DNA from: a virus
Direction: 5' to 3' (one strand)
Length of the DNA: 64,000 nucleotides
Virus record (IMG/VR): IMGVR_UViG_3300051212_000550
Below, one piece after another: positions 1-64,000 of the stretch. The notes beneath the pieces were generated by a model, which was given only the letters and a program-made list of their open reading frames with translations, did no database searches and was not told where the DNA came from. A program made the position numbers and the translations under genes. How positions within the stretch are numbered: position 1 is the stretch's first letter; the number at the start of each line of letters is the position of its first letter.

Positions 1-8655: not shown

Positions 8656-9197
8656 TATGCTGCCTTTCTATCTTCTTCTGGCAACGGCAACCCGCCATCT
8701 GGATCATCCTCTGGGCCATCGTATTCGTCACGCAGTTGACTTTGGAAGAACTTGAGCTGATCGATCATTTGTTGACAGCCTTCCCGAGTCATCAAAATTT
8801 CACTATAACCCATACTGAATGCGACACGGTTGTTATCAGTTACACCAAAACGATAGAAAATCTTTGCAGGCTCTTCTTTTTTAGGAGGAGTTACTTCTGG
8901 CATTTTTGGAACAGACTGTAGCTTTGGAAAGTCTAATACCTTGGATGTATCTTCTACCATTTTTTGAAATCCTAGAAAACTAAAAAATCCCATTACTTTA
9001 CGATCCCATTCAACGTCTATATTAAAATATCTACCAAGTGGTGGAAACACAAATGGTAGGGCTAACATAAAAATCCATGTTGCTGTGGCAATTTCTGGAC
9101 GAGCAGCATGAGTAAACGCAAGATACATACCTACACAGAAATAGACAAAGCCTGTCCAGAATAGATAGTATCCACCTGTGCGTCCAAACAATTTCAT
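8655..9197 (-). CDS. membrane protein (two N-terminal TM helices)
   Basis: ORF track; hydrophobic segments. Confidence 0.5.
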   Translation of the reverse strand: MKLFGRTGGYYLFWTGFVYFCVGMYLAFTHAARPEIATATWIFMLALPFVFPPLGRYFNIDVEWDRKVMGFFSFLGFQKMVEDTSKVLDFPKLQSVPKMPEVTPPKKEEPAKIFYRFGVTDNNRVAFSMGYSEILMTREGCQQMIDQLKFFQSQLRDEYDGPEDDPDGGLPLPEEDRKAA

Positions 9198-9325
9198 TCT
9201 GCTTTTTTCTTTTCAATAGGGGGAGGAAAATATGGTTCGATTACATAATGATTGGCACCCCACCAACCAAACGCTGATAAAAATCCCCACATTACGATTT
9301 CAAGAACCATTCATCCCCCCTTAAA

Positions 9326-10123
9326 TTATTTGCCTACGTTAACAAAACCTTTGAAGTCGTATGGAACAACAATTGCATTGACTTTGCCATTCTTGATGCC
9401 TTCGGCAATGTCTGCTTGTGCTCGAGCCTGCATGTAAGCAATACTCTGTGTGCCCTGATTGGCCAATGCCTGCATACGGCGAGCTTCTGCTTCAGCAGTC
9501 TTTACTTCAACTTCTTTCTGCTTAAGTTCGTTCTTAGCGCGAACAAGAGCGTTTGCACTTTCAACGACACTGTCTGCAGGAACAACGTTACGGATCAGTA
9601 CTTGACTGATGGTAATTGATCCATCAAGTTTTTCTTCAGCAAGGTTACGCTGGATTTCTTCTTGGATCATCTTTTCCATGTCGCTACGATTGTCTGCCAT
9701 GTCCAGTGCTTCGTATTTACGAGCTGCCTTGTAGATAGCATTACGAGCATTTTGAACAACGTAGTTATACATTACGAATGTATCACCTTTGAACTCTGCA
9801 TGGAAAGCTTTGTTCTTGGTGCTGTACAACTCTGCTACAGCCTGAGGATTGATGTTGTAGACAACTACTGCATCAAGATCTTTCATGGTGCTGTTATCTT
9901 TAGCCACAGGAGTCATGTCATTAAGTGTAACATTAACATCCTTAACTGGGAATGTAAGAACATCACCAACGATAGTCTGATTAAAACTACCTGGCAGCAG
10001 TTCTCCGGGTTGGACCTGCTTATCAAAACCAACTCGTACACCAACCTCACCGGTTTCAATACGAGTGCAGCCTGTGGCAAGAATTGCCGCGGCGAGAATA
10101 GAGAGAGTTGCGATGCGTTTCAT
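9326..10123 (-). CDS. SPFH/band-7 (prohibitin/HflC-like) lipoprotein
   Basis: lipobox LATGC; SPFH-like core and a long coiled coil (AEAEARRMQALANQG). Confidence 0.7.
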   Translation of the reverse strand: MKRIATLSILAAAILATGCTRIETGEVGVRVGFDKQVQPGELLPGSFNQTIVGDVLTFPVKDVNVTLNDMTPVAKDNSTMKDLDAVVVYNINPQAVAELYSTKNKAFHAEFKGDTFVMYNYVVQNARNAIYKAARKYEALDMADNRSDMEKMIQEEIQRNLAEEKLDGSITISQVLIRNVVPADSVVESANALVRAKNELKQKEVEVKTAEAEARRMQALANQGTQSIAYMQARAQADIAEGIKNGKVNAIVVPYDFKGFVNVGK

Positions 10124-10135
10124 CTGTGTGTTTCC

Positions 10136-10312
10136 TTAAAATAAAATTACGATAAAAGATATTGCTACGATTGATAGCAATGAACATAATGTAGCATAAC
10201 CTAGAAGTTTAGTCAACTGCCATTTCTCCTTTCCTGTCATCTGTCTTACCGTTTGAATAGTAAAGCCAAAGACCGCTGCTAGGAAAATAAATGTTGCTAT
10301 TCCTTTAATCAT
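10136..10312 (-). CDS. 58-aa two-TM membrane protein, possible NfeD-like partner of the SPFH protein
   Basis: hand-found ORF MIKGIATFIFLAAVFGF...; ATGA overlap with the upstream gene; SD AGGAAA before the SPFH start. Confidence 0.45.
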   Translation of the reverse strand: MIKGIATFIFLAAVFGFTIQTVRQMTGKEKWQLTKLLGYATLCSLLSIVAISFIVILF

Positions 10313-10830
10313 ACTACACCTTCTTTCATTTCTTTGTTGATCGCTGCTCTTAATGCCTCTTCTACAAATTCATTAAAAGTCATATCCTGCTCGTGTGCCA
10401 TCTTCATGTACTTGAACAATTCATCATCTGTAAAATCTACAGGAATTTGAACACGGGTATCGTAATCAACATTATTGACAATAGCACCGGCTTTTTCTAA
10501 GAAGTCCTCGTCGGTTTCTAGATCAACATAGTTAAGATCGTCCCAGGCTTCTTTTTTATTGATGCCGCGATCGGTTGCTTCGGATTCTAATGCAGATTTA
10601 TATTCAGGATTAATCAAACGATAAGCACGATTACGTGCATAATCATGTGCCTGGACCTCATAAACTTCTTGAGTCTTAGTATCAAAGATGATAGTAAGAC
10701 TGTGTCCTGCCTGATCCCCATTCCATGAATCTAAACAATAGGCGTTATAACCATAACAGTCCCACTGGTAGTCACTGCCTTCAGTGATGCGATAATCAAC
10801 AGTTTCCATGAATTGTTTTAGGGTAATCAT
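10309..10830 (-). CDS. hypothetical acidic protein
   Basis: ORF track. Confidence 0.5.
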   Translation of the reverse strand: MITLKQFMETVDYRITEGSDYQWDCYGYNAYCLDSWNGDQAGHSLTIIFDTKTQEVYEVQAHDYARNRAYRLINPEYKSALESEATDRGINKKEAWDDLNYVDLETDEDFLEKAGAIVNNVDYDTRVQIPVDFTDDELFKYMKMAHEQDMTFNEFVEEALRAAINKEMKEGVV

Positions 10831-11045
10831 TTTTTCTGATCCTTTTCACTTATGGGTTCAATTACTGGTTCTTGATGTTGCATAAACTGTGGAGGATAAG
10901 GATCGAACTTCCAAATCTTCAACGGCTTCCAAAATTTATGTAGAATGTTATTGATTATAACTAATCCTATGATGATTGTTATAAATCCTAACATCGTTAA
11001 AATACTACCTGCTAAAAATACTGCTGCTTGATTCATGTCCATCAA
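10827..11045 (-). CDS. small membrane protein
   Basis: ORF track; TM segment ILTMLGFITIIIGLVII. Confidence 0.5.
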   Translation of the reverse strand: MMDMNQAAVFLAGSILTMLGFITIIIGLVIINNILHKFWKPLKIWKFDPYPPQFMQHQEPVIEPISEKDQKK

Positions 11046-11467
11046 CTTTCGTCCTTTGTTTGTGTTACTTCAATTCTGGCTTTTTTATAATCAAACCAGC
11101 CCAATACTTCTGATAACGATTTACCTTCACACTGTTTAGCAATGTGTGCCGACAATAGATGTTTGAGATACGAAAAAACATCTGATCCACCGTTTACTTT
11201 TGTGTCCCATGCTCGAGTATTAAATGCGTTACTATAATACAATTTCTTATAGGTTGTCAATCGAGCTTTCTTCATTTCCGGAGTTGGATAGATTCCATAC
11301 AACTCTGCGGTCATATGAACTGCAAAAATGTGCGGCATTACTATACCATTCCAATATACCAAGTAGTCATCGTGATGCTCTAGATATACAAGAACTGGTC
11401 TAGGATCTATTAAACTCCAACTCTGTTCAGCTCTCATGAATAGTCCTCTGCTGGATTGAATTCCCAT
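11042..11467 (-). CDS. hypothetical protein
   Basis: ORF track. Confidence 0.5.
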   Translation of the reverse strand: MGIQSSRGLFMRAEQSWSLIDPRPVLVYLEHHDDYLVYWNGIVMPHIFAVHMTAELYGIYPTPEMKKARLTTYKKLYYSNAFNTRAWDTKVNGGSDVFSYLKHLLSAHIAKQCEGKSLSEVLGWFDYKKARIEVTQTKDES

Positions 11468-12069
11468 CTGCCTACGGGATTATTACGAACTGAATCTAAC
11501 AGTCCGTCAACTGGTCGATAACCATAGGTCCAATACTTGATCATACGTTTGGCCGCATCTGGTTGTAAAGGCATACGCATACGAAGATTGCGTTCACGAA
11601 TATCACGAGCAGTGTGTTCTCCGAGAATGATTTCGTTTCCGTCAGTAGCCAATTGACAAACAGAAATATCGAAGCCATCTATAACTTTTTGCATATCTGT
11701 ATAAAAGCTCTTTTTGATAATCTGAACCGTCCAGGTATTGGTATCCTTATAAACTTCTAGCGTTATAGCGTTGTCACTAGAGTGTCGTTTATTAAAACTG
11801 ATCTTATCAGTAAAAGATTGTAGTATTCTTTCTACCTGCATGGGAGAAGAACAATAAACATCAATATCACTTTCTCCCACTGGTTGAGACTGATACCACT
11901 TTAGGACAGATCCGCCAGCGATCCAAGGACCATTGTTTTTATTTGGATCAATGATAGACACTGGAACCCAATCGTCATAGTGAATCGTAGGATACTCGAC
12001 GGTATCTAATTTAGGATACGAACGAGTCTTACCTTCAAATTCCCAAATCTCTGCAAGTATAGATTTCAT
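11434..12069 (-). CDS. Pol-beta-superfamily nucleotidyltransferase (head-domain motif GGSV...x13...SDIDV)
   Basis: hG[GS]-x(9-13)-DxD signature resembles the GGAVRD...DRD motif of CCA-adding and poly(A) polymerase heads; start moved to Met 12069 (TAATG coupling with the upstream mini-ORF). Confidence 0.5.
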   Translation of the reverse strand: MKSILAEIWEFEGKTRSYPKLDTVEYPTIHYDDWVPVSIIDPNKNNGPWIAGGSVLKWYQSQPVGESDIDVYCSSPMQVERILQSFTDKISFNKRHSSDNAITLEVYKDTNTWTVQIIKKSFYTDMQKVIDGFDISVCQLATDGNEIILGEHTARDIRERNLRMRMPLQPDAAKRMIKYWTYGYRPVDGLLDSVRNNPVGRWEFNPAEDYS

Positions 12070-12245
12070 TAGCAGTGCCTCACTAGATGTCCCATGGCAG
12101 CTACGACCATATACATTCCAAACAATGTTAAACCTGTAGACCAACCTAATTTAGATTTAATTTCTTTGTCTTGTTTCCAAGCGGTATAATATGAACCACC
12201 CATAAACAAGCAGACAAATCCAATTATCAATAACGGTAGTGCCAT
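12069..12245 (-). CDS. 58-aa membrane mini-protein
   Basis: hand-found ORF MALPLLIIGFVCLFMGG...; its ATG lies 1 nt after the TAA of the upstream gene and its TAA overlaps the next ATG. Confidence 0.35.
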   Translation of the reverse strand: MALPLLIIGFVCLFMGGSYYTAWKQDKEIKSKLGWSTGLTLFGMYMVVAAMGHLVRHC

Positions 12246-12246
12246 C

Positions 12247-12723
12247 TTATTCTCCCTTGTGATCTTTGGTTAATTCACACATTAACATAAAATGCTCGTA
12301 GGCTTTACGAACGGCTTCGTTCTGCATTAGCCTGTTGGCTTCTTCCATCATCGCTTTAACACCGGCTTCTGCACAGTCGTGAATGCTTAATCCGTGAAGA
12401 GTAGTGATCTCATCTCCAAACGCTTGAGCTAAGGCGTTCCATGCAGATTTTTGTTCTGGAGTTAATGGTGTTCGTTGCGGACGTAGTTCGGAAGCTTTTG
12501 AAATAGCACGACAGATAGCATCTTCTGCTACACGACCAGCGGCAATCATGGCCGCATAATTAGGTTCGATATTGAATCTACGACTCTGGCCTCCAGGGTA
12601 ACACATCACAAGATGGTTACCTTTTGGAAAGCTGTCTAAATATTCATTGTCATACTCCGCTACAGGAACATAGCGGCGACCGACTTTTTTATATAATAGG
12701 TTGGATGATTTGGAAGATGTCAT
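12247..12723 (-). CDS. hypothetical protein
   Basis: ORF track. Confidence 0.5.
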   Translation of the reverse strand: MTSSKSSNLLYKKVGRRYVPVAEYDNEYLDSFPKGNHLVMCYPGGQSRRFNIEPNYAAMIAAGRVAEDAICRAISKASELRPQRTPLTPEQKSAWNALAQAFGDEITTLHGLSIHDCAEAGVKAMMEEANRLMQNEAVRKAYEHFMLMCELTKDHKGE

Positions 12724-13504
12724 GTGTGTCTGGGTCTAAAACTTTTTCATCAACGATGTGATTGTACATGACTTCTTTGACTTTGTCAATACGATGAGAC
12801 TTATTTTTAGCACCTAATACGATGACCACATAAGTCTTATTAAACTTTTCAACTACCATCGCTACGCACCATCCTGCAGGATTGGTAAAACCTGTTTTGG
12901 ACACAACGACAGTATCAAATTCAAAAAGTATAGGACTGTTAGTATTGTGTAGTTCTATTTTTCTTATTTTCTTTTTATATCTGGTTTCAAATAGAGCCTG
13001 TTTCTTAATACTGATTTCTTTTATTTTTGGATACTTATGAGCAGCGATCATCATCAATGATAGATCATTAATTGTTGAAACATTCTTTCGACTCAATCCT
13101 GTAGGATCATCGAAATTAGTATTTTGCATACCTAACGATTTAGCCTTTTGATTCATATCGTGCAAGAATGCTTTTCTACCTCCAGGATAATTCCTAGACA
13201 GTACTTCGGCAGCACCATTATCACTGCGAACCAGCATGGCCGTTAGAATCTGCTCTCTCGTATAATCTTTTTTAGGCAACAGCCCAGTGCCCGTCTTGAT
13301 AATCTCAGATAGGTCTTTATATTGATCTAGCATAACCATGGCAGTCATTACTTTGGTAATGCTGGCAATTGGACGAACTTCTGTGAGATCATTACCTAAC
13401 ATGATTTTATCATCCGTGTGATTATAAAGATAGGAGTTTGTTTGGCCTGCAGAACAAACTCCTGTAAACAGAGTTAGTAATATAGTTATTAAATGTCTAC
13501 GCAT
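12689..13504 (-). CDS. secreted serine-type D-Ala-D-Ala carboxypeptidase/endopeptidase (PBP5/PBP7-like, peptidase S11)
   Basis: signal peptide; SxxK (SITK), SDN (RSDNGAAE), KTG (SKTGFT). Confidence 0.75.
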   Translation of the reverse strand: MRRHLITILLTLFTGVCSAGQTNSYLYNHTDDKIMLGNDLTEVRPIASITKVMTAMVMLDQYKDLSEIIKTGTGLLPKKDYTREQILTAMLVRSDNGAAEVLSRNYPGGRKAFLHDMNQKAKSLGMQNTNFDDPTGLSRKNVSTINDLSLMMIAAHKYPKIKEISIKKQALFETRYKKKIRKIELHNTNSPILFEFDTVVVSKTGFTNPAGWCVAMVVEKFNKTYVVIVLGAKNKSHRIDKVKEVMYNHIVDEKVLDPDTHDIFQIIQPII

Positions 13505-14298
13505 AAATTAGGATCCCATCCAGTGTCTTCGCTCCACCCACTTTCCTGATGATATCCTCTAGGATTACATACAACTCTGGTATCACCAATCATATAATCA
13601 AATGGATGATGTGTATGACCGTGTGTCCACAATTTAATTTGTGGATTGTCTAACATAATCTGACTCAGGTCGCTATGATATGCACCATTCATCAGATAGT
13701 CGCTTTTGTATTGTTCGTGGCAGCTAAGAAAGCTAGGCGAATGATGTCCAACTACTACACATCGCTTGTCTTTGTGTTCACTGACAATGAGCTTGATATA
13801 TTGTATCGTTTCACGATGCCTCTCAACTGTGTCGCTAGGTTTGAGATTACGATATCCTGCTTGATCATTTCTTATTGCACGATAGTCGTTCATCATATCA
13901 CGAACAGCGTGTAGAGTCAATGGATCGTACTTATTCATATCGGTCCATAATGTACCTCCCACGAACACAACATCATCTATAATTTTAGTGTCGCGCTCTA
14001 AAAAGTACACATTGTTATGTACTCCGCAGGCCATGCGCATGTCTTCAATACTACCAAACCAATGACCACTGTCGTAGAATTCATGATTACCCATTACGAC
14101 AATCACGTGAGGAAATTGAAAACTCATACGTGCTAGAAAGTTACGAAAACGGATTCCGTATTCGCTTTGAGGTTTCAATACCTTGCTGGCAATCATGATG
14201 TCGCCGCCAAGTATTAGAACATCAGCATTGTTTTCGTTTTTAATTTCAAAACAATCTGAGAATTCTAAATGAAGATCGGAAACGATTTGAATTTTCAT
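13489..14298 (-). CDS. calcineurin-like metallophosphoesterase
   Basis: motifs SDLHLE, GGDIM, GNHEF, GHTHH. Confidence 0.75.
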   Translation of the reverse strand: MKIQIVSDLHLEFSDCFEIKNENNADVLILGGDIMIASKVLKPQSEYGIRFRNFLARMSFQFPHVIVVMGNHEFYDSGHWFGSIEDMRMACGVHNNVYFLERDTKIIDDVVFVGGTLWTDMNKYDPLTLHAVRDMMNDYRAIRNDQAGYRNLKPSDTVERHRETIQYIKLIVSEHKDKRCVVVGHHSPSFLSCHEQYKSDYLMNGAYHSDLSQIMLDNPQIKLWTHGHTHHPFDYMIGDTRVVCNPRGYHQESGWSEDTGWDPNLCVDI

Positions 14299-14369
14299 CG
14301 TCTATTTACCAAATGAAATAAAGTAATATTGTAGCAAAACTTTCAGTTTATGTCAAATATAAATACTGG

Positions 14370-14579
14370 ATGAATAATTTTGATTACGAATGGATAGTTA
14401 ACGAAAAGGGGATCTTGCTAGATCCTGAATTTGATTCTGACAGCCTAGGCTGGAAGGGTGGAGATTATTTTAAATTAGTAAATGTTAATGGTAGACAATA
14501 TCTTGTCAAACAAGATAAACTAGTTTCATTTATTAAAGATGGAGAATTATTTTCTCATCAAGGTGTTGACAAAGTCTAA
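14370..14579 (+). CDS. hypothetical small protein (divergent from neighbours)
   Basis: ORF track; TATAAATA 5 nt upstream. Confidence 0.4.
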   Translation: MNNFDYEWIVNEKGILLDPEFDSDSLGWKGGDYFKLVNVNGRQYLVKQDKLVSFIKDGELFSHQGVDKV

Positions 14580-15191
14580 CAATAATCGATGATGAGTACC
14601 ATTGTGATAATGTTTTTTCATCCAACTGTAGGATTCGAACCAGTGTTTGGTACTTTCAGGATGACATCCAATTAGTCCAATATTCTGTTTCATTATAGCC
14701 ATCGGATTGCCGTTGGCATAAGTAGAAACTATTTCATAATTGGAAGTATCGCCTACAAACGTACAACCATCATAGAAATACATTTTTTCCGGAACGCTCT
14801 TCCAAATAACATTTATGGCTTTGGCATGTGGTCTTCTGGTATCAGTATTTGGTTGTTTGATATATTGAACTACTCTTACATCATCTACGATATTAAAGTA
14901 ATCTTTATCTGCCCAATAGGCGCCCATACAAATTCCCAGATACTTGCCACCTCTGTGTAAAAACTTTTTTATGCTTTTGATATGATTCGGTAAAAGGTAG
15001 TCGAATGCATCACTATCACCAAAGCCGCCAGGAAAACATACCATGTCAACATCATCAAAGAAATCATCTTCTATCTCGTGTTTGGTAAAAATTTTAAAAG
15101 AATAGTGCGGATATAATGCTTGCATGATTCCGTTTCCACTCTGAACGGAACATTTTGGTTGATGTAAAAATATGGCTATTCTGCCATTCAT
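14547..15191 (-). CDS. class I glutamine amidotransferase-like protein
   Basis: nucleophile elbow GICMGA and HPE triad signature (GCHPE). Confidence 0.55.
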   Translation of the reverse strand: MNGRIAIFLHQPKCSVQSGNGIMQALYPHYSFKIFTKHEIEDDFFDDVDMVCFPGGFGDSDAFDYLLPNHIKSIKKFLHRGGKYLGICMGAYWADKDYFNIVDDVRVVQYIKQPNTDTRRPHAKAINVIWKSVPEKMYFYDGCTFVGDTSNYEIVSTYANGNPMAIMKQNIGLIGCHPESTKHWFESYSWMKKHYHNGTHHRLLLDFVNTLMRK

Positions 15192-15194
15192 TGA

Positions 15195-15356
15195 TCACCT
15201 ATTTGGGTTACAAATGTTATAGGATTTGAATCCATTTAAACTCATACTGGCCCATTCTTTCCAAGTGTCTTGTTTACCGATAACATAATGAGGCCAATAA
15301 TATAACTGTAGCATGAACCAGATTTGTAGATCAAACCAATCATCTATCATTTTCAT
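15195..15356 (-). CDS. 53-aa mini-protein
   Basis: hand-found ORF MKMIDDWFDLQIWFML...; ATGA overlap with the upstream gene. Confidence 0.3.
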   Translation of the reverse strand: MKMIDDWFDLQIWFMLQLYYWPHYVIGKQDTWKEWASMSLNGFKSYNICNPNR

Positions 15357-15685
15357 ATTTTTTCGCCTGACAAAATTGGTTCAGAATCCGATCCTATGGA
15401 AACAACACAGAAAAGATCTTCTGCCCATTGTTCTATAAGAGTCCAGGTTTTTGTGGTAGAATTCATATACAAGACTGATGGCAGATTAACTACAGAATTT
15501 CCTACAACTCGATGAGCCGAAAATTTAAGTATTGGTTTTTCTTGATACTTTTCTAAAACCGGAACTAATTCTTGAGCAGTAACACAGACCAGCTGAGTTC
15601 GATAAATTGTTTCTGCTTGTGCAAATAACGGAAAAAAGAAAGCCGTTACTAACGACAATCTAAGTGTATCTAGCAACGGCTTCAT
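15353..15685 (-). CDS. secreted protein (signal peptide)
   Basis: ORF track; N-terminal signal FFFPLFAQA. Confidence 0.5.
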   Translation of the reverse strand: MKPLLDTLRLSLVTAFFFPLFAQAETIYRTQLVCVTAQELVPVLEKYQEKPILKFSAHRVVGNSVVNLPSVLYMNSTTKTWTLIEQWAEDLFCVVSIGSDSEPILSGEKI

Positions 15686-15708
15686 GATAAATCCTTTAAA
15701 ATATAACT

Positions 15709-16185
15709 TTATTTATTAGCTAATGGATTATCAATTGCTTCTTTGATCTTACGATCCATTTCTTTACGCAATTCGCGTACATCTTTCTCAGTTTCTCGCT
15801 GGCTCAGTTTGGCTGTACGCTCCACGTCTTCTACAACTTTCTCTAATCTGCGTACATCAGTTTTAATATCGTTTTTGATATCCCTGGTGTAATCACCGCT
15901 TTTAGATGCTTGATCTTCCAGTACGCTCAAACGCTTGTCAAATTCTGATAAATCGGGTGCTACATATTTGGCTATTTTTTCCTTCATATCTTGATAGCCC
16001 TTGTATACTTCAAAAGCTCCATAAAGCCCACCGAGAACTGATGAAATGATACCGCCCGCGATCATTAACTTGGCTGGTGTGAAAGAATATCCACCAATGC
16101 TGATTACTGTGTTAGCACTGAGATACTTTTCTTTTGCCTCCGCTAGATCATCTACTGCTTTGTTTAAGTCTTTTTCTTCGCTCAC
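15709..16185 (-). CDS. single-pass membrane coiled-coil protein, tandem paralog A
   Basis: about 80% identical over the N-terminal 75 aa to the next gene; TM GGYSFTPAKLMIAGGIISSVLGGLYGAF. Confidence 0.6.
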   Translation of the reverse strand: MSEEKDLNKAVDDLAEAKEKYLSANTVISIGGYSFTPAKLMIAGGIISSVLGGLYGAFEVYKGYQDMKEKIAKYVAPDLSEFDKRLSVLEDQASKSGDYTRDIKNDIKTDVRRLEKVVEDVERTAKLSQRETEKDVRELRKEMDRKIKEAIDNPLANK

Positions 16186-16197
16186 TTGCTCCTCTCC

Positions 16198-16812
16198 TTA
16201 GTTAGACAGTGGATTGTCTAACGCTTTTTTAATTTTTGCATCAACTTCTGATCTTAAAGCACGAATCTCTGCTTGTATTTCTTTTTGATTTCTCGCCATC
16301 TCTTGATTATTACGAGTTATCTCTTGATTGATCTCTTTAACAGTTTGATCACTATATCTTCTAGTTTCTTTAAGAGTTTGGTCAACATCTCTCTTGATCT
16401 CCTTAACCGTCATATCAGTGTCTCTACTTGTTGTTTTGCTTGAACGCTCAACATTTTCTACAACACCTTCTAATCTACGTACATCGTTCTTGAGATCATT
16501 CTTAATAGCGTCGCTGTATTCTACAGTTTTATTTGTGCTAGCTTCAAGAACTTCTAATTTCTTATAAATTTCAGTTAGGTCTGGACTAACATATTTGGCT
16601 ATTTTTTCCTTCATATCCATATAATCTTTATAGACTTCGAATGCGCCGTAGAGTCCTCCTAAGACTGAAGAAACAATTGTTGCTGCTATCATTAGCTTGG
16701 CCGGTGTAAATGCATACCCACCAATACTAATTACAGTATTTTCACTTAGATATTTTTCTTTAGCCGCTTCTAAATCATCGACTGCTTTGTTTAAATCTTT
16801 TTCTTCGCTCAT
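16198..16812 (-). CDS. single-pass membrane coiled-coil protein, tandem paralog B (extra heptad repeats)
   Basis: ORF track 16198..16848; start moved to MSEEKDL to match its paralog. Confidence 0.6.
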   Translation of the reverse strand: MSEEKDLNKAVDDLEAAKEKYLSENTVISIGGYAFTPAKLMIAATIVSSVLGGLYGAFEVYKDYMDMKEKIAKYVSPDLTEIYKKLEVLEASTNKTVEYSDAIKNDLKNDVRRLEGVVENVERSSKTTSRDTDMTVKEIKRDVDQTLKETRRYSDQTVKEINQEITRNNQEMARNQKEIQAEIRALRSEVDAKIKKALDNPLSN

Positions 16813-16952
16813 TTTATTTTGTTCCTTTCCAAAAACCCCAAGGGTCATGTATTTTCTTTTCTACTTTCTTAGGTTCTTTGCAGTACCAAACAGCTACCGA
16901 TATCAGCACTAGTATTTCTAAAAGATAAAAAACCATAAATGCTTCGAACATA

Positions 16953-19259
16953 TTATTGTCCTATTTGATATTGTTGTTCTACCATACGCTGATGTAGAAC
17001 ATCACTAGCACCATTTAGGAAACGCTGTGCTCTAGCGTTATCAACTGTTCTTTGTCCTTTGTATATTTCTTTGCTAGAATAAAATTGTGCATCTTTCAAC
17101 TGTGAATTTAAGTATTGATTAAAATCTAATGGTGCTCTAGCTAATACTGCTGGATCAGGACCACCCTCCATACCTTCGACGGTGCCCCCTCTTCTTACTG
17201 CTGGGCCTGCCTTCTGATTTGATTCTTGCACAGACTGTGGAGGTGCTGTTAATAAATTGATATTATCTGTAGATCCTGCGTTTTTTTGAGTTGTTGTTTT
17301 GCCTTCATCTTTTTTATCGTTGTTATTTTCATCCGACATACCTTGAGTTCTATTAGTCTGAAGACTTAGACCAGATCCTAAAGTTATTCCGGTACCGTCG
17401 TTAGGACCTACACTGGCCTGGCTCATCATCACCGCTTGCTCTGCTGTGGCTAATGCTGTTTTTTCTGTGGCTGCTACAGCGGCCATTGCTACAGCTAATG
17501 CTCTAGGATCAACTTTCTTCTTTTCAGTTTCTTTTGTTTCTGTTTTAGTTTCTTCTGCCTTGGCGGATTCTTTAATTGCTTCTTTGGTTGCAGTGGGTTG
17601 ACCAGTAGGAATACTGATCTGTCCACTAGTGTTTAATTCAACTCCGCCAACATCTGTAGTAACCACAGTTTCAGTTCTAGTTGGATCTGCCAGTGCTACC
17701 GTTGGGGAAGAAGCTGTGGCAGTAGGACTAGAACTAGATGTTGTTGTAGAAGCGGTCGTAGTGGTAGGTTCACTGGCAGCTTGCGTCTGTGCTGCTAACT
17801 GATCTTGTAGATCTTTCTGCAATTTAGCCTGTGTATATCCCGGACACTGTGTACTATACAATTGATTTATTTCGCACTGTGCAGCTAGAAACGCTGTCTG
17901 ATAATTAGGACAGGCTTTGTCATAAAGTCCATTTATACTGCATTGCTGATTGAAATATGCCGCGGCATAACCAGGACAACCGCTGTCATATAAAGCATTG
18001 ACCGAACATTGTTGATCGTAATAGGCCTGTGCATATCCAGGACATTGATTGTTGTACAAAGGATTTAATGAACACTGTTGATCAAAATATGCCTGCTGGT
18101 ATCCGGTACAGCTGGTGCTGAATAAAGGATTTAACACACATTGATCTGGAGTATACTGTATCCTTGACCACATATTTGTCAATCCGGCATAATCCCAAGT
18201 TTGTCCGCTGAATTCAAAATTACCTAAACTTAGACTATTTCTGCTCTGTGGCAAAGTATAAGAATAACTATGACTCTGCCAATAATTGTGATCATTGTAA
18301 TCTCTAGTTGATGAGTATAAACTGTTTCCTGCAGAATCTCTGATATTAACCCAGGTGCGTACCAACGGGTCTCTGTTATCTGTGCATATTCCTAAAAAGC
18401 TGCTAGCACAATAAGGATTACCACTGAAAGTATCATAACCCCACTGGAATCCATGAACTTGAACTCCTAGCCCACCGTGTTGTAATGCCGTAGAAATAGC
18501 AAATGTCTGATTCAACGATTGTCCCCATGCAGCGTATCCCCCAGGATTAGGTACGAGATTTCCCGACGTTACTATGTCGTTGAAACCAGGACAGTTTGCA
18601 GAATACAGTGGATTTGCCACGCAGGGATCTACCGTGTAAGCAAATCTTACATATGAATCTCTCACAGCAGGTCCGTAGTATCCTGCCCAGAATCGTCCGT
18701 CCTTGCCTGTAAATGAGAGCGTAGCACTGCCTAGTGTAGATGATAGAGCAGAATTCAACGGCATGGTATTGGCAAAATTAGTCCAACCTGCGGTAGTGGT
18801 ACCATGTTGTGTAGTGATTGAATTTAGTAAAGATCCACTGCTATTAGTGATGCTTAGAGTAGACGATAACGATCCACTGTTATCTCCTTGATTATAATAT
18901 TGGAATCCGTAATTAATGCCGCTGACCTGTATTCCTGTGCCAGATAACGCTCTGTTCACAGGCACAGTTTGAGATACAGTAGCATAGCCATAGGAGAACC
19001 AAATATTGCCTGTGCCTGTTGGATCTAATAATGCCCCAGGACCACCTGCGCAACAACCTACAAAATTTCTAGGATTTTCGCCACCGTAATTAGCGGTATT
19101 CTGTTGTCCAGTCCATCCGCTAGAGGTAATGATATTACCGGTCTCCATTATAGGAAGACCGGTAGTTGGATCTATAGTTCCGGCTACTTGTGCGTTAGAA
19201 TAGTGCGAAAAGCAAAGCAGCAAGCAGAGCGCCGAAGCCAGTCTTCTTATAGAAATCAT
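16953..19259 (-). CDS. large secreted protein with six tandem 19-aa repeats (QQCSxNxLYxxxCPGYxxAY) and a Ser/Thr-rich linker
   Basis: ORF track 16953..19331; start moved to signal-peptide Met MISIRRLASALCLLLC; 57-nt DNA periodicity at 17829..18140. Confidence 0.6.
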   Translation of the reverse strand: MISIRRLASALCLLLCFSHYSNAQVAGTIDPTTGLPIMETGNIITSSGWTGQQNTANYGGENPRNFVGCCAGGPGALLDPTGTGNIWFSYGYATVSQTVPVNRALSGTGIQVSGINYGFQYYNQGDNSGSLSSTLSITNSSGSLLNSITTQHGTTTAGWTNFANTMPLNSALSSTLGSATLSFTGKDGRFWAGYYGPAVRDSYVRFAYTVDPCVANPLYSANCPGFNDIVTSGNLVPNPGGYAAWGQSLNQTFAISTALQHGGLGVQVHGFQWGYDTFSGNPYCASSFLGICTDNRDPLVRTWVNIRDSAGNSLYSSTRDYNDHNYWQSHSYSYTLPQSRNSLSLGNFEFSGQTWDYAGLTNMWSRIQYTPDQCVLNPLFSTSCTGYQQAYFDQQCSLNPLYNNQCPGYAQAYYDQQCSVNALYDSGCPGYAAAYFNQQCSINGLYDKACPNYQTAFLAAQCEINQLYSTQCPGYTQAKLQKDLQDQLAAQTQAASEPTTTTASTTTSSSSPTATASSPTVALADPTRTETVVTTDVGGVELNTSGQISIPTGQPTATKEAIKESAKAEETKTETKETEKKKVDPRALAVAMAAVAATEKTALATAEQAVMMSQASVGPNDGTGITLGSGLSLQTNRTQGMSDENNNDKKDEGKTTTQKNAGSTDNINLLTAPPQSVQESNQKAGPAVRRGGTVEGMEGGPDPAVLARAPLDFNQYLNSQLKDAQFYSSKEIYKGQRTVDNARAQRFLNGASDVLHQRMVEQQYQIGQ
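17829..18140 (-). repeat. 57-bp tandem repeat x6 (coding; CxxNxLY...CPGY units)
   Basis: visible periodicity in DNA and protein. Confidence 0.6.
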
Positions 19260-20025
19260 CGCCTTTTGGTTCCTCAGATTTTGGCCATTTGTCTGGATTA
19301 GCATTCCAAGCAACTCTAGCCTGTTCCCCAATCACACCCTCATACGGACATGGAGTTCCTGCATTCCACATAGCATCAAATACTCTACGATCTTGACACA
19401 TCACAGAAACTGCTGCTACTTTCATTCCCATGTCATAGAGTGTTTTAGCATTCTTTAATCTTTCGCAGTTCATATCACGAACTGTGCCGCCACTGCTGAC
19501 ACCTAAGATCTGTGTTTGAACAGCACCACTAGTTCCTGTAGTACAAAGATCGTTATTACCGCCGCTCATCATAGCAGGTGCTATGGCAGTTGGTGGAGGT
19601 TGAATAACTTTTTGTGTAATGTTGCTGTCGTTGATATTACGGTTTGTCATGTCTCCACTGTTAATGTTTTGATTGACATTATTATTTTGATTTGTACTGG
19701 TACTGGTACTGGTGTTTACATTAGTATTATTATTGGTATTGACGTTTTCCGAAGTTGTGTGACCACTATTAATGTTTGTGTTAGTACTTGTGCTTGTACT
19801 GGTATTTTGATTTATGTTTGTGTTAGTACTGGTGCTGTTCACTGTACTTGTGTTGACGTTGTTATTTGTGTTCGTACTAGTACTGTTAACTGTACTTGTA
19901 GAAGTACTATTGTTATTTGTATCTACTAGGCTCGAACTGTCATAGGTAGTCTGAGCATAGGCTTGGCCAGAACCCCAAAACATAGCAGCCATTATAAAGG
20001 CATACTTATAACTATTTTTTATCAT
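19195..20025 (-). CDS. secreted Ser/Thr/Asn low-complexity repeat protein with Cys-rich C-domain and hydrophobic C-terminal anchor
   Basis: signal peptide; (NTSTSTNTN)n repeats; C-terminus GFGALLAALLFALF. Confidence 0.55.
   Translation of the reverse strand: MIKNSYKYAFIMAAMFWGSGQAYAQTTYDSSSLVDTNNNSTSTSTVNSTSTNTNNNVNTSTVNSTSTNTNINQNTSTSTSTNTNINSGHTTSENVNTNNNTNVNTSTSTSTNQNNNVNQNINSGDMTNRNINDSNITQKVIQPPPTAIAPAMMSGGNNDLCTTGTSGAVQTQILGVSSGGTVRDMNCERLKNAKTLYDMGMKVAAVSVMCQDRRVFDAMWNAGTPCPYEGVIGEQARVAWNANPDKWPKSEEPKGDDFYKKTGFGALLAALLFALF
19690..19900 (-). repeat. degenerate ~48-bp tandem repeats encoding the STSTNTN tracts
   Basis: repeated gttagtac/gtactggt motifs. Confidence 0.5.
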
Positions 20026-20075
20026 TTTTTCGCTCCCGGGAATATTGGGTATTATTATTTAAACCCAAGTTGGGA

Positions 20076-20105
20076 TAGATTAAAACTATAGATAATTTTA
20101 ATCTA
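20076..20105. promoter_or_regulatory. perfect 10-bp AT-rich inverted repeat (tagattaaaa N10 ttttaatcta), adjacent to palindrome CCCAAgTTGGG
   Basis: seen directly in the intergenic region upstream of gene 19195..20025. Confidence 0.35.
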
Positions 20106-20118
20106 GATTAAGAAATTG

Positions 20119-20334
20119 TTAATTGATTGATACCGACTTAGGATGGCCAAACAATCTTATAGCCGAGGTTGCTTTACGATCAAATCCACTACCACTTTTA
20201 TCATATTGAGGTAAAAACCATTGGCCATTGCGATCCTGACGCATACCAATTTCCCGGGCGGCATTGACATCAGTTACATTGAAGTAATGAAGCTTGACTA
20301 GTTTAGGTTTAGATTCAATTTCTGTAAAGCGCAT
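20119..20334 (-). CDS. hypothetical small protein
   Basis: ORF track. Confidence 0.45.
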   Translation of the reverse strand: MRFTEIESKPKLVKLHYFNVTDVNAAREIGMRQDRNGQWFLPQYDKSGSGFDRKATSAIRLFGHPKSVSIN

Positions 20335-20341
20335 TAAGTAT

Positions 20342-21037
20342 TTAGTTTATTTCTGGGAATAAACAATGCTCAATAAACACTTTTACATCATCCTCATTTA
20401 AACCTAAGCTGGTCATAACACGTGGTGTATGTGGATTTTGTTTTTGATTCTGAGCATAGAAATTCTGCTCAACCGTGGCGTCTGCTACCTTGTTGTTAGT
20501 TTCGCCCACAGTTTCTAAATAATGATTAACAAGGATACGTGCTAGGCTTTCAATCTGATTAAGTTCGTCATCCTCTTGAACATTACCGGCTGCGACCATA
20601 TGCGGACTAAAGATACGTTGTGCCCACTCGGGTAATTCTCGTTTGCGTATCCATTCGTATCTAGATACTTCCTCGGCGAAATATTTTATCATAGGATGTT
20701 CACGATCTGTAGTGGGACTATAGTCTATGAAACATCCGGTAATTTTGTTTTTACCTGCTATGACATCAAAACCAAAAATAGGTGCCGGGTTATGGATATG
20801 TGGAAAGACACAGCAATGCATCATCCAGAGGCCCTTTGTGGATCGGGCATCGACTACATCGATATGGGCTCTGCGATAATTACCGCTGGTCCAAACACGA
20901 TTAACCCAACCCGGCTGATTGAATCTTTCCATTCCAGGTTCAAAAGTTTCTATTCCAGTATTGGAAAAACTTTTTTCAAGTAGTTCTTGAATACCAATGA
21001 GTTTATACCAAACTTTACTGTTCAATGTTTTGTCCAT
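20342..21037 (-). CDS. ferredoxin-dependent bilin reductase (PcyA/PebS/PcyX family)
   Basis: FDBR-family similarity by recognition; two residues downstream of heme oxygenase in the same operon. Confidence 0.7.
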   Translation of the reverse strand: MDKTLNSKVWYKLIGIQELLEKSFSNTGIETFEPGMERFNQPGWVNRVWTSGNYRRAHIDVVDARSTKGLWMMHCCVFPHIHNPAPIFGFDVIAGKNKITGCFIDYSPTTDREHPMIKYFAEEVSRYEWIRKRELPEWAQRIFSPHMVAAGNVQEDDELNQIESLARILVNHYLETVGETNNKVADATVEQNFYAQNQKQNPHTPRVMTSLGLNEDDVKVFIEHCLFPEIN

Positions 21038-21509
21038 TTTCGTCTACCTCTACCCAGGTATAATCACCCAACCACTTTACTCTAGTTATGTAATTATAAT
21101 CGTCCGGTGATCCTGTGCTCCAGTCATCGGGTCCGTGCTGAGTCAACAGTGTATGATTTTTTCTTGTGTTATAAACTAACCAATAACACTGACCGTGAGC
21201 TATTTGAAATTGATAAACTGCGGAGTGTACCATATCAGTTATATCAAGACGTCGTTTAATACTTGCTGCCTGCTTTTGTAAAACAGCAACCAGTTCCATG
21301 ATCCTGTTATATTCTTGTTGCCCGTGCATACGAGCAACATTGACCATAATGTCCTTTTGTTTTTCTACAGGAATTAAATCAAAAACAGGGCCTCCTACTT
21401 CTGTGGGATACGGAGTTACATTGCGATTGATAAACTGGACTAAAGAATCACCTATCTGAGAATCGAAGCTATCTTTTCCTTTTGAAAGATTACTCTTCTG
21501 ATCCTTCAT
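21015..21509 (-). CDS. hypothetical protein between HO and bilin reductase
   Basis: ORF track. Confidence 0.5.
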   Translation of the reverse strand: MKDQKSNLSKGKDSFDSQIGDSLVQFINRNVTPYPTEVGGPVFDLIPVEKQKDIMVNVARMHGQQEYNRIMELVAVLQKQAASIKRRLDITDMVHSAVYQFQIAHGQCYWLVYNTRKNHTLLTQHGPDDWSTGSPDDYNYITRVKWLGDYTWVEVDENGQNIEQ

Positions 21510-22044
21510 ATAATTCTTTCATCATTTTAATCGCCCACTCAAATGCTACTCTAGCCTCATCTCCTAAGTCGTCAGTTAGCTCAGAACGAATAGAAACTTT
21601 AAGGTCTTCCGGATTCTTAAAATCGTAGAAGCGACCTTTCGAAATATGTGCTACCTGCTTCTTGATGATCTGTCCACCATGTAAGTCTCCCATATGACGA
21701 CAATAAAGATGTGCTTTGATCTTAGGACGTTGTGTAGGATCGCGGACTAAACCTAACAGATAATTGTAGTATTCTATCGTTTCTGGTAACCACTTGTAAT
21801 TATGATCCACTCCTGCTATCTCAATAAAGTCTTGATAGATAGCGTGTGTTCTTTCTAAGCCGGGAAGATTTTTAAAATTGCCTTCTACTCGATTACCTAA
21901 TTCAATTGCATTATATACCAATACTAATTGATAAAGATAATTTGCATAGTCTTCTTTAGTAATCTTACCGCTAAGAAGCAATTTGGCGAATTGTGTTTTT
22001 TCTGCCTCGTGATGTAGGTCTTTGGTAATTTCTTTTAAACTCAT
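21490..22044 (-). CDS. heme oxygenase (HO-1 family)
   Basis: proximal His region HHEAEKTQF and YCRHMGDLHGGQ (canonical Y-x-R-Y-x-GDLSGGQ). Confidence 0.8.
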   Translation of the reverse strand: MSLKEITKDLHHEAEKTQFAKLLLSGKITKEDYANYLYQLVLVYNAIELGNRVEGNFKNLPGLERTHAIYQDFIEIAGVDHNYKWLPETIEYYNYLLGLVRDPTQRPKIKAHLYCRHMGDLHGGQIIKKQVAHISKGRFYDFKNPEDLKVSIRSELTDDLGDEARVAFEWAIKMMKELYEGSEE

Positions 22045-22054
22045 AGTTTTTTAT

Positions 22055-22312
22055 TTACTTAGGCCCATATCTCAATAACATCATCGTGGCATCTATTTCT
22101 TTATCTAGTTTAATGCAGAACGAATGAATAGTTTTTTCATATTGCCAACGTTCACCGACTGGTCCTAATATTTCTGTAAAAAAATTAATAAAGTTTTTTC
22201 TTCCTTTTTTACCAAGATTATATCTTCTAAGGTCGTGAAAAATTATCCAAAAAGAAAACCGACCAGTTTCTACATTCATATATCGTATGAACTTAAACTC
22301 GTCGGCTGTCAT
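22055..22312 (-). CDS. small protein, divergent WC..LKW family member (ERWQYEK...EIDATMMLLRYG)
   Basis: C-terminal motif shared with the 0.1-4.1 kb array. Confidence 0.45.
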   Translation of the reverse strand: MTADEFKFIRYMNVETGRFSFWIIFHDLRRYNLGKKGRKNFINFFTEILGPVGERWQYEKTIHSFCIKLDKEIDATMMLLRYGPK

Positions 22313-22313
22313 A

Positions 22314-22622
22314 TTAAACGTCTTCTTCTATAGTGATTTGTAATGGGTGGCCGTTCTGTCTACAGAGATTTGTTGCATCGATGGCTTTTTGTTCTGCAAT
22401 TTCATGAATATATAAACCAACTACAGCACTGCCTGTATTATGAATTTCCATTGTTATCTGTTCGGCAGATTCTTCGCTGTGTCTAAAAATCGTAACCAAA
22501 AGAGCAATTACAAATTCCATTGGAGTATAATCATCATTTAAAAACAATACCTTCCATTTATTAGGAGGTAGTGCCTCAACGGTCTTTGTTACTTCTTTGA
22601 TTTTGGTATCTACGGCTGTCAT
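22314..22622 (-). CDS. clpS: ATP-dependent Clp protease adaptor ClpS
   Basis: strong similarity to ClpS (KVLFLNDDYTPMEFVIALL..). Confidence 0.85.
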   Translation of the reverse strand: MTAVDTKIKEVTKTVEALPPNKWKVLFLNDDYTPMEFVIALLVTIFRHSEESAEQITMEIHNTGSAVVGLYIHEIAEQKAIDATNLCRQNGHPLQITIEEDV

Positions 22623-22644
22623 ATTTCCTCAGTATAAAGTAGTT

Positions 22645-22664
22645 GGGGGAAGTTCCCTTCCCCC
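22645..22664. other. 8-bp GC hairpin (GGGGGAAG-uucc-CUUCCCCC) between hsp20 and clpS
   Basis: seen directly; U-tract only on the plus-strand side. Confidence 0.4.
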
Positions 22665-22672
22665 TTATTATA

Positions 22673-23107
22673 TTACTTAATATCTACAATGTCAATGACT
22701 TTTGGTTTTGCAGATTCTGGAATGTTTCGAACTAACTTAATAGTTAACATACCATTCTTTGTTTCTGCACCGAGAACCTCGATATGTTCTGCCAAAGGAA
22801 ACTCCTTGACGAAGTCGCGTGTAGCGAGACCTCTGTGCAGATACTGTTCTGGAGCATAATCTGTAGTCATGCTTTCACCTTTGATAACAAGAACGTTATT
22901 TTCTACGGTTACAGAAATTTCTGCTTTATCAAAACCAGTTACGGCCAATTGAATAGCATACTCGTTGTCACCTAAACGTAAAATGTTATGTGGGGGATAA
23001 TTGTTGTTAAGGCTGTTAGCAAAACGTCTTTCCATCTGGTCAAACATTGTGTCAAAGCCAATAAGTGCTCTATTGAGAGCGTCGATTCTAGCTATTTGAT
23101 TGTTCAT
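22673..23107 (-). CDS. small heat-shock protein (Hsp20/alpha-crystallin, IbpA-like)
   Basis: alpha-crystallin domain similarity. Confidence 0.85.
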   Translation of the reverse strand: MNNQIARIDALNRALIGFDTMFDQMERRFANSLNNNYPPHNILRLGDNEYAIQLAVTGFDKAEISVTVENNVLVIKGESMTTDYAPEQYLHRGLATRDFVKEFPLAEHIEVLGAETKNGMLTIKLVRNIPESAKPKVIDIVDIK

Positions 23108-23122
23108 AATAATCTCCTTTTA

Positions 23123-23169
23123 AAGTAAGAATTTGAGCATTTTGCTCTATGTTGGGGCCCATTAGGTAC
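23123..23169 (-). promoter_or_regulatory. conserved upstream element (GTACCTAATGGGC ~22 nt AAATTCTTACTT) before hsp20; copy 1
   Basis: the same two motifs at similar spacing occur upstream of dnaK; the first lies in the loop of a 9-bp hairpin. Confidence 0.45.
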
Positions 23170-23200
23170 CCCAACATATTATACACACATTGGTGTATTC

Positions 23201-25111
23201 TTAGGATGTCTTTCCCTCGGTTTCAGTAAAGGAAGCATCAATCACTTCACCATCTGCTGGCTGCTTTTCGCTTTCTGATTTAGCAGCTTCACGTTTGGCT
23301 TTAATCTTTTCAAATAGAGGCTTAGCAGCATCTGCTACATTAAAAGGACCTTTCTTGATTTCTTCGAGGTCTTTGCTGTCGTTGGCTAACTTTTCGGCTT
23401 CAGTTAATGCATCTTCAATAGCCTTCCATTCTTCTTCTGTGGCGAGATCCTTTTCAGCTTCTAGTTCCTTGCGGATAGTGTAAAGTTCTGAAAGAGCACT
23501 ATTACGTCCTTCAATAACTTCACGTGCCTTTTTATCTTCTTCAGCAAATTGTTCTGCTTCAGAAATCATACGTTTGATTTCATCTTCGCTGATACCACTA
23601 TTTGCCTTAATGGTAATCTTGTTTTCTTTGCCTGTGTTCTTGTCCTTGGCACTTACACTTAAGATGCCGTTGGCGTCGATGTCAAAGGTGACTTCAATCT
23701 GTGGCATTCCACGAGGTGCCGGATCAATACCTTCTAGATTAAATTCACCTAACAATTTATTGTGATGTGCAAGTTCACGTTCTCCTTGGAACACACGGAT
23801 AGTAACAGCTGGTTGATTATCTTCGGCTGTACTGAAGATTTGTGTTGCCTTTGTAGGAATAGTAGTGTTCTTGTTAACCAACTTAGCCATAATGCCGCCC
23901 ATTGTTTCAATACCTAATGTCAATGGTGTAACATCTAGCAACAGAACGTCTTTGCGATCGCCAGCAAGAACTGCTCCTTGAATAGCTGCTCCAACAGCAA
24001 CAGCCTCGTCTGGGTTAACATCACGGCGTGGTGCTTTACCAAATAGTTTTTCAACTTCTTCTTGTACCTTAGGCATACGTGTCTGTCCGCCGACGAGAAT
24101 AACTTCGTCAATATCGGCAGCAGTAACACCTGCATCCTTCATAGCAATGCGGCATGGCTCTAATGAACGCTTAACCAGATCATCAACTAATGCTTCTAAT
24201 TTTGCTTTAGTTAGTTTAACAACCAAATGCTTAGGACCACTTGCATCAGCAGTGATGTAAGGAAGGTTGACTTCTGTTTGAGTAGAACTCGATAATTCAA
24301 TCTTAGCTTTTTCAGCAGAATCTTTTAAACGCTGTAAGGCCAACATGTCTTTGGTTAGATCGATTCCCTGTTCTTTCTTAAATTCTTCAACAAGGTAATC
24401 CATGATACGCTGGTCGAAGTCTTCACCGCCTAGGAATGTATCACCGTTAGTAGAAAGAACTTCAATTTGCTTGTCGCCATCTACATTAGCGATTTCAATA
24501 ATGCTTACATCAAATGTACCACCACCTAAGTCGTACACAGCAATCTTACGATCTGCTTTTTCTTGCTTGTCCACTCCATAAGCTAGTGCTGCGGCAGTAG
24601 GTTCGTTGATAATACGTAGAACTTCTAATCCAGCAATCTGTCCTGCATCTTTAGTAGCCTGGCGTTGGCTATCATTAAAATAAGCAGGAACTGTAATAAC
24701 TGCTTGAGTAACTTCATGGCCTAAATAATCTTCGGCAGTCTTCTTCATCTTGCGAAGAACTTCTGCAGAGACCTGCGGAGGAGCCATTTCTTTACCTTGG
24801 GCACGAATCCATGCATCACCATTCTTTGCCTTGGTAATTTCATAAGGCATCAGGTCGATGTCTTTTTGTACAGCTTCTTCGTTGAACTTACGTCCAATCA
24901 ACCGCTTGGCTGCATAAATTGTATTTTTTGGATTTGTTACTGCCTGACGCTTTGCACTTGCACCAACCAAGATATCGCTGTCTGTATAAGCAACAATACT
25001 TGGGGTTGTACGTGCGCCTTCTGAATTTTCGATTACTTTCGAAACGCCGTTTTCAATAACGGCTACACATGAGTTTGTGGTACCCAAATCGATACCGATG
25101 ATTTTTGACAT
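23201..25111 (-). CDS. dnaK: molecular chaperone DnaK (Hsp70)
   Basis: full-length Hsp70 ([16 protein letters not shown] etc.). Confidence 0.95.
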
Positions 25112-25127
25112 ATTTTTTCTCCTTAAA

Positions 25128-25177
25128 AAGTAAGAATTTAATGAGCTTGAGCTCGTTGTGAATAGCCCATTAGGTAC
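25128..25177 (-). promoter_or_regulatory. conserved upstream element before dnaK; copy 2
   Basis: motifs AAGTAAGAATTT and GCCCATTAGGTAC on the plus strand, as at 23123..23169. Confidence 0.45.
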
Positions 25178-25192
25178 TAATCACGTTTTTAT

Positions 25193-26212
25193 TTATCTCA
25201 CGAATACATCATTAAATTGCTTATTGACTCGAATAAATGTTGTACATTTTGATAGTTGTTTAAGACTTGGCGCTCCAACGTATGTGCAAGAGCTGCGTAA
25301 TCCACCCAAAATATCCAAAATTGTATCCTTAATAGGACCGCGATATGGAACTTGAACTGTTCTTCCTTCGCTACTACGATATTCTGCTACACCACCATGA
25401 TGTTTATTCATAGCAGTATCTGAACTCATTCCGTAGAATGTAATTTTTCCATCTTTAATTTCTCCGCCCCCTTCATCGTGTCCTGCTAGCATACCGCCTA
25501 GCATTACAAAGTCAGCTCCCGCGCCAAACGCTTTGGCAACATCACCAGGACAAGTACATCCACCGTCAGCAATAATATGACCGCCAAGACCGTGAGCGGC
25601 GTCGGCACATTCAATAATAGCACTAAGCTGTGGGTACCCAACACCAGTTTGAATACGAGTAGTACAAACACTACCAGGACCAATCCCAACTTTAACAATA
25701 TCCGCACCACGTAAAATTAACTCCTGTGTCATGTCCGCAGTAACAACATTGCCTGCGATGATTGTTTTATCTGGATAGGTCGTTCTAACTTTAGAAACAA
25801 ATTCTCCAAAATGTTCACTGTATCCGTTGGCTACATCGATACAAATAAAATGTATTCTCGGATAAGAATTGATTGTTTGCCTTAGTTTTAAAAAATCTTT
25901 ATCACTAGTGCCAGTGCTGACAGCAAAATAATCACTGCCAATATCTTCTATAGTCGTCTGTAGATATAATGTATCAATGTTCTTAACTAAACAGGTAAAC
26001 ATTCGGTGCTGATACAATTCAATGGCCATATGTAATGTACCAACACCGTCCATGTTCGATGCCATGATCGGAACACCCGACCATTCGAATTTACTGTGTT
26101 TAAATTTATATGTCCGGGTTAGGTCTACTTCTTTACGACTTGATAATGTGCTACGCTTAGGACGGATTAAGACATCTTTAAAATCTAACTTAACTTCGTC
26201 TTCGATTCTCAT
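25193..26212 (-). CDS. guaC: GMP reductase
   Basis: N-terminus [23 protein letters not shown] close to E. coli GuaC; no CBS insert. Confidence 0.85.
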
Positions 26213-26790
26213 CGGGAATCCTTTAGGGGAGAAAGTAATTGACCATCAAAGGTCGATGAAGTCCGTAGTCTACGGAAAACATTTTGTACTCCAATAGCTT
26301 GATTATATGCATCATGAAGTGCATGGTGCGCTAAGACCTCTGGACGATCTGGATTGATGCCAAGATCAAAAATTGTTCTGGTATCGCGCACCTGCCAGAA
26401 ACTCCACGGATAGCCTTTGCCGATCTTACGGAATACTGTTTCTAGAATAACAACATCAAAGCCAGCACCATGACTCCATACACGTTTACATCCCCAACAG
26501 AATTTATACAGTTGATTCATCGCATCAACGATGTCTACTCTGTTCTCTGTTCCGAATGCTTCGTCTTGTGCTTCTTTGCTTTGTTTTGCCCACCATTCGA
26601 GTGTATCTTGCGAAGTGACCAATCCCAGTCTATCACAACTGTCAATGTCTATTCGCAGATAAAAACTTTCCATTGCAGGTTCTTTGAGATCCTGACCAAA
26701 CGGATCAAATTTTACTGCACCAATACTTAGGATAGCTGCATCCGGGGTAGTGGCAAGTGTTTCAAGGTCAATCATAATATCTGAATTCAT
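26209..26790 (-). CDS. DEDD-family 3'-5' exonuclease (DnaQ-like)
   Basis: Exo I IDLET, HxAxxD motif HHALHDAYN. Confidence 0.7.
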
Positions 26791-26821
26791 AGTAATATTG
26801 TAAACTACTTTCTTTCAGATG

Positions 26822-27061
26822 TCAATATAATTTTGGTGGAAGTTTTTGATCACGTAATTTTTTCTGCCAACGTGCTTTGGCTGCTGATTTCTTACGCTTT
26901 CTTTCAGTGGTGGGCTTTTCGTAAAATTCTTTTTTACGCAATGTTTCGAGGGTACCAGCTTCTTCTACTTTCTTTTTAAAACGTTTTAAGGCACGGTTAA
27001 TATCTTCGCCTTCTTTAAGTACTACTGTATTACCGGAAGGTTTATGTGTAAATTTGTTCAT
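26822..27061 (-). CDS. rpsU: 30S ribosomal protein S21
   Basis: ALKRFKKKVEEAGTLETLRKKEFYEKPTTERKRKKSAA aligns with bacterial S21. Confidence 0.9.
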   Translation of the reverse strand: MNKFTHKPSGNTVVLKEGEDINRALKRFKKKVEEAGTLETLRKKEFYEKPTTERKRKKSAAKARWQKKLRDQKLPPKLY

Positions 27062-27434
27062 ATTTCCTAATATACTCTAATAAAGATTCTTTAAAAGATA
27101 CTGCATCGTATATATCTCTATTATTAACCATTGATAAATTTCTGAGAGGTCCAAAATAAAAACTATTTGGCTGAGCTGCCAAATAACCGTTAATTTCTCC
27201 ACAATTCGTACTTGCATTAAAGACGATTAAGTGACTTTTTGTCTTTTTATCAAAGAGCCATTTTTCATCCTCGCCTTCATTCCAGACATAGACAACAGAA
27301 TCAACTATCTCATCTATATCAGTTACTATGTCAGAAAGAAACTGAGTTTGATCAACAGTTAGATTAACACATAACACCCTAAATGCGTCTAGTAATATAT
27401 CATCGGGTGCTGTAACTAAAGTAATATTATTCAT
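27042..27434 (-). CDS. hypothetical protein
   Basis: ORF track. Confidence 0.5.
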   Translation of the reverse strand: MNNITLVTAPDDILLDAFRVLCVNLTVDQTQFLSDIVTDIDEIVDSVVYVWNEGEDEKWLFDKKTKSHLIVFNASTNCGEINGYLAAQPNSFYFGPLRNLSMVNNRDIYDAVSFKESLLEYIRKYEQIYT

Positions 27435-27714
27435 TAAATTTTAGATAAAACTTCTGCAACAATTTCAGCATCTTCAACTGAAAGATCTTCTGGTTTGATT
27501 TCTCGTGAACGAAGTTTTTTAATAAATGTCATAATTCTAGTTAGCTCAGGATCGTCTTCGTCATAAATTTCTAGATCCAAAGAACTTAGATTGTCTTTGT
27601 CGAGATTTCTGTAGATCCTGTCACGAGGAGTAAAATTATCTTCAACCGGCTGTCTTTCTTTAATTTTTTTCCAAACAGTTGAATTATTCTGTTCGCTATT
27701 TTGTTGATAGGATT

Positions 27715-28971
27715 CTATTCCGGACGAGTCTTCTTGATCTGTTCCTTGCCTTCCTTCTCGAACCAGGTCAACTCTTTTTTTTTAGAATCTTCTTCGGTTT
27801 GCTCTTCTGCCCATTCTTTGGCCTTGTCAGCTTCTTCAGTCTGGGGGTTTTCTTCCGCCCATTTCTTAGCTTCTTCGGCTGCTAGGGCTTCTGCACGTAA
27901 ACGCTCTGCTTCTTTTTCTGCTTCTTTCTCTGCTTCTTCGATCATTTTGTTCCACTGATCAATAGGCATCGGTGTTTCTTCTAATTGTTCAACACGTTGA
28001 GCTATTCTTCCCTCGGCTTCTTTGAGGAAATCTTTTTCTTCCAAAGGATTCACTGGTTCAGTTTTTTCAACTGTGGCTGCAGGAAAGGGCCATTTATTAT
28101 TTGGCGATTCTGTAAGATCCTGTGTTTCTACAGTTTCCTCTTTAATAACTGGTCCACGGACTCCATTAGAAAAGTCGTACTCTTCTCTCATTTGATCCGG
28201 ATCATTGCGATAACGGCGATGCCATTCAAAAGTCATCTGTGCAGCCAGCAACATGATAACTGCCAGTGGATCAAATACTATAACGATAAGAATGATGACC
28301 CATGTAACTGCTTTTTCTAGCATGTTCTCATCGGCACCTTTATCACCATAGATAAATTTAGCGATATATTTCAGTGGTCCAACCTCTGCTTCTACCTTGC
28401 GAACCTCGGCCGCGATTGGCGCACGTTCTGCTTGTAGTTGAGAAATGTTCTTTTGTGCTTTGACGATTTCTGCTTGTAAGGCAGCACGTTCTTTGGCTTG
28501 ATTACGACGGATCTGAACTGCACGTTCTGCACCACGATCAGTATCAGTACGACCTAGCATCTGATCGACCTGAGCATCCATTTGAGACAGTGCTTTCTTG
28601 GCCGTTTCTATATTATCTTTTTCAGTCTTGATCTTTTCATCATAGATCGCGATTTGAGATAACACATCTCCAGATACTAGATTCTGATCATTATGTGCTT
28701 TTGACAGGAACCCAAAGATTCCCATAGAAGTAATTAACATGAGCACAACTACTGATGTGCCCATGTAGTATTTCATGAATCGTGGAGCACGATTCCAATT
28801 TGCCTTTAACCAACTAGCACAGACTAATTTGGCAATCTCTAATGTCGTTCCCATAATGTAAATGGGAATCACTGCCGCAGAGAAAATAGCGGCTAAACCA
28901 ACTACTGAGTAGTAGATTGCAACCGCTGAAATTGTTAAACCAGTTAATAGTAGTAGATAGGCTAAGAGCAT
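27715..28971 (-). CDS. polytopic membrane protein with a long cytoplasmic coiled coil (AEKEAEKEAERLRAE); TAG stop
   Basis: ORF track; 4 TM helices at the N-terminus; the frame stays open for 42 codons beyond the TAG. Confidence 0.6.
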   Translation of the reverse strand: MLLAYLLLLTGLTISAVAIYYSVVGLAAIFSAAVIPIYIMGTTLEIAKLVCASWLKANWNRAPRFMKYYMGTSVVVLMLITSMGIFGFLSKAHNDQNLVSGDVLSQIAIYDEKIKTEKDNIETAKKALSQMDAQVDQMLGRTDTDRGAERAVQIRRNQAKERAALQAEIVKAQKNISQLQAERAPIAAEVRKVEAEVGPLKYIAKFIYGDKGADENMLEKAVTWVIILIVIVFDPLAVIMLLAAQMTFEWHRRYRNDPDQMREEYDFSNGVRGPVIKEETVETQDLTESPNNKWPFPAATVEKTEPVNPLEEKDFLKEAEGRIAQRVEQLEETPMPIDQWNKMIEEAEKEAEKEAERLRAEALAAEEAKKWAEENPQTEEADKAKEWAEEQTEEDSKKKELTWFEKEGKEQIKKTRPE

Positions 28972-28978
28972 TAAGCTA

Positions 28979-29674
28979 TTATGCGTTCACCAGGGTTACT
29001 GTGTCAACCAGTGTGACAGTCACATCTGTATGTGCAACTTTTGGTGTCACTGGGGATGCAACAGTAATCTGTTCTTGTCCGCCTGCTAGTCCGTCATATA
29101 CTCTAGCTGACTTAACGAATTTGTCAGTCGAAGTAACAACAGCAGCAGAAACATCAGTTAGGTAATCTGCATAACCTTTGGTAATGCCGCGAACGACTAG
29201 TTCTTTAACTGCCAATGCTGTAGTGGTACAGCTGGTAGCAGAACCTAAAGTTTCATGATCGGTCATTTTGGCAGCACCGCCGGAAATTCTTCCTTCAGCA
29301 ATTAACTGTGCTTGAACGCCAGGTAATACGAATGCATCGCGGTCATATTTAACTGTAAAAGACAATGCTGTAGTAACATCATCTGCTTCGTCTAGAGTAG
29401 ACGGACCTGCTTCTGTAGCTGTCACATCTAGAATTTGGCAATCGCTGTATCTTGAAAGATTTTGGATAACCGCTTCCCAGCGCAGATTACCTCTTGCTCT
29501 GCGTCTAGCATTTGCAATAGTCGTGTTCATTGTTGCGAAAGAATCGCCGCTATCAGGCTCAACACTACCCGAAGTCGTATTAGCGGCTGTGGAATCATAA
29601 CCACTAAGATCAATAGTAACTCTATAAAAATTAGGACTTAGCTGGTTTGTGTCTTGTTGGAATCCTGAGGCCAT
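28979..29674 (-). CDS. hypothetical protein (Thr/Ala/Val-rich, possible structural)
   Basis: ORF track. Confidence 0.5.
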   Translation of the reverse strand: MASGFQQDTNQLSPNFYRVTIDLSGYDSTAANTTSGSVEPDSGDSFATMNTTIANARRRARGNLRWEAVIQNLSRYSDCQILDVTATEAGPSTLDEADDVTTALSFTVKYDRDAFVLPGVQAQLIAEGRISGGAAKMTDHETLGSATSCTTTALAVKELVVRGITKGYADYLTDVSAAVVTSTDKFVKSARVYDGLAGGQEQITVASPVTPKVAHTDVTVTLVDTVTLVNA

Positions 29675-29698
29675 ATAAATATCTCCTTAATGTTATAT

Positions 29699-30127
29699 TT
29701 ATTCATTTACCCACATCCAACTGTCGTTTGTCTTGTTGTAGCAGGCTGTATTTTTTAATCGCTTTTCAGTTTCATGGGCGATTACTCTTATATATATGCG
29801 CCTGCAATATCCACTACCTGTAGGGTATGTAACAATGGGAACTGCTTCACCGCTAGCATTACCCCTAAACCAGCGTACACCCTGCCCATTATCTGCGTAC
29901 ATTACTGCGTGTGTAAGACTCTGATGATAGGCTATGCTTTCTTCTGTAGAAAGTGTTTTAAACCATCCGAAAGAAACATCAGATAGGCGGTTCACAAAAT
30001 CGCCGCCGCTGTATTCGAAAAACTTAGGATCGTTAAAATCAGATGCTAGTGCGTTATTGAATGTTAATAACTTCCCAATTACGACCATCAAAACAGCTAA
30101 TCGCACGATACGGAACATCTTTGCCAC
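29699..30127 (-). CDS. secreted protein
   Basis: signal peptide LAVLMVVIGKLLTFNNALA. Confidence 0.5.
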   Translation of the reverse strand: MAKMFRIVRLAVLMVVIGKLLTFNNALASDFNDPKFFEYSGGDFVNRLSDVSFGWFKTLSTEESIAYHQSLTHAVMYADNGQGVRWFRGNASGEAVPIVTYPTGSGYCRRIYIRVIAHETEKRLKNTACYNKTNDSWMWVNE

Positions 30128-30368
30128 CCTTTCTCATGTAACTTGTAAAATATCCACAATTATTAGCCATACCCAAACGTTGAGATATAACACGTTCAAT
30201 TTGATCATCTGTACATTTCACCACTGTTTTACTGTTAACAGTTTCTCGATTCTCAGACTCGATAGTCTGATAGGTATGACAGTATTGAGGTTTTTCTGCC
30301 TGAATCTTGGGAACGGAAGAACAGCCAATCAATGCTAGACTGGCTGTTAATGCGATAAAGATTTTCAT
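30054..30368 (-). CDS. lipoprotein
   Basis: lipobox LALIGCSS. Confidence 0.5.
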   Translation of the reverse strand: MKIFIALTASLALIGCSSVPKIQAEKPQYCHTYQTIESENRETVNSKTVVKCTDDQIERVISQRLGMANNCGYFTSYMRKGGKDVPYRAISCFDGRNWEVINIQ

Positions 30369-30913
30369 TGACGAGCCGCTTTCTGTTCTTTGGCTTCAGC
30401 AATTAACTGATCAAAGACAGGCTTGGGCATTTTCAGACGAACAAAAGTATAGTGACGACCGTTCATTGTAAAATGTCCGACTTCACGTTGTAGATGTTCA
30501 CGAATAGTGGTGTCGCGAACTACATAAGAAATTTTGGTATAAGTTGATTTCTTATCATCGCGGAATTCAATCTTAGTTTCGCTGTTAACTTCGCTGTTGA
30601 TGCGTTTAGCAAAATTGTTCATAGCGATAGCATACATTTGTTCTTCTGCGGCTTGTGCGTGGATTGACTCACCAGCACCACAGGCGTATGCCATTTCTTT
30701 ACTCCACCAGAACCAACCTTCAGTTCCGGCTTGCGCACAACTTTGATACCAACCGGGCTGTGCATAAGTTTTGCGATCATCGATTTCTTTCATTGACGAA
30801 CAACCAGTAATAGCCGCTGCCAACAACCCAATTGCAAGTGCCTTTTTCATATTGCCTCTTTCTGTGTGTGTTAAAGACAGTAATAATATAACACCGTAGT
30901 CAACCAGAGTCAA
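30365..30913 (-). CDS. lipoprotein
   Basis: lipobox AAAITGCSS. Confidence 0.55.
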   Translation of the reverse strand: MTLVDYGVILLLSLTHTERGNMKKALAIGLLAAAITGCSSMKEIDDRKTYAQPGWYQSCAQAGTEGWFWWSKEMAYACGAGESIHAQAAEEQMYAIAMNNFAKRINSEVNSETKIEFRDDKKSTYTKISYVVRDTTIREHLQREVGHFTMNGRHYTFVRLKMPKPVFDQLIAEAKEQKAARQ

Positions 30914-30931
30914 CTACGGTGATTACCAATT

Positions 30932-31243
30932 TTACTTAAAGAAAATCAGTGCCATAAATGTAGCTTGTAGAATAAATCCAAACCCGATTGTGGCAACATT
31001 GAGCATATCTTTGATTAGTACTGCACGGAAGAACAGCAATGTCAATCCGCCCCAGACCATTAACAAAATATCTACGCCCGGTAACTTGTCAGTTAAACCC
31101 ATCATAACTGCAAGAAATGTAGGCAATGTTGATGCATGGATAACGATAGTAGCTAACCAACCCAAAGCCTCGCTACTGATATGATTAAATTTTGTTGCAA
31201 CAAATTCTTTTGCCTTGTTAAACCAAAGTTCAAACTTTTCCAT
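30932..31243 (-). CDS. small polytopic membrane protein (possible holin-like)
   Basis: three hydrophobic segments; directly precedes the SleB hydrolase in transcription order. Confidence 0.4.
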   Translation of the reverse strand: MEKFELWFNKAKEFVATKFNHISSEALGWLATIVIHASTLPTFLAVMMGLTDKLPGVDILLMVWGGLTLLFFRAVLIKDMLNVATIGFGFILQATFMALIFFK

Positions 31244-31245
31244 TC

Positions 31246-31785
31246 TTAATCCCTATAAAAAATATGACGTCCAATTTTACCAATCTTTTCCTTGCCCCAA
31301 CGAGGATTTACATAATCTGCATGATAATACATTGCATCTCTCATTACGTCAAGTCTAAAATTTTCTAGTAAAACTTTTTTGGCGACTTTGTATGATTCAT
31401 CATAATGTGCTTGACTACGGATTGGTGGCTTGCCACCATTTTCGCAATACCATGAGAATTGGCATACGACCTTTTCGTAGATTACATTTTTTTGATATAC
31501 AACTGCGCAAACATCATTTGGGAATTTTCCACTGGCGGCACGGTTCATTGTAACCTGTGCAACTGCTACCTTTCCTTCAAATGGTTCTGTAGCTGCTTCG
31601 TGGTAGATGTTTTTAGCAAGACAATCTAGTTGGCGCTCACGATCTCGAATAGTGACTATATCGGAGTTTGAAACACCTGCTGTCAGTTTTAACTGATCAA
31701 TTTTTGCTGCTGTTACTGATTTGATCGCGGTGACTGTTAAGATCAAACCAACGATCAAAATAATAGGCTTAAAAACCTTTTCCAT
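31246..31785 (-). CDS. SleB-family cell wall hydrolase (candidate endolysin)
   Basis: CLAKNIYHEA...EGKVAVAQVTMNR matches the Hydrolase_2/SleB core; N-terminal signal-anchor. Confidence 0.7.
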   Translation of the reverse strand: MEKVFKPIILIVGLILTVTAIKSVTAAKIDQLKLTAGVSNSDIVTIRDRERQLDCLAKNIYHEAATEPFEGKVAVAQVTMNRAASGKFPNDVCAVVYQKNVIYEKVVCQFSWYCENGGKPPIRSQAHYDESYKVAKKVLLENFRLDVMRDAMYYHADYVNPRWGKEKIGKIGRHIFYRD

Positions 31786-31788
31786 ATT

Positions 31789-31998
31789 TTATCTCCTTTC
31801 ATTTGGTGTCACGATTAACTGTGACATTACATTAAGGGAGTAAACTTCACGAGGCTCTTGAAAGAACCCTGGGTTCGTGTAGTTGTTCTCCATTGGACGC
31901 ACAATCTCATAACTTGTGTGCCTTTGGAGCCTTGACCGCCCGAATCTCACGGGTTTCTCATAGGCCAAGACTCGCGGAACCGTTTCAGCTTTTGACAT
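31789..31998 (-). CDS. hypothetical small protein
   Basis: ORF track. Confidence 0.4.
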   Translation of the reverse strand: MSKAETVPRVLAYEKPVRFGRSRLQRHTSYEIVRPMENNYTNPGFFQEPREVYSLNVMSQLIVTPNERR

Positions 31999-32034
31999 AC
32001 TTTGGTTCTACTATCTTAGTTTCTTTGCGAAACG

Positions 32035-32598
32035 TTAATTATATAGTTCATCTTCAACATTATAGCACGAAAATAGGCGATTATTGAGCTGTTTTGTCCA
32101 AAAATCGTCAAACCAATAACGATCATACTGCACCGGTGCATTAATCGGACAAAAACTTCTTTTCGTAGCACGATAAGGAACAATATGTTCTAGTTTCATT
32201 AATTCAACACCATTACACTTACATAAATCTTGAAAATATAATTCGAAACTATTAATATCCACATCAGAAAACCATTCTGTATGCCCTGCTCTACCATTTT
32301 TAGAAGCGAGACATCTACCTTCATAGATTGATTTTAATTCATTCTCTATGTCAGCGATTACTCGGTTGTCATATAAGGTTCTTACAATCCAGATATGATC
32401 AAATTGTATTTCTTCATCTGTTCCCTGCTGTTGATTTCGAAGTCGTTGCCAAGGGATATCCATTACTCCAAATTTAGAGTTTCCACGAGGGCTGGTTCTA
32501 AAATAGAAAAACTTATATAGGTAATTGGACATTTGCTGTTCATTAAGTTCGACATGAAAAAACTGATGAAACAGATTTCCTGATTTGCGTGGTTTCAT
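32035..32598 (-). CDS. hypothetical protein
   Basis: ORF track. Confidence 0.5.
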   Translation of the reverse strand: MKPRKSGNLFHQFFHVELNEQQMSNYLYKFFYFRTSPRGNSKFGVMDIPWQRLRNQQQGTDEEIQFDHIWIVRTLYDNRVIADIENELKSIYEGRCLASKNGRAGHTEWFSDVDINSFELYFQDLCKCNGVELMKLEHIVPYRATKRSFCPINAPVQYDRYWFDDFWTKQLNNRLFSCYNVEDELYN

Positions 32599-32972
32599 TA
32601 ACGCCTCATCTTAGAAATTTCAACTGCTTCTTCATCACTGAAAATAGGTACTGCATTACTTTTATGCATAGTGCCGATTCCCTTGACCTTTGTTCCAGTG
32701 TAAACTTTCTGTTCTGGTTTAGTACAAGGGCCACCAGTAAACGGCAGGCTAGGAATACGCTCTGTTTCTCGACGATATGCTGGTTTTTCTAACAAAGGAG
32801 AGGGTTTTGTACTTTTTGGAATGGGGTTTGTTGACTCATACTTCTTAAGTAAAAGACTCCATGATTCTTCTAGTTCGCGAGCCTTACGTGCTTCTTCGGC
32901 GTTGCGAAATTTGCGTTTGCCTTTTTTCTTACCTGTAGTTGATAACCACGGGCCTTCTAAATGCATACTCAA
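32598..32972 (-). CDS. hypothetical basic protein
   Basis: ORF track. Confidence 0.5.
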   Translation of the reverse strand: MSMHLEGPWLSTTGKKKGKRKFRNAEEARKARELEESWSLLLKKYESTNPIPKSTKPSPLLEKPAYRRETERIPSLPFTGGPCTKPEQKVYTGTKVKGIGTMHKSNAVPIFSDEEAVEISKMRR

Positions 32973-33036
32973 AATATATCTCCAAATGTTTACTGAGCTA
33001 TTAGTATAACATCTTTATAGGAAAAGTCAATAAAAA

Positions 33037-33057
33037 ACCCGCCGAAGCGGGTTTTTT
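33037..33057. terminator. bidirectional intrinsic terminator (ACCCGC-cgaa-GCGGGT flanked by A6/T6)
   Basis: seen directly. Confidence 0.75.
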
Positions 33058-33075
33058 ATTTTGGAGAGCTATGTA

Positions 33076-33147
33076 TTAGCGATTAGCGATATACATAGTG
33101 ATCTCAAAACCGTAACGCATTTCAGTTGCTTCTGGCTTGGTCCACAT
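33076..33147 (-). CDS. 23-aa mini-ORF MWTKPEATEMRYGFEITMYIANR with strong SD AGGAG; its stop is embedded in an 8-bp inverted repeat
   Basis: hand-found; AGGAGaaacactATG; IR ctatgtat N14 atacatag at 33069..33098. Confidence 0.3.
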   Translation of the reverse strand: MWTKPEATEMRYGFEITMYIANR

Positions 33148-33246
33148 AGTGTTTCTCCTTTACTAACAACAATAAAAACATACTATTGCAACAGTATGTA
33201 TCACTATTATAAGGCAAAATCATCATGAAAACCATACTGAAAATCA

Positions 33247-34257
33247 TTAAAAGATACTAATGAGATTCTGTTTGAACATCTGCCAACAATTATCCCAGGT
33301 CCATTTTTCCGCAGACTGTTTGACTTTTTCTCTGTCTAATTTAGCAGCCATTTTGATACTGTGAGAAAGATTATCACTCATGTGACCGTTAACGTCTTGT
33401 TCTAAAATGTCGATAGGACCCGGAACAGGATATGCAGCTACGGGAGTTCCGAGGCTAAGACTTTCGATGATTACGATTCCAAATGTGTCTGTGCGGCTAG
33501 GAAAGCAGAATACATCGGCCATAGCGTAACAATCTGCTAAATCGCTTCCTGTCTTGTATCCTAAAAATTTAACCTTTGAATATTTTTTCATCAGCTCTTC
33601 TCTATATGGGCCATCGCCTACTATGGTTATCTCGAATTCATTCTCTAATCGGCATAAGTCGTCTAGATTTTTTTCTTTGCTAACACGACCTGCATAGAGT
33701 ACTGATAGATTAAGATGAAGATATTTCTGATGATTCCATTTTACATTAGTTGATAATGATTGTCGGTCGACGCCTCGAGTCCATGAAATGATATCACCTT
33801 TAAATCCATGATCTTTTAAATCTTTAACCATTGTATCTGTGGTTGTTAACACGCGACCGCTGTGTTTATGAAACCAGCGCACATACCAATAGGTCCAAGA
33901 TTCGGGTATATTGTATATTTCTTTTAGGAATTCAGGGAATTTAGTATGGTAACTAGTATTGTAACGATAGCCGCGTTTGTCAAGATAAAGTCTAGCACAC
34001 AGACCAATAGGACCCTCCGTGGCGATGTGTATATAATCCGGAGATATCTCCTCAATCTTCTTGCCGATCTGCCAAGGAAGGCTAAGTTTAACCTCAGGGT
34101 AGCCTGGGCAACCAAAATGTAAGAACTGCCCGGGATCAAGGTATAGAATGCTATACCCGTCCAGAAGAGCCAGGCTCTCAATATTCTTGAAGGTGGTGAC
34201 AACGCCATTGATCTGCTCCCGGAGATTATCTGTGATGATTAAAATTTTTTGATGCAT
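33247..34257 (-). CDS. GT4-family glycosyltransferase (group 1)
   Basis: C-terminal motif FPSRTDTFGIVIIESLSLGTPVAA. Confidence 0.75.
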   Translation of the reverse strand: MHQKILIITDNLREQINGVVTTFKNIESLALLDGYSILYLDPGQFLHFGCPGYPEVKLSLPWQIGKKIEEISPDYIHIATEGPIGLCARLYLDKRGYRYNTSYHTKFPEFLKEIYNIPESWTYWYVRWFHKHSGRVLTTTDTMVKDLKDHGFKGDIISWTRGVDRQSLSTNVKWNHQKYLHLNLSVLYAGRVSKEKNLDDLCRLENEFEITIVGDGPYREELMKKYSKVKFLGYKTGSDLADCYAMADVFCFPSRTDTFGIVIIESLSLGTPVAAYPVPGPIDILEQDVNGHMSDNLSHSIKMAAKLDREKVKQSAEKWTWDNCWQMFKQNLISIF

Positions 34258-34335
34258 CTACCTTCTACCTTAAATCTTTCAAATTTCAACCAATAAGTCA
34301 TGGTAGTGAGCACACGCTCACACTGTTCTTGAGTG

Positions 34336-35163
34336 TCAAACTCCAATATTATTCTTCCCGGTACGTCCTGAGGATTGCTTATGTGAACCGCTATCAATAT
34401 CATTAACCACATTATCTCGCTCCTGAGTCCAAGTTATGATTTCCCAACGACCGTCCCAATGTTCCACAAGTGCTGTACATGATTCAACCCAGTCACCATC
34501 ATTCATATATGTTACATCATCTATTTCTTTTATTTCTGCATGATGTATGTGACCGCAAATAACACCATCAAAACCCCTCTTCTTACAATAGGCTGCTAGA
34601 TTCTTTTCAAATTGAAAAATAAAGTCTACTGCTTTTTTTACCCTGTGCTTAAGAAAACGGCTAAGGCTAAAATAACCAATACCAACTCTATGTAAGAACC
34701 AATTAAGTTTACTATTAACTGATAAGATAAAATCATAGGCTTTGTCTCCTAAGAATGATAACCACGGTGCAAGTCTAGTGATACCATCAAATAGATCTCC
34801 ATGAACCACTAGATAGTGTTTGCCATCTGCTCCAATATGTTCTATTTGATTATGTATTTCTATCATACCAAATGAAAATCCATATGGTATCATGGGGCGT
34901 AAAAATTCATCGTGGTTACCTGCAACATAAATTACACGGGTGCCGCGCTTGGCATGACCTAGAACACGACGAACAACATTGGTATGTGATTGTTTCCAGC
35001 GCCACTTGTTTTGCTGTATCTTCCAGGCATCAATTATGTCGCCAATGAGATAGAGTGTGTCGCAGGTATTGTGCTTGAGAAAGTTATTTAATGCTTCAGC
35101 CTTGCAATCTTTTGTGCCAAGGTGAACATCGGAAATAAAAATGGAACGGTAAGTTCGCTGCAT
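34336..35163 (-). CDS. LpxH-family metallophosphoesterase (UDP-2,3-diacylglucosamine diphosphatase-like)
   Basis: ISDVHLG..LYLIGDIIDAW / GNHDEFL / VVHGDLFDG / ICGHIHH parallel E. coli LpxH motif by motif. Confidence 0.65.
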   Translation of the reverse strand: MQRTYRSIFISDVHLGTKDCKAEALNNFLKHNTCDTLYLIGDIIDAWKIQQNKWRWKQSHTNVVRRVLGHAKRGTRVIYVAGNHDEFLRPMIPYGFSFGMIEIHNQIEHIGADGKHYLVVHGDLFDGITRLAPWLSFLGDKAYDFILSVNSKLNWFLHRVGIGYFSLSRFLKHRVKKAVDFIFQFEKNLAAYCKKRGFDGVICGHIHHAEIKEIDDVTYMNDGDWVESCTALVEHWDGRWEIITWTQERDNVVNDIDSGSHKQSSGRTGKNNIGV

Positions 35164-35404
35164 AGCAGTATTTACCGTTCCTAGCTGTGTGTAAGATTAC
35201 AGATCAGTTACAAGTAATTAAATCTGAACCACGGTCCAACGGTGTGTAAAATGCTTACCTTCGGCCTTGCGTTTCGCGATTTTACGAAATTCTTCTTTTT
35301 GAAGTTCCGCTAATTTCTTGGCGTCGTGGTCGAAGCAAGCACGATACAGTTCCGCTACTAGCTTCTTCTGTTTCATAGTCTTGCCCCTCCTTGAAAAGTA
35401 TTTA

Positions 35405-35911
35405 TTAACTGTTCAATACCTTAGCAACACTATTCATTACTGCGGCAATGCGTCCAATGTCACGTAGTTGCTCAACAGTATAGCCTTCAGTCTTTAGTGT
35501 GTCATAGTGTGCCTTAACGCAGAAGTGACACTTGCCAACAATACTTGCGGCAAGACTAAACGCTTCAAAGTTTGCCTTGGTAGTTCCGCCATGACTTGCG
35601 ATTGCATTCATACGTAACTGTGCTGGCAATCCTTTAAGTTGTTCATCATCTGCCATTTCAACATATGGATACCATACATTGTTTTGTGCCATGATGCTTG
35701 CGGCAGTCATTGCGGCATCTGCATGAACAGGTGCATCAGCTAACATAACAGCAAGTACTTTACCGTTACCAGTTGCGGCGAGTGCGGCTACAGCACAACC
35801 CATAGCCACATCAGCATCTAATGTGCTACGCAAAAGGACAGCGTCCAAGTTTAACTTGGTGTCCTTTGCGTATTCTGGCAACGCATCTTTGATAGCGTCA
35901 CTGAATGCCAT
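35405..35911 (-). CDS. ahpD: AhpD-like alkylhydroperoxidase (carboxymuconolactone decarboxylase family)
   Basis: CxxC-H motif [10 protein letters not shown]. Confidence 0.7.
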
Positions 35912-36444
35912 TATAGTGTCTCCCCGCCTACTGCACGGTTACAAGCACAAAGTTCGCCAGTTTGTAGCGCATCAAGAACACGTAGAGTTTCTTCTGGGCT
36001 ACGACCAACGTTCAAGTTGTTGACAGTAACGTGTTGAATAACGTTCTCTGGGTCAACAATAAATGTTGCGCGAAGTGCTGCGCCTGCTGGAGAATAGAAT
36101 ACGCCTAACTGATTGATTAGGCTTAGGTCGCCACGTTGTGTGTCTGCGAATTGTGTATGTGTAATCTTTGCCAAGTCTGGGTGTGCCTTTTGCCATGCTA
36201 GTTTACAGAACTCGTTGTCTGTTGAACCTGTAAGCAATACAGCATCGCGGTCTTTGAAATCGCCTGTGAGCTTATCATAAGCAACAATTTCTGTTGGACA
36301 TACAAATGTAAAGTCCTTTGGATAGTAAACGATGACTTTCCACTTGCCTGCGAAAGATTCGTCAGTAATGTCAAAGAATTGATCACTACCTGGATTAACA
36401 CCTGTTACGGCAAACTTTTCAATTTTATCACCAACTGTTTTCAT
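35911..36444 (-). CDS. ahpC: peroxiredoxin (AhpC/TSA family)
   Basis: peroxidatic-Cys motif FTFVCPTE; start moved to MKTVGDK (SD AAGGAG, -10 TATAAT at 36501..36506). Confidence 0.8.
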   Translation of the reverse strand: MKTVGDKIEKFAVTGVNPGSDQFFDITDESFAGKWKVIVYYPKDFTFVCPTEIVAYDKLTGDFKDRDAVLLTGSTDNEFCKLAWQKAHPDLAKITHTQFADTQRGDLSLINQLGVFYSPAGAALRATFIVDPENVIQHVTVNNLNVGRSPEETLRVLDALQTGELCACNRAVGGETL

Positions 36445-36593
36445 ATCATTCTCCTTTGTGTGTGTTGAAAACTTAATAGGACTCTTCGTCCTGTACAAAT
36501 ATTATACATTTAATTATCCTATTAATCTAGAATTTTAATAGGTTTTTTTATTGTATTTTTTTATAAGCATCATTGAATAAACCAATAACGATT

Positions 36594-36625
36594 AAAAAAG
36601 CGACCCGAAGGTCGCTTTACTATTT
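36594..36625 (-). terminator. intrinsic terminator (AGCGACC-uucg-GGUCGCU + U6) ending the tmRNA precursor
   Basis: seen directly. Confidence 0.75.
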
Positions 36626-36995
36626 TGGGTGAGAAGGTATAGTTACCCCCGACTTGCAGTTTCTTAGGCTGCTAGTGCAACACGACCACCAACGGTGTTA
36701 CCGTTGAAGCTCATTGCTGCGAAGTCAAATGCATCATCGTTTGCATTTATAGTTTTGCTTGATTTACGGTCATCGCCTACCGTGTTGCCGTCTCTACTAT
36801 CTACCCCTGTCGAAACCATAACTGGCCCATTAGGGAGAACACTACTTGCTATGCCGGCCACTATCACTTACCGCGGAGTTGTGCGCCTTCCAGCTCCTTC
36901 TGCAATGTTCTCTCTGGTGGACCAGGCGGGAGTCGAACCCGCGTCCAGAAGTCCTTCGCTTTGAAGGGATTACAACAATTCTTTATTCGTAAGGT
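36626..36995 (-). ncRNA. ssrA: circularly permuted (two-piece) tmRNA gene, ssrA
   Basis: upstream piece ends GGACGCGGGUUCGACUCCCGCCUGGUCCACCA (E. coli tmRNA 3' end differs at only 5 positions); 86 nt downstream the 5' acceptor strand GGGCCAG (G3.U70 Ala identity, A73) is followed by UUAUGGUUUCGACAGGGG (tmRNA D-analog UUCGAC); resume codon GCA at 36744 opens the tag frame ANDDAFDFAAMSFNGNTVGGRVALAA-UAA (to 36664); a terminator follows. The 5' boundary is approximate. Confidence 0.75.
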
Positions 36996-37193
36996 TTTAA
37001 AAAGTCGTCGTCTTTTGAATCTTCTTCAAACTTAGTCCAATCATAGGTTACCAAGGCATGAATCCATGCACCGATACAATAGACAAGTAAAAGTAATATT
37101 AAAAAGCCACCCATGTTAATGTAACAACAATAATGATCACAACAATTAAAAATCCAACTAGAAATCTGGTTAAGTCGTCATTTATAAAAGTAT

Positions 37194-37451
37194 TTAACTT
37201 TCTTTCTTCATCATTGTCAAGACCTTAGTGTTCAAAATCATATTTTCTGTTACTAATTTTGTAATCGTTGCAAGGAGTATTAACTTATCCTCATCTGTAA
37301 CAATATCTTTATCAAATTGTTCCAGAATACTAGTACCAATCATCTTCATAGCTTCTTCTTTGCCATTTGTAAAGACACCCCAATCAATCGGATCGCCCTC
37401 TTCTGCGGCAAATGCGATATCAGTTAATTCTTCTAAAGTTATTTTAGCCAT
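37194..37451 (-). CDS. hypothetical protein
   Basis: ORF track. Confidence 0.5.
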   Translation of the reverse strand: MAKITLEELTDIAFAAEEGDPIDWGVFTNGKEEAMKMIGTSILEQFDKDIVTDEDKLILLATITKLVTENMILNTKVLTMMKKES

Positions 37452-37849
37452 CCAATCCTCTTATTATTGTCTTTTCTGTATTGATATTCTTCTACGCTGC
37501 CCGGAAATCTCCAGGCCCATATAGCAACCAGTAGCATAGATATTCCGCTATAGATTACAGCTTTTACATTATACGTGGTAAACCAAAGAAACGCTAGACT
37601 AGATGACATAACTAAGATCATTAGATACTTGCCTTTGGTTGGAAATACTTTTTTCTGCGTCCAGTTTGTAAGAAAAGGACCAAATCTAGGATGATTGTAT
37701 AACCAATCATGCATCTTTGGAGAGCTCTTAGCAAAGCAATAGGCTGCGAATACTAAGAATATGCTGAATGGAATTCCCGGAGTGACTACTCCAACGTAGG
37801 CCATACCTAAACTTAAGAATCCTAAAATTTTCCAAAATAATTTTTTCAT
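37439..37849 (-). CDS. YbaN-like inner membrane protein (DUF454)
   Basis: GVVTPGIPFSIFLVFAAYCFAKSSPKMHDWL parallels E. coli YbaN. Confidence 0.65.
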   Translation of the reverse strand: MKKLFWKILGFLSLGMAYVGVVTPGIPFSIFLVFAAYCFAKSSPKMHDWLYNHPRFGPFLTNWTQKKVFPTKGKYLMILVMSSSLAFLWFTTYNVKAVIYSGISMLLVAIWAWRFPGSVEEYQYRKDNNKRIGWLK

Positions 37850-38865
37850 TATACCGCCTGTAAGTCAGTTAATCCTGTTGCATAAAGTTGATCATTCAAC
37901 AGAGTCAATACCTGCTTTCTATTATTTGTTTTACTAAAACTGATATGAATCCAAGGAAGTCTCGTGCCTGTGGTTTTATATTCCAACAATAATTGATCAT
38001 AGGGAATGAGATCTTTAAGTTCTCTGGCGATCCTATAATAATCACCTTTAGTCACATTCCTAAATTGTAGATCAACTGCTTGACCTGTGACATGTTGACT
38101 CTTTTGACTTGTTGACGCTGGTCTGAATGTGTTGGTTATGAATGCATTAGGATATCTGCTAAAGATTGGTTCTAATACATTAATAGCTAGTAATTTTAAA
38201 TTACAAACAGTTTCACCTAATGATAATCTTAGGTCACCTAATCTAAGAGGATGATCAAAGATTACATTAGGAGCTCTAGTTAATTTGCCAACAGTAAATC
38301 TCGGACTTAATTGAACAGCATCTAGTGCAGCACCTTGCAATTTAGGTAATCCAGGAGGTTCTACTATCGTCTCAATTCCGCCACATGCTGTAGTAACAGG
38401 ACCTGTGTATTTCCCAGGAACATTGTCTTTCTGCCCACTGGCTTTAGGATCAGCAACTTCTTGTTCTCTTTTGCTGATCACTCCTCGTTTTTTTAATAGA
38501 TCAAACCTAATCTTTCCACTGCCAGGAGTAATAACATCATCATCGTCTCCGGCTACAACTTCGCGGATACTAGGAATGTCTTGATCTACGTCGTCACCTA
38601 CAAATACATTGGCACTGCCTCCAACTCTCGCCGCTCCGCTGACGTCTCTATTAGTGGTGTAATTGATACGTTGATTATGAGCAAACACGGCATTGCTACC
38701 GTGAGCAGTCTTGTCTTGTGCTGAAAGCGGAACTAGAGTCCCAACGTCACTGGTATTGACTGAAGCTAATAAATTATTTGCATATACAGTGGTATTGCCA
38801 TCAGTCTTGATGACTACTTTTCCTGACGTATTCGGATCAGTATACCGCTGTATTGCTTTAACCAT
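37849..38865 (-). CDS. protein with C-terminal M15-family (LAS metallopeptidase) peptidoglycan hydrolase domain
   Basis: zinc ligand motifs SQHVTGQAVD and WIHIS. Confidence 0.6.
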   Translation of the reverse strand: MVKAIQRYTDPNTSGKVVIKTDGNTTVYANNLLASVNTSDVGTLVPLSAQDKTAHGSNAVFAHNQRINYTTNRDVSGAARVGGSANVFVGDDVDQDIPSIREVVAGDDDDVITPGSGKIRFDLLKKRGVISKREQEVADPKASGQKDNVPGKYTGPVTTACGGIETIVEPPGLPKLQGAALDAVQLSPRFTVGKLTRAPNVIFDHPLRLGDLRLSLGETVCNLKLLAINVLEPIFSRYPNAFITNTFRPASTSQKSQHVTGQAVDLQFRNVTKGDYYRIARELKDLIPYDQLLLEYKTTGTRLPWIHISFSKTNNRKQVLTLLNDQLYATGLTDLQAV

Positions 38866-38866
38866 T

Positions 38867-39157
38867 TTATGCTAATGCTATTCCTGTGGTCTGTTGAGTA
38901 TAAGCCATGGCAAAATCTTTATCAGTGGCTTCCATTACAACAACTGTTGACTTGAACAATTTGATTTCTTTTTCGGGATTAACTGTAAAAAGATAAGGCA
39001 TCATACCTACACCTTTCTGTGTCATGCTTAATACCATTGGTTTACTTAATTTGTAATACAATGGACCGTCTTCGATTAGTTTCGCAATTAACTCTTCACC
39101 TGTAGACAGTTTTAATGTTATTACTTCGCCTCCAGTTACACCTTTATCAATTAGCAT
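38867..39157 (-). CDS. hypothetical protein
   Basis: ORF track. Confidence 0.5.
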   Translation of the reverse strand: MLIDKGVTGGEVITLKLSTGEELIAKLIEDGPLYYKLSKPMVLSMTQKGVGMMPYLFTVNPEKEIKLFKSTVVVMEATDKDFAMAYTQQTTGIALA

Positions 39158-39386
39158 GATATTCCTTTGCTAGATATGCTTTTAATTCTGTAAATCCACC
39201 GATAAGTTTGTCATCTAAAAAAATCTGAGGGACCGTACGTGCTGTCGGTACTGCTTCTAGTAGATCCTCTTTACTGTATCCATCTCCGATTTTCTTTTCT
39301 TCAAACTTGATACCTTTTTGCGTTAACAGTGCCTTTGCCTGATCGCAATAAGGACAATGATACTTACTCCACACTACTGCTTTCAT
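39147..39386 (-). CDS. glutaredoxin
   Basis: active site CPYC in a thioredoxin fold; located next to RNR. Confidence 0.8.
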   Translation of the reverse strand: MKAVVWSKYHCPYCDQAKALLTQKGIKFEEKKIGDGYSKEDLLEAVPTARTVPQIFLDDKLIGGFTELKAYLAKEYHAN

Positions 39387-39703
39387 TTCTTTTCCTCTTT
39401 TAGTTCTTTTATTAATTGATTCAATCGATCAATCTCTTTAGATCGAGATGCGTAACGGCTCTGTTCTTTTTTACGTGGTTCAACTTTAATTACACAAGGA
39501 GTATCAATTTTCACAGATACTTCGTGTACTCTGTTGCTCCAATCTAACAACTTATCGCTTAACCAATCTAAAAATTGTACACGGAGGCATTTGCTCTTTT
39601 CCTCAATTTCTCGTAGCTTTTGATTATAAGCTTTCATTTCTATCGCAACTTCGCTAGGACCTGATTTAAGAGCTTGGTCTACTCTCTCTTTTGATATTTT
39701 CAT
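39383..39703 (-). CDS. hypothetical coiled-coil protein
   Basis: ORF track. Confidence 0.5.
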   Translation of the reverse strand: MKISKERVDQALKSGPSEVAIEMKAYNQKLREIEEKSKCLRVQFLDWLSDKLLDWSNRVHEVSVKIDTPCVIKVEPRKKEQSRYASRSKEIDRLNQLIKELKEEKK

Positions 39704-39893
39704 CTATTTCCTTTAACTTGAATATACGATGCTATTGTTTTTATCAACTACCCTAACCATTACTGCACCCTTTTGTTTTTTTTGTAGAGCGGCAGAAATG
39801 GCCTGGGCTTCAGTGCCAAATGTTCCAAGAGTGGTCCATGATTCATATGGACTTTTACTTTTGAATTGAGCTTTATACATATTCTATACTTAA

Positions 39894-40994
39894 TTAAATT
39901 GCCGGTAGCTCTTCATAATTTAGAGCATCGCTCATGACACCAATGACATAGTTTGTTGACTCATTTTCTTGTAGAGCGGTCTGTTTCTTTGATGTATCAC
40001 TATGTTTGTTAAACCAAGGAATTGGTGTAGTTTTTGGTGCAGGATTCCAGTACTTGATACCAATATCTTTCAATGAAACAGCAGCAGTATAATCTACAAA
40101 GTCCTTGAGAATGTTTGCATTGAGGCCGATAACAGGACCTTTTTGGAACAGATAATCGGCCCATGCTTTTTCTTCAGCAATAACATCTTTATAAATTTTA
40201 ATAACTTCTTCTTGGCATTCTTGTGCCGCACTAGCAAAACGAGGATCTTCCTTGACAACTTGATTGATCAAGAATGCCGTCCATCCTTTGTGTAGAAGTT
40301 CGTCTTGTAGAATTAGGCTAATAATGTTACCGTTGCCGATAAAGATCTTGTTCTCAACCATTGCTAGACTTGTAGCAAATGATACCATGAAGCGGAATGC
40401 TTCTAAAGCATAGCTGGCATGTAATGCTAGATAGATTGCTTTAACGTGTTCTTCTTCACTAATGGCCTCGCCCATTTCTTTGCGACAGTTAATAACATGT
40501 AACTTATCATAATATGCACCTACACTACTGGCCATGTCAACAATCTCTTTGGTATCGTGGATAGTGTTAAACACTTCCTTAGGCACATTGTAAATATTAC
40601 GAATGATATGACTGTAACTACGACTGTGAATGTTAGTTTCAAAGAATGTCCAATTGTAGACTAACGCTTCTAGTTCTGGTAGACTTACGACCGGAGTAAA
40701 GATTTGACTTGGGCCGCGACCTTGCAGGCTGTCAAGAGCAGTTTGCCTAAGCAGGTTACTAGTGAAGATATGTTTAACTGCATCTGATGCATCCTTGAAG
40801 TCGTTAGCATCTTTGGCTAGACTGATTTCTTCTGGAACCCAAAAGAAACCACGTGCGGTCTTTTCAAAGTCTGCAATCTTATTATATTTGACTTCCTCGA
40901 AACGTTGGATAGTAACCGGACCCGCTGGATCCAAGAACATCTTACGATTAAGATAGTCTGTCTTTGTGTTTAGGTTATATTGAGCTCTGCTCAT
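39894..40994 (-). CDS. nrdB: ribonucleotide reductase class Ia small subunit
   Basis: di-iron and tyrosyl-radical family similarity. Confidence 0.9.
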   Translation of the reverse strand: MSRAQYNLNTKTDYLNRKMFLDPAGPVTIQRFEEVKYNKIADFEKTARGFFWVPEEISLAKDANDFKDASDAVKHIFTSNLLRQTALDSLQGRGPSQIFTPVVSLPELEALVYNWTFFETNIHSRSYSHIIRNIYNVPKEVFNTIHDTKEIVDMASSVGAYYDKLHVINCRKEMGEAISEEEHVKAIYLALHASYALEAFRFMVSFATSLAMVENKIFIGNGNIISLILQDELLHKGWTAFLINQVVKEDPRFASAAQECQEEVIKIYKDVIAEEKAWADYLFQKGPVIGLNANILKDFVDYTAAVSLKDIGIKYWNPAPKTTPIPWFNKHSDTSKKQTALQENESTNYVIGVMSDALNYEELPAI

Positions 40995-43318
40995 AGTTTA
41001 CATGCCTCGCAATCATCTTCTAGTTCTATGTCACTATGTCCGTTGTAGTGAACGACTTCTTGTACTTTATCTTCCTGCATCTTACTGCCTTGTTTGTTGA
41101 TCAAACTATAATAGAAAGTTTTGATTCCCCACATATGGGCCTGCATTAAGTTCTTAGCGATCAATGTCGTAGGAACTTTTCTATCAACAAAATGTGCAGG
41201 ATTATAGAATGTATTAGTAGAGATACTTTGATCTACATATGCAGCTAATACTGCCGCAGTTTTTAAGTAACCCTGGCAATCTTTCTGTTCCCACATCAAT
41301 TGGTATTTGTTCTTGAGTCTGTGATATTCTGGAACTACCTGCGTAAACGAACCTGCCTTTGACTCCTTAGTACTGATAAGGCTCATTGGTAGTTCTATTC
41401 CATTTGTACTATTAATAACAACAGAGCTAGACTCAACTGGAGCAATAGCCATAAGAGTAGCATTTCGTACACCATGTCGCTTCATCTCCTCACGTAAAGG
41501 TTCCCAATCTAGTTCTGGTGTGAAATCAGCTAACTCATTAACACCGTGTGCGCGGCGCTCCCAAGGAAACACTCCCTTGCCATACCATGTCTTGTTGCTG
41601 TCAAGGCACTTGCCACGTTCTTTAGCCAATTCAACTGTTGCTTCTGTAAGATAGTATGCCTGATGTTCCATCCAAGATTTAACTTCAGAAAGAGCATCTT
41701 TCTCTCCGTATTTGAGTCCACGCTTGGCATGCCAATAGGCTAGGTTAGTAACACCAATGCCTAATGGCTGTATTTCTTGATTGCTTAATTCTGATTGGAT
41801 GCTTAGAAAATCTTGATAATCCAAAATATTGCAAAGGCTACGCTGCAATATACGGCAAGCACGGCGCATATCCTCAGGATTGCGAAAGGCACCCCAGTTA
41901 ATGGACCCAAGGGTGCAAAGAGCAATTCGGCCCTCCGGATCGTCGAGCCTCTTAAATGGTTTCGTAGGTAATAGGATCTCACAGCAAAGATTAGATTGAT
42001 AAATCGTATGATACTCTGTATCAAACGGTCCTTGATTCATGACATTGTCGATGAATACAAGATAAATTCTACCTGTGTCTGTGCGCTCTTTTAAAATGCC
42101 CCCTTTGAATACTTCTTCAGCATTCATCACTTTCTTACGGAGACCTTTTTGCTTTTCGTATTTAACATATAGTTCTTCAAATCTTTCTGTATTACTGTAG
42201 AAAGCTTCATAAAGATCTGGAACTTCGTTTGGATCAAAAAATGTTATGTTTTCTCTGTTCTTGAATCTTCTCCAGAACATTGCATTAAGCACAACCCCAT
42301 AATCCATATGACGGACTCGGGTTTCCTCTGTTCCTTGATTGTTTTTAAGAACAATAAGATCATCAAACTGATGATGCCAAATAGGATAGAATACAGTAGC
42401 ACTAGCATTGCGGATACCTCCTTGGCTGCAAGAGCGCAAATCACCAAACCACTTCTTAAGGAATGGGATCATTCCTGTATGCATGATTTCACCACCTCTG
42501 ATGGGGCTACCTAGAGGTCTTAGACGACCAATCTCCAAACCGATGCCTGCACGTTTGCTGGCATACTTAGCCATCATTTCGCCACTAGCGAATATACTAT
42601 CCAAATCATCATCAGACCTAATGAGAACGCAAGAAGAAAATTGTTTCGTCGGAGTGCCAAGGCCAGCAAGAACAGGAGTAGCAAGAGTAAAAAGGCCATC
42701 ACTAGCAGCATTATAATATTCCTTTATGTAACGCATACGAGCCGCATTTGGTTCTTCTTTATGGAATACTGTTGCGGCTGCAATCATATAACGAACCTGC
42801 GGTGTTTCGTAAATTTCTTTAGTAGCACGATTGCGTACTAGATATTTTTCAATCAATTGCTCGATCGCTGCATATGAATATTCTTCATCTTTGCTATGAT
42901 CAATCATTTCATCCATTTTGTTCCAGTCATCTTCTGAATACCAATCTAGAAGCTCCGGAGTATATAGACCTACTGATATGTTCTTTTTTACAATGTCTAG
43001 GAGATGCGGAACCTCATAACTTCCATATACATCTTTTCTCAGCATTGATAATCTTTGTTTTCCGGCAACATACTGATAATTGGTGTGTCCGACGTCGGGA
43101 TTGGCTTCAACGTCAATTAGATCAACAATCGCTCTTAAAGTAATGTTATCAATTTCTTTAGTTGTAATACCATCATAGAAATGCAATTGTGCTTTGATTT
43201 CTATCATCGATTGACTAACGTCGGCGATACCTTTGCATACTTTTGCTACCTGTGCCTGCCACTTTTCGATGTGTAGTGGCTCTTTACTTCCGTCTCTTTT
43301 AATAACTATTGTGTTCAT
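40991..43318 (-). CDS. nrdA: ribonucleotide reductase class Ia large subunit (with ATP cone)
   Basis: active-site SNLCCEI; C-terminal redox Cys pair CEACKL. Confidence 0.9.
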   Translation of the reverse strand: MNTIVIKRDGSKEPLHIEKWQAQVAKVCKGIADVSQSMIEIKAQLHFYDGITTKEIDNITLRAIVDLIDVEANPDVGHTNYQYVAGKQRLSMLRKDVYGSYEVPHLLDIVKKNISVGLYTPELLDWYSEDDWNKMDEMIDHSKDEEYSYAAIEQLIEKYLVRNRATKEIYETPQVRYMIAAATVFHKEEPNAARMRYIKEYYNAASDGLFTLATPVLAGLGTPTKQFSSCVLIRSDDDLDSIFASGEMMAKYASKRAGIGLEIGRLRPLGSPIRGGEIMHTGMIPFLKKWFGDLRSCSQGGIRNASATVFYPIWHHQFDDLIVLKNNQGTEETRVRHMDYGVVLNAMFWRRFKNRENITFFDPNEVPDLYEAFYSNTERFEELYVKYEKQKGLRKKVMNAEEVFKGGILKERTDTGRIYLVFIDNVMNQGPFDTEYHTIYQSNLCCEILLPTKPFKRLDDPEGRIALCTLGSINWGAFRNPEDMRRACRILQRSLCNILDYQDFLSIQSELSNQEIQPLGIGVTNLAYWHAKRGLKYGEKDALSEVKSWMEHQAYYLTEATVELAKERGKCLDSNKTWYGKGVFPWERRAHGVNELADFTPELDWEPLREEMKRHGVRNATLMAIAPVESSSVVINSTNGIELPMSLISTKESKAGSFTQVVPEYHRLKNKYQLMWEQKDCQGYLKTAAVLAAYVDQSISTNTFYNPAHFVDRKVPTTLIAKNLMQAHMWGIKTFYYSLINKQGSKMQEDKVQEVVHYNGHSDIELEDDCEACKL

Positions 43319-43359
43319 TCTTAGTACGCCTCGATATTTTTTTTATAGTGAGCAGATAT

Positions 43360-43785
43360 TTATGGCAGGCTGCGACCTTTCCATATTATGTTTGAATCCT
43401 GCTGGGGAATTTCATGTATCTTTAAACTTCTCTTGTATTCAAAATTTAAAACATCAGACTGGTCCACAATTAAGAAAAATTTAGGATCTTTTTCATTGGG
43501 GAGCATAGACATATGTATCTCACAATGAGTGTCCATAAACCGCTGTGTTAACTTCAGAGTATACAGCATTCCTAAGGTTATTGCAAGATCATCGTATTTT
43601 CCTTCCAAAATTAAATGCCAAGGATCGGGCCATTCGGAGGGATTTTGTGTGTTAAGATAAGGATTAACAAAAGGAGCCAAAGACCAAAATTCAGCAACAT
43701 CCTGTAAAGGTGTGTTACTGACTTCTAACGCATCTCTAAATTCTCTCCAAATTTTAATCCTATCGTCGCGATAGAGATTAAACAC
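43360..43785 (-). CDS. hypothetical protein
   Basis: ORF track. Confidence 0.5.
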   Translation of the reverse strand: MFNLYRDDRIKIWREFRDALEVSNTPLQDVAEFWSLAPFVNPYLNTQNPSEWPDPWHLILEGKYDDLAITLGMLYTLKLTQRFMDTHCEIHMSMLPNEKDPKFFLIVDQSDVLNFEYKRSLKIHEIPQQDSNIIWKGRSLP

Positions 43786-45313
43786 CGTATGTTACAAAGT
43801 AAGAGATTTGGCCAGTGGCTTGATTGGCGATCGGATTTTTATACCATAACTGAATAGTATCTAATCCTGAATCAAGATTATTGTCAAGAACGTTCGTTCC
43901 AAATTCAAAACCTGTCATAGCCGTTGCTCCTGATGTGTAGTTAAATTCGTCAGTTAATGATATAACACTGGGGCTTATTGCGTCAACGATTAATCTTAAA
44001 ATTCCTCGTCTAACTCCAGTGCCAAGTGTTAGCGTATAATCAATTTCTATAAATTTATTGAAACTAGAAAATACCGCTAGTGTTCGTTGTCCGTCTGAGG
44101 TAAAGATGTCAGTTACAACATTATTGACTATGTTGGTTCTTGCACCATTAAGAACTTCTGGCCATCCTGCTTTAGCTGCTGATGACGATACTCCGGCTTC
44201 TTGAGTCCTATCAAAATAACAATCTGTTACAATATTATTCTTTGTTTGAACAAAAGAAATAACTGGTGCTATAGGTGTAGCAGCATTGTTAAGACCATTG
44301 GCACAGATTAAAAATCTACTGCTTTCAATAGACATGTCGTTTCCGTTTGTAACATGAATAGCCTGATTGAAAATCAATTCAAAATGACAATTCTTCACAG
44401 TCCACTGATTGCTTTGATTAGCCTGTCCTTGTAAGTAGATTCCCTTACCACAGAGATAGAAATTACAATTATCAAAATTAACATGAGTAGTTAATGCAGA
44501 AGAATATATTGCTGATACTGCAATATAGCTCTTAGTAAAATTACAATTTGAAAAAGTTATGTCGGTTACTTTAGTTCCATCGATATCATTTGACCACGAC
44601 ACTGCTGATGTTTCTGTGCTGTTGCCCAACGCATAAGTTGATTCAAAAATAATATTATTAAATTTTGCATTTCTTAATCCAGTTAAATTCAATAGACCAG
44701 ATGTAAAATACATTTTTAAATTTGATATAGATACATTTTCAGGACGATCAGAGGACGTAAATGATCCTATATTCGTACCAAGGAAAGATTTAAAAGTAAC
44801 TGTGCTAGCATTGAACAGCAATGTAGTTGCTGATGCATTTTCTCCTACAATTACAGTATTAGATGGAATTCTAAGTGTTGTTGATAGAAGATAGTTACCG
44901 GCTGGTATCAATAAAGCTTTTCTAAAATTTACATTAGCATTTTGAAATAAGTCATCTAATGCTTTCTGGAATGCCGGAGAATCATTTGTAGTTCCATCTC
45001 CTTTAGCACCATAATCTAAAACGCTGACATATTCGTCTAATTTAGATTGTAGTGATCTAGAAATACTTTGTGTGATACTAGGATCATTAGAACCAAAACG
45101 ATAAGCCCTAGTAAGGTCTAGAATATTATCGTATTCGGTAAGAATTTTAGTATTGCCGACTAAAGGAGCGCCTTCAGTAACACTGCCGTTACCAATATAT
45201 AATTCTTGCGTGTCAACGGCCCAGGCAAATTCACCACCACTTAATTGCGGAATACCTGTTTGTAACTTTTTTCCTTTACGGACTTGTATTTTGCTTATTT
45301 GGACTACGGCCAT
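43778..45313 (-). CDS. right-handed beta-helix (pectate-lyase-fold) protein, candidate tail fibre/spike or depolymerase
   Basis: LDYGAKGDGTTNDSPAFQKAL is typical of the pectate lyase 3 / GH28 N-terminus. Confidence 0.65.
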   Translation of the reverse strand: MAVVQISKIQVRKGKKLQTGIPQLSGGEFAWAVDTQELYIGNGSVTEGAPLVGNTKILTEYDNILDLTRAYRFGSNDPSITQSISRSLQSKLDEYVSVLDYGAKGDGTTNDSPAFQKALDDLFQNANVNFRKALLIPAGNYLLSTTLRIPSNTVIVGENASATTLLFNASTVTFKSFLGTNIGSFTSSDRPENVSISNLKMYFTSGLLNLTGLRNAKFNNIIFESTYALGNSTETSAVSWSNDIDGTKVTDITFSNCNFTKSYIAVSAIYSSALTTHVNFDNCNFYLCGKGIYLQGQANQSNQWTVKNCHFELIFNQAIHVTNGNDMSIESSRFLICANGLNNAATPIAPVISFVQTKNNIVTDCYFDRTQEAGVSSSAAKAGWPEVLNGARTNIVNNVVTDIFTSDGQRTLAVFSSFNKFIEIDYTLTLGTGVRRGILRLIVDAISPSVISLTDEFNYTSGATAMTGFEFGTNVLDNNLDSGLDTIQLWYKNPIANQATGQISYFVTYGV

Positions 45314-45337
45314 AGATGTATACCCTTGTTAGGGTAT

Positions 45338-46012
45338 TTATCTAGAATTATAGTATTGCTCAACTCGCTCAAGCCATTTATCTGACCACTTATTCCAAGT
45401 TTCGGGGGTGATATCAAACTGCTGATACTCACAATCTCTAGAGCACATTAGGATATGTGCGTGTTTAATATCAGTGCCATGCATCTCGTTGTGTGCCATA
45501 GCATAGGCAACTAACTGTAGATAGTAGTCCTCAACCCACTCTTCCTTCTTGGGTCTGTTAGTTTGCTTGAAATCTATGATAGCAGGATTTTTATTAAAAA
45601 TTCCTACACCATCTGTAGTTCCTGCATATAATCCGGGAAAGTAAAGATTAACCTCTGAACCCCACATTTCGCTGACATTGCACATTCCTTGCTCAATGAT
45701 CACCTGGGCCATCTTAAAACCCTGTTGATGCACTAAGTTACTTTTAGCGACAAGTTTTTCTCCCTTAACGTAGTCCTCGAGATACTTGTGCATCGATGTG
45801 CCGACGCCTGCTGCTTCTGTAGTAATTTGCTGTGCTTTTTCTGCACCTACACGCTTGCGCCATTCATGGAGAAAAGTTTTATCTTTGGTAGAATCTAAGA
45901 TAGTTGTGACACTGGGAACAGGAATCCCATCGCCTGTATCATAGTGTCTTTTACCATTAATGGTTGTTCTAGTGGATGTGGGATATTGATATTTTTCTAT
46001 TAGTAGAGTCAT
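45338..46012 (-). CDS. PD-(D/E)XK nuclease (RecB/Cas4-like fold, QxxxY motif)
   Basis: D..IIDFKQT and YYLQLVAYA motifs. Confidence 0.6.
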   Translation of the reverse strand: MTLLIEKYQYPTSTRTTINGKRHYDTGDGIPVPSVTTILDSTKDKTFLHEWRKRVGAEKAQQITTEAAGVGTSMHKYLEDYVKGEKLVAKSNLVHQQGFKMAQVIIEQGMCNVSEMWGSEVNLYFPGLYAGTTDGVGIFNKNPAIIDFKQTNRPKKEEWVEDYYLQLVAYAMAHNEMHGTDIKHAHILMCSRDCEYQQFDITPETWNKWSDKWLERVEQYYNSR

Positions 46013-46042
46013 AAAGTATTTTAAAATATTACTTTATGTATG

Positions 46043-46450
46043 TCAAGCTGCTGTGACGTTTGGTGTTTGTGATTGTTGAGCTAACTGCTGCGGAGCAAGA
46101 CCCTGTGCCATTTGATTGATAGCGTTCTGGCTGTCTTGTTCTGGTTCTAGATCAGGATTATCATTTTCAATACCAGGAACATTTAGTTTGATAGTTTTAT
46201 CGTTAAAGTCTAAGACTAATTCCTGCATTGGAGGAGGAAGACTGTCATAGATAGATTTGAATGCTTCATAGTCAGCAGCCATTTCAAACCCTTGGCTGCG
46301 CATCATACGTGCAAAACCGTTCCAGTTAAATTCCGCTGGTTGTTTCTTGATAGCTGCCGTTCCAATGTAATTCTTCAGGGCCAAGATAAATTTATCAATC
46401 GGCTCTGTTTCGATTTCGTCTAAGGGTAAAGCAAATTCGTAAAATCTCAT
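46043..46450 (-). CDS. hypothetical acidic protein
   Basis: ORF track. Confidence 0.5.
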   Translation of the reverse strand: MRFYEFALPLDEIETEPIDKFILALKNYIGTAAIKKQPAEFNWNGFARMMRSQGFEMAADYEAFKSIYDSLPPPMQELVLDFNDKTIKLNVPGIENDNPDLEPEQDSQNAINQMAQGLAPQQLAQQSQTPNVTAA

Positions 46451-46827
46451 CCTAGTTGTGCCAATTGTTTTTGTAAATCAGAAATCTCAGCTTGCTTTTC
46501 TTTGATAGCATCCTGTATCTGTTTCTTTTGATCGTCGTGATCTTTCTTAGCCTGAGCTGCCTGCGCAGGGTCCATCTGTCCACCTGCCATTCCTGCTTGC
46601 CCAGCTGCTTGAGTTGTTTTCTGGGCCGCACTCTGAAAACCCTGTTTGGCCGCTTGACCAAGGCGGCTTACACCTCTTACCACAGCGCCACCGGCTGCCT
46701 GGGCACCCCTTGCTGCTAGTTGACCTGCACCGGCTGCAACACGACCAACACCTGCTGCTACCGCACCTAATACCGGCAGTATTTCATCTAGCTGTTGGTC
46801 ATTCTCTTTTAGGTCTTTGAGTCTCAT
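46447..46827 (-). CDS. Ala/Gly/Gln-rich low-complexity protein
   Basis: ORF track; compositional bias creates alternative-frame ORFs. Confidence 0.5.
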   Translation of the reverse strand: MRLKDLKENDQQLDEILPVLGAVAAGVGRVAAGAGQLAARGAQAAGGAVVRGVSRLGQAAKQGFQSAAQKTTQAAGQAGMAGGQMDPAQAAQAKKDHDDQKKQIQDAIKEKQAEISDLQKQLAQLG

Positions 46828-47768
46828 TAGCCTGCCAATGCCTTTAATAAACGGCTTTGATAGTTAATGCTTTCACGCTGTTCACGGCCTGCTGTTTCAG
46901 CACCACCGGCTGCTGGTTCAGCTGCTGCAAAATCATCTTCTGGAGCATTCATCATGTCAGGTTCTGCTGCATCGACCTCTGGCTCTTCAAAGCCTGGAGG
47001 AGCTTCATCTGCACCAGCTTCTGTACCACCTAACATTTCTGCAGGTTGTACTTCACCAGTTAGGGCTCTTACGCCTGTGCTCATTGTTTCTCTAGCTTGC
47101 TTTAGTGTATCTAAAGCTGACTGGATCGCAGGAGCAACTTGGCTTAAAAATGCTTTAGCCTGTTCTTGACCCATTTCATCACGGATACTATCACCTAGAG
47201 ATAATAGTGTATCATTTTCGATACCGGCTAATTCTTCAATCCATCTGCTGACCTTGTCAACCATTCCTTTAGCTGAAACAACAGCAGATGCTTTGTTTAG
47301 TTCGTTTTCATTTACTTGAGTGTTCATACTTTCTCCAATTTGGCTTTCTTGTGTAAAATCATATCCATCGTAGATCCCAAATGACTCGTCGCTGTCATCG
47401 GCAGCTTGATCATCGCTGTAACCTAATTCATCAACAACTTGTTCATTTGATTCTACTTCATCTGTATGAATCCCCTGAAACATTGCTGCCGGATCTTCGT
47501 CAACTATTTCAGATTCAGTACGCTCTGCAATCTCTTGGTTGATGATGTCCAACATCCATTGTGTCTTTTGATGATCTTCATTTTCTACGGTTTCATTAAA
47601 TGTGCTGTCGCTGCGCATTTGATGAACCTTAGTTCTTAGTCTATTTCTTGCATCTTCTAACTGAGGCAAGGTAAAAGCTTCAAGATTGAGCTTCTTTCCA
47701 TAAGTTTTTTCAAAGCTCTCGTTCAGCTTTTTTACCGAGGGCCTAGTAAAAATATCAAGTGTTTTCAT
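46827..47768 (-). CDS. highly acidic protein (scaffold / internal-protein-like)
   Basis: ORF track; D/E-rich. Confidence 0.5.
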   Translation of the reverse strand: MKTLDIFTRPSVKKLNESFEKTYGKKLNLEAFTLPQLEDARNRLRTKVHQMRSDSTFNETVENEDHQKTQWMLDIINQEIAERTESEIVDEDPAAMFQGIHTDEVESNEQVVDELGYSDDQAADDSDESFGIYDGYDFTQESQIGESMNTQVNENELNKASAVVSAKGMVDKVSRWIEELAGIENDTLLSLGDSIRDEMGQEQAKAFLSQVAPAIQSALDTLKQARETMSTGVRALTGEVQPAEMLGGTEAGADEAPPGFEEPEVDAAEPDMMNAPEDDFAAAEPAAGGAETAGREQRESINYQSRLLKALAG

Positions 47769-47799
47769 AAGTTAAAATCCAGAATTATCTTATATTTAT

Positions 47800-48240
47800 T
47801 CAGAATGCAGCCAAAGCTAGTGCGTGTGATTGCGCATTTTTAGCCTTGTCGCGGGCGGTACAATACCTAGCTAGATAGATATCAGCTCGATCATTATCAC
47901 CTTTTTGTCTTGCTAACTGATACTTATTCCTTAAGAATTGGCTTTCGTGCAGCCATTTTCCATACTCTTGATCAGCTCTGTACAACGTGTCAGTCCTTGC
48001 AGTAACTCCAGATTTTGCCATAATGTTGGCTATCTTAATTGCTATAACGTTTAGGCTAATTTCTTTATAAATTACCACTTCGTTACGGATTAGATTTTTC
48101 ATCGCTCCTACAGATACTATCAATATATCACCAACCAAAATACCTTTGCTGGTCTTAACAGGCATAATCTGCTCTTGGTCATAGAGCTTACGATGCGTTC
48201 TTTCAACTACCTGTTGTAATTTTGATTTTAGGTTGGACAT
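47800..48240 (-). CDS. hypothetical protein
   Basis: ORF track. Confidence 0.5.
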   Translation of the reverse strand: MSNLKSKLQQVVERTHRKLYDQEQIMPVKTSKGILVGDILIVSVGAMKNLIRNEVVIYKEISLNVIAIKIANIMAKSGVTARTDTLYRADQEYGKWLHESQFLRNKYQLARQKGDNDRADIYLARYCTARDKAKNAQSHALALAAF

Positions 48241-48268
48241 AAAAAAAGGACCCAGTGGGCCCTTTATT
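48241..48268 (-). terminator. intrinsic terminator (9-bp stem with G.U, then U7)
   Basis: minus-strand RNA AAAGGGCCCACUGGGUCCUUUUUUU. Confidence 0.7.
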
Positions 48269-48285
48269 TAAATTAGTCTATAACT

Positions 48286-48684
48286 TTATAAAAAGAATTT
48301 GATAACTTCACTAACATCTACCTTATTGAACCATCCTGCACCTGCTGCAAAAGCCAGTCCAATCATTAGATACATTATCACCTTATGTTTTTGTTTTTCT
48401 AAATCTTCAATTTTTGCTGCTAATGTTGCATGGGCTGCTGCATCTTCCTGATGTAGTCTATCTGCATGTTCATAAAATCTGTCACGATTTGATTTATATT
48501 CATCCATCATTACATCTAATTTAGCATCCAATAGATCCCTAGTACGATCTAGGCAGTCATGCATGTCTTTGACGTCTGTTTTCAGATCATCAATTTTTTC
48601 ATCAATATTTTCTACTTTGGTTTCCAGTACGCTTACTCGCTCCGCGACTGGCTGTATAGTTGATACTCGCGCCATTTTAGGCAA
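48286..48684 (-). CDS. coiled-coil protein with C-terminal TM anchor
   Basis: ORF track. Confidence 0.5.
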   Translation of the reverse strand: MPKMARVSTIQPVAERVSVLETKVENIDEKIDDLKTDVKDMHDCLDRTRDLLDAKLDVMMDEYKSNRDRFYEHADRLHQEDAAAHATLAAKIEDLEKQKHKVIMYLMIGLAFAAGAGWFNKVDVSEVIKFFL

Positions 48685-48773
48685 ATCTCCTGTTATTGGT
48701 CAAGTTCCTTGCGGATATGTGCCTTATAGAAATCGCCTAAATCTTTGCCTTTACAGAAATATTTATCAAAATA

Positions 48774-49157
48774 TTATTTTATCCATGTATTGGAATTTTC
48801 ACCTTTGGTGATAAAGGCGGCTGGATTGATATCGGCAGTTTCTTTTAACAGAGTAATTACAGGAACACCATGCAGATCATCTACAAGTAATCCAACTGGA
48901 TCTGAGCCTTTTAAGAAAGAATCGTCTCTCTCAGTGTCAAATTCCCATATCCAATGATTGGCCTTCCCGTCAGTCGTTGGAATTGATCCGGTGTTCATTT
49001 TAGGATCTTGTTCCCAACTGATGTTTGCTCTTAGACCAATTGCTTGAATCAAACTATTAAAGTTAGATTGTTGACCTAACTTAATTTTATCAGTTTCAGA
49101 CCTTGTCGGTTGGGTTCTTGTTATATCTATTAATGTTGTGATGGTATATCTTGCCAT
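48774..49157 (-). CDS. hypothetical protein
   Basis: ORF track. Confidence 0.5.
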   Translation of the reverse strand: MARYTITTLIDITRTQPTRSETDKIKLGQQSNFNSLIQAIGLRANISWEQDPKMNTGSIPTTDGKANHWIWEFDTERDDSFLKGSDPVGLLVDDLHGVPVITLLKETADINPAAFITKGENSNTWIK

Positions 49158-49185
49158 AATGTGCTACTATTTATGGCCAATAAAA

Positions 49186-49214
49186 AAGAGCGGAATAAAT
49201 CCGCTCTTAATTTT
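49186..49214 (-). terminator. intrinsic terminator (9-bp stem AAGAGCGGA/UCCGCUCUU + U-tract)
   Basis: seen directly, 15 nt after the stop of gene 49229..49675. Confidence 0.8.
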
Positions 49215-49228
49215 GATTAATAAAAATA

Positions 49229-49675
49229 TTAACCGTCTGTGTCGCTGTCGCCAATCTGACCAATCAACAAGAGTATTTCTGCGCCGCCTAGAGCCGCACG
49301 TACCGCTGTTCGTAGTTTAGTAATAGTACTGCCCTCGTTGAGGAAAGTAGTACCGTCATCGTAAGGAATACTTGAATCTCTAACCATTATAGTTAAACGA
49401 TTGCTGTCACTAGTACAGCCCACTTCATAAACTTCGCAGTACTGTTGCACTGCCTGTACTGCTAGGAATACATCGCCGTTCTGTGACTGGAAGTCACTAG
49501 TAATGCTGTAGTTGTCTGCGTTAGTGCTGTCGTTAGGTGCCCATGCAGTATTACCGCTAGGTAATGTCTGCCCGTTGGTATTTAAAATTATAGGCGTAAT
49601 CTTTGGTGTGCCAAGTTCTGAACTTGGCTTAACTCTGCGGGCATTTTGCCCAATCTCTGAATACAAATCTGCCAT
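49229..49675 (-). CDS. small abundant-looking virion protein candidate
   Basis: ORF track; has its own strong terminator. Confidence 0.5.
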   Translation of the reverse strand: MADLYSEIGQNARRVKPSSELGTPKITPIILNTNGQTLPSGNTAWAPNDSTNADNYSITSDFQSQNGDVFLAVQAVQQYCEVYEVGCTSDSNRLTIMVRDSSIPYDDGTTFLNEGSTITKLRTAVRAALGGAEILLLIGQIGDSDTDG

Positions 49676-49700
49676 TTTTAATCTCCTATGATATGTATAT

Positions 49701-49734
49701 TAAAAAAGGGCGGCAGTAATTAACCAACCGCCCT
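49701..49734 (-). terminator. intrinsic terminator (GGGCGG...CCGCCC + U6)
   Basis: seen directly. Confidence 0.7.
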
Positions 49735-49755
49735 ACTTCCCATCCCTAGGAAATA

Positions 49756-50118
49756 TTATAGTGCTGGAGTAAAGATTGCTTCAACAGTAACAGTAGCACC
49801 AGTTCCTGCTGCTGCGTCTGTTAGGTTGAAAGTACCTGTACCTTGTACACGCATATAGATTACATCGGTTGTACCGCTTACGAATGCTGAACCATCTGCT
49901 GTACCAATAGCTGCTACAGTAAATGCATCACCAGTGTCAGCTGGTAAAGTACCACCAGAACCACCTGGAAGTGTGATTGCGTTACGGATTGCTGTGACGT
50001 TTGCATTTGTCATGTTTGTTAAAGCAACTTTAACAATTAGTTCACGACCAACGTCTGCTTGGTTGATTACATGCTTGCCATAATTGGCTGCAATTGTTTC
50101 ATTTAATAGATCTGCCAT
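49756..50118 (-). CDS. small Gly/Thr/Ala-rich beta-protein, candidate major structural/decoration protein
   Basis: ORF track; has its own strong terminator. Confidence 0.5.
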   Translation of the reverse strand: MADLLNETIAANYGKHVINQADVGRELIVKVALTNMTNANVTAIRNAITLPGGSGGTLPADTGDAFTVAAIGTADGSAFVSGTTDVIYMRVQGTGTFNLTDAAAGTGATVTVEAIFTPAL

Positions 50119-50194
50119 GATATTTTCTCCTCATAATCAAAGCCTCGCTCAGAGGCTGGCATAGTATTTATTTTGATTGGAAAAAATTATGGAT

Positions 50195-50464
50195 TTAGAG
50201 AGGTTTTTTAGGAGATTTGCGATCTTCTGCAATCTTACGAATGCCTCTAGAAAACTTAGCGGCATCTGCACCTTTGATAGAATTGAGCAATCTACGCTCT
50301 AACTCATCTGCTTCTTCTGGGCCGTAGTTCTTTTTGATTGATTCAATTAAATTAATAGCTGAATTAATGATGTTAATCGCACGGCTTTCAACAACAGCGT
50401 CAGTGTGACGAACTTCTGCTATCGAATTCAGTTCCTGCAATATCGATCGAGTTTTCAGTTTCAT
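50195..50464 (-). CDS. hypothetical basic protein
   Basis: ORF track. Confidence 0.5.
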   Translation of the reverse strand: MKLKTRSILQELNSIAEVRHTDAVVESRAINIINSAINLIESIKKNYGPEEADELERRLLNSIKGADAAKFSRGIRKIAEDRKSPKKPL

Positions 50465-50621
50465 AAAAATAACTTATCCTGTTCTAGTATTTAACCAATT
50501 TAATAGTATTGTAACAAAAACCCGGATCTAAGTAAAGATCTTGATTTGTTGCACTGCCAGAGTTAGAGCTAAATAAATCAGTAGAAACACTGATTCTACA
50601 CACACTTACAGAGGTATAACT

Positions 50622-50801
50622 ATGAAACAATTATCAACTATGATGTTGGGCTTCTTAGAACGTTTAGCAGAAATGTTCCCAGAGTCAACATATCAATCAC
50701 GCTTAGAAGCATACCTAAGCCGTTACTGCATTGACAATCCAGCACAGCTTGAACACCTTCAACGCCAGTTTGATCAGGAATGTCAAAGAGGTTCAATATG
50801 A
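50622..50801 (+). CDS. 59-aa protein (start of a plus-strand small-gene cassette)
   Basis: hand-found; SD AGAGG; below the ORF-track cutoff. Confidence 0.4.
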   Translation: MKQLSTMMLGFLERLAEMFPESTYQSRLEAYLSRYCIDNPAQLEHLQRQFDQECQRGSI

Positions 50802-50950
50802 AAAGATACTGGAATACATTCCTAAACATCTGCGAATCTTTTAGCAGAGCTAGGGCTGCTGCGGCACTAAGCAGATTAGGTCATCATGATCTTGCCCGCG
50901 ACCTGATGCTCAAAGACTGAACTATCTGGAGAAATCGACCATGTTTAGAC

Positions 50951-50979
50951 TTGATATGTTGTATCCCGAGATATATAAT
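50951..50979 (+). promoter_or_regulatory. sigma70-type promoter (-35 TTGATA, 17 nt, -10 TATAAT)
   Basis: seen directly; implies the downstream gene starts at 51010. Confidence 0.6.
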
Positions 50980-51009
50980 AACACATACACTAACACACAA
51001 GGAGGAGTT

Positions 51010-51264
51010 ATGTTTTCACCCATCTTTTATCTAGAGTCTTTTCAGAACACTAAAAAAATTGTCACTGATCAGATCTTTAAAGACCCTGCCCTAAACAAAG
51101 CGGCACACGCATACATCGATGCACAAACACAATTCGCTAAAATGGCTGTTAACAACACCATTGAGATGGCAAAGTATTCTGTAGATTCAGTATCTAAAGT
51201 GCTGTTTCCTCAGAAGGAGCAGGCTTCAAAGGCTCCCTACAAAGTAGAAAAAGAAGCTAACTAA
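51010..51264 (+). CDS. 84-aa hypothetical protein
   Basis: ORF track 50941..51264 trimmed to the Met preceded by GGAGG. Confidence 0.5.
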   Translation: MFSPIFYLESFQNTKKIVTDQIFKDPALNKAAHAYIDAQTQFAKMAVNNTIEMAKYSVDSVSKVLFPQKEQASKAPYKVEKEAN

Positions 51265-51290
51265 GACATACACACACAAAGGAGATTATT

Positions 51291-51566
51291 ATGTCACAAT
51301 TCGAAACACCAAAGCTACCAGAAGTTAAATTTAATAAGAATGGATATGAGATTCGCACTGATATTTTAGCAATGGCTAAAGACTTAGTTGCACAAGACTT
51401 TCACGTCAAGTTCCAAGGTTGGGAAATGACTGCTGAACGTGATCAAAAGACTGGTCAGATTGTTAGCAAAGTCAACATGCCGGAGTTCCCAGGACTTGAC
51501 AAAGTTCTAGAAACTGCTGAAAAGATGTACAACTTTGTAAATCAAACTCAGGGCGTGAAGAAATAA
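51291..51566 (+). CDS. hypothetical protein
   Basis: ORF track; SD AAAGGAG. Confidence 0.5.
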   Translation: MSQFETPKLPEVKFNKNGYEIRTDILAMAKDLVAQDFHVKFQGWEMTAERDQKTGQIVSKVNMPEFPGLDKVLETAEKMYNFVNQTQGVKK

Positions 51567-51602
51567 TATAGGCTCTTAGAGCAATATAATAGCGCAAATA
51601 AT

Positions 51603-51630
51603 AAGCCCCCGGAAGGGGGCTTTCTGTTAT
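51603..51630. terminator. bidirectional intrinsic terminator (AGCCCCC-ggaa-GGGGGCU) between convergent genes
   Basis: seen directly. Confidence 0.8.
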
Positions 51631-52328
51631 CTAACTTTGGCTAATTTAAAAAACTGTAGGATCTTGATATACATCCAGCCTATATCAAATTCCCATTTGC
51701 GTTGACGGAAGTCAGCTGATGCGCCATTGGCGTGATGGTTGTTATGTAGTTCTTCGCCGCCGATCCAGAATGCCCATGGCCAAAGATTACGACTAGTATC
51801 TTTAGTATCTGTATTGCGGTAACCCCACCAGTGGCAAAGACCGTTAACTACTCCTGCTGCCCAAAATGGAATCCACAGCATCTGAACACCCCAGACCACA
51901 AATCCCACAGGGCCAAAAAGAACAAGATCTATGATCAACATTAAAAGAATCCCTAGGCGACTGTGCGGAGTGTATAACTTTTCTTCAATCCAATCGTCGG
52001 GAGTTCCAACACCCAATTCTTGAATTAGTATTTTGTTTTTTGCTGCTTTTGCATACAAGAACGCACCACCAAATAGCACACGCCAAATACCATAGACCTG
52101 AGGGCTATGTGGATCTTTTTCTGTATCTGATGCTTGGTGATGTTTACGATGTATAGCTACCCATTCTCGAGTAACCATTCCTGTTGTAAGCCATAACCAA
52201 AAACGCATGAAGTGTGCGACTATAGGATGGAATTGAACTGCGCGATGTGCTTGGCTACGATGTAGATAAAGTGTAACGCAAGCGATAGTGATTTGTACCA
52301 TCACCAAGGTATAGATGATTATTAACAT
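51627..52328 (-). CDS. membrane fatty-acid desaturase (DesC/delta-9-like; His boxes HRSQAH, HRKHH, HNNHH)
   Basis: three His-box motifs. Confidence 0.7.
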   Translation of the reverse strand: MLIIIYTLVMVQITIACVTLYLHRSQAHRAVQFHPIVAHFMRFWLWLTTGMVTREWVAIHRKHHQASDTEKDPHSPQVYGIWRVLFGGAFLYAKAAKNKILIQELGVGTPDDWIEEKLYTPHSRLGILLMLIIDLVLFGPVGFVVWGVQMLWIPFWAAGVVNGLCHWWGYRNTDTKDTSRNLWPWAFWIGGEELHNNHHANGASADFRQRKWEFDIGWMYIKILQFFKLAKVR

Positions 52329-52984
52329 TAATAGTTCCCTGAGGCTAGAACTATTTTACAGATGTGTTCTAAACGCTCAATGTGCTCGAAGGATCTCCAA
52401 GGTGTAGAATCTATAGCAACAACTCCATGTCCTTTAATGCCTACGATATCGTACTTAATCTCTCCGGTTTTAGAATTTAAACCCAACTTTTCGTGACATT
52501 GATCTCCCAATTCTTGACTTATTGGGGGGACATCGCCCACATTAGGTGCTACACGAGTATATCTGCTAAGTTCTGGAAAGTGACTAGCCAATTCTGAAAG
52601 CTCTATACCGGCATGCATAGCTGCTACAATATAAGTGGGATGAATATGTGTTACTACACGTACTTCGTCTTTATGTATTTCTCGCTGTAGACCAAAATGC
52701 AGAGGCATTTCACCTGTAGGTTTAAGCCCTACACTTATATCACTATAGGGCATTTCTTCCCATCCATAAATCATTTCTGCTGTACCAGCACCACTATTAA
52801 TAGCTCTATTGATTTTGATTTTTTTAAATTGATCGGGTTGTAAAGTTTGCTTACGAACCCCCGACGGAGTTACATAAAAATGATCTCTATCGTGATGACG
52901 AATAGAGATATTACCATCCCTGCTGGTAATCCAATTACGATTGTAAGCTTCGACTAAAATATCACAAATTGTTTCTAACATCAA
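52328..52984 (-). CDS. class II aldolase/adducin-domain protein (FucA/AraD-like)
   Basis: motifs GNISIRH and HIHPTY. Confidence 0.65.
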   Translation of the reverse strand: MMLETICDILVEAYNRNWITSRDGNISIRHHDRDHFYVTPSGVRKQTLQPDQFKKIKINRAINSGAGTAEMIYGWEEMPYSDISVGLKPTGEMPLHFGLQREIHKDEVRVVTHIHPTYIVAAMHAGIELSELASHFPELSRYTRVAPNVGDVPPISQELGDQCHEKLGLNSKTGEIKYDIVGIKGHGVVAIDSTPWRSFEHIERLEHICKIVLASGNY

Positions 52985-53019
52985 CTATTTATGGATACCT
53001 AAAGTCTCTTTATAAAAAG

Positions 53020-53048
53020 TTGACAGTATTATAAACAGAGTATATAAT
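53020..53048 (+). promoter_or_regulatory. perfect consensus sigma70 promoter (TTGACA, 17 nt, TATAAT); transcript apparently leaderless
   Basis: seen directly; the -10 ends 6 nt before ATG 53055. Confidence 0.65.
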
Positions 53049-53054
53049 CACAAG

Positions 53055-53267
53055 ATGCTAAACTCTATTCTAAAATGGACTGCGTGTTTTATAACACTGG
53101 CAGGGGCAATGTGTACTAGCCTAAGAATTGATCCAACTAATATTTGGCTTCTTAATATAGGAGCATTCATTTACTTAATTTGGAGTTTAAGGATCCGAGA
53201 ATGGAGCCTTGTTGTAATCAATGGGGGCTTACTTCTAATCTATATCGTAGGACTTTTTTATAAATGA
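53055..53267 (+). CDS. small membrane protein
   Basis: ORF track. Confidence 0.5.
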   Translation: MLNSILKWTACFITLAGAMCTSLRIDPTNIWLLNIGAFIYLIWSLRIREWSLVVINGGLLLIYIVGLFYK

Positions 53268-53854
53268 AAAACAAAATCATACTCACAGATGCAGACGGTG
53301 TATTACTTGATTGGGAATACGCTTTTGATGTTTATATGCGACAACATGGATTTAACAAAACAGAAGGCGGAAATCTAAAATACAATATTGGTGCCCGTTA
53401 CGGTATTGATATGGATCAAGGTAAGAAATTGATCAAGATCTTTAACGAATCTGCACATATGGGATTCCTTCCTCCGTTGCGTGATGCCATGTACTATGTC
53501 AAACGACTGCATGAAGAACACGGCTATGTATTCCATTGTATTACTAGCCTAAGCAAAGACGAGAATGCCTGCGAACTCCGCAAGATGAATCTTAAAAAGT
53601 TGTTTGGAGAAACTGCATTTGAAAAATTTATCTTCTTAGATACTGGTGCAGACAAAGATGAAGTTCTCGAACAATATCGTAACACAGGATATTTTTGGAT
53701 TGAGGACAAGATAGTTAACGCAGAAGTTGGACATAATCTAGGACTAAGATCTCTGCTGATGGAACACGGACATAATATGGATGCTTACCTTCCGTTTCCT
53801 AAGGTTAAGAACTGGAAAGAAATTTATGAAATCATCACCGATCAGAAGTCTTGA
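53264..53854 (+). CDS. HAD-superfamily 5'(3')-deoxyribonucleotidase-like (NT5C family)
   Basis: motif I LTDADGVLLDWE (DxDGV). Confidence 0.6.
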   Translation: MKNKIILTDADGVLLDWEYAFDVYMRQHGFNKTEGGNLKYNIGARYGIDMDQGKKLIKIFNESAHMGFLPPLRDAMYYVKRLHEEHGYVFHCITSLSKDENACELRKMNLKKLFGETAFEKFIFLDTGADKDEVLEQYRNTGYFWIEDKIVNAEVGHNLGLRSLLMEHGHNMDAYLPFPKVKNWKEIYEIITDQKS

Positions 53855-54032
53855 ACGGATATGGGCTAGAGCTACAGGTCACTTAATGGGACACACCGAC
53901 GATGATCGTCCGGATATTCCTATATTAACTATCAGAGAAGCAAGAATAGCATTGTTCTTAAAAACTTTTTGGGTTGTTATTCACGTAGTTACTTGTTGCT
54001 TTATTATTGCTAATGTCATTAGGCATTGGTAA
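53827..54032 (+). CDS. small membrane protein
   Basis: ORF track 53781..54032 trimmed to MKSSPIR; ATGA overlap. Confidence 0.4.
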
Positions 54033-54119
54033 AAAGCTCACTTTCAACCTACGGGGTAGCGAATCCTTCAGTTGGGCCAGCAGCCGGCCACGCACCATAG
54101 ACGGTCCTAAGGTGTGTTC

Positions 54120-55253
54120 TTATTCCGCGTTAGCCTGAAGTTCAAATGTAAAATCGTCTAGGCTGACGTTCGGATGTCTTTGTAATAGCTTTTGCTGAGC
54201 GTCTTCTTTGTTATCAGCTTCGTATCTTGCTTGACGGCCCGACGGTGTATGAGTGACTAACCATGTACCTGGACCATCTGTTTCTCCGCTCGGTTCCTCT
54301 TCTGGTGCTTCAGATGCGTAAGAATATGGTAAGCGATCTTTGATGTCCGAAATAGCCTTTTCAATATCGTATCCGCCGCTGACAATTTCTGTAGAGTTCT
54401 TTTTAATTTCATCGCCTTTGGATTTCAATGCTGCGATAATTTTTTTTAATAGACCAGGAAATAGTTCGGCAAATTTTTTATCTCCGCCGCTATAACTTAG
54501 ACTTTGATCTCCGTTGTTCATCTGACCCGTAGGTCCGTGCATCTGCCATTTGCCATTAACATCATCTACGTTGGATTTATCAACAATAGAGATCAGCGGA
54601 CCTTCGGGAGCATAACGCTGGAACCAACGAAGACCTGTGCTTGATCCTGTGCAGAAGCTGGCCTGAAATCCTGCTGAGTTATTGAATGTATAGCAGGCAC
54701 CGTAGTTATAAGGAAGTGTTATCAAGAAACGATCATCATCTATCAATGTAGTTTCTTTCTTTTCACGCTTGTGTTTTTCTATAGTTTCTGCGTCTTTGAT
54801 TCTATTCAATTCGCTCTGATAACCAGGTTCACGAATAATTTTTTGTATCTGCTTGATACTATTGAATCTATTAAAGTCCTGATGCTCTGGTTTAAGTTTA
54901 CCGCGAATGCTCAAAGCTTTCCATGCGCCCAGAGCATCTCCACCTTCACCGTTGATATCCTCAAAGTCAACCATACCGTTGGTATAGAGACGTGTTAGCC
55001 AATCGTCGAATTTTCCATCAGCAGATATATCACCATAGTTTGTTAACCTTAGACTGTCGTCTAACAGATCGCTCCATAGTTTAAGGATCTGTTCATCGGT
55101 TGGTTTTACTCCTAGGGCAGCTACCTTATTCTTAGGTAATGTGCCGTCATGGCGCATGGCGATGCCTAACATCTTGATTGTTTTTGGATCTTTTAACTTA
55201 GCCGCGATGTTAGCTTCAAATAGTTGTGGATCGTTTAAATCTGCGGTTTTCAT
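54120..55253 (-). CDS. hypothetical protein
   Basis: ORF track. Confidence 0.5.
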   Translation of the reverse strand: MKTADLNDPQLFEANIAAKLKDPKTIKMLGIAMRHDGTLPKNKVAALGVKPTDEQILKLWSDLLDDSLRLTNYGDISADGKFDDWLTRLYTNGMVDFEDINGEGGDALGAWKALSIRGKLKPEHQDFNRFNSIKQIQKIIREPGYQSELNRIKDAETIEKHKREKKETTLIDDDRFLITLPYNYGACYTFNNSAGFQASFCTGSSTGLRWFQRYAPEGPLISIVDKSNVDDVNGKWQMHGPTGQMNNGDQSLSYSGGDKKFAELFPGLLKKIIAALKSKGDEIKKNSTEIVSGGYDIEKAISDIKDRLPYSYASEAPEEEPSGETDGPGTWLVTHTPSGRQARYEADNKEDAQQKLLQRHPNVSLDDFTFELQANAE

Positions 55254-56116
55254 CCTGATATCAATGCCCTTTTAAAGAATGCAAGAACTGTGCCTAGTTT
55301 TTTCTGATCGCCGTTGCTGATATCTTTTAATAATAGTTGTGTACCTTCGGAATGTTGAGCAGAATAACTGTTACTATATCCTCTTCCGATCGTTCCTGTT
55401 TGATCTGGATAATGATGGCTAGCTGCCATCAGTACGGCGGTGTTAACACTGGTCCTAATGAATGATTGATCGAATCTATCATTATCTAAATTATCTAACG
55501 CATCTTGAAGAGCTTCTATATGAGCTAGTTTTTTCTTTGCTTTGGCAAAGGCATCATTCTTAATCTGATTGGCTACATGTCCTTTAATGTCTGCTATTGC
55601 AGCTTGGATAGCTTTAGCCCAAAGAGGTTTAAACTTTTTTGTCAGTGTTTCTTGAGAAACAGCACCCAGTTGGTCTTTCTTGTTTAATTCCTCTCTATCT
55701 CTTTTCTTTCTAGAGGTATCTGCTTGCTTTAAAGCTACATGGAATTCGCGCAACTTTCCAATACGTCCTTTGAGAAAATCTAGGATATTGCCGCCTCTTT
55801 CATTGCGCATCTTGCTGACTTCACCGTCGCCTGTAGACGCAAGAGCGTGATAGGTGTTGTCACTGGTTTTGATAGCACCCGTTCCGTTGGTACCAATAAT
55901 GATCACCCAACTATTGCGGCTATAGTCTTTTAATTCACTCCAACTGATCTTTTCTATCTTAGAAAATTTTAAATCGTGGGGTGTAGAATATTCAGTGTGT
56001 AGAGTTTTCATTACATCACTGCCACCAGGTTTAGTTTTAATGATATCACCTGTAGTAGAAGCTTCTGAAAGAACTTCTCTACACATATCTGCAAATAATT
56101 TACCAGCTGTTGTCAT
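55250..56116 (-). CDS. hypothetical protein
   Basis: ORF track. Confidence 0.5.
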   Translation of the reverse strand: MTTAGKLFADMCREVLSEASTTGDIIKTKPGGSDVMKTLHTEYSTPHDLKFSKIEKISWSELKDYSRNSWVIIIGTNGTGAIKTSDNTYHALASTGDGEVSKMRNERGGNILDFLKGRIGKLREFHVALKQADTSRKKRDREELNKKDQLGAVSQETLTKKFKPLWAKAIQAAIADIKGHVANQIKNDAFAKAKKKLAHIEALQDALDNLDNDRFDQSFIRTSVNTAVLMAASHHYPDQTGTIGRGYSNSYSAQHSEGTQLLLKDISNGDQKKLGTVLAFFKRALISG

Positions 56117-56128
56117 AATTGATATTTA

Positions 56129-56242
56129 TTAGTATTTGGTTGGGTTACAGCAATATGTTGGGTCGCACCAGTCTGTATCGATTGATGCGGCTATCACACT
56201 GCTAGAGGCGATCAATAATATTGAAGCAAGGAATACTTTCAT
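56129..56242 (-). CDS. 37-aa secreted Cys-rich mini-peptide (MKVFLASILLIASSSVIAAS-IDTDWCDPTYCCNPTKY)
   Basis: hand-found; its ATG lies 1 nt after the SNase gene's TAA; it fills the whole intergenic gap. Confidence 0.35.
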   Translation of the reverse strand: MKVFLASILLIASSSVIAASIDTDWCDPTYCCNPTKY

Positions 56243-56689
56243 TTAGTTGCACCAACTTTGTTTTGCATCGCCATAATATTCACGAGCAAAACCATTTGCA
56301 ATTAGGGCAGCACGTAGGCTCTGTCCATTAACTAAAATATCACCCAATACACGACCACCAAACTTGTCCCATCCGTAGAGTGTAGCTTGAAATTTACCAC
56401 CATTGGCTGCGGCAGTAGCGATGGCATTCTTGGTGAAAGCTGTGGCTGCTTCTCCTCGTTGTGCTTCGCTAGGGCATTGTGCTCTGTGTCCTTTTTCTGG
56501 AGTGTCGACTCCGTAGACTCTAACAGCAAGCTCTGGCTTAAGAGGCGCTGGCAGAAAGGGTGCTGCGATCACCACCGTATCGCCGTCGCTAACTCTTAAA
56601 ATTTGTGCATCGTATGTAACTCCTTTTGGAGCCTTTTGAGCAAATGCCAGTACAGGCACAGCTAATAATAATAGTAGTAGTTTTTTCAT
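56243..56689 (-). CDS. secreted staphylococcal-nuclease-like (SNase/thermonuclease) protein
   Basis: signal peptide; motifs VSDGDTVVI and VRVYGVDTPEK. Confidence 0.7.
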   Translation of the reverse strand: MKKLLLLLLAVPVLAFAQKAPKGVTYDAQILRVSDGDTVVIAAPFLPAPLKPELAVRVYGVDTPEKGHRAQCPSEAQRGEAATAFTKNAIATAAANGGKFQATLYGWDKFGGRVLGDILVNGQSLRAALIANGFAREYYGDAKQSWCN

Positions 56690-56714
56690 GATGAATCCTA
56701 ATAAGTGTATTTAT

Positions 56715-57371
56715 TTAGATTGACTTCTCAGTATATTCTGCTTTGTTCCAATTAATTAGATATTTGGCTTTCCAGTGATTCTGTTCAAAACCCTGTAAAT
56801 TCTGCCATTGATCTCGCTGAGACCAAACACGATCAGCAGCATCATGCCAATCTGTATGACGCACTGTCCATTCAAAGTTAATCATACGTGTCTTGAATAT
56901 ATCATAATCATAATGATCGTATTCTATGTGCAGGACCTCATAGACCGTGCCATCATCTGCTACCGCATCTAGAGCAAAATCAAAACCCCATTTCTTCTTT
57001 GTTCTCAAGAGCAGATCTGCTAAAGGTATAGTTTCTTTAAGTTTTTTTAACTGTTCCTCGGCAGCTCTATCATAATTACATCTGCAAAGAAACATACTGT
57101 GATCTAATATTAATTTAGGATCGTTCTTTTCTAATTCAAACCAAGGCTCTTGCCAACAGTTGTGATTGAGAATTTTGTGTTCAATAGGATATTTCATAGC
57201 AGAGTAAAACTTTTGCTCTGCACGATTTAACTCAAATCCGTCCTTGTCGTAATACTGAAAATCTGCTGTATCTAAATCTTCTACCGTTTTATCACAACAG
57301 GGATCTGACATCAACTTTACATCATGCCTGCGAAACATCATTGTCTGTTTGTTGGCAATAATCACAAGCAC
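56715..57371 (-). CDS. hypothetical protein
   Basis: ORF track. Confidence 0.45.
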   Translation of the reverse strand: MLVIIANKQTMMFRRHDVKLMSDPCCDKTVEDLDTADFQYYDKDGFELNRAEQKFYSAMKYPIEHKILNHNCWQEPWFELEKNDPKLILDHSMFLCRCNYDRAAEEQLKKLKETIPLADLLLRTKKKWGFDFALDAVADDGTVYEVLHIEYDHYDYDIFKTRMINFEWTVRHTDWHDAADRVWSQRDQWQNLQGFEQNHWKAKYLINWNKAEYTEKSI

Positions 57372-57465
57372 ATTCAGTGCAGTGATCGCAGATGTCGTCT
57401 AGACAGCTCTGTCCACAATGCGCTGTATGTTTACAATGATTACAAATCTTTTCATTCTGTTCTGT
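57322..57465 (-). CDS. small Cys-rich protein (MTEQNEKICNHCKHTAHCGQSC...)
   Basis: ORF track trimmed to MTEQ; 10 Cys in 47 aa. Confidence 0.4.
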   Translation of the reverse strand, partial: TEQNEKICNHCKHTAHCGQSCLDDICDHCTECACDYCQQTDNDVSQA

Positions 57466-57478
57466 CATTGTTCGCTCC

Positions 57479-57997
57479 TTATTTCTTAGCAGTCTTGGCA
57501 GCATCCTTCCATGCTTGATCGGTAGGTGCTTTAGGATGATTTTTATCTCTGCTGGTACCTGCTTTCTTACGTTTATTTACGTAGTAGTAAAGACCTTTTT
57601 TTGTCGCTTCGTGCATTCCGAAGTTACCTTGCATACGAACTTGTTCTATATCATTTTTTTCAGCATAAGTATCAACCATCATAGCTAACTGAAAGTCCAA
57701 TATTGTTAATCCCTTTACATCGAATGTAGAAGTTTTAACAGTCACTTCAGCAACATCTTGTGTAACTTCTGCAAAATGATCCATCTTTTCAGATAATCGA
57801 TTTATAAACTCTACGAATTTGACAGCGTGTCTATGATCTTTAGCAACATATTTGGCCTGTAGATACTTATGATCTAACATTTCCCAATCTGGCAAATACT
57901 CTGATTTTAAATCGTCAAGGTCTTTATCTGAAGGTACGAAATCTTCTATATCTTTTGATCTAAATTTGCCTTCGATTATTATTTCTTTGACTCTCAT
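57479..57997 (-). CDS. hypothetical basic protein
   Basis: ORF track. Confidence 0.5.
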   Translation of the reverse strand: MRVKEIIIEGKFRSKDIEDFVPSDKDLDDLKSEYLPDWEMLDHKYLQAKYVAKDHRHAVKFVEFINRLSEKMDHFAEVTQDVAEVTVKTSTFDVKGLTILDFQLAMMVDTYAEKNDIEQVRMQGNFGMHEATKKGLYYYVNKRKKAGTSRDKNHPKAPTDQAWKDAAKTAKK

Positions 57998-58419
57998 TGT
58001 GTGCGATCCTTATTATCAACGGCACCGCCGGTAACCCAGGATGTGCAACTGCGATCTCCTGCGCATTTAAAATGATGAAAATTACAGTATCCCAAATCTG
58101 CTTTATGTATTGTGGCCATAGCATCAGTTTCTTTGCTGTCGCCTTTGATTCCATCTTCGATACACTGCCACATCTTATCCGAAACATCAAAAGCTGCACA
58201 GTTTCCGCACTGCATAGTCTTGGCAGTCTTTTCTGTAATACCCCAACGCTTGGCTGCATCCTTCCAATATGATTCCGGCTCATCTGGATTAGCAGGACCA
58301 TAGTGATATTCGTCTATGGCCTTCTGGCGGTTTTTTAAGTTAACATCAATATCATATGTGGCAATAGGACAGCCTTTGTTAGCTGCTTCTACGATATTAA
58401 TATATTTTCTGTAGGTCAT
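57994..58419 (-). CDS. hypothetical Cys-containing protein
   Basis: ORF track. Confidence 0.5.
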   Translation of the reverse strand: MTYRKYINIVEAANKGCPIATYDIDVNLKNRQKAIDEYHYGPANPDEPESYWKDAAKRWGITEKTAKTMQCGNCAAFDVSDKMWQCIEDGIKGDSKETDAMATIHKADLGYCNFHHFKCAGDRSCTSWVTGGAVDNKDRTQ

Positions 58420-59729
58420 AGTTCATCCCATCCTATAGCCCAGCATTGGCTGGTTATATTGGTAGTAGTCGTTACAGCAATAACAAATTCGTAGTTTACT
58501 CCTGTAAATGTATTACGTTCTAATTGGAACTTAAAAGGAAATCCTGTCAACGACGGTGCTACACTGGCTTGATTTGTAGCTATAACATAGCCTTCGTCAA
58601 TGATCCTACCATTAGTATAACTGGTGGGAGTTAGATTATATTCTACAGAAGATGTTGCGCCAGTATCTGACCATTCACCACCTGTAGTAATAGCCTGCTG
58701 TATAATAAAGTACTGATAGTTAGCTGATGTTAAAGGAGCAAAACTGAAGTTAGTTGGTATGACTACAGCATTGTCTCTGCCTGCTTTTAATCTAATGCTC
58801 AGCATAGGAACTGCTGTGTTGACCTGTGCTTGGTTGGTGGATCTTGGAGTAACCAAAGAGTGACCTATAGCTCTAGCACGACCTGCGAGTTCGTAACCGC
58901 CTTCAGATATCACAGACTGACAGATAAACTTTAGTGTGTCACTGACTCCTGTAGCACTAGTGTTTTCTATTTCGTAGCGTAGAGGCAATCTTGCCGTGCC
59001 CATGTAGGTAGTAGTTAGTCCTGCTGTGTTAGCGTGATCCCATCTATGGCAGGGAATAAATTGCCCGTTTATAACAAAGCCCATAGTAGCTGAGCCTACA
59101 CCTAACCATTCTATATTAGTGTACAATATCTGTGATGTTGCTAAATCTAATACGATCTTATCCGCATCTGTGCCATCTAGTTTACTAATGTTCCAATCTG
59201 ATTTGGCAATACGAGTTGTTTGTAAACTACCACTTGAACTGCTTCTACGCACAAAATAAACGTCTAGTCCGTCTTGTTCTAGATAAAAACCGTTGGCTGA
59301 ATCAAAGTATCCTACACGCTGTCTTAGTCCTGCGCGGGCCGGTGCCATACAAAAAGTTTCTAACACCAACAAACTCTTGCCTGGTTGATAGGCAAATACT
59401 CTTGTGCTTTCTCTGTAGACCTTACTGCCATTGGTACCATCTACTGTCATTGCTAGGGCACTACTGTTGGTATTGTGTAGTGTGCTTCCGCCACTGGCTG
59501 TAAAGTTTACAAATCCATCAACATTGTCGTAGTACTTACTAGAGTTATCAAATAGTGTAAATGGATCACTGGTCCTAAAACGACCAAATGCATCAGTGGC
59601 TGTAGGGCCTAGAGTAGTTCTTAAAATAGGACGACCTAGGACATCATACTGCATTACCTTATGTAAATTTAACAGATTGGGTTCGTCTGCATGTACATAA
59701 TTGGTAGAATTTTTATTACGAACGCCCAT
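58416..59729 (-). CDS. 437-aa beta-rich virion structural protein candidate
   Basis: ORF track; composition typical of jelly-roll/fibre proteins. Confidence 0.45.
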   Translation of the reverse strand: MGVRNKNSTNYVHADEPNLLNLHKVMQYDVLGRPILRTTLGPTATDAFGRFRTSDPFTLFDNSSKYYDNVDGFVNFTASGGSTLHNTNSSALAMTVDGTNGSKVYRESTRVFAYQPGKSLLVLETFCMAPARAGLRQRVGYFDSANGFYLEQDGLDVYFVRRSSSSGSLQTTRIAKSDWNISKLDGTDADKIVLDLATSQILYTNIEWLGVGSATMGFVINGQFIPCHRWDHANTAGLTTTYMGTARLPLRYEIENTSATGVSDTLKFICQSVISEGGYELAGRARAIGHSLVTPRSTNQAQVNTAVPMLSIRLKAGRDNAVVIPTNFSFAPLTSANYQYFIIQQAITTGGEWSDTGATSSVEYNLTPTSYTNGRIIDEGYVIATNQASVAPSLTGFPFKFQLERNTFTGVNYEFVIAVTTTTNITSQCWAIGWDEL

Positions 59730-59732
59730 TTA

Positions 59733-60149
59733 TCAGTTCCAAGGACGACCTAATTGAAGGCCATCAACGTTAGCATTATCTACTACATCATTTCCAGAAT
59801 ACAGAGTAGGAAGTTCTGTAGAATCTAATGTATATCTTCTACCATCTAATTGTCTTTTAATTGCTGCTAACGCTAGTTTTGCTTCTTGTTTGGCCTGCTT
59901 GGTAGATAGATTAGCAATCTTGTTGCCTGTATAGATTACTGCTCCTGTCGGAATAGCATAGAACGCTAAAGTTTTTGTGGTATCTAATAACGTTCCGTTA
60001 TAAAATAAATCAAACCAATCTACACCAAACCCTTTAGCAGTTTCGATATCTGATTTTAACGTGCCAACGGTTATGGTATCATCTTTGGTATAGCTATCAA
60101 AGATCCCTGCATTGACTAAGCTCTGCACAGAAATAGTAATGTTAGCCAT
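59733..60149 (-). CDS. hypothetical protein
   Basis: ORF track. Confidence 0.5.
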   Translation of the reverse strand: MANITISVQSLVNAGIFDSYTKDDTITVGTLKSDIETAKGFGVDWFDLFYNGTLLDTTKTLAFYAIPTGAVIYTGNKIANLSTKQAKQEAKLALAAIKRQLDGRRYTLDSTELPTLYSGNDVVDNANVDGLQLGRPWN

Positions 60150-60400
60150 TACAATCCTCCCAACTGTTTGATCCTATCTAACTCGTCAACAGACTCTGCA
60201 GGTTTCTCTGGAGCAGGCTCTCCCTGTCCTTTCATAAAAGATACGATCTTATCATAATCGGCCATAGTAACTGGCCCTTCCTGCGATAGTTTAATAACTG
60301 CTTCTGCTACGTCGTGAAGATCTGCATCTTGTTTAACATCTTCACGTGCTAATTCTAATAAACGTATGAAAAGTGGTACGTCTAACTTTACAATATCCAT
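60149..60400 (-). CDS. hypothetical acidic protein
   Basis: ORF track. Confidence 0.5.
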   Translation of the reverse strand: MDIVKLDVPLFIRLLELAREDVKQDADLHDVAEAVIKLSQEGPVTMADYDKIVSFMKGQGEPAPEKPAESVDELDRIKQLGGL

Positions 60401-60443
60401 TTGGGTTCTCCGATCTAATATTTAGCGGTTAAATACGCTTACT

Positions 60444-61634
60444 ATGATCAACAAAGAACCATTCAAACATCTAATCAAAGACCTCAAAGATACAGGAAAA
60501 TACCGTGTGTTTAACGATATTGTGCGTGAGCGAGGGCAATTTCCTAAAGCTATTTGGTACGGACCTTATAATATTAAAACTATAGTTAATTGGTGTTCAA
60601 ACGATTATTTGGGAATGGGACAAAATAAAGTAGTCCTTGATGCTATGCACACAGCATTAGATCAAACTGGTGCGGGATCAGGCGGCACCCGTAACATTGG
60701 TGGTACCAGTCATTATCACGTAGCATTAGAACACGAGCTTGCTATGCTGCATAACAAGAGCAAAGCACTGTTGTTCAGCAGCGCCTATGTTGCTAACGAA
60801 TGGACTATTATCGCTCTAAGTAAAATCATAGACAATATACAGTTTATTTCGGACAGTAAAAATCATAACAGTCTGATTGTTGGTATACAACATTCGAAGG
60901 CACCAAAGCAGATATTCGAACACAATAATTTAAATGATCTAGAAGATAAACTAGCACAGAGCAAACTTGCAGGATTTACTCCTTGCATAGTTTTTGAATC
61001 AGTTTACAGTATGGATGGTGATGTTAGCCCAATTAAAGATATCTGTGATCTCGCAGATCGTTATCAGGCAATAACATACATTGACGAAGTACATGCGGTA
61101 GGGCTCTACGGGACGCACGGTGGCGGAAAAGTAGAAGAATTTGGTTTAGAATCCCGAGTTGATATAATCAACGGTACGTTAGGGAAAGCCTTTGGAGTCC
61201 AAGGTGGCTATGTTGCTGCCGATGCTGATGTTGTTGATGCCATCCGTTCTGTAGCTGCTGGCTTTATCTTTACAACATCAATGAGTCCTGTGGCCTGTGC
61301 TGGAGCACTGGCTGCGGTTAAATGGCTTAAAGATCACAACGAAGTTCGGGTCAAGCATCAAGAACGTGCTGCTAAACTAAAGCAACTATTAAAAGAAAAT
61401 GAGCTGCCTGTTATGGACAGCTCAACTCATATAGTTCCAGTTCTAGTAGGGGATGCTAAGAGATGTAAATCAATGAGTGACAAACTGTTAGAGGATCACA
61501 ACATCTATGTACAACCAATTAACTATCCTACTGTTGACGTAGGTACTGAGCGGTTGCGCTTTGCTCCTACTCCATACCATGATGACTCTATGATGAGCAA
61601 TTTAATATCTGCTCTCAAGGACGTTTTTCAATGA
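60444..61634 (+). CDS. hemA: 5-aminolevulinate synthase (glycine + succinyl-CoA, C4 pathway)
   Basis: [47 protein letters not shown] and PLP-Lys [12 protein letters not shown] match ALAS rather than BioF/Kbl. Confidence 0.75.
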
Positions 61635-62205
61635 TCTTGTCAACAAGTCCGTAGTCTAGAGCTTCTTGTGCGCTCATAAACTTATCACGTTCCATATCAC
61701 GAGCAAACTCATCATAGGTCTTGCCTTTGCTGTTATGCTTGACATAGATCTCAGTAAGATACTTTTTCATCTTTAGTATCTCTTCTGCTTGGATCTGGAT
61801 GTCTGTGGCCTGTCCACGAGCACCGCCACTGGGTTGATGGATCATATGGCGAGCATTAGGCAACATGAAACGTTTGCCTGCTGCTCCTGACTGTGCTAAT
61901 AGACTGCCCATGCTACAGGCCTGACCCATTACATAGGTGGCGATATCACACTTAACGAACTGCATAACATCATAGATAGCCATACCTGCTGTCACTACTC
62001 CGCCGGGGCTGTTGATAAACAGATTGATATCCTTCTTGGGATCTTCGGACTCTAGGAACAATATCTGAGCCACAATTAAATTACTCATCATGTCTTCCAC
62101 AGGACCATTTAACATGACAATACGTTCTTTGAGTAGACGACTGTAAATGTCATAGGCACGTTCGCCCTTGCTTGTGGATTCAACTACTACTGGTACTAGA
62201 CTCAT
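61615..62205 (-). CDS. clpP: ATP-dependent Clp protease proteolytic subunit
   Basis: Ser GQACSMGS, His HQPSGG; start moved to MSLVPVV, which aligns with the mature ClpP N-terminus. Confidence 0.9.
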
Positions 62206-63121
62206 TCTTCTTCCTTTTCTTGAATTGTTCAACTTGATTACCGATCCAATTGATTACGTTTACTTTAGGTTCGTAACCCAATTGTTTTAATTTGGTTATG
62301 TCCGCAAAGGTTAAACGCACCTGTCCAATCCTATCCGGAACCTTAACCTGCTTATTACTGACAACGTCAGCAATTTCTTTAACACTGGTCGATGTTCCTG
62401 AACCAATGTTATAGATCTCATCACGCATACCCTTTTCTATTATAAGCTCTAATGCTTGAACAGCATCAGATGCATGTACAAAGTCTCTGCGTTGATCTCC
62501 ATCACCATGTATAAACAAAGGTTGATCATCAACCAATGCTTTCATGTAACGAGGAATCATTAATGCCCTGTCACCATAGTCCATATATGCCCCATACATG
62601 GTAAATGGTCTAACAATTATCAGTTCCGTTATCCAAGCCTTTTGGCTCTGCACACGCAACGCCCATTCAGCTGCTAGTTTACTAACTGCATATGGACTGC
62701 TGGGATTCAGTGCGCCATCTTCAGTTTGGGCTTCTTGTCCATTGTTGCCATACACAGAGCTAGAACTGATGTAGATAAACTTTTTGATATTGTATTCTTG
62801 ACATAGCTGAAAGAACTTGTGTGTATCTGCTATGTTAGTTTTATAATAACTTTGATATTCTAACCAACTGGGATCTATCCTAGCACGATTGGCACAATGT
62901 ATCACAACATCAACTTTATCCAATAGGGCTGCATAGACAAATAGATCATTGTAGAGATCTGCTTTGGCTATTTCGATATTTGGGTCTAGGGGTTCTAGTT
63001 GAAAGTTAGTCCATTCTCCTGGATCTTGATCAACTAACACAAGATCATACTTGTCTTTTAGATAGTGAGTTATGTTCCTACCCAAAAAGCCAGCTGCTCC
63101 TGTAACTAAAATGCGTTTCAT
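62180..63121 (-). CDS. NAD-dependent epimerase/dehydratase (SDR family)
   Basis: GAAGFLG Rossmann motif; catalytic YAVSK. Confidence 0.8.
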
Positions 63122-63145
63122 CTGTGTATTTTATGCAAAAAATAC

Positions 63146-63174
63146 TTGCAAGTCAAGCAAAAAGAAAGTATATT
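63146..63174 (+). promoter_or_regulatory. sigma70-type promoter (-35 TTGCAA, 17 nt, -10 TATATT)
   Basis: seen directly, 39 nt upstream of the HNH gene. Confidence 0.5.
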
Positions 63175-63212
63175 CTAAGAAGTAAATAACTTTTGTAACC
63201 ATTCAAAACATC

Positions 63213-63728
63213 ATGTCAGATACTTTGATTTTAAATGCAGACGCTCAACCGGTTAGCCTGTTGCCGTTGTCTACTTGCGACTGGCAAGAAGCTATCAGAT
63301 ACATGGTTTTGGAAAAAGCCCGTGTATTGGAATGGCACGATGATTGGATCGTGCGTTCTGCAAGATGGGAAACAAGAGTTCCCGCAGTATTACTACTGAA
63401 CGAGTATTACAAAAAGAAACATATTGTTCGTTTAACCAAACGGAATGTGTTCTTGCGTGATCGCTATGTCTGTCAGTACTGTGGCACTGATGTCAATGAA
63501 CAAACAGCAACGCTGGACCACGTTCATCCGCTCAGTCACGGTGGTAAGAACTCTTGGCTAAACTTAACTACGGCCTGCAAACCTTGCAACTATCGCAAGG
63601 CTGCACATGTAGGCAAGCACAAACCTAAGACTACTCCGTACAAGCCGGATTACTGGGAATTGGCTGAGAAGCGACGCCAAAAGGGTTTCCATCTAAGACA
63701 CCCAAGTTGGGAACACTACCTGCTGTAA
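63213..63728 (+). CDS. HNH endonuclease
   Basis: CQYCG...DHVHPLSHGG...CKPCN. Confidence 0.8.
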   Translation: MSDTLILNADAQPVSLLPLSTCDWQEAIRYMVLEKARVLEWHDDWIVRSARWETRVPAVLLLNEYYKKKHIVRLTKRNVFLRDRYVCQYCGTDVNEQTATLDHVHPLSHGGKNSWLNLTTACKPCNYRKAAHVGKHKPKTTPYKPDYWELAEKRRQKGFHLRHPSWEHYLL

Positions 63729-63790
63729 CATCTTGACAGCTATTAGGATTGAGTTTATAATGTTCACATTATAGGCTCAATCCAACATAT

Positions 63791-64000
63791 CATGATCAAA
63801 CGTTCAAACATCAAAGAAGCATTTGGTGGCGAAGTTGCTTTTACTAAATTTATTGCGACTGACGTCGAAACTTCTAAACGACTGCTTAATGCACTAGACC
63901 TCGACGAAGAGGACTACAGCGTAACTCCAGAAGAACATACAGTACACTCGAAGCGAGTTGACCTAGTTGTTCGAGATCAGGAAGGTGATATCTTCTTGGT
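63791..64000 (+). CDS. hypothetical protein, 3'-truncated by the window end
   Basis: ATG at 63791; frame open to the end. Confidence 0.35.

Follow-up and report, generated by a model that had tools for sequence, protein, structure and literature searches.

Gene content of the window

[quoted passage not shown] The initial annotation had described these genes as a self-contained toolkit of a phage for ribosome rescue and degradation of tagged proteins. Its assignment to a phage was borne out, since the window encodes a tail spike, a phage ATPase and a virion protein that matched phrog_1645 with 339 bits; profile searches detected no bacterial core genes in the 64 kb. The window belongs to an abundant, uncultured jumbo-phage lineage, in which related contigs reach 351–367 kb. 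Relatives of its ClpP with 83–100% identity came from metagenomic sources only, on contigs of up to 351–360 kb.

Table 1. Positions of the features discussed in the text
Feature	Position	Strand	Basis
tRNA, anticodon CTA (reads amber codon)	8387..8462	-	ARAGORN; Rfam tRNA, 62.4 bits
ClpS, N-degron adaptor for ClpA	22314..22622	-	Pfam, 98.5 bits
Hsp20, small heat-shock protein	22673..23107	-	Pfam HSP20, 58.7 bits
DnaK (Hsp70), full length	23201..25111	-	Pfam, 845 bits
Rv2179c-like 3'-5' exoribonuclease	26209..26790	-	Pfam PF16473, 139.9 bits
Ribosomal protein S21	26822..27061	-	Pfam, 70.1 bits
AhpD-like and AhpC peroxiredoxin pair, directly downstream of tmRNA	35405..36498	-	Pfam CMD, AhpC-TSA
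Two-piece (circularly permuted) tmRNA gene, ssrA; order: acceptor piece, intervening segment, coding piece	36573..37028	-	ARAGORN (tmRNA*), Rfam
Intrinsic terminator, 3' of tmRNA coding piece: GC-rich hairpin, then T-run	36590..36618	-	aaagcgaccttcgggtcgctttttt read on minus strand
Tag reading frame: resume codon GCA, 26 codons, TAA; ANDDAFDFAAMSFNGNTVGGRVALAA	36664..36744	-	ARAGORN, Rfam alignment
tmRNA acceptor piece: T-arm GGGTTCGACTCCC, then 3' acceptor strand CTGGTCC, discriminator A, encoded CCA end	36915..36977	-	Sequence and Rfam alignment
ClpP, proteolytic subunit	61615..62205 (ATG at 62205; extendable to TTG at 62232)	-	Pfam

ClpS, Hsp20, DnaK and S21 were confirmed where they had been placed by the initial annotation. 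DnaK also scored 979 bits against a cutoff of 648 for its NCBIfam equivalog model, and S21 scored 66.8 bits against 28.95 for TIGR00030. The best solved-structure matches of ClpS were ClpS adaptor chains (3dnj, 1mbu and others), which we take to be the Caulobacter and E. coli proteins, and the structure alignment showed conservation of LNDDYTPMEFV and of the pocket His. More than 529 viral contigs carry a relative of this ClpS.

The ClpP gene was likewise found as claimed: the ORF at 61615–62232 (minus strand) matched Pfam ClpP over its full length with 272.6 bits. It scored 317 bits against the cutoff of 249 for the NCBIfam ClpP subfamily model, and stayed below the cutoff of the ClpP-related head-maturation protease model (108 vs 120). 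Among the bacterial ClpP structures with which the protein aligned is E. coli 1tyf (E = 1e-76), and in the alignment to the top match, 8r05, conservation extended to the motifs GQACSMG, MIHQP and ERD and to the N-terminal MSLVPVVVE. Identity to bacterial ClpP was ~60% over the full length, axial N-terminus included. Judged by its Ser/His/Asp motifs and E. coli-like N-terminus, it is a true ClpP. Relatives are encoded by more than 592 viral contigs, and the best 80 of these are 75–88% identical to the window protein.

The tRNA exists and has the anticodon CTA; it lies outside the range 20342–62232 to which it had been assigned. Its 'Pyl' label is an ARAGORN default, and relatives repeatedly have a tRNA(CTA) close to tmRNA or AhpC. 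A Pol-beta nucleotidyltransferase had also been listed, but among the window ORFs of at least 40 aa none matched a family of this kind at E ≤ 1e-3. The one ORF in which a GS...DxD-like motif was recognized by eye, 11434–12144, had no NCBIfam match. All remaining named components (tmRNA, ClpP, ClpS, DnaK, Hsp20, S21 and tRNA) are real and, from their sequences, look functional.

The two-piece tmRNA and its tag

The presence of ssrA was established by two programs. ARAGORN reported a permuted tmRNA at 36573–37007 (minus strand) with the tag ANDDAFDFAAMSFNGNTVGGRVALAA, and the Rfam scan gave 145.9 bits for beta_tmRNA at 36676–37028 (minus strand; gathering threshold 84) and 145.3 bits for tmRNA_permuted (gathering threshold 47). 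The acceptor strand CTGGTCC pairs with GGGCCAG (36822–36828), which yields G3:U70. Among 212 phage tmRNAs related to it, this acceptor stem covaried in 202 and G3:U70 was kept in 203. The terminator scan reported the hairpin listed in Table 1 as a plus-strand site. No glnA-type riboswitch was detected in the window by the Rfam scan. Comparison of the tmRNA with 50,697 phage records gave no close match, the best one covering 16% of the tmRNA.

The tag-coding part corresponds to positions 264–344 of the tmRNA gene in the ARAGORN prediction, and the resume codon falls at the consensus position of the Rfam alignment. The encoded tag has 26 residues, starts with AND and ends with ALAA, the C-terminus that the initial annotation had read. 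It carries a conserved insertion of 15–20 residues with the pattern D[TA]FDF.A[ML]SF[TSN]GN[TS]V. In the tag frame, the pN/pS of this core motif was 0.195, versus 2.2 and 2.5 after either shift of the frame, which indicates that the tag is translated and that its peptide sequence matters; the insertion is under purifying selection at the peptide level. More than 119 viral contigs have a tag with this insertion; a search of 185,579 species genomes with the tag-region pattern gave no tmRNA that matched. The ClpX-type ALAA end is kept across this tmRNA subfamily. Other phage tmRNA subfamilies have different long tags, some of which end in FAV or AAFA, not in LAA. Known tag lengths span 8–35 residues (PMC9753991). 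The new element here is the unusually long, phage-specific tag with its conserved insertion.

Gene neighbourhoods in related viral contigs

Three blocks recur across dozens of related IMG/VR contigs, with hundreds carrying these genes: ClpS-Hsp20-DnaK-S21, tmRNA-AhpC/AhpD-RNR, and ClpP with 5-aminolevulinate synthase (ALA synthase). Hsp20 adjoins ClpS in 77 of 78 ClpS loci, and DnaK is present in 63 of these loci, S21 in 60 and the Rv2179c-like exoribonuclease in 57. The exoribonuclease is a conserved member of this block, its role being conjectural. Permuted tmRNA was found in 46 of 79 AhpC loci, with a median of 1 kb between the two genes. The AhpD/AhpC pair, whose matches to the NCBIfam AhpD family and AhpC models stayed below the cutoffs, is a conserved neighbour that provides context and lies outside the pathway proposed below. 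The window ClpP adjoins ALA synthase, which is also present in 58 of 80 ClpP loci, and not head genes.

The search of related contigs for ssrA, clpP and clpS together, which the initial annotation had suggested, found all three on at least two contigs besides the window: IMGVR_UViG_3300044701_003267 (53 kb) and IMGVR_UViG_3300044640_001495 (353 kb). Pairs among them occurred on at least 12 more contigs in all, namely tmRNA with ClpS on at least nine, tmRNA with ClpP on two, and ClpS with ClpP on one contig of 364 kb. On a further contig of 114 kb, a distance of 5 kb separates tmRNA-AhpC from ClpX and S21, and tmRNA, ClpX and S21 fall within 6 kb. A sister lineage has ClpX, S21, Hsp20, ClpS and ClpP within about 5 kb. 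Among 80 of its ClpX loci, 64 contained ClpP (61–77% identical to the window ClpP, at a median gap of 4.4 kb from ClpX), 77 ClpS and 79 Hsp20; this conservation links phage ClpP, ClpS and Hsp20 with an unfoldase of the ClpX type. The joint recurrence of these genes across related viral contigs, both as blocks and on shared contigs, shows that their co-occurrence goes beyond chance and that they are not scattered host-derived cargo. Sharing of a contig may, however, reflect common descent of a large syntenic genome rather than selection for joint function.

The genes do not form a single module. In the window they are split among three blocks, with 14 kb and 25 kb between them. Within 10 kb, tmRNA was present in none of the 80 ClpX loci and in three of the 78 ClpS loci; the genes conserved next to tmRNA have redox and nucleotide functions (AhpC, AhpD, RNR) and do not include Clp genes. 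In other phage clades, a second, divergent ClpP paralog lies 1.5–3.5 kb from tmRNA in 25 of 250 tmRNA loci.

Known systems and the proposed role

Profile searches of the 64-kb window detected no SmpB, ClpX, ClpA, SspB, DnaJ or GrpE, and no SmpB was found beside phage-type permuted tmRNAs in 6.4 Mb of related loci. Proteins are not degraded by ClpP without an unfoldase. Since the window has neither SmpB nor a Clp unfoldase, the set is not self-contained as had been claimed: it is an add-on that augments host quality control and does not replace it. The placing of ClpS within tagged-protein degradation was not supported either. E. coli ClpS is the N-degron adaptor of ClpA and inhibits ClpAP on ssrA-tagged substrates, turning it away from them (Dougan 2002, cited in PMC6102473), an activity that speaks against a joint pathway.

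The co-occurrence had been thought undescribed, but precedents exist. Phage Atu_ph07 encodes ClpX, ClpA, ClpB, ClpP and ClpS, which its authors suggest may clear aggregates and regulate replication (PMC6102473), and its relative AP-J-162 encodes tmRNA and six Clp proteins, as well as Hsp20, DnaJ and its own clpX (PMC11242549). Like the window, Atu_ph07, AP-J-162 and Phosso combine ClpP and ClpS in one genome, and the Atu_ph07-type ClpP is 72% identical to that of the window; unlike Atu_ph07 (ClpX, ClpA, ClpB) and AP-J-162 (clpX), the window has no unfoldase of its own. These phages, the latter two infecting Sinorhizobium, have soil rhizobia as hosts and are not close relatives of the window by DNA. 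No tmRNA was found in the first 50 kb of the Phosso genome, and no paper on the three phages links a phage tag to phage Clp proteins. The PA5oct group of Pseudomonas jumbo phages also has ClpS (42% identical) and ClpP (52%), separated by ~8 kb (genome size 287 kb), but its proteins are much more distant.

Two-piece tmRNAs were described in the Methylophilales phage Melnitz and 53 other phage genomes, 50 of the 53 aquatic, and were proposed to upkeep the hijacked translation machinery or to tag proteins for amino-acid recycling (Buchholz et al. 2022, PMC9004378). Melnitz and the pelagimyophages share with the window a complete circularly permuted ssrA, theirs in lytic-looking large aquatic phages; the window differs in its 26-residue tag with the conserved insertion and in that no glnA-type riboswitch was detected. 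The Melnitz paper is silent on Clp genes. Huge phages with genomes >200 kb carry tmRNA, SmpB, S21, tRNAs and other translation factors, read as redirecting host translation (Al-Shayeb et al. 2020, PMC7162821). The window shares tmRNA, S21 and tRNA with them, but SmpB, reported there alongside tmRNAs, is missing both from the window and from the loci next to related phage-type permuted tmRNAs; the words 'Clp' and 'chaperone' are absent from the main text of that paper. Compared with trans-translation and ClpXP/SspB in E. coli and Caulobacter, the window has the same G3:U70 tRNA-like domain, resume codon GCA, AND..ALAA tag and canonical ClpP, but of this machinery phage genes supply just the RNA and the peptidase, SmpB, ClpX and SspB being absent from the window, and the pattern of the tag insertion is matched by none of the tmRNAs in bacterial genomes. 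Published proposals on the roles of phage tmRNAs (PMC9004378, PMC7162821) are similar in kind to the role outlined next.

We lean, by a little more than an even chance, towards a jumbo-phage lineage that keeps a conserved accessory set which, in infected cells, augments the host's own rescue of translation and its protein quality control. Host AlaRS would charge the processed two-piece tmRNA with alanine, as G3:U70 and the CCA end seen in the sequence suggest, and host SmpB and EF-Tu would bring it to ribosomes that have stalled on mRNAs which are broken or lack a stop codon. The tmRNA would free these ribosomes and append the ALAA tag, on which peptide-level selection acts. Tagged chains might then be fed into ClpP by ClpX, supplied by the host or by a phage gene beyond the window as in the sister lineage, with phage ClpP boosting peptidase capacity or making up the peptidase core. 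ClpS acting on host ClpA could turn ClpAP toward N-degron substrates, leaving ssrA-type substrates to ClpXP; DnaK and Hsp20 would act as holding or refolding chaperones for proteins of phage and host, and S21 may aid ribosome takeover. If so, ribosomes and amino acids would stay available for phage protein synthesis.

A less probable but serious alternative is that the genes are independent auxiliaries in one large syntenic accessory region, each useful alone (in ribosome recycling, ribosome takeover, virion protein folding or turnover of host and phage regulators), with no specific route from the phage tag to phage ClpP. The three separate blocks agree with it, as do the redox and nucleotide neighbours of tmRNA, its absence within 10 kb of the 80 ClpX loci, the pairing of ClpP with ALA synthase, and the diverse, separate roles that were also proposed for the Clp proteins of Atu_ph07 by its authors (PMC6102473). 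It accounts less well for the ClpP paralog that directly adjoins tmRNA in 25 loci of other phage clades, for tmRNA, ClpX and S21 lying within 6 kb on the 114 kb contig, and for the ClpX-type tag end kept across the subfamily.

It is unlikely that, through its extended tag, the phage tmRNA takes on another job than that of the host, with the insertion as a putative binding site for some factor of phage or host origin (such as an adaptor, an anti-adaptor, a chaperone or another protease), so that tagged proteins would go preferentially to a phage Clp complex, be delayed, or be sent to Lon or FtsH. The frame-specific constraint on the insertion, its recurrence in viral contigs and in no tmRNA of the species genomes searched, and the different long tags of other phage subfamilies point in this direction; as a parallel, Mycoplasma tags reportedly grew longer when tag specificity switched to Lon (Gur and Sauer 2008). 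However, 26 residues lie within the known range of tag lengths, the insertion may act only as a spacer, or features of the ribosome or the mRNA may constrain it, and with the canonical ALAA C-terminus plain ClpXP recognition suffices as an explanation.

Finally, ClpP-fold prohead proteases are common among phages, ClpP-like genes occur in 809 phage records (tblastn) and RefSeq labels the Atu_ph07 and PA5oct homologues 'head maturation protease', yet it is highly improbable that the window ClpP is a prohead maturation protease and the other genes chance host-derived passengers or mis-binned bacterial DNA, given its full-length similarity to bacterial ClpP, axial N-terminus included, the subfamily cutoff passed and the head-maturation model failed, its neighbours (ALA synthase here, ClpX and ClpS in the sister lineage), and a window in which structural genes of a phage, but no bacterial core genes, are present.

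A permuted tmRNA with an extended tag

The tmRNA gene passed the Rfam gathering thresholds of both RF01850 beta_tmRNA (145.9 bits, threshold 84) and RF04321 tmRNA_permuted (145.3 bits, threshold 47). The permuted order can be read directly: the acceptor piece, with CCA at its end, comes first, then an intervening segment and then the coding piece. The 7-nt strands GGGCCAG and CTGGTCC pair with each other and form G3:U70, the alanine identity pair. In a set of 212 parseable permuted tmRNAs from related phages, the seven standard acceptor-stem pairs were found in 202 and G3:U70 in 203, and the stem occurred in five compensatory variants (GGGCCTG/CAGGTCC, GGGCCAG/CTGGTCC, GGGGATG/CATCTCC, GGGCCGG/CCGGTCC and GGGGGAG/CTCCTCC). 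Judged by its sequence elements, the tmRNA of the window looks functional. A blastn search with it against 50,697 phage records returned T-arm fragments only, at no more than 16% coverage.

Features of the window with coordinates, strand and supporting evidence
Feature	Coordinates	Strand	Evidence or remark
Small ORFs, about 15	144-5277	-	70-132 aa each
tRNA, anticodon CTA (amber)	8387-8462	-	ARAGORN
Paralog pair, first member	15709-16185	-
Paralog pair, second member	16198-16848	-
Cysteine-repeat protein	16953-19331	-	792 aa
PcyA-like ferredoxin-dependent bilin reductase	20342-21037	-	adjoining ClpS
DUF2452 protein	21015-21509	-	adjoining ClpS
Heme oxygenase	21490-22044	-	adjoining ClpS
GMP reductase	25193-26212	-	equivalog, 552 bits; between DnaK and S21
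Rv2179c-like 3'-5' exoribonuclease	26209-26790	-	between DnaK and S21
AhpD-like and AhpC peroxiredoxin pair	35405-36498	-	75 nt downstream of tmRNA; up to 95-96% identical in relatives
Permuted tmRNA	36573-37007	-	ARAGORN tmRNA*; tag ANDDAFDFAAMSFNGNTVGGRVALAA
Hairpin and T-run, 3' of coding piece	about 36590-36618	-	sequence read; scan
Tag stop TAA	36666-36664	-	sequence read
Resume codon GCA	36744-36742	-	at Rfam consensus position
Coding piece, start GGGCCAG	36828	-	sequence read
Acceptor piece (T-arm, CTGGTCC, discriminator A, encoded CCA)	CCA at 36915-36917	-	sequence read
Glutaredoxin and class I RNR genes	39147-43318		after AhpD/AhpC-tmRNA
Tail spike	43778-45313		PHROGs
Virion structural protein	58416-59729		PHROGs phrog_1645, 339 bits
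5-aminolevulinate synthase	60444-61634	+	NCBIfam TIGR01821, 570 bits; adjoining ClpP

The tag opens with ten residues, ANDDAFDFAA, that are similar to a canonical tag of proteobacteria (for example ANDERFALAA). No stop codon follows them, and the frame continues for another 16 residues to a C-terminal ALAA, a hydrophobic degron. This ending was read correctly in the initial annotation and is borne out by ARAGORN and the Rfam alignment. A degenerate pattern for the tag region matched more than 119 IMG/VR contigs, and ARAGORN recovered from these matches 113 tmRNAs with the common core D[TA]FDF.A[ML]SF[TSN]GN[TS]V. The ends after the core vary (GGRVALAA, SGKSKVALAA, RGAANESRFALAA or ANDSRFALAA).

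Degeneracy of the tag-ORF search pattern at third codon positions biases pN/pS; the ratio was therefore calculated for a set of 24 members (19 unique sequences) retrieved with patterns that lie outside the tag ORF, and shifted frames served as controls. In this set, the tag core had a pS of 0.396 and a pN of 0.077. The resulting ratio of 0.195, versus 2.2 and 2.5 in the two shifted frames, supports the tag reading frame. Selection acts on the tag peptide, not on the RNA alone.

An origin of the long tag as a copy of a host tag was rejected. The tag-region pattern had 2 matches in 185,579 species genomes, approximately the number expected by chance according to our own estimate, and neither was a tmRNA; the long tag is consequently a feature of the phage lineage. 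Its length alone has precedent, since bacterial tags of 8-35 residues are known (PMC9753991). Tags of at least 20 residues were present in 136 of 250 permuted tmRNAs of the fetched loci, a sample enriched by our own searches, and other phage subfamilies carry different long tags (ANASTFEYFTVEGFTADNGLVAA, AKSAFKFYEVDVAVNDSKFALAA). At four loci from related viral contigs (L048, L063, L214 and L261), permuted phage tmRNAs have long tags ending in ESFAV or AAFA, not LAA (e.g., AKASTGEVTVSGKGVKFSARTVKAESFAV); such ends may reflect a different protease specificity.

Clp and chaperone genes and their linkage in related phages

ClpP (272.6 bits, cutoff 20.2), ClpS (98.5 bits, cutoff 23), DnaK (845 bits), Hsp20 (58.7 bits) and ribosomal protein S21 (70.1 bits) were all supported by Pfam and, like the tmRNA (ARAGORN, Rfam), lie where the initial annotation had placed them. 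ClpP passed the NCBIfam subfamily model PRK00277 (317 bits, cutoff 249) and scored just under the cutoff of the strict equivalog TIGR00493 (294 bits, cutoff 308.6). Solved structures of bacterial ClpP, among them E. coli 1tyf (E = 1e-76), aligned along its entire length, and the alignment with the best match, 8r05, shows that GQACSMG, MIHQP and ERD (Ser-His-Asp) are kept along with the axial N-terminus MSLVPVVVE. Assignment as a prohead or head maturation protease was rejected: the score against the head-maturation model NF045542 was 108 bits, below its cutoff of 120, whereas the structural alignment and the subfamily model passed, and the gene has no head-gene setting, its neighbours being 5-aminolevulinate (ALA) synthase and an epimerase. 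ClpS scored under the NCBIfam equivalog cutoff (96 bits versus 149); it keeps LNDDYTPMEFV and the pocket His in IHNTG and aligns with solved ClpS structures, the best-matching of which we take to be those of Caulobacter and E. coli. DnaK is a full-length equivalog (NF001413, 979 bits, cutoff 648), and S21 scored above its NCBIfam cutoff.

The GC-content of the window is 39.4%, and nearly all genes are on the minus strand. In addition to the virion structural protein and tail spike, PHROGs identified a phage exonuclease and a phage ATPase, and Pfam detected no bacterial core genes among the ORFs. No close DNA relative was found in the 50,697 phage records, and megablast of 20342-40000 gave no matches. 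At the protein level, relatives of ClpP occur in more than 592 viral contigs (75-88% identity for the best 80) and those of ClpS in more than 529; the exact ClpP protein is also encoded on a 72.9 kb JGI contig. ClpP relatives at 83-98% identity come from metagenomic sources only, where the contigs reach 351-360 kb, and in IMG/VR several related contigs measure 352-367 kb. The window probably represents a lineage of jumbo phages whose genome spans roughly 350-365 kb.

Loci around matches to tmRNA, ClpS, ClpP, ClpX and AhpC, about 600 in all, were scored by tblastn and ARAGORN. The 78 ClpS loci contained Hsp20 in 77 cases, DnaK in 63, S21 in 60, the Rv2179c-like exoribonuclease in 57, heme oxygenase in 73 and bilin reductase in 68. 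ALA synthase adjoins ClpP in 58/80 ClpP loci, and a permuted tmRNA is present in 46/79 AhpC loci, where the median gap between the two is 1 kb. Each of the three blocks of the window (ClpS-Hsp20-DnaK-S21, tmRNA-AhpC/AhpD-RNR and ClpP-ALA synthase) is thus conserved in relatives.

The tmRNA, ClpS and ClpP were found together on two contigs, IMGVR_UViG_3300044701_003267 (53 kb; loci L567, L297 and L081) and IMGVR_UViG_3300044640_001495 (353 kb; L594, L311 and L120). At least nine further contigs carry tmRNA with ClpS and at least two tmRNA with ClpP, these counts being lower bounds taken from contig-name intersections. On a 364 kb contig, ClpS and ClpP are 42 kb apart, near the 39 kb spacing of the window. 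The outcome that the initial annotation named as speaking against it, scattered cargo without co-conservation, is not borne out: we found tmRNA/Clp gene sets to be co-conserved in related loci and contigs. In genomes of the window type the tmRNA does not lie near the Clp genes: a tmRNA lay within 10 kb in none of 80 ClpX loci and in 3 of 78 ClpS loci.

A sister lineage carries a compact module. At its example locus L147 (3656-10588), ClpX (zf-C4_ClpX and AAA_2 domains) is directly followed by S21, Hsp20 and ClpS, and ClpP lies 3.6 kb downstream, with a SprT-like protein and ORFs lacking family matches in between. Across 80 ClpX loci (L448-L527), ClpP was present in 64, ClpS in 77 and Hsp20 in 79. 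The median gap was 0.85 kb between ClpX and ClpS and 4.4 kb between ClpX and ClpP (range 3.4-7.6 kb, 64/80 loci). ClpP of this lineage, which is found on contigs of up to 524 kb, is 61-77% identical to that of the window.

A divergent ClpP paralog, absent from the window, lies 1.5-3.5 kb from a permuted tmRNA in 25 of 250 tmRNA loci (L006, L007, L009, L010, L039, L058, L062, L067 and L602 among them). It is about 185 aa long and 28-32% identical to ClpP of the window, matches Pfam CLP_protease at 101-115 bits and has the Ser/His/Asp motifs. The tmRNA-linked form belongs mostly to a different phage clade, in which tags are short and contigs are 160-175 kb long. The paralog stands beside a canonical ClpP in L156 and within 2-4 kb of one in L145 and L155.

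Co-occurrence of such genes in a phage had been thought undescribed, which does not hold for published genomes. Huge phages contain tmRNA, SmpB and S21 (PMC7162821); Atu_ph07 encodes ClpX, ClpA, ClpB, ClpP and ClpS (PMC6102473), its ClpP being 72% identical to that of the window; and its relative AP-J-162 has tmRNA, six Clp proteins, Hsp20 and DnaJ (PMC11242549). In the PA5oct group, ClpS and ClpP are 8 kb apart, and in Phosso, ClpP is present and tmRNA absent within the first 50 kb, the part scanned. Aquatic phages are known to have two-piece tmRNAs. Melnitz carries one, and a count over 18,146 phage genomes gave 53, with translation machinery upkeep or amino-acid recycling as proposed roles (PMC9004378). 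The Melnitz ssrA has a glnA riboswitch, whereas none was found at the tmRNA of the window. The claim of novelty stands in a narrower form, as our literature search found no paper that relates phage Clp proteins to a phage tag. Two things are mainly added here: an abundant phage-specific extended tag under selection, and the finding that tmRNA, ClpP paralogs, ClpX, ClpS and Hsp20 are repeatedly linked in giant phages of aquatic habitats.

Missing partners and readings of the gene set

The observation behind the initial annotation is confirmed, and its interpretation as a self-contained ribosome-rescue and tag-degradation toolkit is partly supported. Partner proteins were searched for with Pfam in all 117 ORFs of at least 40 aa and with tblastn probes, those for SmpB and ClpX being E. 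coli sequences used only as probes. Pfam detected no SmpB, ClpX, ClpA, SspB, DnaJ or GrpE in the 64 kb, and the probes gave a consistent result, so that of the core trans-translation and tag-degradation parts (tmRNA, SmpB, ClpX, ClpP) only tmRNA and ClpP are present. ClpP alone cannot degrade proteins. With SmpB and an unfoldase absent, "self-contained" is wrong for this window.

In 6.4 Mb of related loci, no SmpB lies next to a phage-type permuted tmRNA; its only occurrences, in L019 and L023, are beside one-piece host-like tmRNAs. No ClpA-like AAA+ protein was found in the window or in these 6.4 Mb. The ClpX probe matched in the sister-lineage loci L147, L148 and L150, the first of which was confirmed by Pfam. 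Phage tmRNA would then use host SmpB, and phage ClpS host ClpA. ClpS serves ClpA, and work by Dougan in 2002 reportedly found that E. coli ClpS inhibits ClpAP on ssrA-tagged substrates (cited in PMC6102473); ClpS is therefore not a component of tag degradation, the role first assigned to it.

The analysis shows which genes these are and that they are intact, that they are conserved and linked in relatives, and that the tag is under selection. On balance, we lean towards the gene set being an add-on to host quality control, and we infer its biochemical steps as follows. Host AlaRS would charge the phage tmRNA and host SmpB deliver it. During infection, the tmRNA would release ribosomes that damaged or non-stop mRNAs have stalled and add the ALAA-ended tag. 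ClpX, from the host or encoded by the phage outside the window, would feed the tagged chains to ClpP, the supply of which the phage would enlarge. ClpS would turn host ClpA towards N-degron substrates, DnaK and Hsp20 would buffer folding, and S21 could aid ribosome takeover.

The main rival, that these are independent auxiliary genes merely sharing a common syntenic accessory region, seems to us distinctly less probable. We think it rather unlikely that the lineage has evolved its own degron, in which the conserved insertion of 15-20 residues within the tag separates phage-tagged from host-tagged proteins and couples the former to phage Clp proteins (ClpP, its paralog or the sister-lineage ClpX) or to another protease, a private trans-translation proteolysis maybe fed by read-through from the phage's amber-suppressor-like tRNA(CTA). 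That the insertion serves as a recognition element through which phage-tagged proteins meet a fate of their own appears more doubtful still.

Both tmRNAs and Clp genes have been described in phages before. The lineage is abundant (ClpP in more than 592 and long-tag tmRNA in more than 119 viral contigs), and a defined, selected tag together with a canonical ClpP makes cooperation directly testable. If the two cooperate, the lineage would provide a clear example of a host quality-control pathway that a virus extends through a degron of its own, and would bear on how jumbo phages sustain translation while dismantling the host. If they do not, the locus still maps the proteostasis genes that giant aquatic phages retain jointly.

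Other genes of the window

The amber-anticodon tRNA(CTA) recurs in the phage group (L017, L025, L040, L033, L055, L084, L087 and 14/79 AhpC loci), often 1-6 kb from the tmRNA. Stop codons in the window are TAA in 75 cases, TGA in 37 and TAG in 5, a near-avoidance of TAG, and two of the five TAG codons end doubtful plus-strand ORFs. Such a tRNA and stop usage may indicate amber suppression or recoding, with read-through as a source of non-stop ribosomes.

To judge by their family assignments, ALA synthase, heme oxygenase and the bilin reductase could form a route from ALA via heme to bilin. The Pol-beta nucleotidyltransferase listed in the initial annotation received support from no family library searched (Pfam, NCBIfam).

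The 792 aa protein, which matched neither Pfam nor PHROGs, has by eye an apparent signal peptide, followed by about six tandem repeats C..NPLY...C.GY..AY.DQQC and a Thr/Ser-rich region. The two adjacent paralogs at 15709-16848, both without a Pfam match, have near-identical N-terminal halves (MSEEKDLNKAVDDL..KEKYLS.NTVISIGGY.FTPAKLMIA...) and a coiled-coil-like tail each. As seen by eye, the small ORFs form a multi-copy paralogous family; many end in a shared motif such as ..A..F.LKW(L/S/A), for example VFQLKWL, MFAMKWS, NFTLKWL, MFILKWL and LFVLKWL.

Follow-up and report, generated by a model that had tools for sequence, protein, structure and literature searches.

Haem oxygenase and bilin reductase genes of aquatic phages have been published as part of a 'broken cassette' that consists of hemO-pcyA/X plus valaS (PMC11480375). 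The same study described as enigmatic what haem oxygenase and bilin reductase do in phages of nonphotosynthetic bacteria, and it discussed iron supply and haem balance. [quoted passage not shown] The residue pattern that is diagnostic of PcyX is given in Table 2 of PMC13446030.

Here we describe a locus of this type in a 64,000-nt stretch of viral DNA, the whole of which is referred to as the window. Our reading, to which we assign a probability of about 80%, is that its haem oxygenase, bilin reductase and 5-aminolevulinate synthase genes form an auxiliary metabolic module of an already described kind, carried by a large uncultivated phage.

RESULTS

Organization of the locus

The features discussed in this study are listed below with their coordinates, their strand and the basis of their identification.

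25193-26212, minus strand: GMP-reductase-like gene (ORF listing)
23201-25111, minus strand: dnaK (Pfam HSP70, 845 bits)
22673-23107, minus strand: hsp20 (Pfam HSP20, 58.7 bits)
22645-22664, minus strand: conserved G5/C5 hairpin in the hsp20-clpS spacer (MFE -17.5 kcal/mol)
22314-22622, minus strand: clpS, ClpS adaptor homologue (Pfam PF02617, 98.5 bits)
22055-22312, minus strand: 85-aa ORF between clpS and hemO (ORF listing)
21490-22044, minus strand: hemO, haem oxygenase (vHemO), 184 aa (Pfam PF01126)
21015-21509, minus strand: 164-aa DUF2452-family ORF between hemO and pcyX (Pfam PF10504)
20342-21037, minus strand: pcyX, PcyX-type ferredoxin-dependent bilin reductase (FDBR), 231 aa (Pfam PF05996)
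20119-20334, minus strand: 71-aa ORFan directly 3' of pcyX (ORF listing)
60444-61634, plus strand: valaS, 5-aminolevulinate synthase (vAlaS) (NCBIfam TIGR01821)
61615-62232, minus strand: clpP, ClpP homologue (NCBIfam NF001368)

A previous inspection of the letters and ORFs, hereafter the sequence-only reading, had described the genes from dnaK to the 71-aa ORF as one co-directional and tightly spaced operon. All of the ORFs that it named were found in that order on the minus strand, and the Pfam scores of the haem oxygenase, reductase, ClpS, Hsp20 and DnaK proteins exceed the gathering cut-offs by a wide margin. However, the tight spacing held only from clpS to the 71-aa ORF. The successive spacers in this region are 1, 10, -20, -23 and 7 nt, and thus this 2.5-kb stretch is a tight unit, whereas dnaK and hsp20 are separated by 93 nt, and hsp20 and clpS by a 50-nt gap that contains a hairpin.

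Siting of the cassette after dnaK-hsp20-clpS, which was also part of the sequence-only reading, was borne out by a conserved synteny shared among related viral loci (about 70 of 80). We found hsp20 upstream of the cassette in 73 of 80 loci and dnaK in 70 of 80, and 55 of 60 distinct related cassettes have clpS upstream of hemO. clpS-hemO-pcyX forms the conserved core and is located downstream of dnaK-hsp20, and the clpS-hemO and hemO-pcyX junctions are slots that take unrelated single genes. The inserted gene is the 85-aa ORF, a DUF2452 gene or an S-adenosylhomocysteine hydrolase gene. The 85-aa ORF has no family match in Pfam, PHROGs or NCBIfam, and its homologues are present in 16 of 80 FDBR loci. 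Among the 55 distinct cassettes with ClpS upstream, clpS abuts hemO in 36, and a gap of about 270 nt, the size of the 85-aa ORF, occurs in 12.

The hsp20-clpS spacer contains a hairpin, GGGGGAAG-GGAA-CTTCCCCC, with a folding energy of -17.5 kcal/mol (z -2.5). Of 55 distinct hsp20-clpS regions from relatives, about 45 contained a hairpin of the form G4-5...C4-5, with variation in the sequences of both stem and loop. No clear U-tract follows the hsp20-clpS hairpin, which could be a weak terminator or an RNA-stability element. The same region contains a perfect (12/12) match to the sigma-70 consensus at positions 22695-22667, overlapping the C-terminal codons of hsp20. We rejected this match as evidence for an internal promoter because its -35 element lies in conserved hsp20 codons, because it is found in only 16 of 55 relatives, and because promoter-like sites showed no enrichment over shuffles.

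Phage nature of the window and its host

The window is of phage origin. It encodes a virion structural protein (phrog_1645), a tail-spike-like protein, a baseplate/lysozyme protein and a class Ia ribonucleotide reductase, and 93 of its 101 ORFs are on one strand. The cassette is common to hundreds of IMG/VR contigs, which are up to 400 kb in length. When GenBank phages were searched at the DNA level with the cassette and a 25-kb block, the result was dnaK-level similarity or nothing, with no close isolated relative. An FDBR search of 185,579 bacterial and archaeal species, each represented by one genome, returned a single match. This match is on an 8.9-kb contig that was binned with a Polynucleobacter MAG, and its gene order, hsp20-clpS-HO-FDBR, is the same as that of the window (HO, haem oxygenase).

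The alternative that the region is bacterial, with a bilin island lying in a chaperone operon of the host, draws on the cellular appearance of dnaK, hsp20, clpS, clpP, tmRNA and bS21 and on the relative in the Polynucleobacter bin. The virion structural, tail-spike-like and baseplate/lysozyme genes, the strand bias, the abundance of relatives in long IMG/VR contigs and the solitary match among cellular species all argue against it, and we find this alternative scarcely credible. As to the host of the phage, the window contains a permuted tmRNA whose best Rfam match is beta_tmRNA (145.9 bits). Taken from this one tmRNA family match and the one MAG bin, the host is probably a betaproteobacterium.

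The haem oxygenase and bilin reductase

The sequence-only reading had paired a haem oxygenase with an FDBR, and both proteins gave Pfam and PDB matches that agree with these identities. The two genes are on the same strand with the 164-aa ORF alone between them. The haem oxygenase matched Pfam Heme_oxygenase (PF01126) at 80.9 bits (cut-off 23) and HmuO (PDB 1IW0) with an E-value of 7.9e-11. Its His11 aligns with the HmuO residue that is numbered His20 by the alignment offset, which we take to be the proximal ligand of the haem. Its GDLHGGQ stretch corresponds in the alignment to GDLSGGQ of HmuO, presumably the distal-helix glycine motif of haem oxygenase (GDLxGGQ).

The reductase matched Pfam Fe_bilin_red (PF05996) at 59.1 bits (cut-off 31) and phrog_7278 with an E-value of 9.7e-22, and its family comprises 5,887 clusters among 5.8 billion proteins. 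In a PDB search, the best solved relative was PcyX (5OWG; 243 bits, E 2.3e-71). The best PcyA in this search scored 60.6 bits (E 1.6e-15), and at E<=1 the matches included no chain of PebS, PebA, PebB or HY2. Identity to PcyX_EBK42635 was 49.5% and identity to the PcyX of Pelagibacter phage Mosig was 48% in the same alignment (47% by tblastn), as compared with 29.6% to Synechocystis PcyA.

Retention of the catalytic Asp and His had been set in advance as a check on the FDBR assignment, and both residues are kept, as His74 and Asp91 align with His88 and Asp105 of PcyA, respectively. At two further positions, Asp60 aligns with Glu76 of PcyA and Pro202 with Asp220 of PcyA. The published PcyX residues at positions 60, 74, 91 and 202 are Asp, His, Asp and Pro, all of which are found in the window FDBR. 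These four residues were invariant across 124 aligned PcyX-lineage sequences, and at alignment positions 60 and 202 the PcyA reference was the sole differing row. Judged by its sequence, the reductase belongs to the PcyX lineage; the PcyX type, which the earlier reading had put forward, thus found support in both the closeness to 5OWG and the diagnostic residues. Its predicted product is most likely phycoerythrobilin, formed via 15,16-dihydrobiliverdin. Conversion of haem to biliverdin IXalpha and then to phycoerythrobilin is predicted on the basis of enzyme homology.

We also considered that the reductase could be a true PcyA that makes phycocyanobilin, like that of CB_2, rather than a PcyX that makes phycoerythrobilin. 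The best NCBIfam model for the protein is the PcyA equivalog (NF002760), its relatives are annotated as phycocyanobilin:ferredoxin oxidoreductase in the source databases, its identity to characterised PcyX is below 50%, and the AX clade can include PcyA enzymes, as CB_2 indicates (PMC11480375). However, the equivalog score of 94.1 bits is far under the 206-bit cut-off, and the PDB match was 243 bits for PcyX versus 60 bits for PcyA. Moreover, the PcyA-defining residues Glu76 and Asp220 are replaced by Asp60 and Pro202, exactly as in PcyX (PMC13446030, Table 2), and the CB_2 FDBR lacks the PcyX Asp that the window FDBR has. A true PcyA is therefore unlikely, and we treat the enzyme as PcyX in what follows.

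A third tetrapyrrole gene

The sequence-only reading did not include the 5-aminolevulinate synthase gene at 60444-61634. Its product, vAlaS, matched NCBIfam TIGR01821 at 570 bits (cut-off 338.6) and the 5-aminolevulinate synthase of PDB entry 7X98 with an E-value of 1e-127, and it has 90 viral relatives. The gene sits 38 kb from hemO-pcyX. Since valaS is not contiguous with hemO-pcyX, the arrangement is the 'broken' form of the cassette, and we conclude that the window matches the 'broken cassette' of hemO-pcyX plus valaS that was published for aquatic phages. vAlaS and the FDBR cassette were found together on five contigs, and on contig L286 valaS directly adjoins FDBR-HO.

The ClpP homologue matched NCBIfam NF001368 at 318.5 bits (cut-off 249). 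Its gene is convergent with valaS and overlaps the valaS 3' end, and the two genes are 0.4-3.8 kb apart in 48 of 80 related loci. Genes for phage DnaK, Hsp20 and tmRNA are also found near the tetrapyrrole and Clp genes.

The 164-aa ORF is a lineage-specific insertion

The 164-aa and 71-aa ORFs had been proposed in the sequence-only reading as conserved ORFs and candidate accessory components of the cassette, and family searches were suggested for both. In the case of the 164-aa protein, the search yielded a marginal match to Pfam DUF2452 (PF10504; 27.5 bits, cut-off 25). Homologues of the protein fall into 2,890 clusters, with identities of mostly 70-80%, and nearly all of these homologues carry a precomputed PF10504 assignment. 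Papers that cite DUF2452 name it for eukaryotic C1orf50. The AlphaFold model of the 164-aa protein (pLDDT 86.7) combines a helix of 50 residues with a small beta domain of four strands; it had no fold match in the PDB, and in BFVD it matched a DUF2452 protein from the giant virus ChoanoV1 (E 5.5e-6). A tblastn search of 50,697 GenBank phage records with DUF2452 gave no match. The conserved residues are largely aromatic (F101, Y109, W130 and W152), and the alignment contains no conserved Cys or His.

Inspection of other loci with DUF2452 revealed that the gene usually occurs apart from the bilin pathway, as no HO or FDBR gene was present within 5 kb in 78 of the best 80 DUF2452 loci in IMG/VR. 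Its neighbours elsewhere are an nrdA/nrdB/glutaredoxin operon, in which it is sometimes between nrdA and nrdB, a clamp-loader ATPase together with PhoH, or a cell-wall hydrolase. DUF2452 often overlaps such neighbours as tightly as it overlaps hemO (20 nt) and pcyX (23 nt) in the window. In contrast to relatives whose ribonucleotide reductase operon includes DUF2452, the window has such an operon without this gene, and thus DUF2452 looks relocated rather than added for the pathway. An iron-related role of DUF2452, which the ribonucleotide reductase and HO contexts might suggest, was judged weak because the clamp loader/PhoH context is the commonest and because there is no conserved Cys or His. 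When DUF2452/FDBR co-occurrence in genomes was sought with a degenerate DNA pattern, only 30 loci were returned, a number too small to be of use.

The HO-FDBR junction was compared in 83 rows that contained both genes, a set that includes Mosig and some duplicate contig copies, and the two genes abut in 76 of these rows. DUF2452 lies between HO and FDBR in 4 rows, which represent two other distinct contigs among the best 80 FDBR loci with an HO that is only 68% identical, and a 428-aa S-adenosylhomocysteine hydrolase (AdoHcyase) occupies the slot in 3 loci. The closest relative of the window (L090-L092), with amino-acid identities of 93% for DnaK, 94% for the 85-aa ORF, 90% for HO and 96% for a 276-aa ORF, is without DUF2452. 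Collinearity of the window with L090 extends over about 7 kb. In blocks of 150 nt their nucleotide identity is 63-89% (mostly 75-89%), and the sole indel between them is a clean one of about 484 nt that corresponds to the DUF2452 ORF. The DUF2452 gene in the window is a lineage-specific insertion rather than a pathway component, and its proposed status as a conserved accessory was not upheld, given its separation from HO and FDBR in nearly all loci and its absence from the closest relative. As the gene is translationally coupled on both sides and is kept at the same junction by two contigs whose HO has diverged, some selective fit to the hemO-pcyX position is possible.

Distribution of the 71-aa ORF

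The 71-aa ORF had no match in Pfam, PHROGs or NCBIfam, so that the family search led to no assignment, and its family contains only 14 clusters among 5.8 billion proteins. Of the 80 best FDBR loci, 4 contain it. Its start was 7-14 nt past the FDBR gene in all contigs examined, none of which had it away from pcyX. A family of 14 clusters, as compared with 5,887 for FDBR, and confinement to one sublineage contradict the proposal of a conserved accessory. As a downstream neighbour of pcyX, the 71-aa ORF is specific to a sublineage; it is not a general component, although it may have a local role.

It could be argued that DUF2452, the 71-aa protein or both are lineage-specific partners in the pathway, for instance by binding bilin or haem, handing over substrate or docking the electron donor. 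The overlaps of DUF2452 with both hemO and pcyX, preservation of the hemO-DUF2452-pcyX arrangement in two contigs with a diverged HO, the predominance of aromatic residues among those conserved in DUF2452, and the occurrence of the 71-aa ORF directly after pcyX only would be consistent with such partners. However, DUF2452 is coupled equally to nrdA/nrdB and the clamp loader in the many loci without HO or FDBR nearby, it is dispensed with in the closest relative, and it has neither a conserved Cys or His nor a known fold match. In addition, the 71-aa family is minute beside that of FDBR, and characterised PcyX and HemO function without such partners (PMC11480375). We consider pathway partners highly unlikely, and retain an inserted gene and a sublineage-specific neighbour as the descriptions of the two ORFs.

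DISCUSSION

In the auxiliary metabolic module that we propose, haem oxygenase would open host haem to yield biliverdin IXalpha, Fe2+ and CO. The PcyX-type reductase would take four electrons from host ferredoxin, as none appears to be encoded in the window, where a motif scan found no ferredoxin-like cysteine patterns. Biliverdin would then be reduced, most likely to phycoerythrobilin via 15,16-dihydrobiliverdin, and 5-aminolevulinate synthase would feed tetrapyrrole synthesis. The phage may benefit from the iron that is set free and from control over haem levels in a nonphotosynthetic host, as has been discussed (PMC11480375).

A more far-reaching possibility is that the tetrapyrrole genes are functionally coupled to Clp components, with phage ClpS and ClpP re-targeting host ClpA/ClpP proteolysis. 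This idea is based on the findings that clpS abuts hemO in most cassettes and that clpP is convergent to valaS. If it were true, haem would be stripped from host haemoproteins, or the turnover of haem-synthesis enzymes would be controlled, and freed haem would then be disposed of through HemO-PcyX, such that the bilin genes would be a proteostasis and iron-salvage module rather than a pigment pathway. We regard this coupling as distinctly unlikely.

The auxiliary metabolic module described here leaves the known picture of the pathway unchanged. What the window provides is a clear example of the module in an uncultivated phage clade that is both large and abundant, with IMG/VR contigs numbering in the hundreds and protein clusters in the thousands. 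In this clade hemO-pcyX is fixed beside clpS and chaperone genes, and the gene junctions of the cassette accept unrelated single-gene insertions. Two accessory candidates, the 164-aa and 71-aa proteins, are removed as general parts of the pathway, and DUF2452 is flagged as a very widespread and highly conserved phage gene.

The 164-aa protein resembles Pfam DUF2452 (PF10504) members in scoring over the family cut-off and in the match of its model to the ChoanoV1 protein; the phage members form a large group with 70-80% identity and very variable genomic position. With respect to the pathway genes, cyanophages that carry pcyA or pebS with ho1 are similar to the window in having a phage-borne haem oxygenase and a four-electron FDBR. 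However, the FDBR of the window is of another lineage, with 22-32% identity to cyanophage PcyA and no PebS match at E<=1, and nothing in the window points to a cyanobacterial host.

The marine hemO-pcyX systems (PcyX_EBK42635, 5OWG; Pelagibacter phage Mosig EXVC030M) share with the window a haem oxygenase gene followed by an FDBR gene of the PcyX lineage, a host that is not a cyanobacterium, and identical diagnostic Asp, His, Asp and Pro residues, whereas the FDBR identity is only 48-50%. Mosig is the nearest isolated phage, and its hemO and pcyX are directly adjacent. Its neighbouring genes encode 2OG-Fe(II) oxygenases and ferrochelatase, in contrast to clpS, hsp20 and dnaK in the window. The window further differs from the marine systems by the inserted DUF2452 gene, by its membership in a large clade with contigs of up to 400 kb, and by its probably betaproteobacterial host. 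As compared with the cassette of PMC11480375, valaS of the window is 38 kb away and convergent with clpP, but all three genes are present in both, with hemO and the FDBR gene together and valaS elsewhere in the genome.

DUF2452 genes outside the tetrapyrrole cassette

Homologues of DUF2452, which lies between hemO and pcyX in the window, are contained in the ribonucleotide reductase operons of the related viral loci L067, L078, L079 and L050-L059, either at the nrdA/nrdB junction or 3′ of nrdB-glutaredoxin. Amino-acid identity among these homologues is approximately 70-80%, which is above that of many flanking genes. Because of this conservation and its sites in ribonucleotide reductase operons, our data suggest that DUF2452 is a small gene that is mobile yet under strong constraint. 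We also found that the hemO-pcyX slot of another sublineage (L096, L097 and L100) carries an inserted 428-aa S-adenosylhomocysteine hydrolase (approximately 3711-4997 in each); this gene and DUF2452 of the window share one common slot.

Regions surrounding the cassette

Two genes are situated a short distance upstream of the chaperone block, and two secreted-looking, low-complexity proteins are encoded downstream of the cassette.

26822-27061 (-), ribosomal protein bS21 homologue (70 bits)
26209-26790 (-), Rv2179c-like 3′-5′ exoribonuclease
16953-20025 (-), the two low-complexity proteins
15709-16185 and 16198-16848 (-), paralogous pair of coiled-coil/transmembrane proteins

The first low-complexity protein (276 aa) is N/S/T-rich, and the second (792 aa) contains repeated C-P-G-Y motifs. 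At the same position, relatives encode homologues of the curli-secretion proteins CsgF and CsgG together with a FecR-like gene (L162, 4342-6397; L203, 5304-6646), which may point to a phage-borne curli-like system.

Translation-related RNAs and other genes

Inspection of the window also revealed two translation-related RNAs, several auxiliary genes and a set of tandem ORFs.

8387-8462 (-), amber-suppressor-type tRNA (anticodon CUA)
36664-37028 (-), phage-encoded permuted (two-piece) tmRNA
35405-36498, 51627-52984 and 57479-57997 (-), further auxiliary genes
419-817, 1072-1470, 2661-3059 and 3256-3654 (-), four tandem 132-aa ORFs

The 101 ORFs of the window end in TAA (64), TGA (35) or TAG (only 2), and no in-frame TAG codons interrupting genes were seen in the window. 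The top match of the tmRNA was Rfam beta_tmRNA (145.9 bits), and its tag peptide is ANDDAFDFAAMSFNGNTVGGRVALAA. The three auxiliary-gene intervals include an AhpC/TSA peroxiredoxin with an AhpD-like CMD protein, a fatty-acid desaturase, a class II aldolase and a pterin-4a-carbinolamine dehydratase. The tandem ORFs, which are equal in length, are probable paralogues; the one of the four that was searched had no Pfam match.

The valaS-clpP region

The third tetrapyrrole gene, valaS, lies 38 kb from hemO-pcyX.

60444-61634 (+), 5-aminolevulinate synthase (vAlaS)
61615-62232 (-), ClpP homologue
63213-63728 (+), 171-aa ORF with an HNH domain

The vAlaS and ClpP genes are convergent with a 20-nt overlap, and this pairing was seen again in 48 of 80 related viral loci. 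Tetrapyrrole genes are flanked by Clp components at both sites, with clpS adjoining hemO and the ClpP homologue at vAlaS. The 171-aa ORF, which relatives keep close to valaS/clpP, has an HNH domain like that of IscB and Cas9d and probably encodes a free-standing homing endonuclease of the HNH type.

Follow-up and report, generated by a model that had tools for sequence, protein, structure and literature searches.

The window analyzed here, the whole 64,000-nucleotide stretch of the virus record IMGVR_UViG_3300051212_000550, contains a complete, circularly permuted two-piece tmRNA (ssrA) gene within phage DNA. We put at roughly 85% the probability that this gene specifies a functional, phage-encoded, circularly permuted tmRNA, with functional steps that we infer from homology. 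The gene occupies positions 36594..36977 of the minus strand as a single precursor, beginning with the outer P2 strand and ending in the terminator's U-run. A preliminary description of the sequence had proposed such a gene on this strand, and the features that it listed are all present. ARAGORN, run with detection of permuted genes, calls a permuted tmRNA (tmRNA*) at 36573-37007 on the minus strand and recovers the same tag peptide as that description. Two Rfam covariance models agree: RF01850 (beta_tmRNA) gives a full-model match at 36676-37028 with 145.9 bits (gathering score 84, E 1e-44), and RF04321 (tmRNA_permuted) gives 145.3 bits at 36664-36977 (gathering score 47, E 1e-28), with the alignment covering model positions 1-213 of 213. 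Within the tRNA/tmRNA clan, beta_tmRNA is the top member at the locus, with overlapping lower scorers suppressed, and alpha_tmRNA (RF01849) lost the clan competition. The earlier expectation of an Rfam match was thus borne out far above threshold by beta_tmRNA and tmRNA_permuted, but not with alpha_tmRNA as the best model. Among 13 relatives tested, beta was the best subtype for 12, while L151 fitted best as alpha, with 76 bits. The fold of the whole gene has a z-score of -3.2, and the G+C content at the tmRNA locus is 48-51%, compared with ~39% across the window, in keeping with the GC-rich island first described.

The permuted order is apparent from the positions of the two ends of the tRNA-like domain, with the CCA ending at 36915 and G1 lying at 36828, both on the minus strand, to which all gene coordinates below also refer. 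The acceptor piece (~63 nt, 36915..36977) comes first and was delimited from the sequence, the covariance-model alignments, and covariation in 73 distinct relatives. It includes the outer P2 strand UGUUGU (36977-36972), the inner P2 strand ACUUCUG (36952-36946), and a T-arm/acceptor/ACCA block read from the sequence, GGACGCGGGTTCGACTCCCGCCTGGTCCACCA (36946-36915). Within this block are a T stem-loop, GCGGG-UUCGACU-CCCGC, with a 7-nt loop (36942-36926), the 3′ acceptor strand CUGGUCC (36925-36919), and the discriminator A with the encoded CCA (36918-36915). The last 44 nt have 84% identity to ssrA in all 5,426 E. coli genomes; the similarity to the E. coli 3′ end noted previously is real, but "almost identical" was a somewhat generous wording for it. 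This 3′ tRNA-like end is present as a single copy in the window, with 0 matches in shuffled sequence, and a second one was not found there, so that there is no second T-arm, as had been proposed.

Between the two pieces lies an 86-nt spacer (36829..36914) that is predicted to be excised. In its MFE fold the spacer forms a long hairpin, GAGAACA.../...UGUUCUC, that places the CCA 3′ end beside G1. Spacer length ranges from 25 to 405 nt across relatives and its sequence is unconserved in alignments, as expected for a segment that is discarded. The coding piece (~235 nt, 36594..36828), defined by the sequence, the covariance-model alignments, and covariation, begins with the 5′ acceptor strand GGGCCAG (36828-36822), which pairs with CUGGUCC to give, as read from the sequence, G1-C72, G2-C71, and G3.U70, together with A73. 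It continues with the D-loop analogue TTATGGTTTCGA (36821-36810), the inner P2 strand CAGGGGU (36809-36803), the outer P2 strand GCAACA (36788-36783), and a hairpin after P2 (36782-36767). The tag reading frame identified by ARAGORN, ANDDAFDFAAMSFNGNTVGGRVALAA (36664..36744), runs from the resume codon GCA at 36744-36742 to the stop codon UAA at 36666-36664. The 86-nt gap, the acceptor strand with its G3.U70 pair and A73, the D-loop analogue, the resume codon, the frame, and the terminator all lie where they had first been placed.

A pseudoknot-like element (36620..36650) is located 3′ of the tag, with a stem, GGGGGU/ACCUUC, that appears as a hairpin in the MFE fold and a loop, CUAU, that is complementary to a downstream AUAG, a pairing read by eye. 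The block is conserved, and relatives show the stem change UA...UA to CA...UG. An intrinsic terminator, GCGACC-UUCG-GGUCGC followed by U6 (36615-36594), was recognized from sequence and fold, and at the same site relatives likewise have a hairpin and then a T-run. A terminator scan listed this hairpin on the plus strand only, because extension of the stem consumed the T-run, and the minus-strand terminator was therefore read by eye. Directly upstream of the tmRNA no convincing sigma-70 promoter was found, the count of such sites being the same as in shuffled sequence.

Covariation across 73 distinct relatives supports the helices joining the two pieces. For this comparison, helix strands were taken by anchor-based extraction from 143 genes, which yielded 73 distinct helix sets. 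In the acceptor stem 98.8% of cells are canonical, with pair 6 present as AU in 55 sets, UA in 15, and GC in 1, and with G3.U70 invariant in 73/73. The T stem is 100% canonical although its pair 2 occurs as CG, UA, AU, and GC. For P2, which the two pieces can indeed form together, the inner helix is 97.5% canonical, with four to five pair types at each of pairs 1, 2, and 4, and the outer helix is 94.3% canonical, with successive pairs of UA/AU/GC, GC/AU, UA/CG, and UA/GC/CG.

The surrounding 64 kb is phage DNA and not host chromosome. The window encodes a tail-spike-like protein, virion proteins, RNR, a lysozyme-like protein, and many AMGs in one gene orientation, and its ~80 scanned ORFs included no integrase. 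The flanks of the tmRNA are syntenic with many IMG/VR viral contigs, where a large uncultured phage clade has the fixed gene order nrdAB ... DUF454 - small ORF - tmRNA - ahpC - ahpD; among the 94 related loci with a long tag, described below, a DUF454 homologue is present in 85/94 and ahpC in 63/94. This context bears on a different origin for the gene, in which it would be the host's resident ssrA used as attB, a case raised in the preliminary description, or a fragment from imprecise prophage excision, with the window being host chromosome or a prophage junction. Genomic islands often integrate at tmRNA genes (PMC11915505, PMC4383910), and some matches to the 32-nt 3′ end of the gene lie at the ends of IMG/VR contigs. 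However, nothing is missing from the gene, which has both pieces, a tag, and a terminator; with its 3′ end occurring once in 64 kb, no att repeat is present; it is flanked on both sides by phage genes for structure and replication; and its gene order recurs in dozens of viral contigs, whereas its exact 3′ end is all but missing from 185,579 bacterial and archaeal species genomes. A resident host ssrA is consequently an extremely unlikely explanation for the locus.

A tmRNA carried by the phage itself also fits the distribution of its relatives. At least 119 IMG/VR viral contigs contain the exact 32-nt 3′ end, while only 2 short MAG contigs carry it among the 185,579 bacterial and archaeal species genomes; one of these (L120) has a tRNA-CTA, a permuted tmRNA, and an ahpC fragment, as in the phage. 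The lineage as a whole is found in >230 IMG/VR contigs. These contigs may come from the same few phage populations, in which case the counts overstate the number of independent lineages, and distinct sequences were therefore counted. The tmRNA lineage appears to be new and to occur, so far, almost only in viral DNA, a mainly viral distribution judged from a scan of bacterial genomes with one exact 32-mer, whereas ~30% of the family have a variant acceptor stem, CAGGTCC. The gene is not one recently captured from the host.

Phage-encoded two-piece tmRNAs are themselves already known from phage Melnitz, described in 2022, and 53 unique two-piece tmRNAs have been published from marine and aquatic phages among 18,146 phage genomes (PMC9004378). 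With these and the >230 contigs of the present lineage, the rarity initially attributed to permuted tmRNAs in phages was overstated. Like the Methylophilales phage Melnitz and pelagimyophages, the phage studied here combines a complete permuted ssrA with RNR, AMGs, and no integrase in a large lytic phage of aquatic type, and in these phages the type of tmRNA need not match the host (PMC9004378). The role proposed for ssrA of the Melnitz type is ribosome maintenance or tagging during infection (PMC9004378). In contrast to the present gene, for which beta is the best model, Melnitz ssrA was reported as alpha type with a glutamine riboswitch in its 3′ domain (PMC9004378); Rfam detected no glutamine riboswitch at E <= 1 in 36300-37300 and none reaching the gathering score across the window. 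The neighbors also differ, being ahpC/ahpD and DUF454 here and a gp33-like coactivator and thyX in Melnitz (PMC9004378).

Among the INPHARED phages, 24 kb around the tmRNA gave no megablast match. A blastn search with the locus returned only 72-75-nt matches in cultured phages, which proved to be real permuted tmRNAs of the Xanthomonas jumbo phage XacN1 (AP018399) and the Pseudomonas phage SM1 (KU245542), with scores of 108-111 bits on beta_tmRNA and 119-123 bits on RF04321. The examined stretches of both records have no annotation at the tmRNA position. These genes belong to the same lineage and have an alignable architecture, including the P2 region GUAAUCCCUU(C/U)AAA, but their acceptor stems are GGGCGUG and GGGGCUG, respectively, and their tags are 12 residues long and do not contain the AMSFTGNTV insertion found in the window.

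The closest bacterial system is the betaproteobacterial two-piece tmRNA (Sharkady and Williams, 2004, cited in PMC9004378), represented by RF01850. The phage gene shares with it the permuted order, the tRNA-like domain, the P2 helices, the hairpin after P2, the resume context UAAAU|GCA, and a tag that starts with AND and ends with ALAA. It departs from RF01850 in being phage-encoded, in an acceptor stem (GGGCCAG/CUGGUCC) that is off the model consensus, in a spacer of 86 nt as opposed to ~10 in the consensus, in a 3′ end essentially missing from the bacterial species genomes, and in its 26-aa tag, whereas the short tags of the lineage, ANDExFALAA (10 aa), fit the coding consensus of the model.

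The permuted form had been taken to point to a host of alphaproteobacterial type. This assignment does not hold: beta_tmRNA is the best Rfam match, 12/13 relatives are beta, and XacN1 and SM1 carry the same lineage. The gammaproteobacterial hosts of XacN1 and SM1 have a one-piece tmRNA, and the two-piece form is therefore uninformative about the host. Proteins of the window point in conflicting directions, with the nearest NrdA sequences from Xanthomonas, Ralstonia, and Stenotrophomonas phages, the nearest AhpC from a record labeled Ralstonia, the nearest relatives of one virion protein in cyanophages and HMO-2011, and that of one ATPase in a Microbacterium phage, and we therefore make no host call. 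Phage Melnitz provides a published precedent for a phage tmRNA whose type does not match its host (PMC9004378). For host prediction in general, whether a phage tmRNA is permuted or one-piece, or alpha or beta in subtype, is not a reliable marker.

The feature that most distinguishes the gene is its tag peptide, which at 26 aa is indeed unusually long, as first noted, beside the short 10-aa tags of its lineage. The resume codon and the ALAA-stop align to the consensus of both covariance models, with the coding end GCA CUA GCA GCC UAA aligned to the model. Tags of 26-33 aa sharing the motif ANADTFDFxAMSFTGNTV...ALAA occur in 94 related contigs and comprise 56 distinct coding sequences and 38 distinct peptides. 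This family conserves the context of the resume codon, the ALAA terminus, and the stop codon, and synonymous variation is seen as wobble changes, as Ser codons AGC and TCT, and as Leu codons TTG, TTA, CTA, and CTG. For a 33-nt segment of these related sequences, pN/pS is 0.24 in frame, compared with 1.64 and 3.40 out of frame. Purifying selection acts on the tag frame at the level of the peptide, and the codon variation and pN/pS values together indicate that the tag is probably translated. Some members of the family have a complete host-like ANDSRFALAA after the insertion, and others, including the one in this window, have ALAA alone. The insertion motif is rich in aromatic and hydrophobic residues.

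A relative (L010) with the same genomic position and 93% AhpC identity has an ordinary 10-aa tag, ANDTRFALAA. With ordinary tags at the same position in close relatives, the extension is a derived feature that has been retained. The XacN1 tag, ANANTFDYALAA, resembles both ends of the long tag, ANADTFDF...ALAA. We considered a tandem duplication as the source of the long tag, but an internal insertion is at least as likely given the XacN1 tag and a 13-aa relative, ANADTFETFALAA. A literature search for the tag motifs that covered the tmRNA database paper and the Melnitz paper (PMC9004378) yielded no occurrence, which is a weak negative; this conserved and selected family of extended tags appears to be new.

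Selection on the tag also bears on whether the RNA might act without tagging, as a decoy or inhibitor that titrates host SmpB, AlaRS, or ribosomes and shuts down host trans-translation, with the tag being irrelevant. Such a role has been proposed for an RNA of mycobacteriophage DS6A that consists of only the tRNA-like domain, and a similar molecule inhibits tmRNA in E. coli (PMC4131195, PMC11915505); furthermore, the GGGCCAG acceptor stem is off the beta_tmRNA consensus, and a search of the window gave no smpB. That search used phmmer with one approximate E. coli SmpB query on the 64-kb window of a genome that is probably much larger. However, a decoy needs no reading frame, whereas the tag frame here is under clear purifying selection as a peptide, the resume-codon context, terminal ALAA, and stop codon are conserved, and the full mRNA-like domain is retained with its downstream pseudoknot-like element. 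We regard a decoy as very unlikely.

As a working tmRNA, the gene would be transcribed as one ~385-nt precursor ending at the intrinsic terminator. tRNA-processing enzymes would then excise the 86-nt spacer, with RNase P cutting 5′ of G1 and 3′ trimming halting at the encoded CCA, to leave a 63-nt acceptor piece and a ~235-nt coding piece held together by the acceptor stem (7 bp) and the inner and outer P2 helices (7 and 6 bp). Host AlaRS could charge the tmRNA via G3.U70, and host SmpB could bring it to stalled ribosomes, where translation would resume at GCA and add the 26-residue tag ending in ALAA, a degron of the ClpX/ClpA type. Within the phage clade the tag has gained the conserved internal extension ANADTFDFxAMSFTGNTV, maintained by selection on the peptide. 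The most likely role of the gene would be to free ribosomes and dispose of aberrant proteins during infection.

It is possible, although we do not favor it, that the extended tag of a working tmRNA is not simply a ClpXP degron, and that TFDFxAMSFTGNTV redirects tagged proteins to a Lon- or FtsH-type protease, a phage-specific adaptor, or a phage ClpP complex, or serves as a marker separating phage-tagged from host-tagged products. The inserted peptide is both conserved and under selection, is derived relative to the short tags at the same position, precedes either a complete host-like tag or ALAA alone, and has the aromatic and hydrophobic residues noted above; in addition, the phage encodes its own ClpP. 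Gur and Sauer are said to have found in 2008 that the 27-aa tag of Mesoplasma florum is recognized by Lon instead of ClpXP. The ssrA tags of Mycoplasma and Mesoplasma are comparable in length (~27 aa), and in them internal residues also carry information and not the C terminus alone, but they belong to one-piece bacterial tmRNAs and are unrelated in sequence, and the phage tag keeps the ClpX-type ALAA end. Against redirection, the extension could be a spacer that is tolerated and is conserved because its carriers share a recent ancestor, the pN/pS values come from that short 33-nt segment of related sequences, and the search identified no adaptor candidate.

Phage tmRNAs have been catalogued with their role unexplained, and this locus offers a concrete way in, with a natural comparison between closely related phages whose tags, encoded at one shared genomic position, are either of the standard 10-aa kind or of the conserved 26-33-aa kind. 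The window further encodes a ClpP (61615-62232) that matches bacterial ClpP over its full length and has the Ser/His/Asp motifs, as well as DnaK and Hsp20, which the phage would supply alongside the tmRNA. An amber-suppressor tRNA-CTA is located at 8387-8462, and only 2/87 minus-strand ORFs end in TAG. The links of the tmRNA to the suppressor tRNA and to ClpP are ones of co-occurrence only, at distances in this window of 28 kb and 25 kb, respectively. This co-occurrence of a tmRNA with ClpP, DnaK, Hsp20, a suppressor tRNA, and near-avoidance of TAG stops appears to be new, and suggests joint re-engineering by large phages of translation termination and protein quality control in the host. The phage may itself raise the demand for ribosome rescue, because an amber-suppressor tRNA would cause read-through of host TAG stops. 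More speculatively, and with considerable doubt, the 16-20-residue insertion containing TFDFxAMSFTGNTV might give phage-tagged proteins another fate, possibly via the phage ClpP, in a scheme where the suppressor tRNA drives host ribosomes past TAG, the phage tmRNA clears the products, and the phage avoids TAG, perhaps in hosts that have a one-piece tmRNA. Wholesale recoding of TAG was considered and rejected, as reading TAG as sense lengthens ORFs no more than TGA-sense or TAA-sense controls. A tRNA-CTA lies near the tmRNA in 13 related loci, and XacN1, like this phage, has amber-suppressor tRNAs, with two copies ~1 kb from its tmRNA.

The elements of a permuted, two-piece tmRNA gene listed in the preliminary description, including its tag, are all present on the minus strand of the window. 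As read from the sequence, the outer P2 strand UGUUGU (36977-36972) and inner P2 strand ACUUCUG (36952-36946) are followed by the T stem-loop GCGGG-UUCGACU-CCCGC (36942-36926), the 3′ acceptor strand CUGGUCC (36925-36919), and ACCA (36918-36915), with an 86-nt spacer (36914-36829) leading to the 5′ acceptor strand GGGCCAG (36828-36822) and, directly after it, the D-loop analogue UUAUGGUUUCGA. Next come the complementary P2 strands CAGGGGU (36809-36803) and GCAACA (36788-36783), a hairpin, and an A-rich stretch that ends in UAAAU. The tag ANDDAFDFAAMSFNGNTVGGRVALAA is opened by the resume codon GCA (36744-36742) and closed by the stop UAA (36666-36664); beyond it lie a pseudoknot-like element and, at 36615-36594, an intrinsic terminator. 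The tRNA-like domain is complete and carries alanine identity elements, and the gene combines a conserved resume context with the terminator and a tag frame that is under selection and ends in ALAA. ARAGORN and Rfam agree on the assignment: ARAGORN calls a permuted tmRNA at 36573-37007 (minus strand) with exactly this tag, and the Rfam models beta_tmRNA (145.9 bits vs a gathering score of 84) and tmRNA_permuted, a merged model (145.3 bits vs 47), are both covered in full. A single copy of the 3′ tRNA-like end is present in the window and none in shuffled sequence, and the locus is, as proposed, a GC-rich island (48-51% G+C vs ~39% for the window). The near-identity claimed with the E. coli 3′ end holds as a likeness and was somewhat generous in degree, with 84% identity to E. 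coli ssrA across the final 44 nt of the acceptor piece. The preliminary description correctly identified a real, phage-borne permuted tmRNA.

The preliminary description had made its reading depend on a P2 helix between the two pieces. Helix strands were extracted with anchors from 143 genes, yielding 73 distinct helix sets, in which the acceptor stem is 98.8% canonical, with G3.U70 invariant and AU (55), UA (15), or GC (1) at pair 6, and the T stem is canonical throughout (100%), with pair 2 taking four forms. Of the inner P2 pairings, 97.5% are canonical, and pairs 1-5 show three to five standard pair types; the outer P2 helix is 94.3% canonical, with successive pairs UA/AU/GC, GC/AU, UA/CG, and UA/GC/CG. 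Canonical pairing and compensatory changes therefore indicate that the P2 helices between the pieces do form. Spacer length varies between 25 and 405 nt among relatives, and the spacer sequence is not conserved in alignments; in the window the spacer is predicted to fold into a long hairpin that would bring the CCA end beside G1.

Alternatively, the flanking DNA could have been host chromosome, with the gene a resident ssrA used as attB. The window ORFs lie nearly all on the minus strand and encode virion structural proteins, a tail-spike-like protein, and a protein resembling a lysozyme or baseplate hub. Further products are the class Ia RNR subunits NrdA and NrdB, an AAA ATPase, and nucleases, and there are many auxiliary genes, among them a fatty-acid desaturase and sugar-modifying enzymes. 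No integrase was found among the scanned ORFs, and a megablast search of INPHARED with 24 kb around the gene found no cultured phage with DNA-level similarity. Therefore, the window belongs to a large, uncultured, lytic-looking phage rather than to a host chromosome or a prophage junction; the tmRNA gene lies, as first described, inside a phage-like element, with structural and replication genes around it. An upstream hydrophobic 43-codon ORF (MGGFLILLLLVYCIGAWIHALV...; 36983-37111, minus strand) stops 6 nt short of the first tmRNA helix and may be co-transcribed with the tmRNA, for which a sequence scan identified no separate promoter. The same ORF is also called as a gene on an identical Logan contig (L237).

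Two-piece tmRNAs have already been described in phages: tmRNA was found in 402 of 18,146 phage genomes, with 133 unique tmRNAs, 53 of them two-piece and 50 of those 53 from marine or aquatic phages (PMC9004378). RF04321, the merged model, originates in the 2025 tmRNA database update, whose 79 phage sequences are from RefSeq viruses only (PMC11915505). As a permuted tmRNA borne by a phage, the window gene is of a known kind. For its long-tag motif, no mention was found in the searchable literature or supplements examined, and blastn of the locus found no long-tag members in INPHARED. At least 119 IMG/VR contigs contain an exact copy of the 32-nt T-arm/acceptor/CCA block, and 111 of these carry a permuted tmRNA according to ARAGORN, mostly with tags of 10-14 aa of the ANDExFALAA type and a few with long, window-like tags. 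A second scan, patterned on codons 1-7 of the long tag, matched at least 119 stretches and added 99 permuted tmRNAs, nearly all with tags of 26-33 aa and the consensus ANADTF(D/E)F(S/G/T/A)A(M/L)(S/N)FTGN(T/S)V, a variable stretch, and (K/R)(V/F)ALAA. The tags nearest to that of the window, among the matches listed, are ANDDSFDFAALSFTGNTVGGRVALAA (six loci) and ANADTFDFAALSFSGNTVGGRVALAA. All 13 relatives sampled are permuted tmRNAs by Rfam, with beta the best type for 12 and alpha for one.

The AhpC-type peroxiredoxin gene and AhpD-like (CMD family) gene that lie directly downstream of the tmRNA terminator (35405-36498, minus strand) recur with the tmRNA in most related viral contigs. At 94 long-tag loci the neighbours include ahpC (63), a DUF454 homologue (85), an upstream 96-aa ORF (76), and nrdB (66), with homologues at 55-90% amino-acid identity; the position of the tmRNA gene is therefore fixed within a coherent phage clade. 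Close relatives carry a short tag at the same position, such as ANDTRFALAA in L010, whose AhpC is 93% identical. Among 185,579 bacterial and archaeal species, represented by one genome each, the exact 32-mer matched two short MAG contigs only. One of these, a 7.6-kb contig labelled uncultured Bifidobacterium sp. (CAZCDW010000126.1), contains a tRNA-CTA, a permuted tmRNA (ARAGORN tag VAVNDSKFALAA; beta_tmRNA 132.5 bits), and an ahpC fragment, and because these occur together it looks like a related-phage contig mis-binned into a bacterial MAG. What makes this a novel variant that merits focused follow-up is the long-tag sub-family, which is conserved, together with the mainly viral distribution of the lineage.

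Codons 8-18 of the tag lie outside the constraints of both scan patterns. In 56 distinct long-tag coding sequences, with 37 distinct 33-nt segments, variation in these codons is mostly synonymous: Phe uses TTC/TTT, Thr ACT/ACA/ACC, Gly GGT/GGC/GGA, Asn AAC/AAT, and Val GTT/GTA, while Ser is encoded by either AGC or TCT and Leu by any of four codons. In the tag frame the pooled pN/pS (Nei-Gojobori) is 0.24, vs 1.64 and 3.40 in the other frames, which points to the long tag being a translated peptide under selection. Wobble changes in GGN AAC ACN break a small hairpin present in the window, and the constraint thus appears to act on the peptide rather than at the RNA level.

Weak blastn matches of the locus proved to be permuted tmRNA genes, unannotated and belonging to this lineage, in the Xanthomonas jumbo phage XacN1 (AP018399; L239 1481-1901; tag ANANTFDYALAA; beta_tmRNA 107.8 bits) and Pseudomonas phage SM1 (KU245542; L238 1476-1896; tag ANDTSFDVRLAA; beta_tmRNA 111.2 bits), L239 and L238 being the stretches retrieved and examined, in which neither record annotates a feature at the tmRNA position. 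The other weak matches, PA_L9, UF_RH6, PaMx31, FBPa45, and JGB6, probably carry the same gene, unannotated or as 'hypothetical protein'. Xanthomonas and Pseudomonas have one-piece tmRNA, so the permuted form belongs to the phage lineage and does not mirror the host. A mismatch between phage and host tmRNA types has a published precedent in the alpha-type ssrA of the OM43 phage Melnitz (PMC9004378). With the same lineage in Xanthomonas and Pseudomonas phages and beta as the best Rfam subtype, the alphaproteobacterial host first suggested is not supported; the nearest proteins of window genes give conflicting host directions.

By analogy with bacterial two-piece tmRNA (Keiler, Shapiro and Williams 2000, cited in PMC9004378), the gene would be transcribed as a single precursor, from which tRNA-processing enzymes would cut out the spacer; the tmRNA would then be charged by AlaRS and delivered by host SmpB, and nascent chains on stalled ribosomes would be tagged and proteolysed. 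Speculatively, the conserved insertion in the tag may alter the fate of tagged proteins, and the tmRNA may be functionally coupled to ClpP, DnaK with Hsp20, and an amber-suppressor tRNA encoded in the window. The ClpP (61615-62232, minus strand) matches PF00574 over its full length (2.1e-81; best PDB ClpP match 2.4e-80) and has intact Ser (GQACSMG), His (MIHQP), and Asp (ERDKF) motifs, which mark it as a genuine orthologue and a possible proteolytic partner for ALAA-tagged proteins. Full-length DnaK/Hsp70 (636 aa), with Hsp20/alpha-crystallin directly downstream (22673-25111, minus strand), is 64-69% identical over nearly its full length to its best tblastn matches, several of them annotated as DnaK. 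The tRNA (8387-8462, minus strand; Rfam tRNA 62.4 bits) has a CTA anticodon and is labelled 'Pyl' by ARAGORN. The 87 minus-strand ORFs end in TAA (59), TGA (26), or TAG (2), the single clear gene with a TAG stop being 27715-28971 and the other TAG-ending ORF not gene-like, and the window has no sign of wholesale TAG recoding. A tRNA-CTA lies near the tmRNA in 13 related loci, within the flanks examined, and XacN1 has two copies ~1 kb from its tmRNA that share the anticodon arm and T arm of the window tRNA. Suppressor tRNAs reportedly raised SsrA tagging in E. coli in the work of Ueda et al. in 2002, and the proposed link between suppressor and tmRNA draws on this together with the scarcity of TAG, the 13 loci, and the XacN1 copies.

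Elsewhere on the minus strand, a 3′-5′ exoribonuclease of the Rv2179c-like family (26209-26790; 9.3e-41) and a staphylococcal-nuclease-like gene (56243-56689) would act in RNA/DNA turnover and could affect RNA processing in infection. Heme oxygenase (21490-22044; PF01126, 1.5e-22) and a ferredoxin-dependent bilin reductase-like gene (20342-21037; PF05996, 6.8e-16) make up a predicted phage bilin-biosynthesis cluster of the PebS/PcyX kind (20342-22044), and a DUF2452 gene sits between them. Four ORFs of exactly 132 aa each (419-817, 1072-1470, 2661-3059, and 3256-3654), none with a match in Pfam, may be a tandem paralogue family.

Follow-up and report, generated by a model that had tools for sequence, protein, structure and literature searches.

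A predicted 5-aminolevulinate synthase gene of a freshwater-type tailed phage that also carries heme oxygenase and bilin reductase genes

The valaS locus and its phage surroundings

The window, i.e. the whole stretch of 64,000 nucleotides analysed here (IMG/VR virus record IMGVR_UViG_3300051212_000550), is 91% coding and holds 106 mostly co-oriented ORFs. The gene under study, valaS, is an ORF of 396 aa with an ATG start and a TGA stop (60444-61634), which lies on the plus strand, while nearly all other genes in the window lie on the minus strand. The features needed to describe its surroundings are the following.

60444..61634, plus strand: valaS, predicted viral 5-aminolevulinate synthase (ALAS) coding sequence, 396 aa (ORF list, family models, alignment)
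58416..59729, minus strand: virion structural protein, 437 aa, two genes upstream of valaS (phrog_1645, E = 8.8e-101)
61615..62232, minus strand: gene for the protease ClpP, oriented convergently to valaS, with a 20-bp overlap of the 3' ends
51627-52328: desaturase (Pfam scan)

The 437-aa virion structural protein is 47% identical to its counterparts in T4-like cyanophages and in Puniceispirillum phage HMO-2011. Further phage genes of the window encode a baseplate-hub/tail-lysozyme-like protein, a second virion structural protein, an endolysin and a beta-helix tail-fibre-like protein with an Mtd_N domain; genes for an exonuclease, for the two RNR subunits and for an ATPase weakly similar to clamp loaders are present as well. 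TAG recoding in connection with the tRNA(CUA) was looked for and gave no sign, since the standard code already yields a coding density of 91% and split genes are absent.

Close relatives of the ALAS protein (67-93% identity) occur in at least 90 IMG/VR stretches, on viral contigs of up to 280 kb. The gene order that recurs in these loci is p141 - p437 - (ubiquitin-like ORF) - p83 - ALAS(+) - ClpP(-) - [epimerase] - HNH(+), and in every IMG/VR locus compared ALAS is encoded on the strand opposite to its neighbours. Moreover, two short metagenomic contigs encode a protein identical to the valaS product next to the same neighbours, and the samples JGI 3300043448 and SRR35185181 contain the identical gene. 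The ClpP gene is a conserved neighbour of valaS, and any functional tie between the two would be putative.

The sequence-only reading of this DNA had regarded the ALAS gene as phage-borne, which is borne out by the virion structural protein two genes away, the phage genes in the window and the at least 90 syntenic IMG/VR contigs. Could valaS nevertheless be a piece of alphaproteobacterial host DNA joined to phage sequence by an assembly or binning error, or else a gene acquired very recently that has no function in the phage? The published viral clade does include one sequence binned as 'Rhodobacteraceae', and a phage genome has been submitted under the name 'Marinovum sp.' (PMC11480375). However, we consider this explanation very improbable, as dozens of independent viral contigs, recovered from many samples, have the gene at the same syntenic position, and cellular genomes reach at most 58% identity among the matches listed. 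In addition, the GC content and GC3 of valaS (0.407 and 0.327) correspond to the phage averages (all-ORF means of 0.393 and 0.325), dN/dS in the viral clade is about 0.05, and a conserved phage-type upstream element, described below, is present. Calculated against valaS, dN/dS amounts to 0.03-0.05 for the closest pairs, for which dS is unsaturated, with a median of 0.06 over 30 pairs. valaS is therefore best interpreted as a long-resident gene under strong purifying selection, and as neither a recent capture nor a relic.

Among the 50,697 GenBank phage records, megablast of the 58-64 kb region gave zero matches, and tblastn with the valaS protein returned no ALAS, only Kbl/BioF-like sequences of up to 34% identity, many of them from contaminated records. 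It follows that no isolated phage represented there carries a gene of the valaS type. That ALAS is rarer in phages than the ferredoxin-dependent bilin reductase (FDBR), as had been proposed, holds for both collections: the two were found in 0 vs 25 of the 50,697 GenBank records, and in at least 90 vs about 400 matching IMG/VR stretches.

Family assignment, active-site residues and phylogeny

Against TIGR01821, the NCBIfam equivalog model of ALAS, the valaS protein scored 570.3 bits (curated cutoff 338.55), and Pfam returned only the generic PF00155 domain. The five best solved structures are all ALAS and align over the full length, the top match being 7x98 (1e-127), followed by R. capsulatus 2bwn (8e-126) and, further down, by human and yeast ALAS structures; the best Kbl structure reached merely 1e-58. 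Identity to the R. capsulatus enzyme (RcALAS; reference residues 10-393, rebuilt from the 2bwn structure alignment) is 53.5% over 381 residues, as compared with 32.8% for Kbl and 29.9% for BioF, for which annotated sequences from Salmonella and E. coli, respectively, served as outgroups. Because the full-length identity to a crystal structure is 53%, the fold of the valaS protein can be regarded as fixed.

The PLP Schiff-base lysine of the valaS protein is K248. Conserved relative to RcALAS, in a residue numbering that agrees with the printed 2bwn alignment, are R21, N54, T83, R84, N85, I86, H142, K156, E185, S189, D214, H217, T245, K248, T278, T365 and R374, and S277 is conservatively changed to Thr. 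The residues R21, T82, N84 and K155 of the valaS protein correspond to the succinyl-CoA-contacting residues R21, T83, N85 and K156 of RcALAS, and R372 and N53 correspond to R374 and N54, which contact the glycine carboxylate. The roles in binding succinyl-CoA (R21, T83, N85, K156), the glycine carboxylate (R374, N54) and PLP (K248, H142, D214, H217, T245, S277/T278) are those that we take to have been established in the 2BWN structure work. Overall, the R. capsulatus AlaS/HemA (2BWN/2BWO/2BWP) has the same length, architecture and PLP-, glycine- and succinyl-CoA-binding residues as the valaS protein. In the 80 viral copies compared, all but one of the 16 catalytic and specificity residues checked are invariant; the exception is S277, with Thr in 79 copies and Ser in the remaining one.

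The ALAS signature blocks and the PLP lysine, on which the initial assignment had been based, are thus confirmed by the TIGR01821 score of 570.3 bits, by K248 and by the presence of all other catalytic residues. PF00155 and the PLP lysine are, however, common to all alpha-oxoamine synthases, so that they would also fit a mislabelled Kbl, BioF or serine palmitoyltransferase. The family models argue against such an identity: while the ALAS model is far exceeded, the Kbl models (NF005394, 318 vs 460; TIGR01822, 252 vs 493), the BioF model (TIGR00858, 316 vs 426) and each of the three serine palmitoyltransferase models remained under their own cutoffs. So do the specificity residues, since in the alignment with BioF and Kbl, which had been suggested along with the assignment, T83, N85 and K156 are of the ALAS type and differ from those of Kbl (V, F and R) and BioF (S, H and L).

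The same separation is apparent in an NJ tree, i.e. a distance method, of 140 sequences comprising the valaS protein, 17 viral copies, cluster representatives (from 50%-identity clusters, at least 380 aa), RcALAS, Kbl and BioF. Placement within BioF/Kbl had been named as the outcome that would contradict the assignment; instead, 99 of 100 bootstraps grouped the valaS protein with RcALAS and kept both Kbl and BioF apart from it. Taken together, the family models, the specificity residues and the tree refute a Kbl, BioF or serine palmitoyltransferase identity, and we regard a mislabelled relative of this kind as extremely improbable.

A further possibility concerns ALAS homologues that do not serve tetrapyrrole synthesis. 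Cyclizing ALAS of the Streptomyces type convert ALA-CoA to the C5N (2-amino-3-hydroxycyclopent-2-enone) unit, which forms part of a secondary metabolite. As they are close ALAS homologues, the ALAS models would match them too. It is nonetheless very unlikely that valaS encodes such an enzyme, because genes for the acyl-CoA ligase and amide synthetase partners are absent near valaS and across the window, and the neighbours of valaS are structural genes and ClpP. The structure 7x98 had itself been suspected to be a cyclizing ALAS from Streptomyces, but the literature describes it as a conventional ALAS employed to produce 5-ALA. We conclude that the valaS product is, as securely as sequence analysis allows, a genuine and intact 5-aminolevulinate synthase (EC 2.3.1.37).

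With regard to the cellular enzymes, the viral ALAS clade was monophyletic in 100 of 100 NJ bootstraps. A HMMER search of 1.84 billion cluster representatives gave one viral cluster, defined at 50% identity, with 753 bits; the next representatives followed at 465 bits and 52-55% identity and were eukaryotic mitochondrial-type ALAS (Amoebozoa transcriptomes, EukProt) as well as proteins of bacterial length. When one genome per GTDB species was searched, the best cellular ALAS showed at most 58% identity among the matches listed, and these matches were spread over Caulobacterales, Hyphomicrobiales, Parvibaculales, Rhodospirillales, Sphingomonadales and other orders. Among the matches listed, the viral clade is therefore equally far from eukaryotic ALAS and from the enzymes of many alphaproteobacterial orders (52-58% identity), and no specific cellular donor emerged from the cluster representatives or from the listed matches in the GTDB species genomes.

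One difference to RcALAS concerns feedback by heme. His340 and Cys398 of the C. crescentus ALAS, equivalent to H342 and C400 in R. capsulatus, ligate heme, which leads to the release of PLP (PMC6154995). In contrast to RcALAS, the valaS protein has an Arg (R340) at the position of H342, and its C-terminus ends two residues short of the position of the Cys. None of the 80 viral copies has a His at the former position, and 72 of the 80 have no Cys within the last 12 residues. The enzyme thus probably escapes heme shut-off mediated by the His/Cys pair. Since most alphaproteobacterial ALAS lack this motif as well (PMC6154995), its loss indicates no viral specialisation and is no proof of heme insensitivity. 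For another ALAS, inhibition by heme has been linked to different Cys residues (PMC9951541), and C341 of the valaS protein is a conserved one; a general insensitivity to heme might apply, but is the more conjectural of the two statements.

The upstream element and the expression of valaS

valaS and the divergently oriented p83 are separated by 43 nt, and this gap contains a short palindromic element.

60419..60435, no strand assigned: inverted repeat TATTTA-GCGGT-TAAATA in the 43-nt gap between p83 (minus strand) and valaS (plus strand)

Each half of the repeat reads TAAATA toward one of the two genes, and no Shine-Dalgarno (SD) sequence is present in the gap. The full inverted repeat persists in 50 of 59 distinct upstream regions of the lineage in spite of diverged flanks; the distance from the end of TAAATA to the ATG is 4-8 nt, and an SD-like tetramer was found in only one of the 59. 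Within the window, TAAATA is the top hexamer of the 45-nt sense upstream windows, where it occurs 19 times vs 3 times for its reverse complement; in total it occurs 42 times, 19 of them within such windows. Two genes have it at a distance of 21-24 nt, namely the tail-fibre-like gene (43778-45313) and one for a virion structural protein (46827-47768), and hemO, valaS and six more have it at 1-8 nt.

TAAATA is similar to the T4-like late promoter 5'-TATAAAT-3' with which phage Melnitz was annotated (PMC9004378). The full T4 late octamer TATAAATA, the gp55-dependent core, occurs merely twice in the window, and a search of 20 ORFs against PHROGs, in a window that represents part of the genome, revealed no late transcription factor of the gp55/gp33 type. 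A scan for sigma-70 promoters and terminators around valaS likewise gave nothing beyond the expectation from shuffled sequence. We infer that the repeat may constitute a pair of divergent T4-late-like promoter boxes; alternatively, it could be an operator for a dimeric regulator. Given the position of TAAATA, valaS may be translated from a leaderless mRNA or from one with a very short leader.

The box in front of hemO ends 7 nt ahead of the ATG. Compared over 24 distinct loci, however, a box near the hemO start is limited to the closest relatives (4 loci; 8 when the last 25 nt are considered), and elsewhere hemO lies inside an operon with a normal SD. For this reason a co-regulation of valaS and hemO is only weakly suggested by the shared motif. 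The conserved upstream element without an SD nevertheless offers a concrete handle on the timing and mode of valaS expression.

The tetrapyrrole route, the host and the published relatives

The genes for the degradation of heme to bilins and the tmRNA, which is relevant for the question of the host, are located as follows.

21490..22044, minus strand: hemO, heme oxygenase (HO), 184 aa (PF01126, 1.5e-22)
21015..21509, minus strand: DUF2452-family ORF, 164 aa, between hemO and the FDBR gene
20342..21037, minus strand: ferredoxin-dependent bilin reductase, PcyA/PcyX-like, 231 aa (PF05996, 6.8e-16)
~36664-37028, minus strand: permuted tmRNA (ARAGORN; Rfam beta_tmRNA)

hemO, the DUF2452 ORF and the FDBR gene form a minus-strand cluster at a distance of 38 kb from valaS. 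The claim that HO and a bilin reductase are encoded on the same genome as ALAS was correct, as both families were recovered with Pfam (PF01126, 1.5e-22; PF05996, 6.8e-16). The further claim that ALAS completes a route from glycine to bilins holds in part: ALAS, HO and FDBR are all present, but none of the approximately seven enzymes between ALA and heme was detected by Pfam among all ORFs of at least 200 aa in the window, and the genes lie 38 kb apart. Such a route consequently relies on host enzymes; the phage supplies the first step and two catabolic steps of the tetrapyrrole route, and the host fills in between.

Our preferred reading is that valaS very probably encodes a functional viral ALAS (vAlaS) and belongs, as an auxiliary metabolic gene of long residence, to a large freshwater-type tailed phage. 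The vAlaS would act as a homodimeric fold-type-I PLP enzyme, binding glycine as an external aldimine at the K248-linked PLP, condensing it with succinyl-CoA and, after decarboxylation, releasing 5-aminolevulinate, CoA and CO2. During infection, it would provide the committed tetrapyrrole precursor from two central metabolites, in a manner free of the control that the host exerts on ALA synthesis and, if the host uses the C5 pathway, free of glutamyl-tRNA. The host enzymes HemB-HemH would turn ALA into heme, which the phage HO would open to biliverdin and iron, and the phage bilin reductase would convert biliverdin to a bilin. The timing of valaS expression, a coupling of its flux to HO and FDBR and the benefit for the phage are presumed parts of this scheme, and the functional link between valaS and HO/FDBR is hypothetical, its support being the co-occurrence on the same genomes.

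It is this link that a second explanation of the role disputes. It accepts the ALAS assignment, but sees in valaS a means of maintaining heme and the other tetrapyrrole cofactors of the infected cell in general (respiration, cytochromes, B12 enzymes), with HO and FDBR serving iron release or a bilin signal separately, so that no dedicated pathway from glycine to bilins would exist. Wegner et al., who described the role of HO/FDBR as 'enigmatic', favour cofactor upkeep (PMC11480375), and the gene arrangement is in agreement with it. valaS is separated from hemO/FDBR by 38 kb here, five other large IMG/VR contigs (76-107 kb) with both ALAS and FDBR have them 30-70 kb apart, and ALAS adjoins FDBR and HO in just one of 80 related loci, a distant one (L080). 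Moreover, the FDBR query matched about four times as many viral stretches as the ALAS query. On the other hand, in Dataset 1 of Wegner et al., all contigs of at least 16 kb carry all three genes, and many of the marine ones have them as a tight cassette (PMC11480375). The TAAATA box 7-8 nt ahead of the ATG of both valaS and hemO likewise speaks for a connection. Weighing both sides, we give the explanation by cofactor upkeep slightly less than an even chance.

The ALAS gene and a tmRNA of alphaproteobacterial type had been read as pointing to an alphaproteobacterial host. The tmRNA is permuted, but the best model within the Rfam tmRNA clan is beta_tmRNA (145.9 bits, GA 84) and not alpha_tmRNA; the clan-less model tmRNA_permuted also matches, and in a blastn comparison with phage sequences the matches were confined to the generic tRNA-like part. 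The T4-like myophage Melnitz, a relative of the pelagimyophages, has an alphaproteobacterial-type two-piece tmRNA (Buchholz et al. 2022, PMC9004378), whereas its host OM43 is a beta/gammaproteobacterium (PMC9004378), and this mismatch makes the tmRNA type an unreliable host marker in related phages. With a beta-type tmRNA, the Melnitz precedent and a viral clade equidistant from the cellular orders, neither ALAS nor the tmRNA can be upheld as an alphaproteobacterial marker. The nearest relatives among isolated phages also disagree: FDBR points to a pelagiphage, RNR to phages of Xanthomonas and Ralstonia, and the structural protein to cyanophages as well as the Puniceispirillum phage. Predicted hosts of valaS phages are alphaproteobacterial as well as gammaproteobacterial (PMC11480375). 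An alphaproteobacterial host of the window phage is thus neither supported nor excluded, and the host cannot be named from the ALAS gene or from the type of a phage-encoded tmRNA.

Since the tmRNA is of the beta type and the GC content is about 39-41%, a non-alphaproteobacterial host with the C5 pathway is thinkable. In a more speculative scenario, which we find possible but rather unlikely, valaS would be expressed late from the TAAATA arm on a leaderless or nearly leaderless mRNA, and such a host would gain a foreign entry into tetrapyrrole synthesis that is independent of glutamyl-tRNA and insensitive to heme. Wegner et al. had earlier put forward the hypothesis of a non-alphaproteobacterial C5 host (PMC11480375); the mode of expression is not theirs.

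The novelty that was implied for a phage-borne ALAS did not stand, because viral alaS genes of the same clade and arrangement were published with experimental validation in 2024 (PMC11480375). Wegner et al. (Nat Commun 15:8783, PMC11480375) described viral alaS in phage contigs of marine as well as freshwater origin. The gene occurs there by itself or accompanied by hemO and pcyA/X, with which it then forms a cassette or a 'broken cassette'. The viral AlaS proteins cluster apart from the bacterial ones, and many are without the H342/C400 heme site (PMC11480375). The vAlaS of CB_2, a 527-kb Crystal Bog phage with Methylocystis as its predicted host, rescues the 5-ALA auxotroph E. coli ST18 and leads to ALA formation in lysate, and its K250A variant is inactive (PMC11480375). 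It belongs to a different viral subclade and is about 61% identical to the valaS protein over 217 aligned residues, in a comparison of partial length; like the valaS protein, it is without the heme-feedback site and co-occurs with vhemO and vpcyA as a 'broken cassette'. By analogy to this homologue, which was tested (PMC11480375) and is only about 61% identical, the valaS protein is expected to be enzymatically active.

Closer relatives stem from Lake Grosse Fuchskuhle. Dataset 1 lists UViGs of 179-325 kb and 40.7-41.7% GC from this lake, which carry the three genes without forming a cassette (PMC11480375). Their vAlaS (GROS21-1_SAMEA9560546_UViG_0116, ..._0823_UViG_0011 and others) fall into the same viral subclade as the valaS protein; they have the N-terminus M(TM)INKEPF... 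in common with it, and two of them are about 81% identical to it over its first 168 residues, i.e. the N-terminal 40%. The GC content of these UViGs is also similar (40.7-41.7% vs about 39-41% here), and HemO, the bilin reductase and AlaS are likewise dispersed. In the parts compared, one marine phage vAlaS is about 64% and the Caulobacter ALAS about 53% identical to the valaS protein. The exact DNA of the window is absent from the GenBank phage records and from the examined part of the supplements of Wegner et al. We therefore consider valaS as already known in kind, namely as a predicted further member of a published and experimentally supported family and clade (PMC11480375).

Two other systems resemble the window in part. 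Pelagibacter phage Mosig EXVC030M, in which hemO adjoins pcyX, is the nearest isolated relative of the FDBR in the window (47%), but has no ALAS, unlike the window phage. The hemO-pcyA-alaS island of Bradyrhizobium sp. ORS278, the one cellular case to which Wegner et al. refer for the three-gene cassette (PMC11480375), unites the same three functions on one replicon, as is the case here. The ORS278 island is, however, cellular, tightly clustered and linked to a phytochrome, whereas the genes of the window are dispersed over 38 kb and no phytochrome gene was found in the window.

Viral alaS genes mean that phages can seize the entry point of tetrapyrrole synthesis, beyond the steps from heme to bilins known from cyanophages, a point that was made in 2024. 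The window adds a further, well-supported member to the freshwater clade. With thousands of metagenomic homologues and at least 90 IMG/VR contigs, this clade is a large one; its members are strongly conserved and keep a fixed place in the genome.

The neighbourhood of the viral ALAS gene

The genes discussed in the vicinity of valaS, the viral 5-aminolevulinate synthase (ALAS) gene, are the following.

57994-58419 (-), Cys-rich ORF of 141 aa
59733-60149 (-), ORF of 138 aa, borderline hit to the ubiquitin family (PF00240, E = 1.5e-5)
60444-61634 (+), valaS
61615-62232 (-), ClpP gene, convergent with valaS

The 3' ends of valaS and the ClpP gene share 20 bp in the window, and this neighbourhood is conserved, with ClpP located at a distance of up to 4 kb in most related loci. 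Mitochondrial ClpX acts on ALAS and facilitates its loading with PLP (PMC8892079); the position of ClpP next to valaS may reflect coincidental synteny. The 141-aa ORF, which matched no Pfam or PHROG family, retains 85-93% identity in most related loci, which is comparable to ALAS and exceeds the 31-39% of the neighbouring structural protein. The 138-aa ORF scored 25.1 bits against PF00240, just under the gathering score of 25.4, and its counterparts in related loci are 30-50% identical.

Additional genes of a host-like or auxiliary type, all on the minus strand, are located at 51627-52984, 57479-57997, 25193-26212, 12689-13504 and 9326-10123. The products at these coordinates are a fatty acid desaturase, a class II aldolase, a pterin-4a-carbinolamine dehydratase, a GMP reductase/IMPDH-family protein, a D-Ala-D-Ala carboxypeptidase and an SPFH/Band 7 protein. 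It was the desaturase family that first led Wegner et al. to valaS scaffolds (PMC11480375).

Heme-to-bilin genes and their frequency in IMG/VR

21015-21509 (-), DUF2452-family ORF (PF10504, 2.6e-6)

This ORF is located between the genes for heme oxygenase (HO; hemO) and the ferredoxin-dependent bilin reductase (FDBR), overlapping each of them, and may represent a third, uncharacterised component of the heme-to-bilin module. Using six close-relative peptide patterns per query, we matched about 400 IMG/VR stretches for FDBR of this phage type, compared with 90 for ALAS and 32 for HO. Several very large contigs (214-400 kb) occurred among the FDBR matches (L165-L244) but were absent from the ALAS matches (L001-L080); valaS is either missing in some members of the lineage or present there in copies that have diverged beyond the reach of the patterns.

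A TAAATA element upstream of start codons

Among the upstream hexamers across the window, TAAATA was the most over-represented (19 sense versus 3 antisense windows). Examples are listed below.

60430-60435 (+), TAAATA
22051-22057 region (-), TAAATA
upstream of 45313 (-), TAAATA
upstream of 47768 (-), TAAATA

The element falls into two spacing classes, located either 18-24 nt 5' of the start codon, where a Shine-Dalgarno sequence would fit in between, or 1-8 nt 5' of it and without such a sequence; the latter class suggests that several genes could be leaderless or have a short leader. In some relatives (L255, L258, L259 and L260), a perfect hairpin, CCTCCTAAG-TAAATAtg-CTTAGGAGG, carries the box in its loop, is followed by a T-run and lies immediately 5' of hemO, at a distance of about 25 nt (near position 2975-3000 of the respective locus). 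This arrangement looks like a terminator and promoter module in one.

Translation-related RNAs and proteostasis genes

8387-8462 (-), tRNA with CUA anticodon (ARAGORN label 'Pyl'; Rfam tRNA, 62 bits)
36664-37028 (-), permuted (two-piece) tmRNA, phage-encoded (ARAGORN, Rfam)

The tRNA gene encodes its CCA end, and its product would read UAG (amber). TAG terminates only 3 of the 106 ORFs in the window (TAA 67, TGA 36), and no TAG recoding was seen there, the standard code giving 91% coding and no split genes.

The top Rfam model for the tmRNA was beta_tmRNA (145.9 bits) and not alpha_tmRNA, and ARAGORN predicts an unusually long tag peptide with the C-terminus ...VALAA. In contrast to ssrA of the OM43 phage Melnitz (PMC9004378), which adjoins a glutamine riboswitch, none was detected beside this tmRNA at Rfam gathering thresholds. 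With DnaK and Hsp20 encoded in addition to ClpP and the tmRNA, the proteostasis set of the phage is sizeable.
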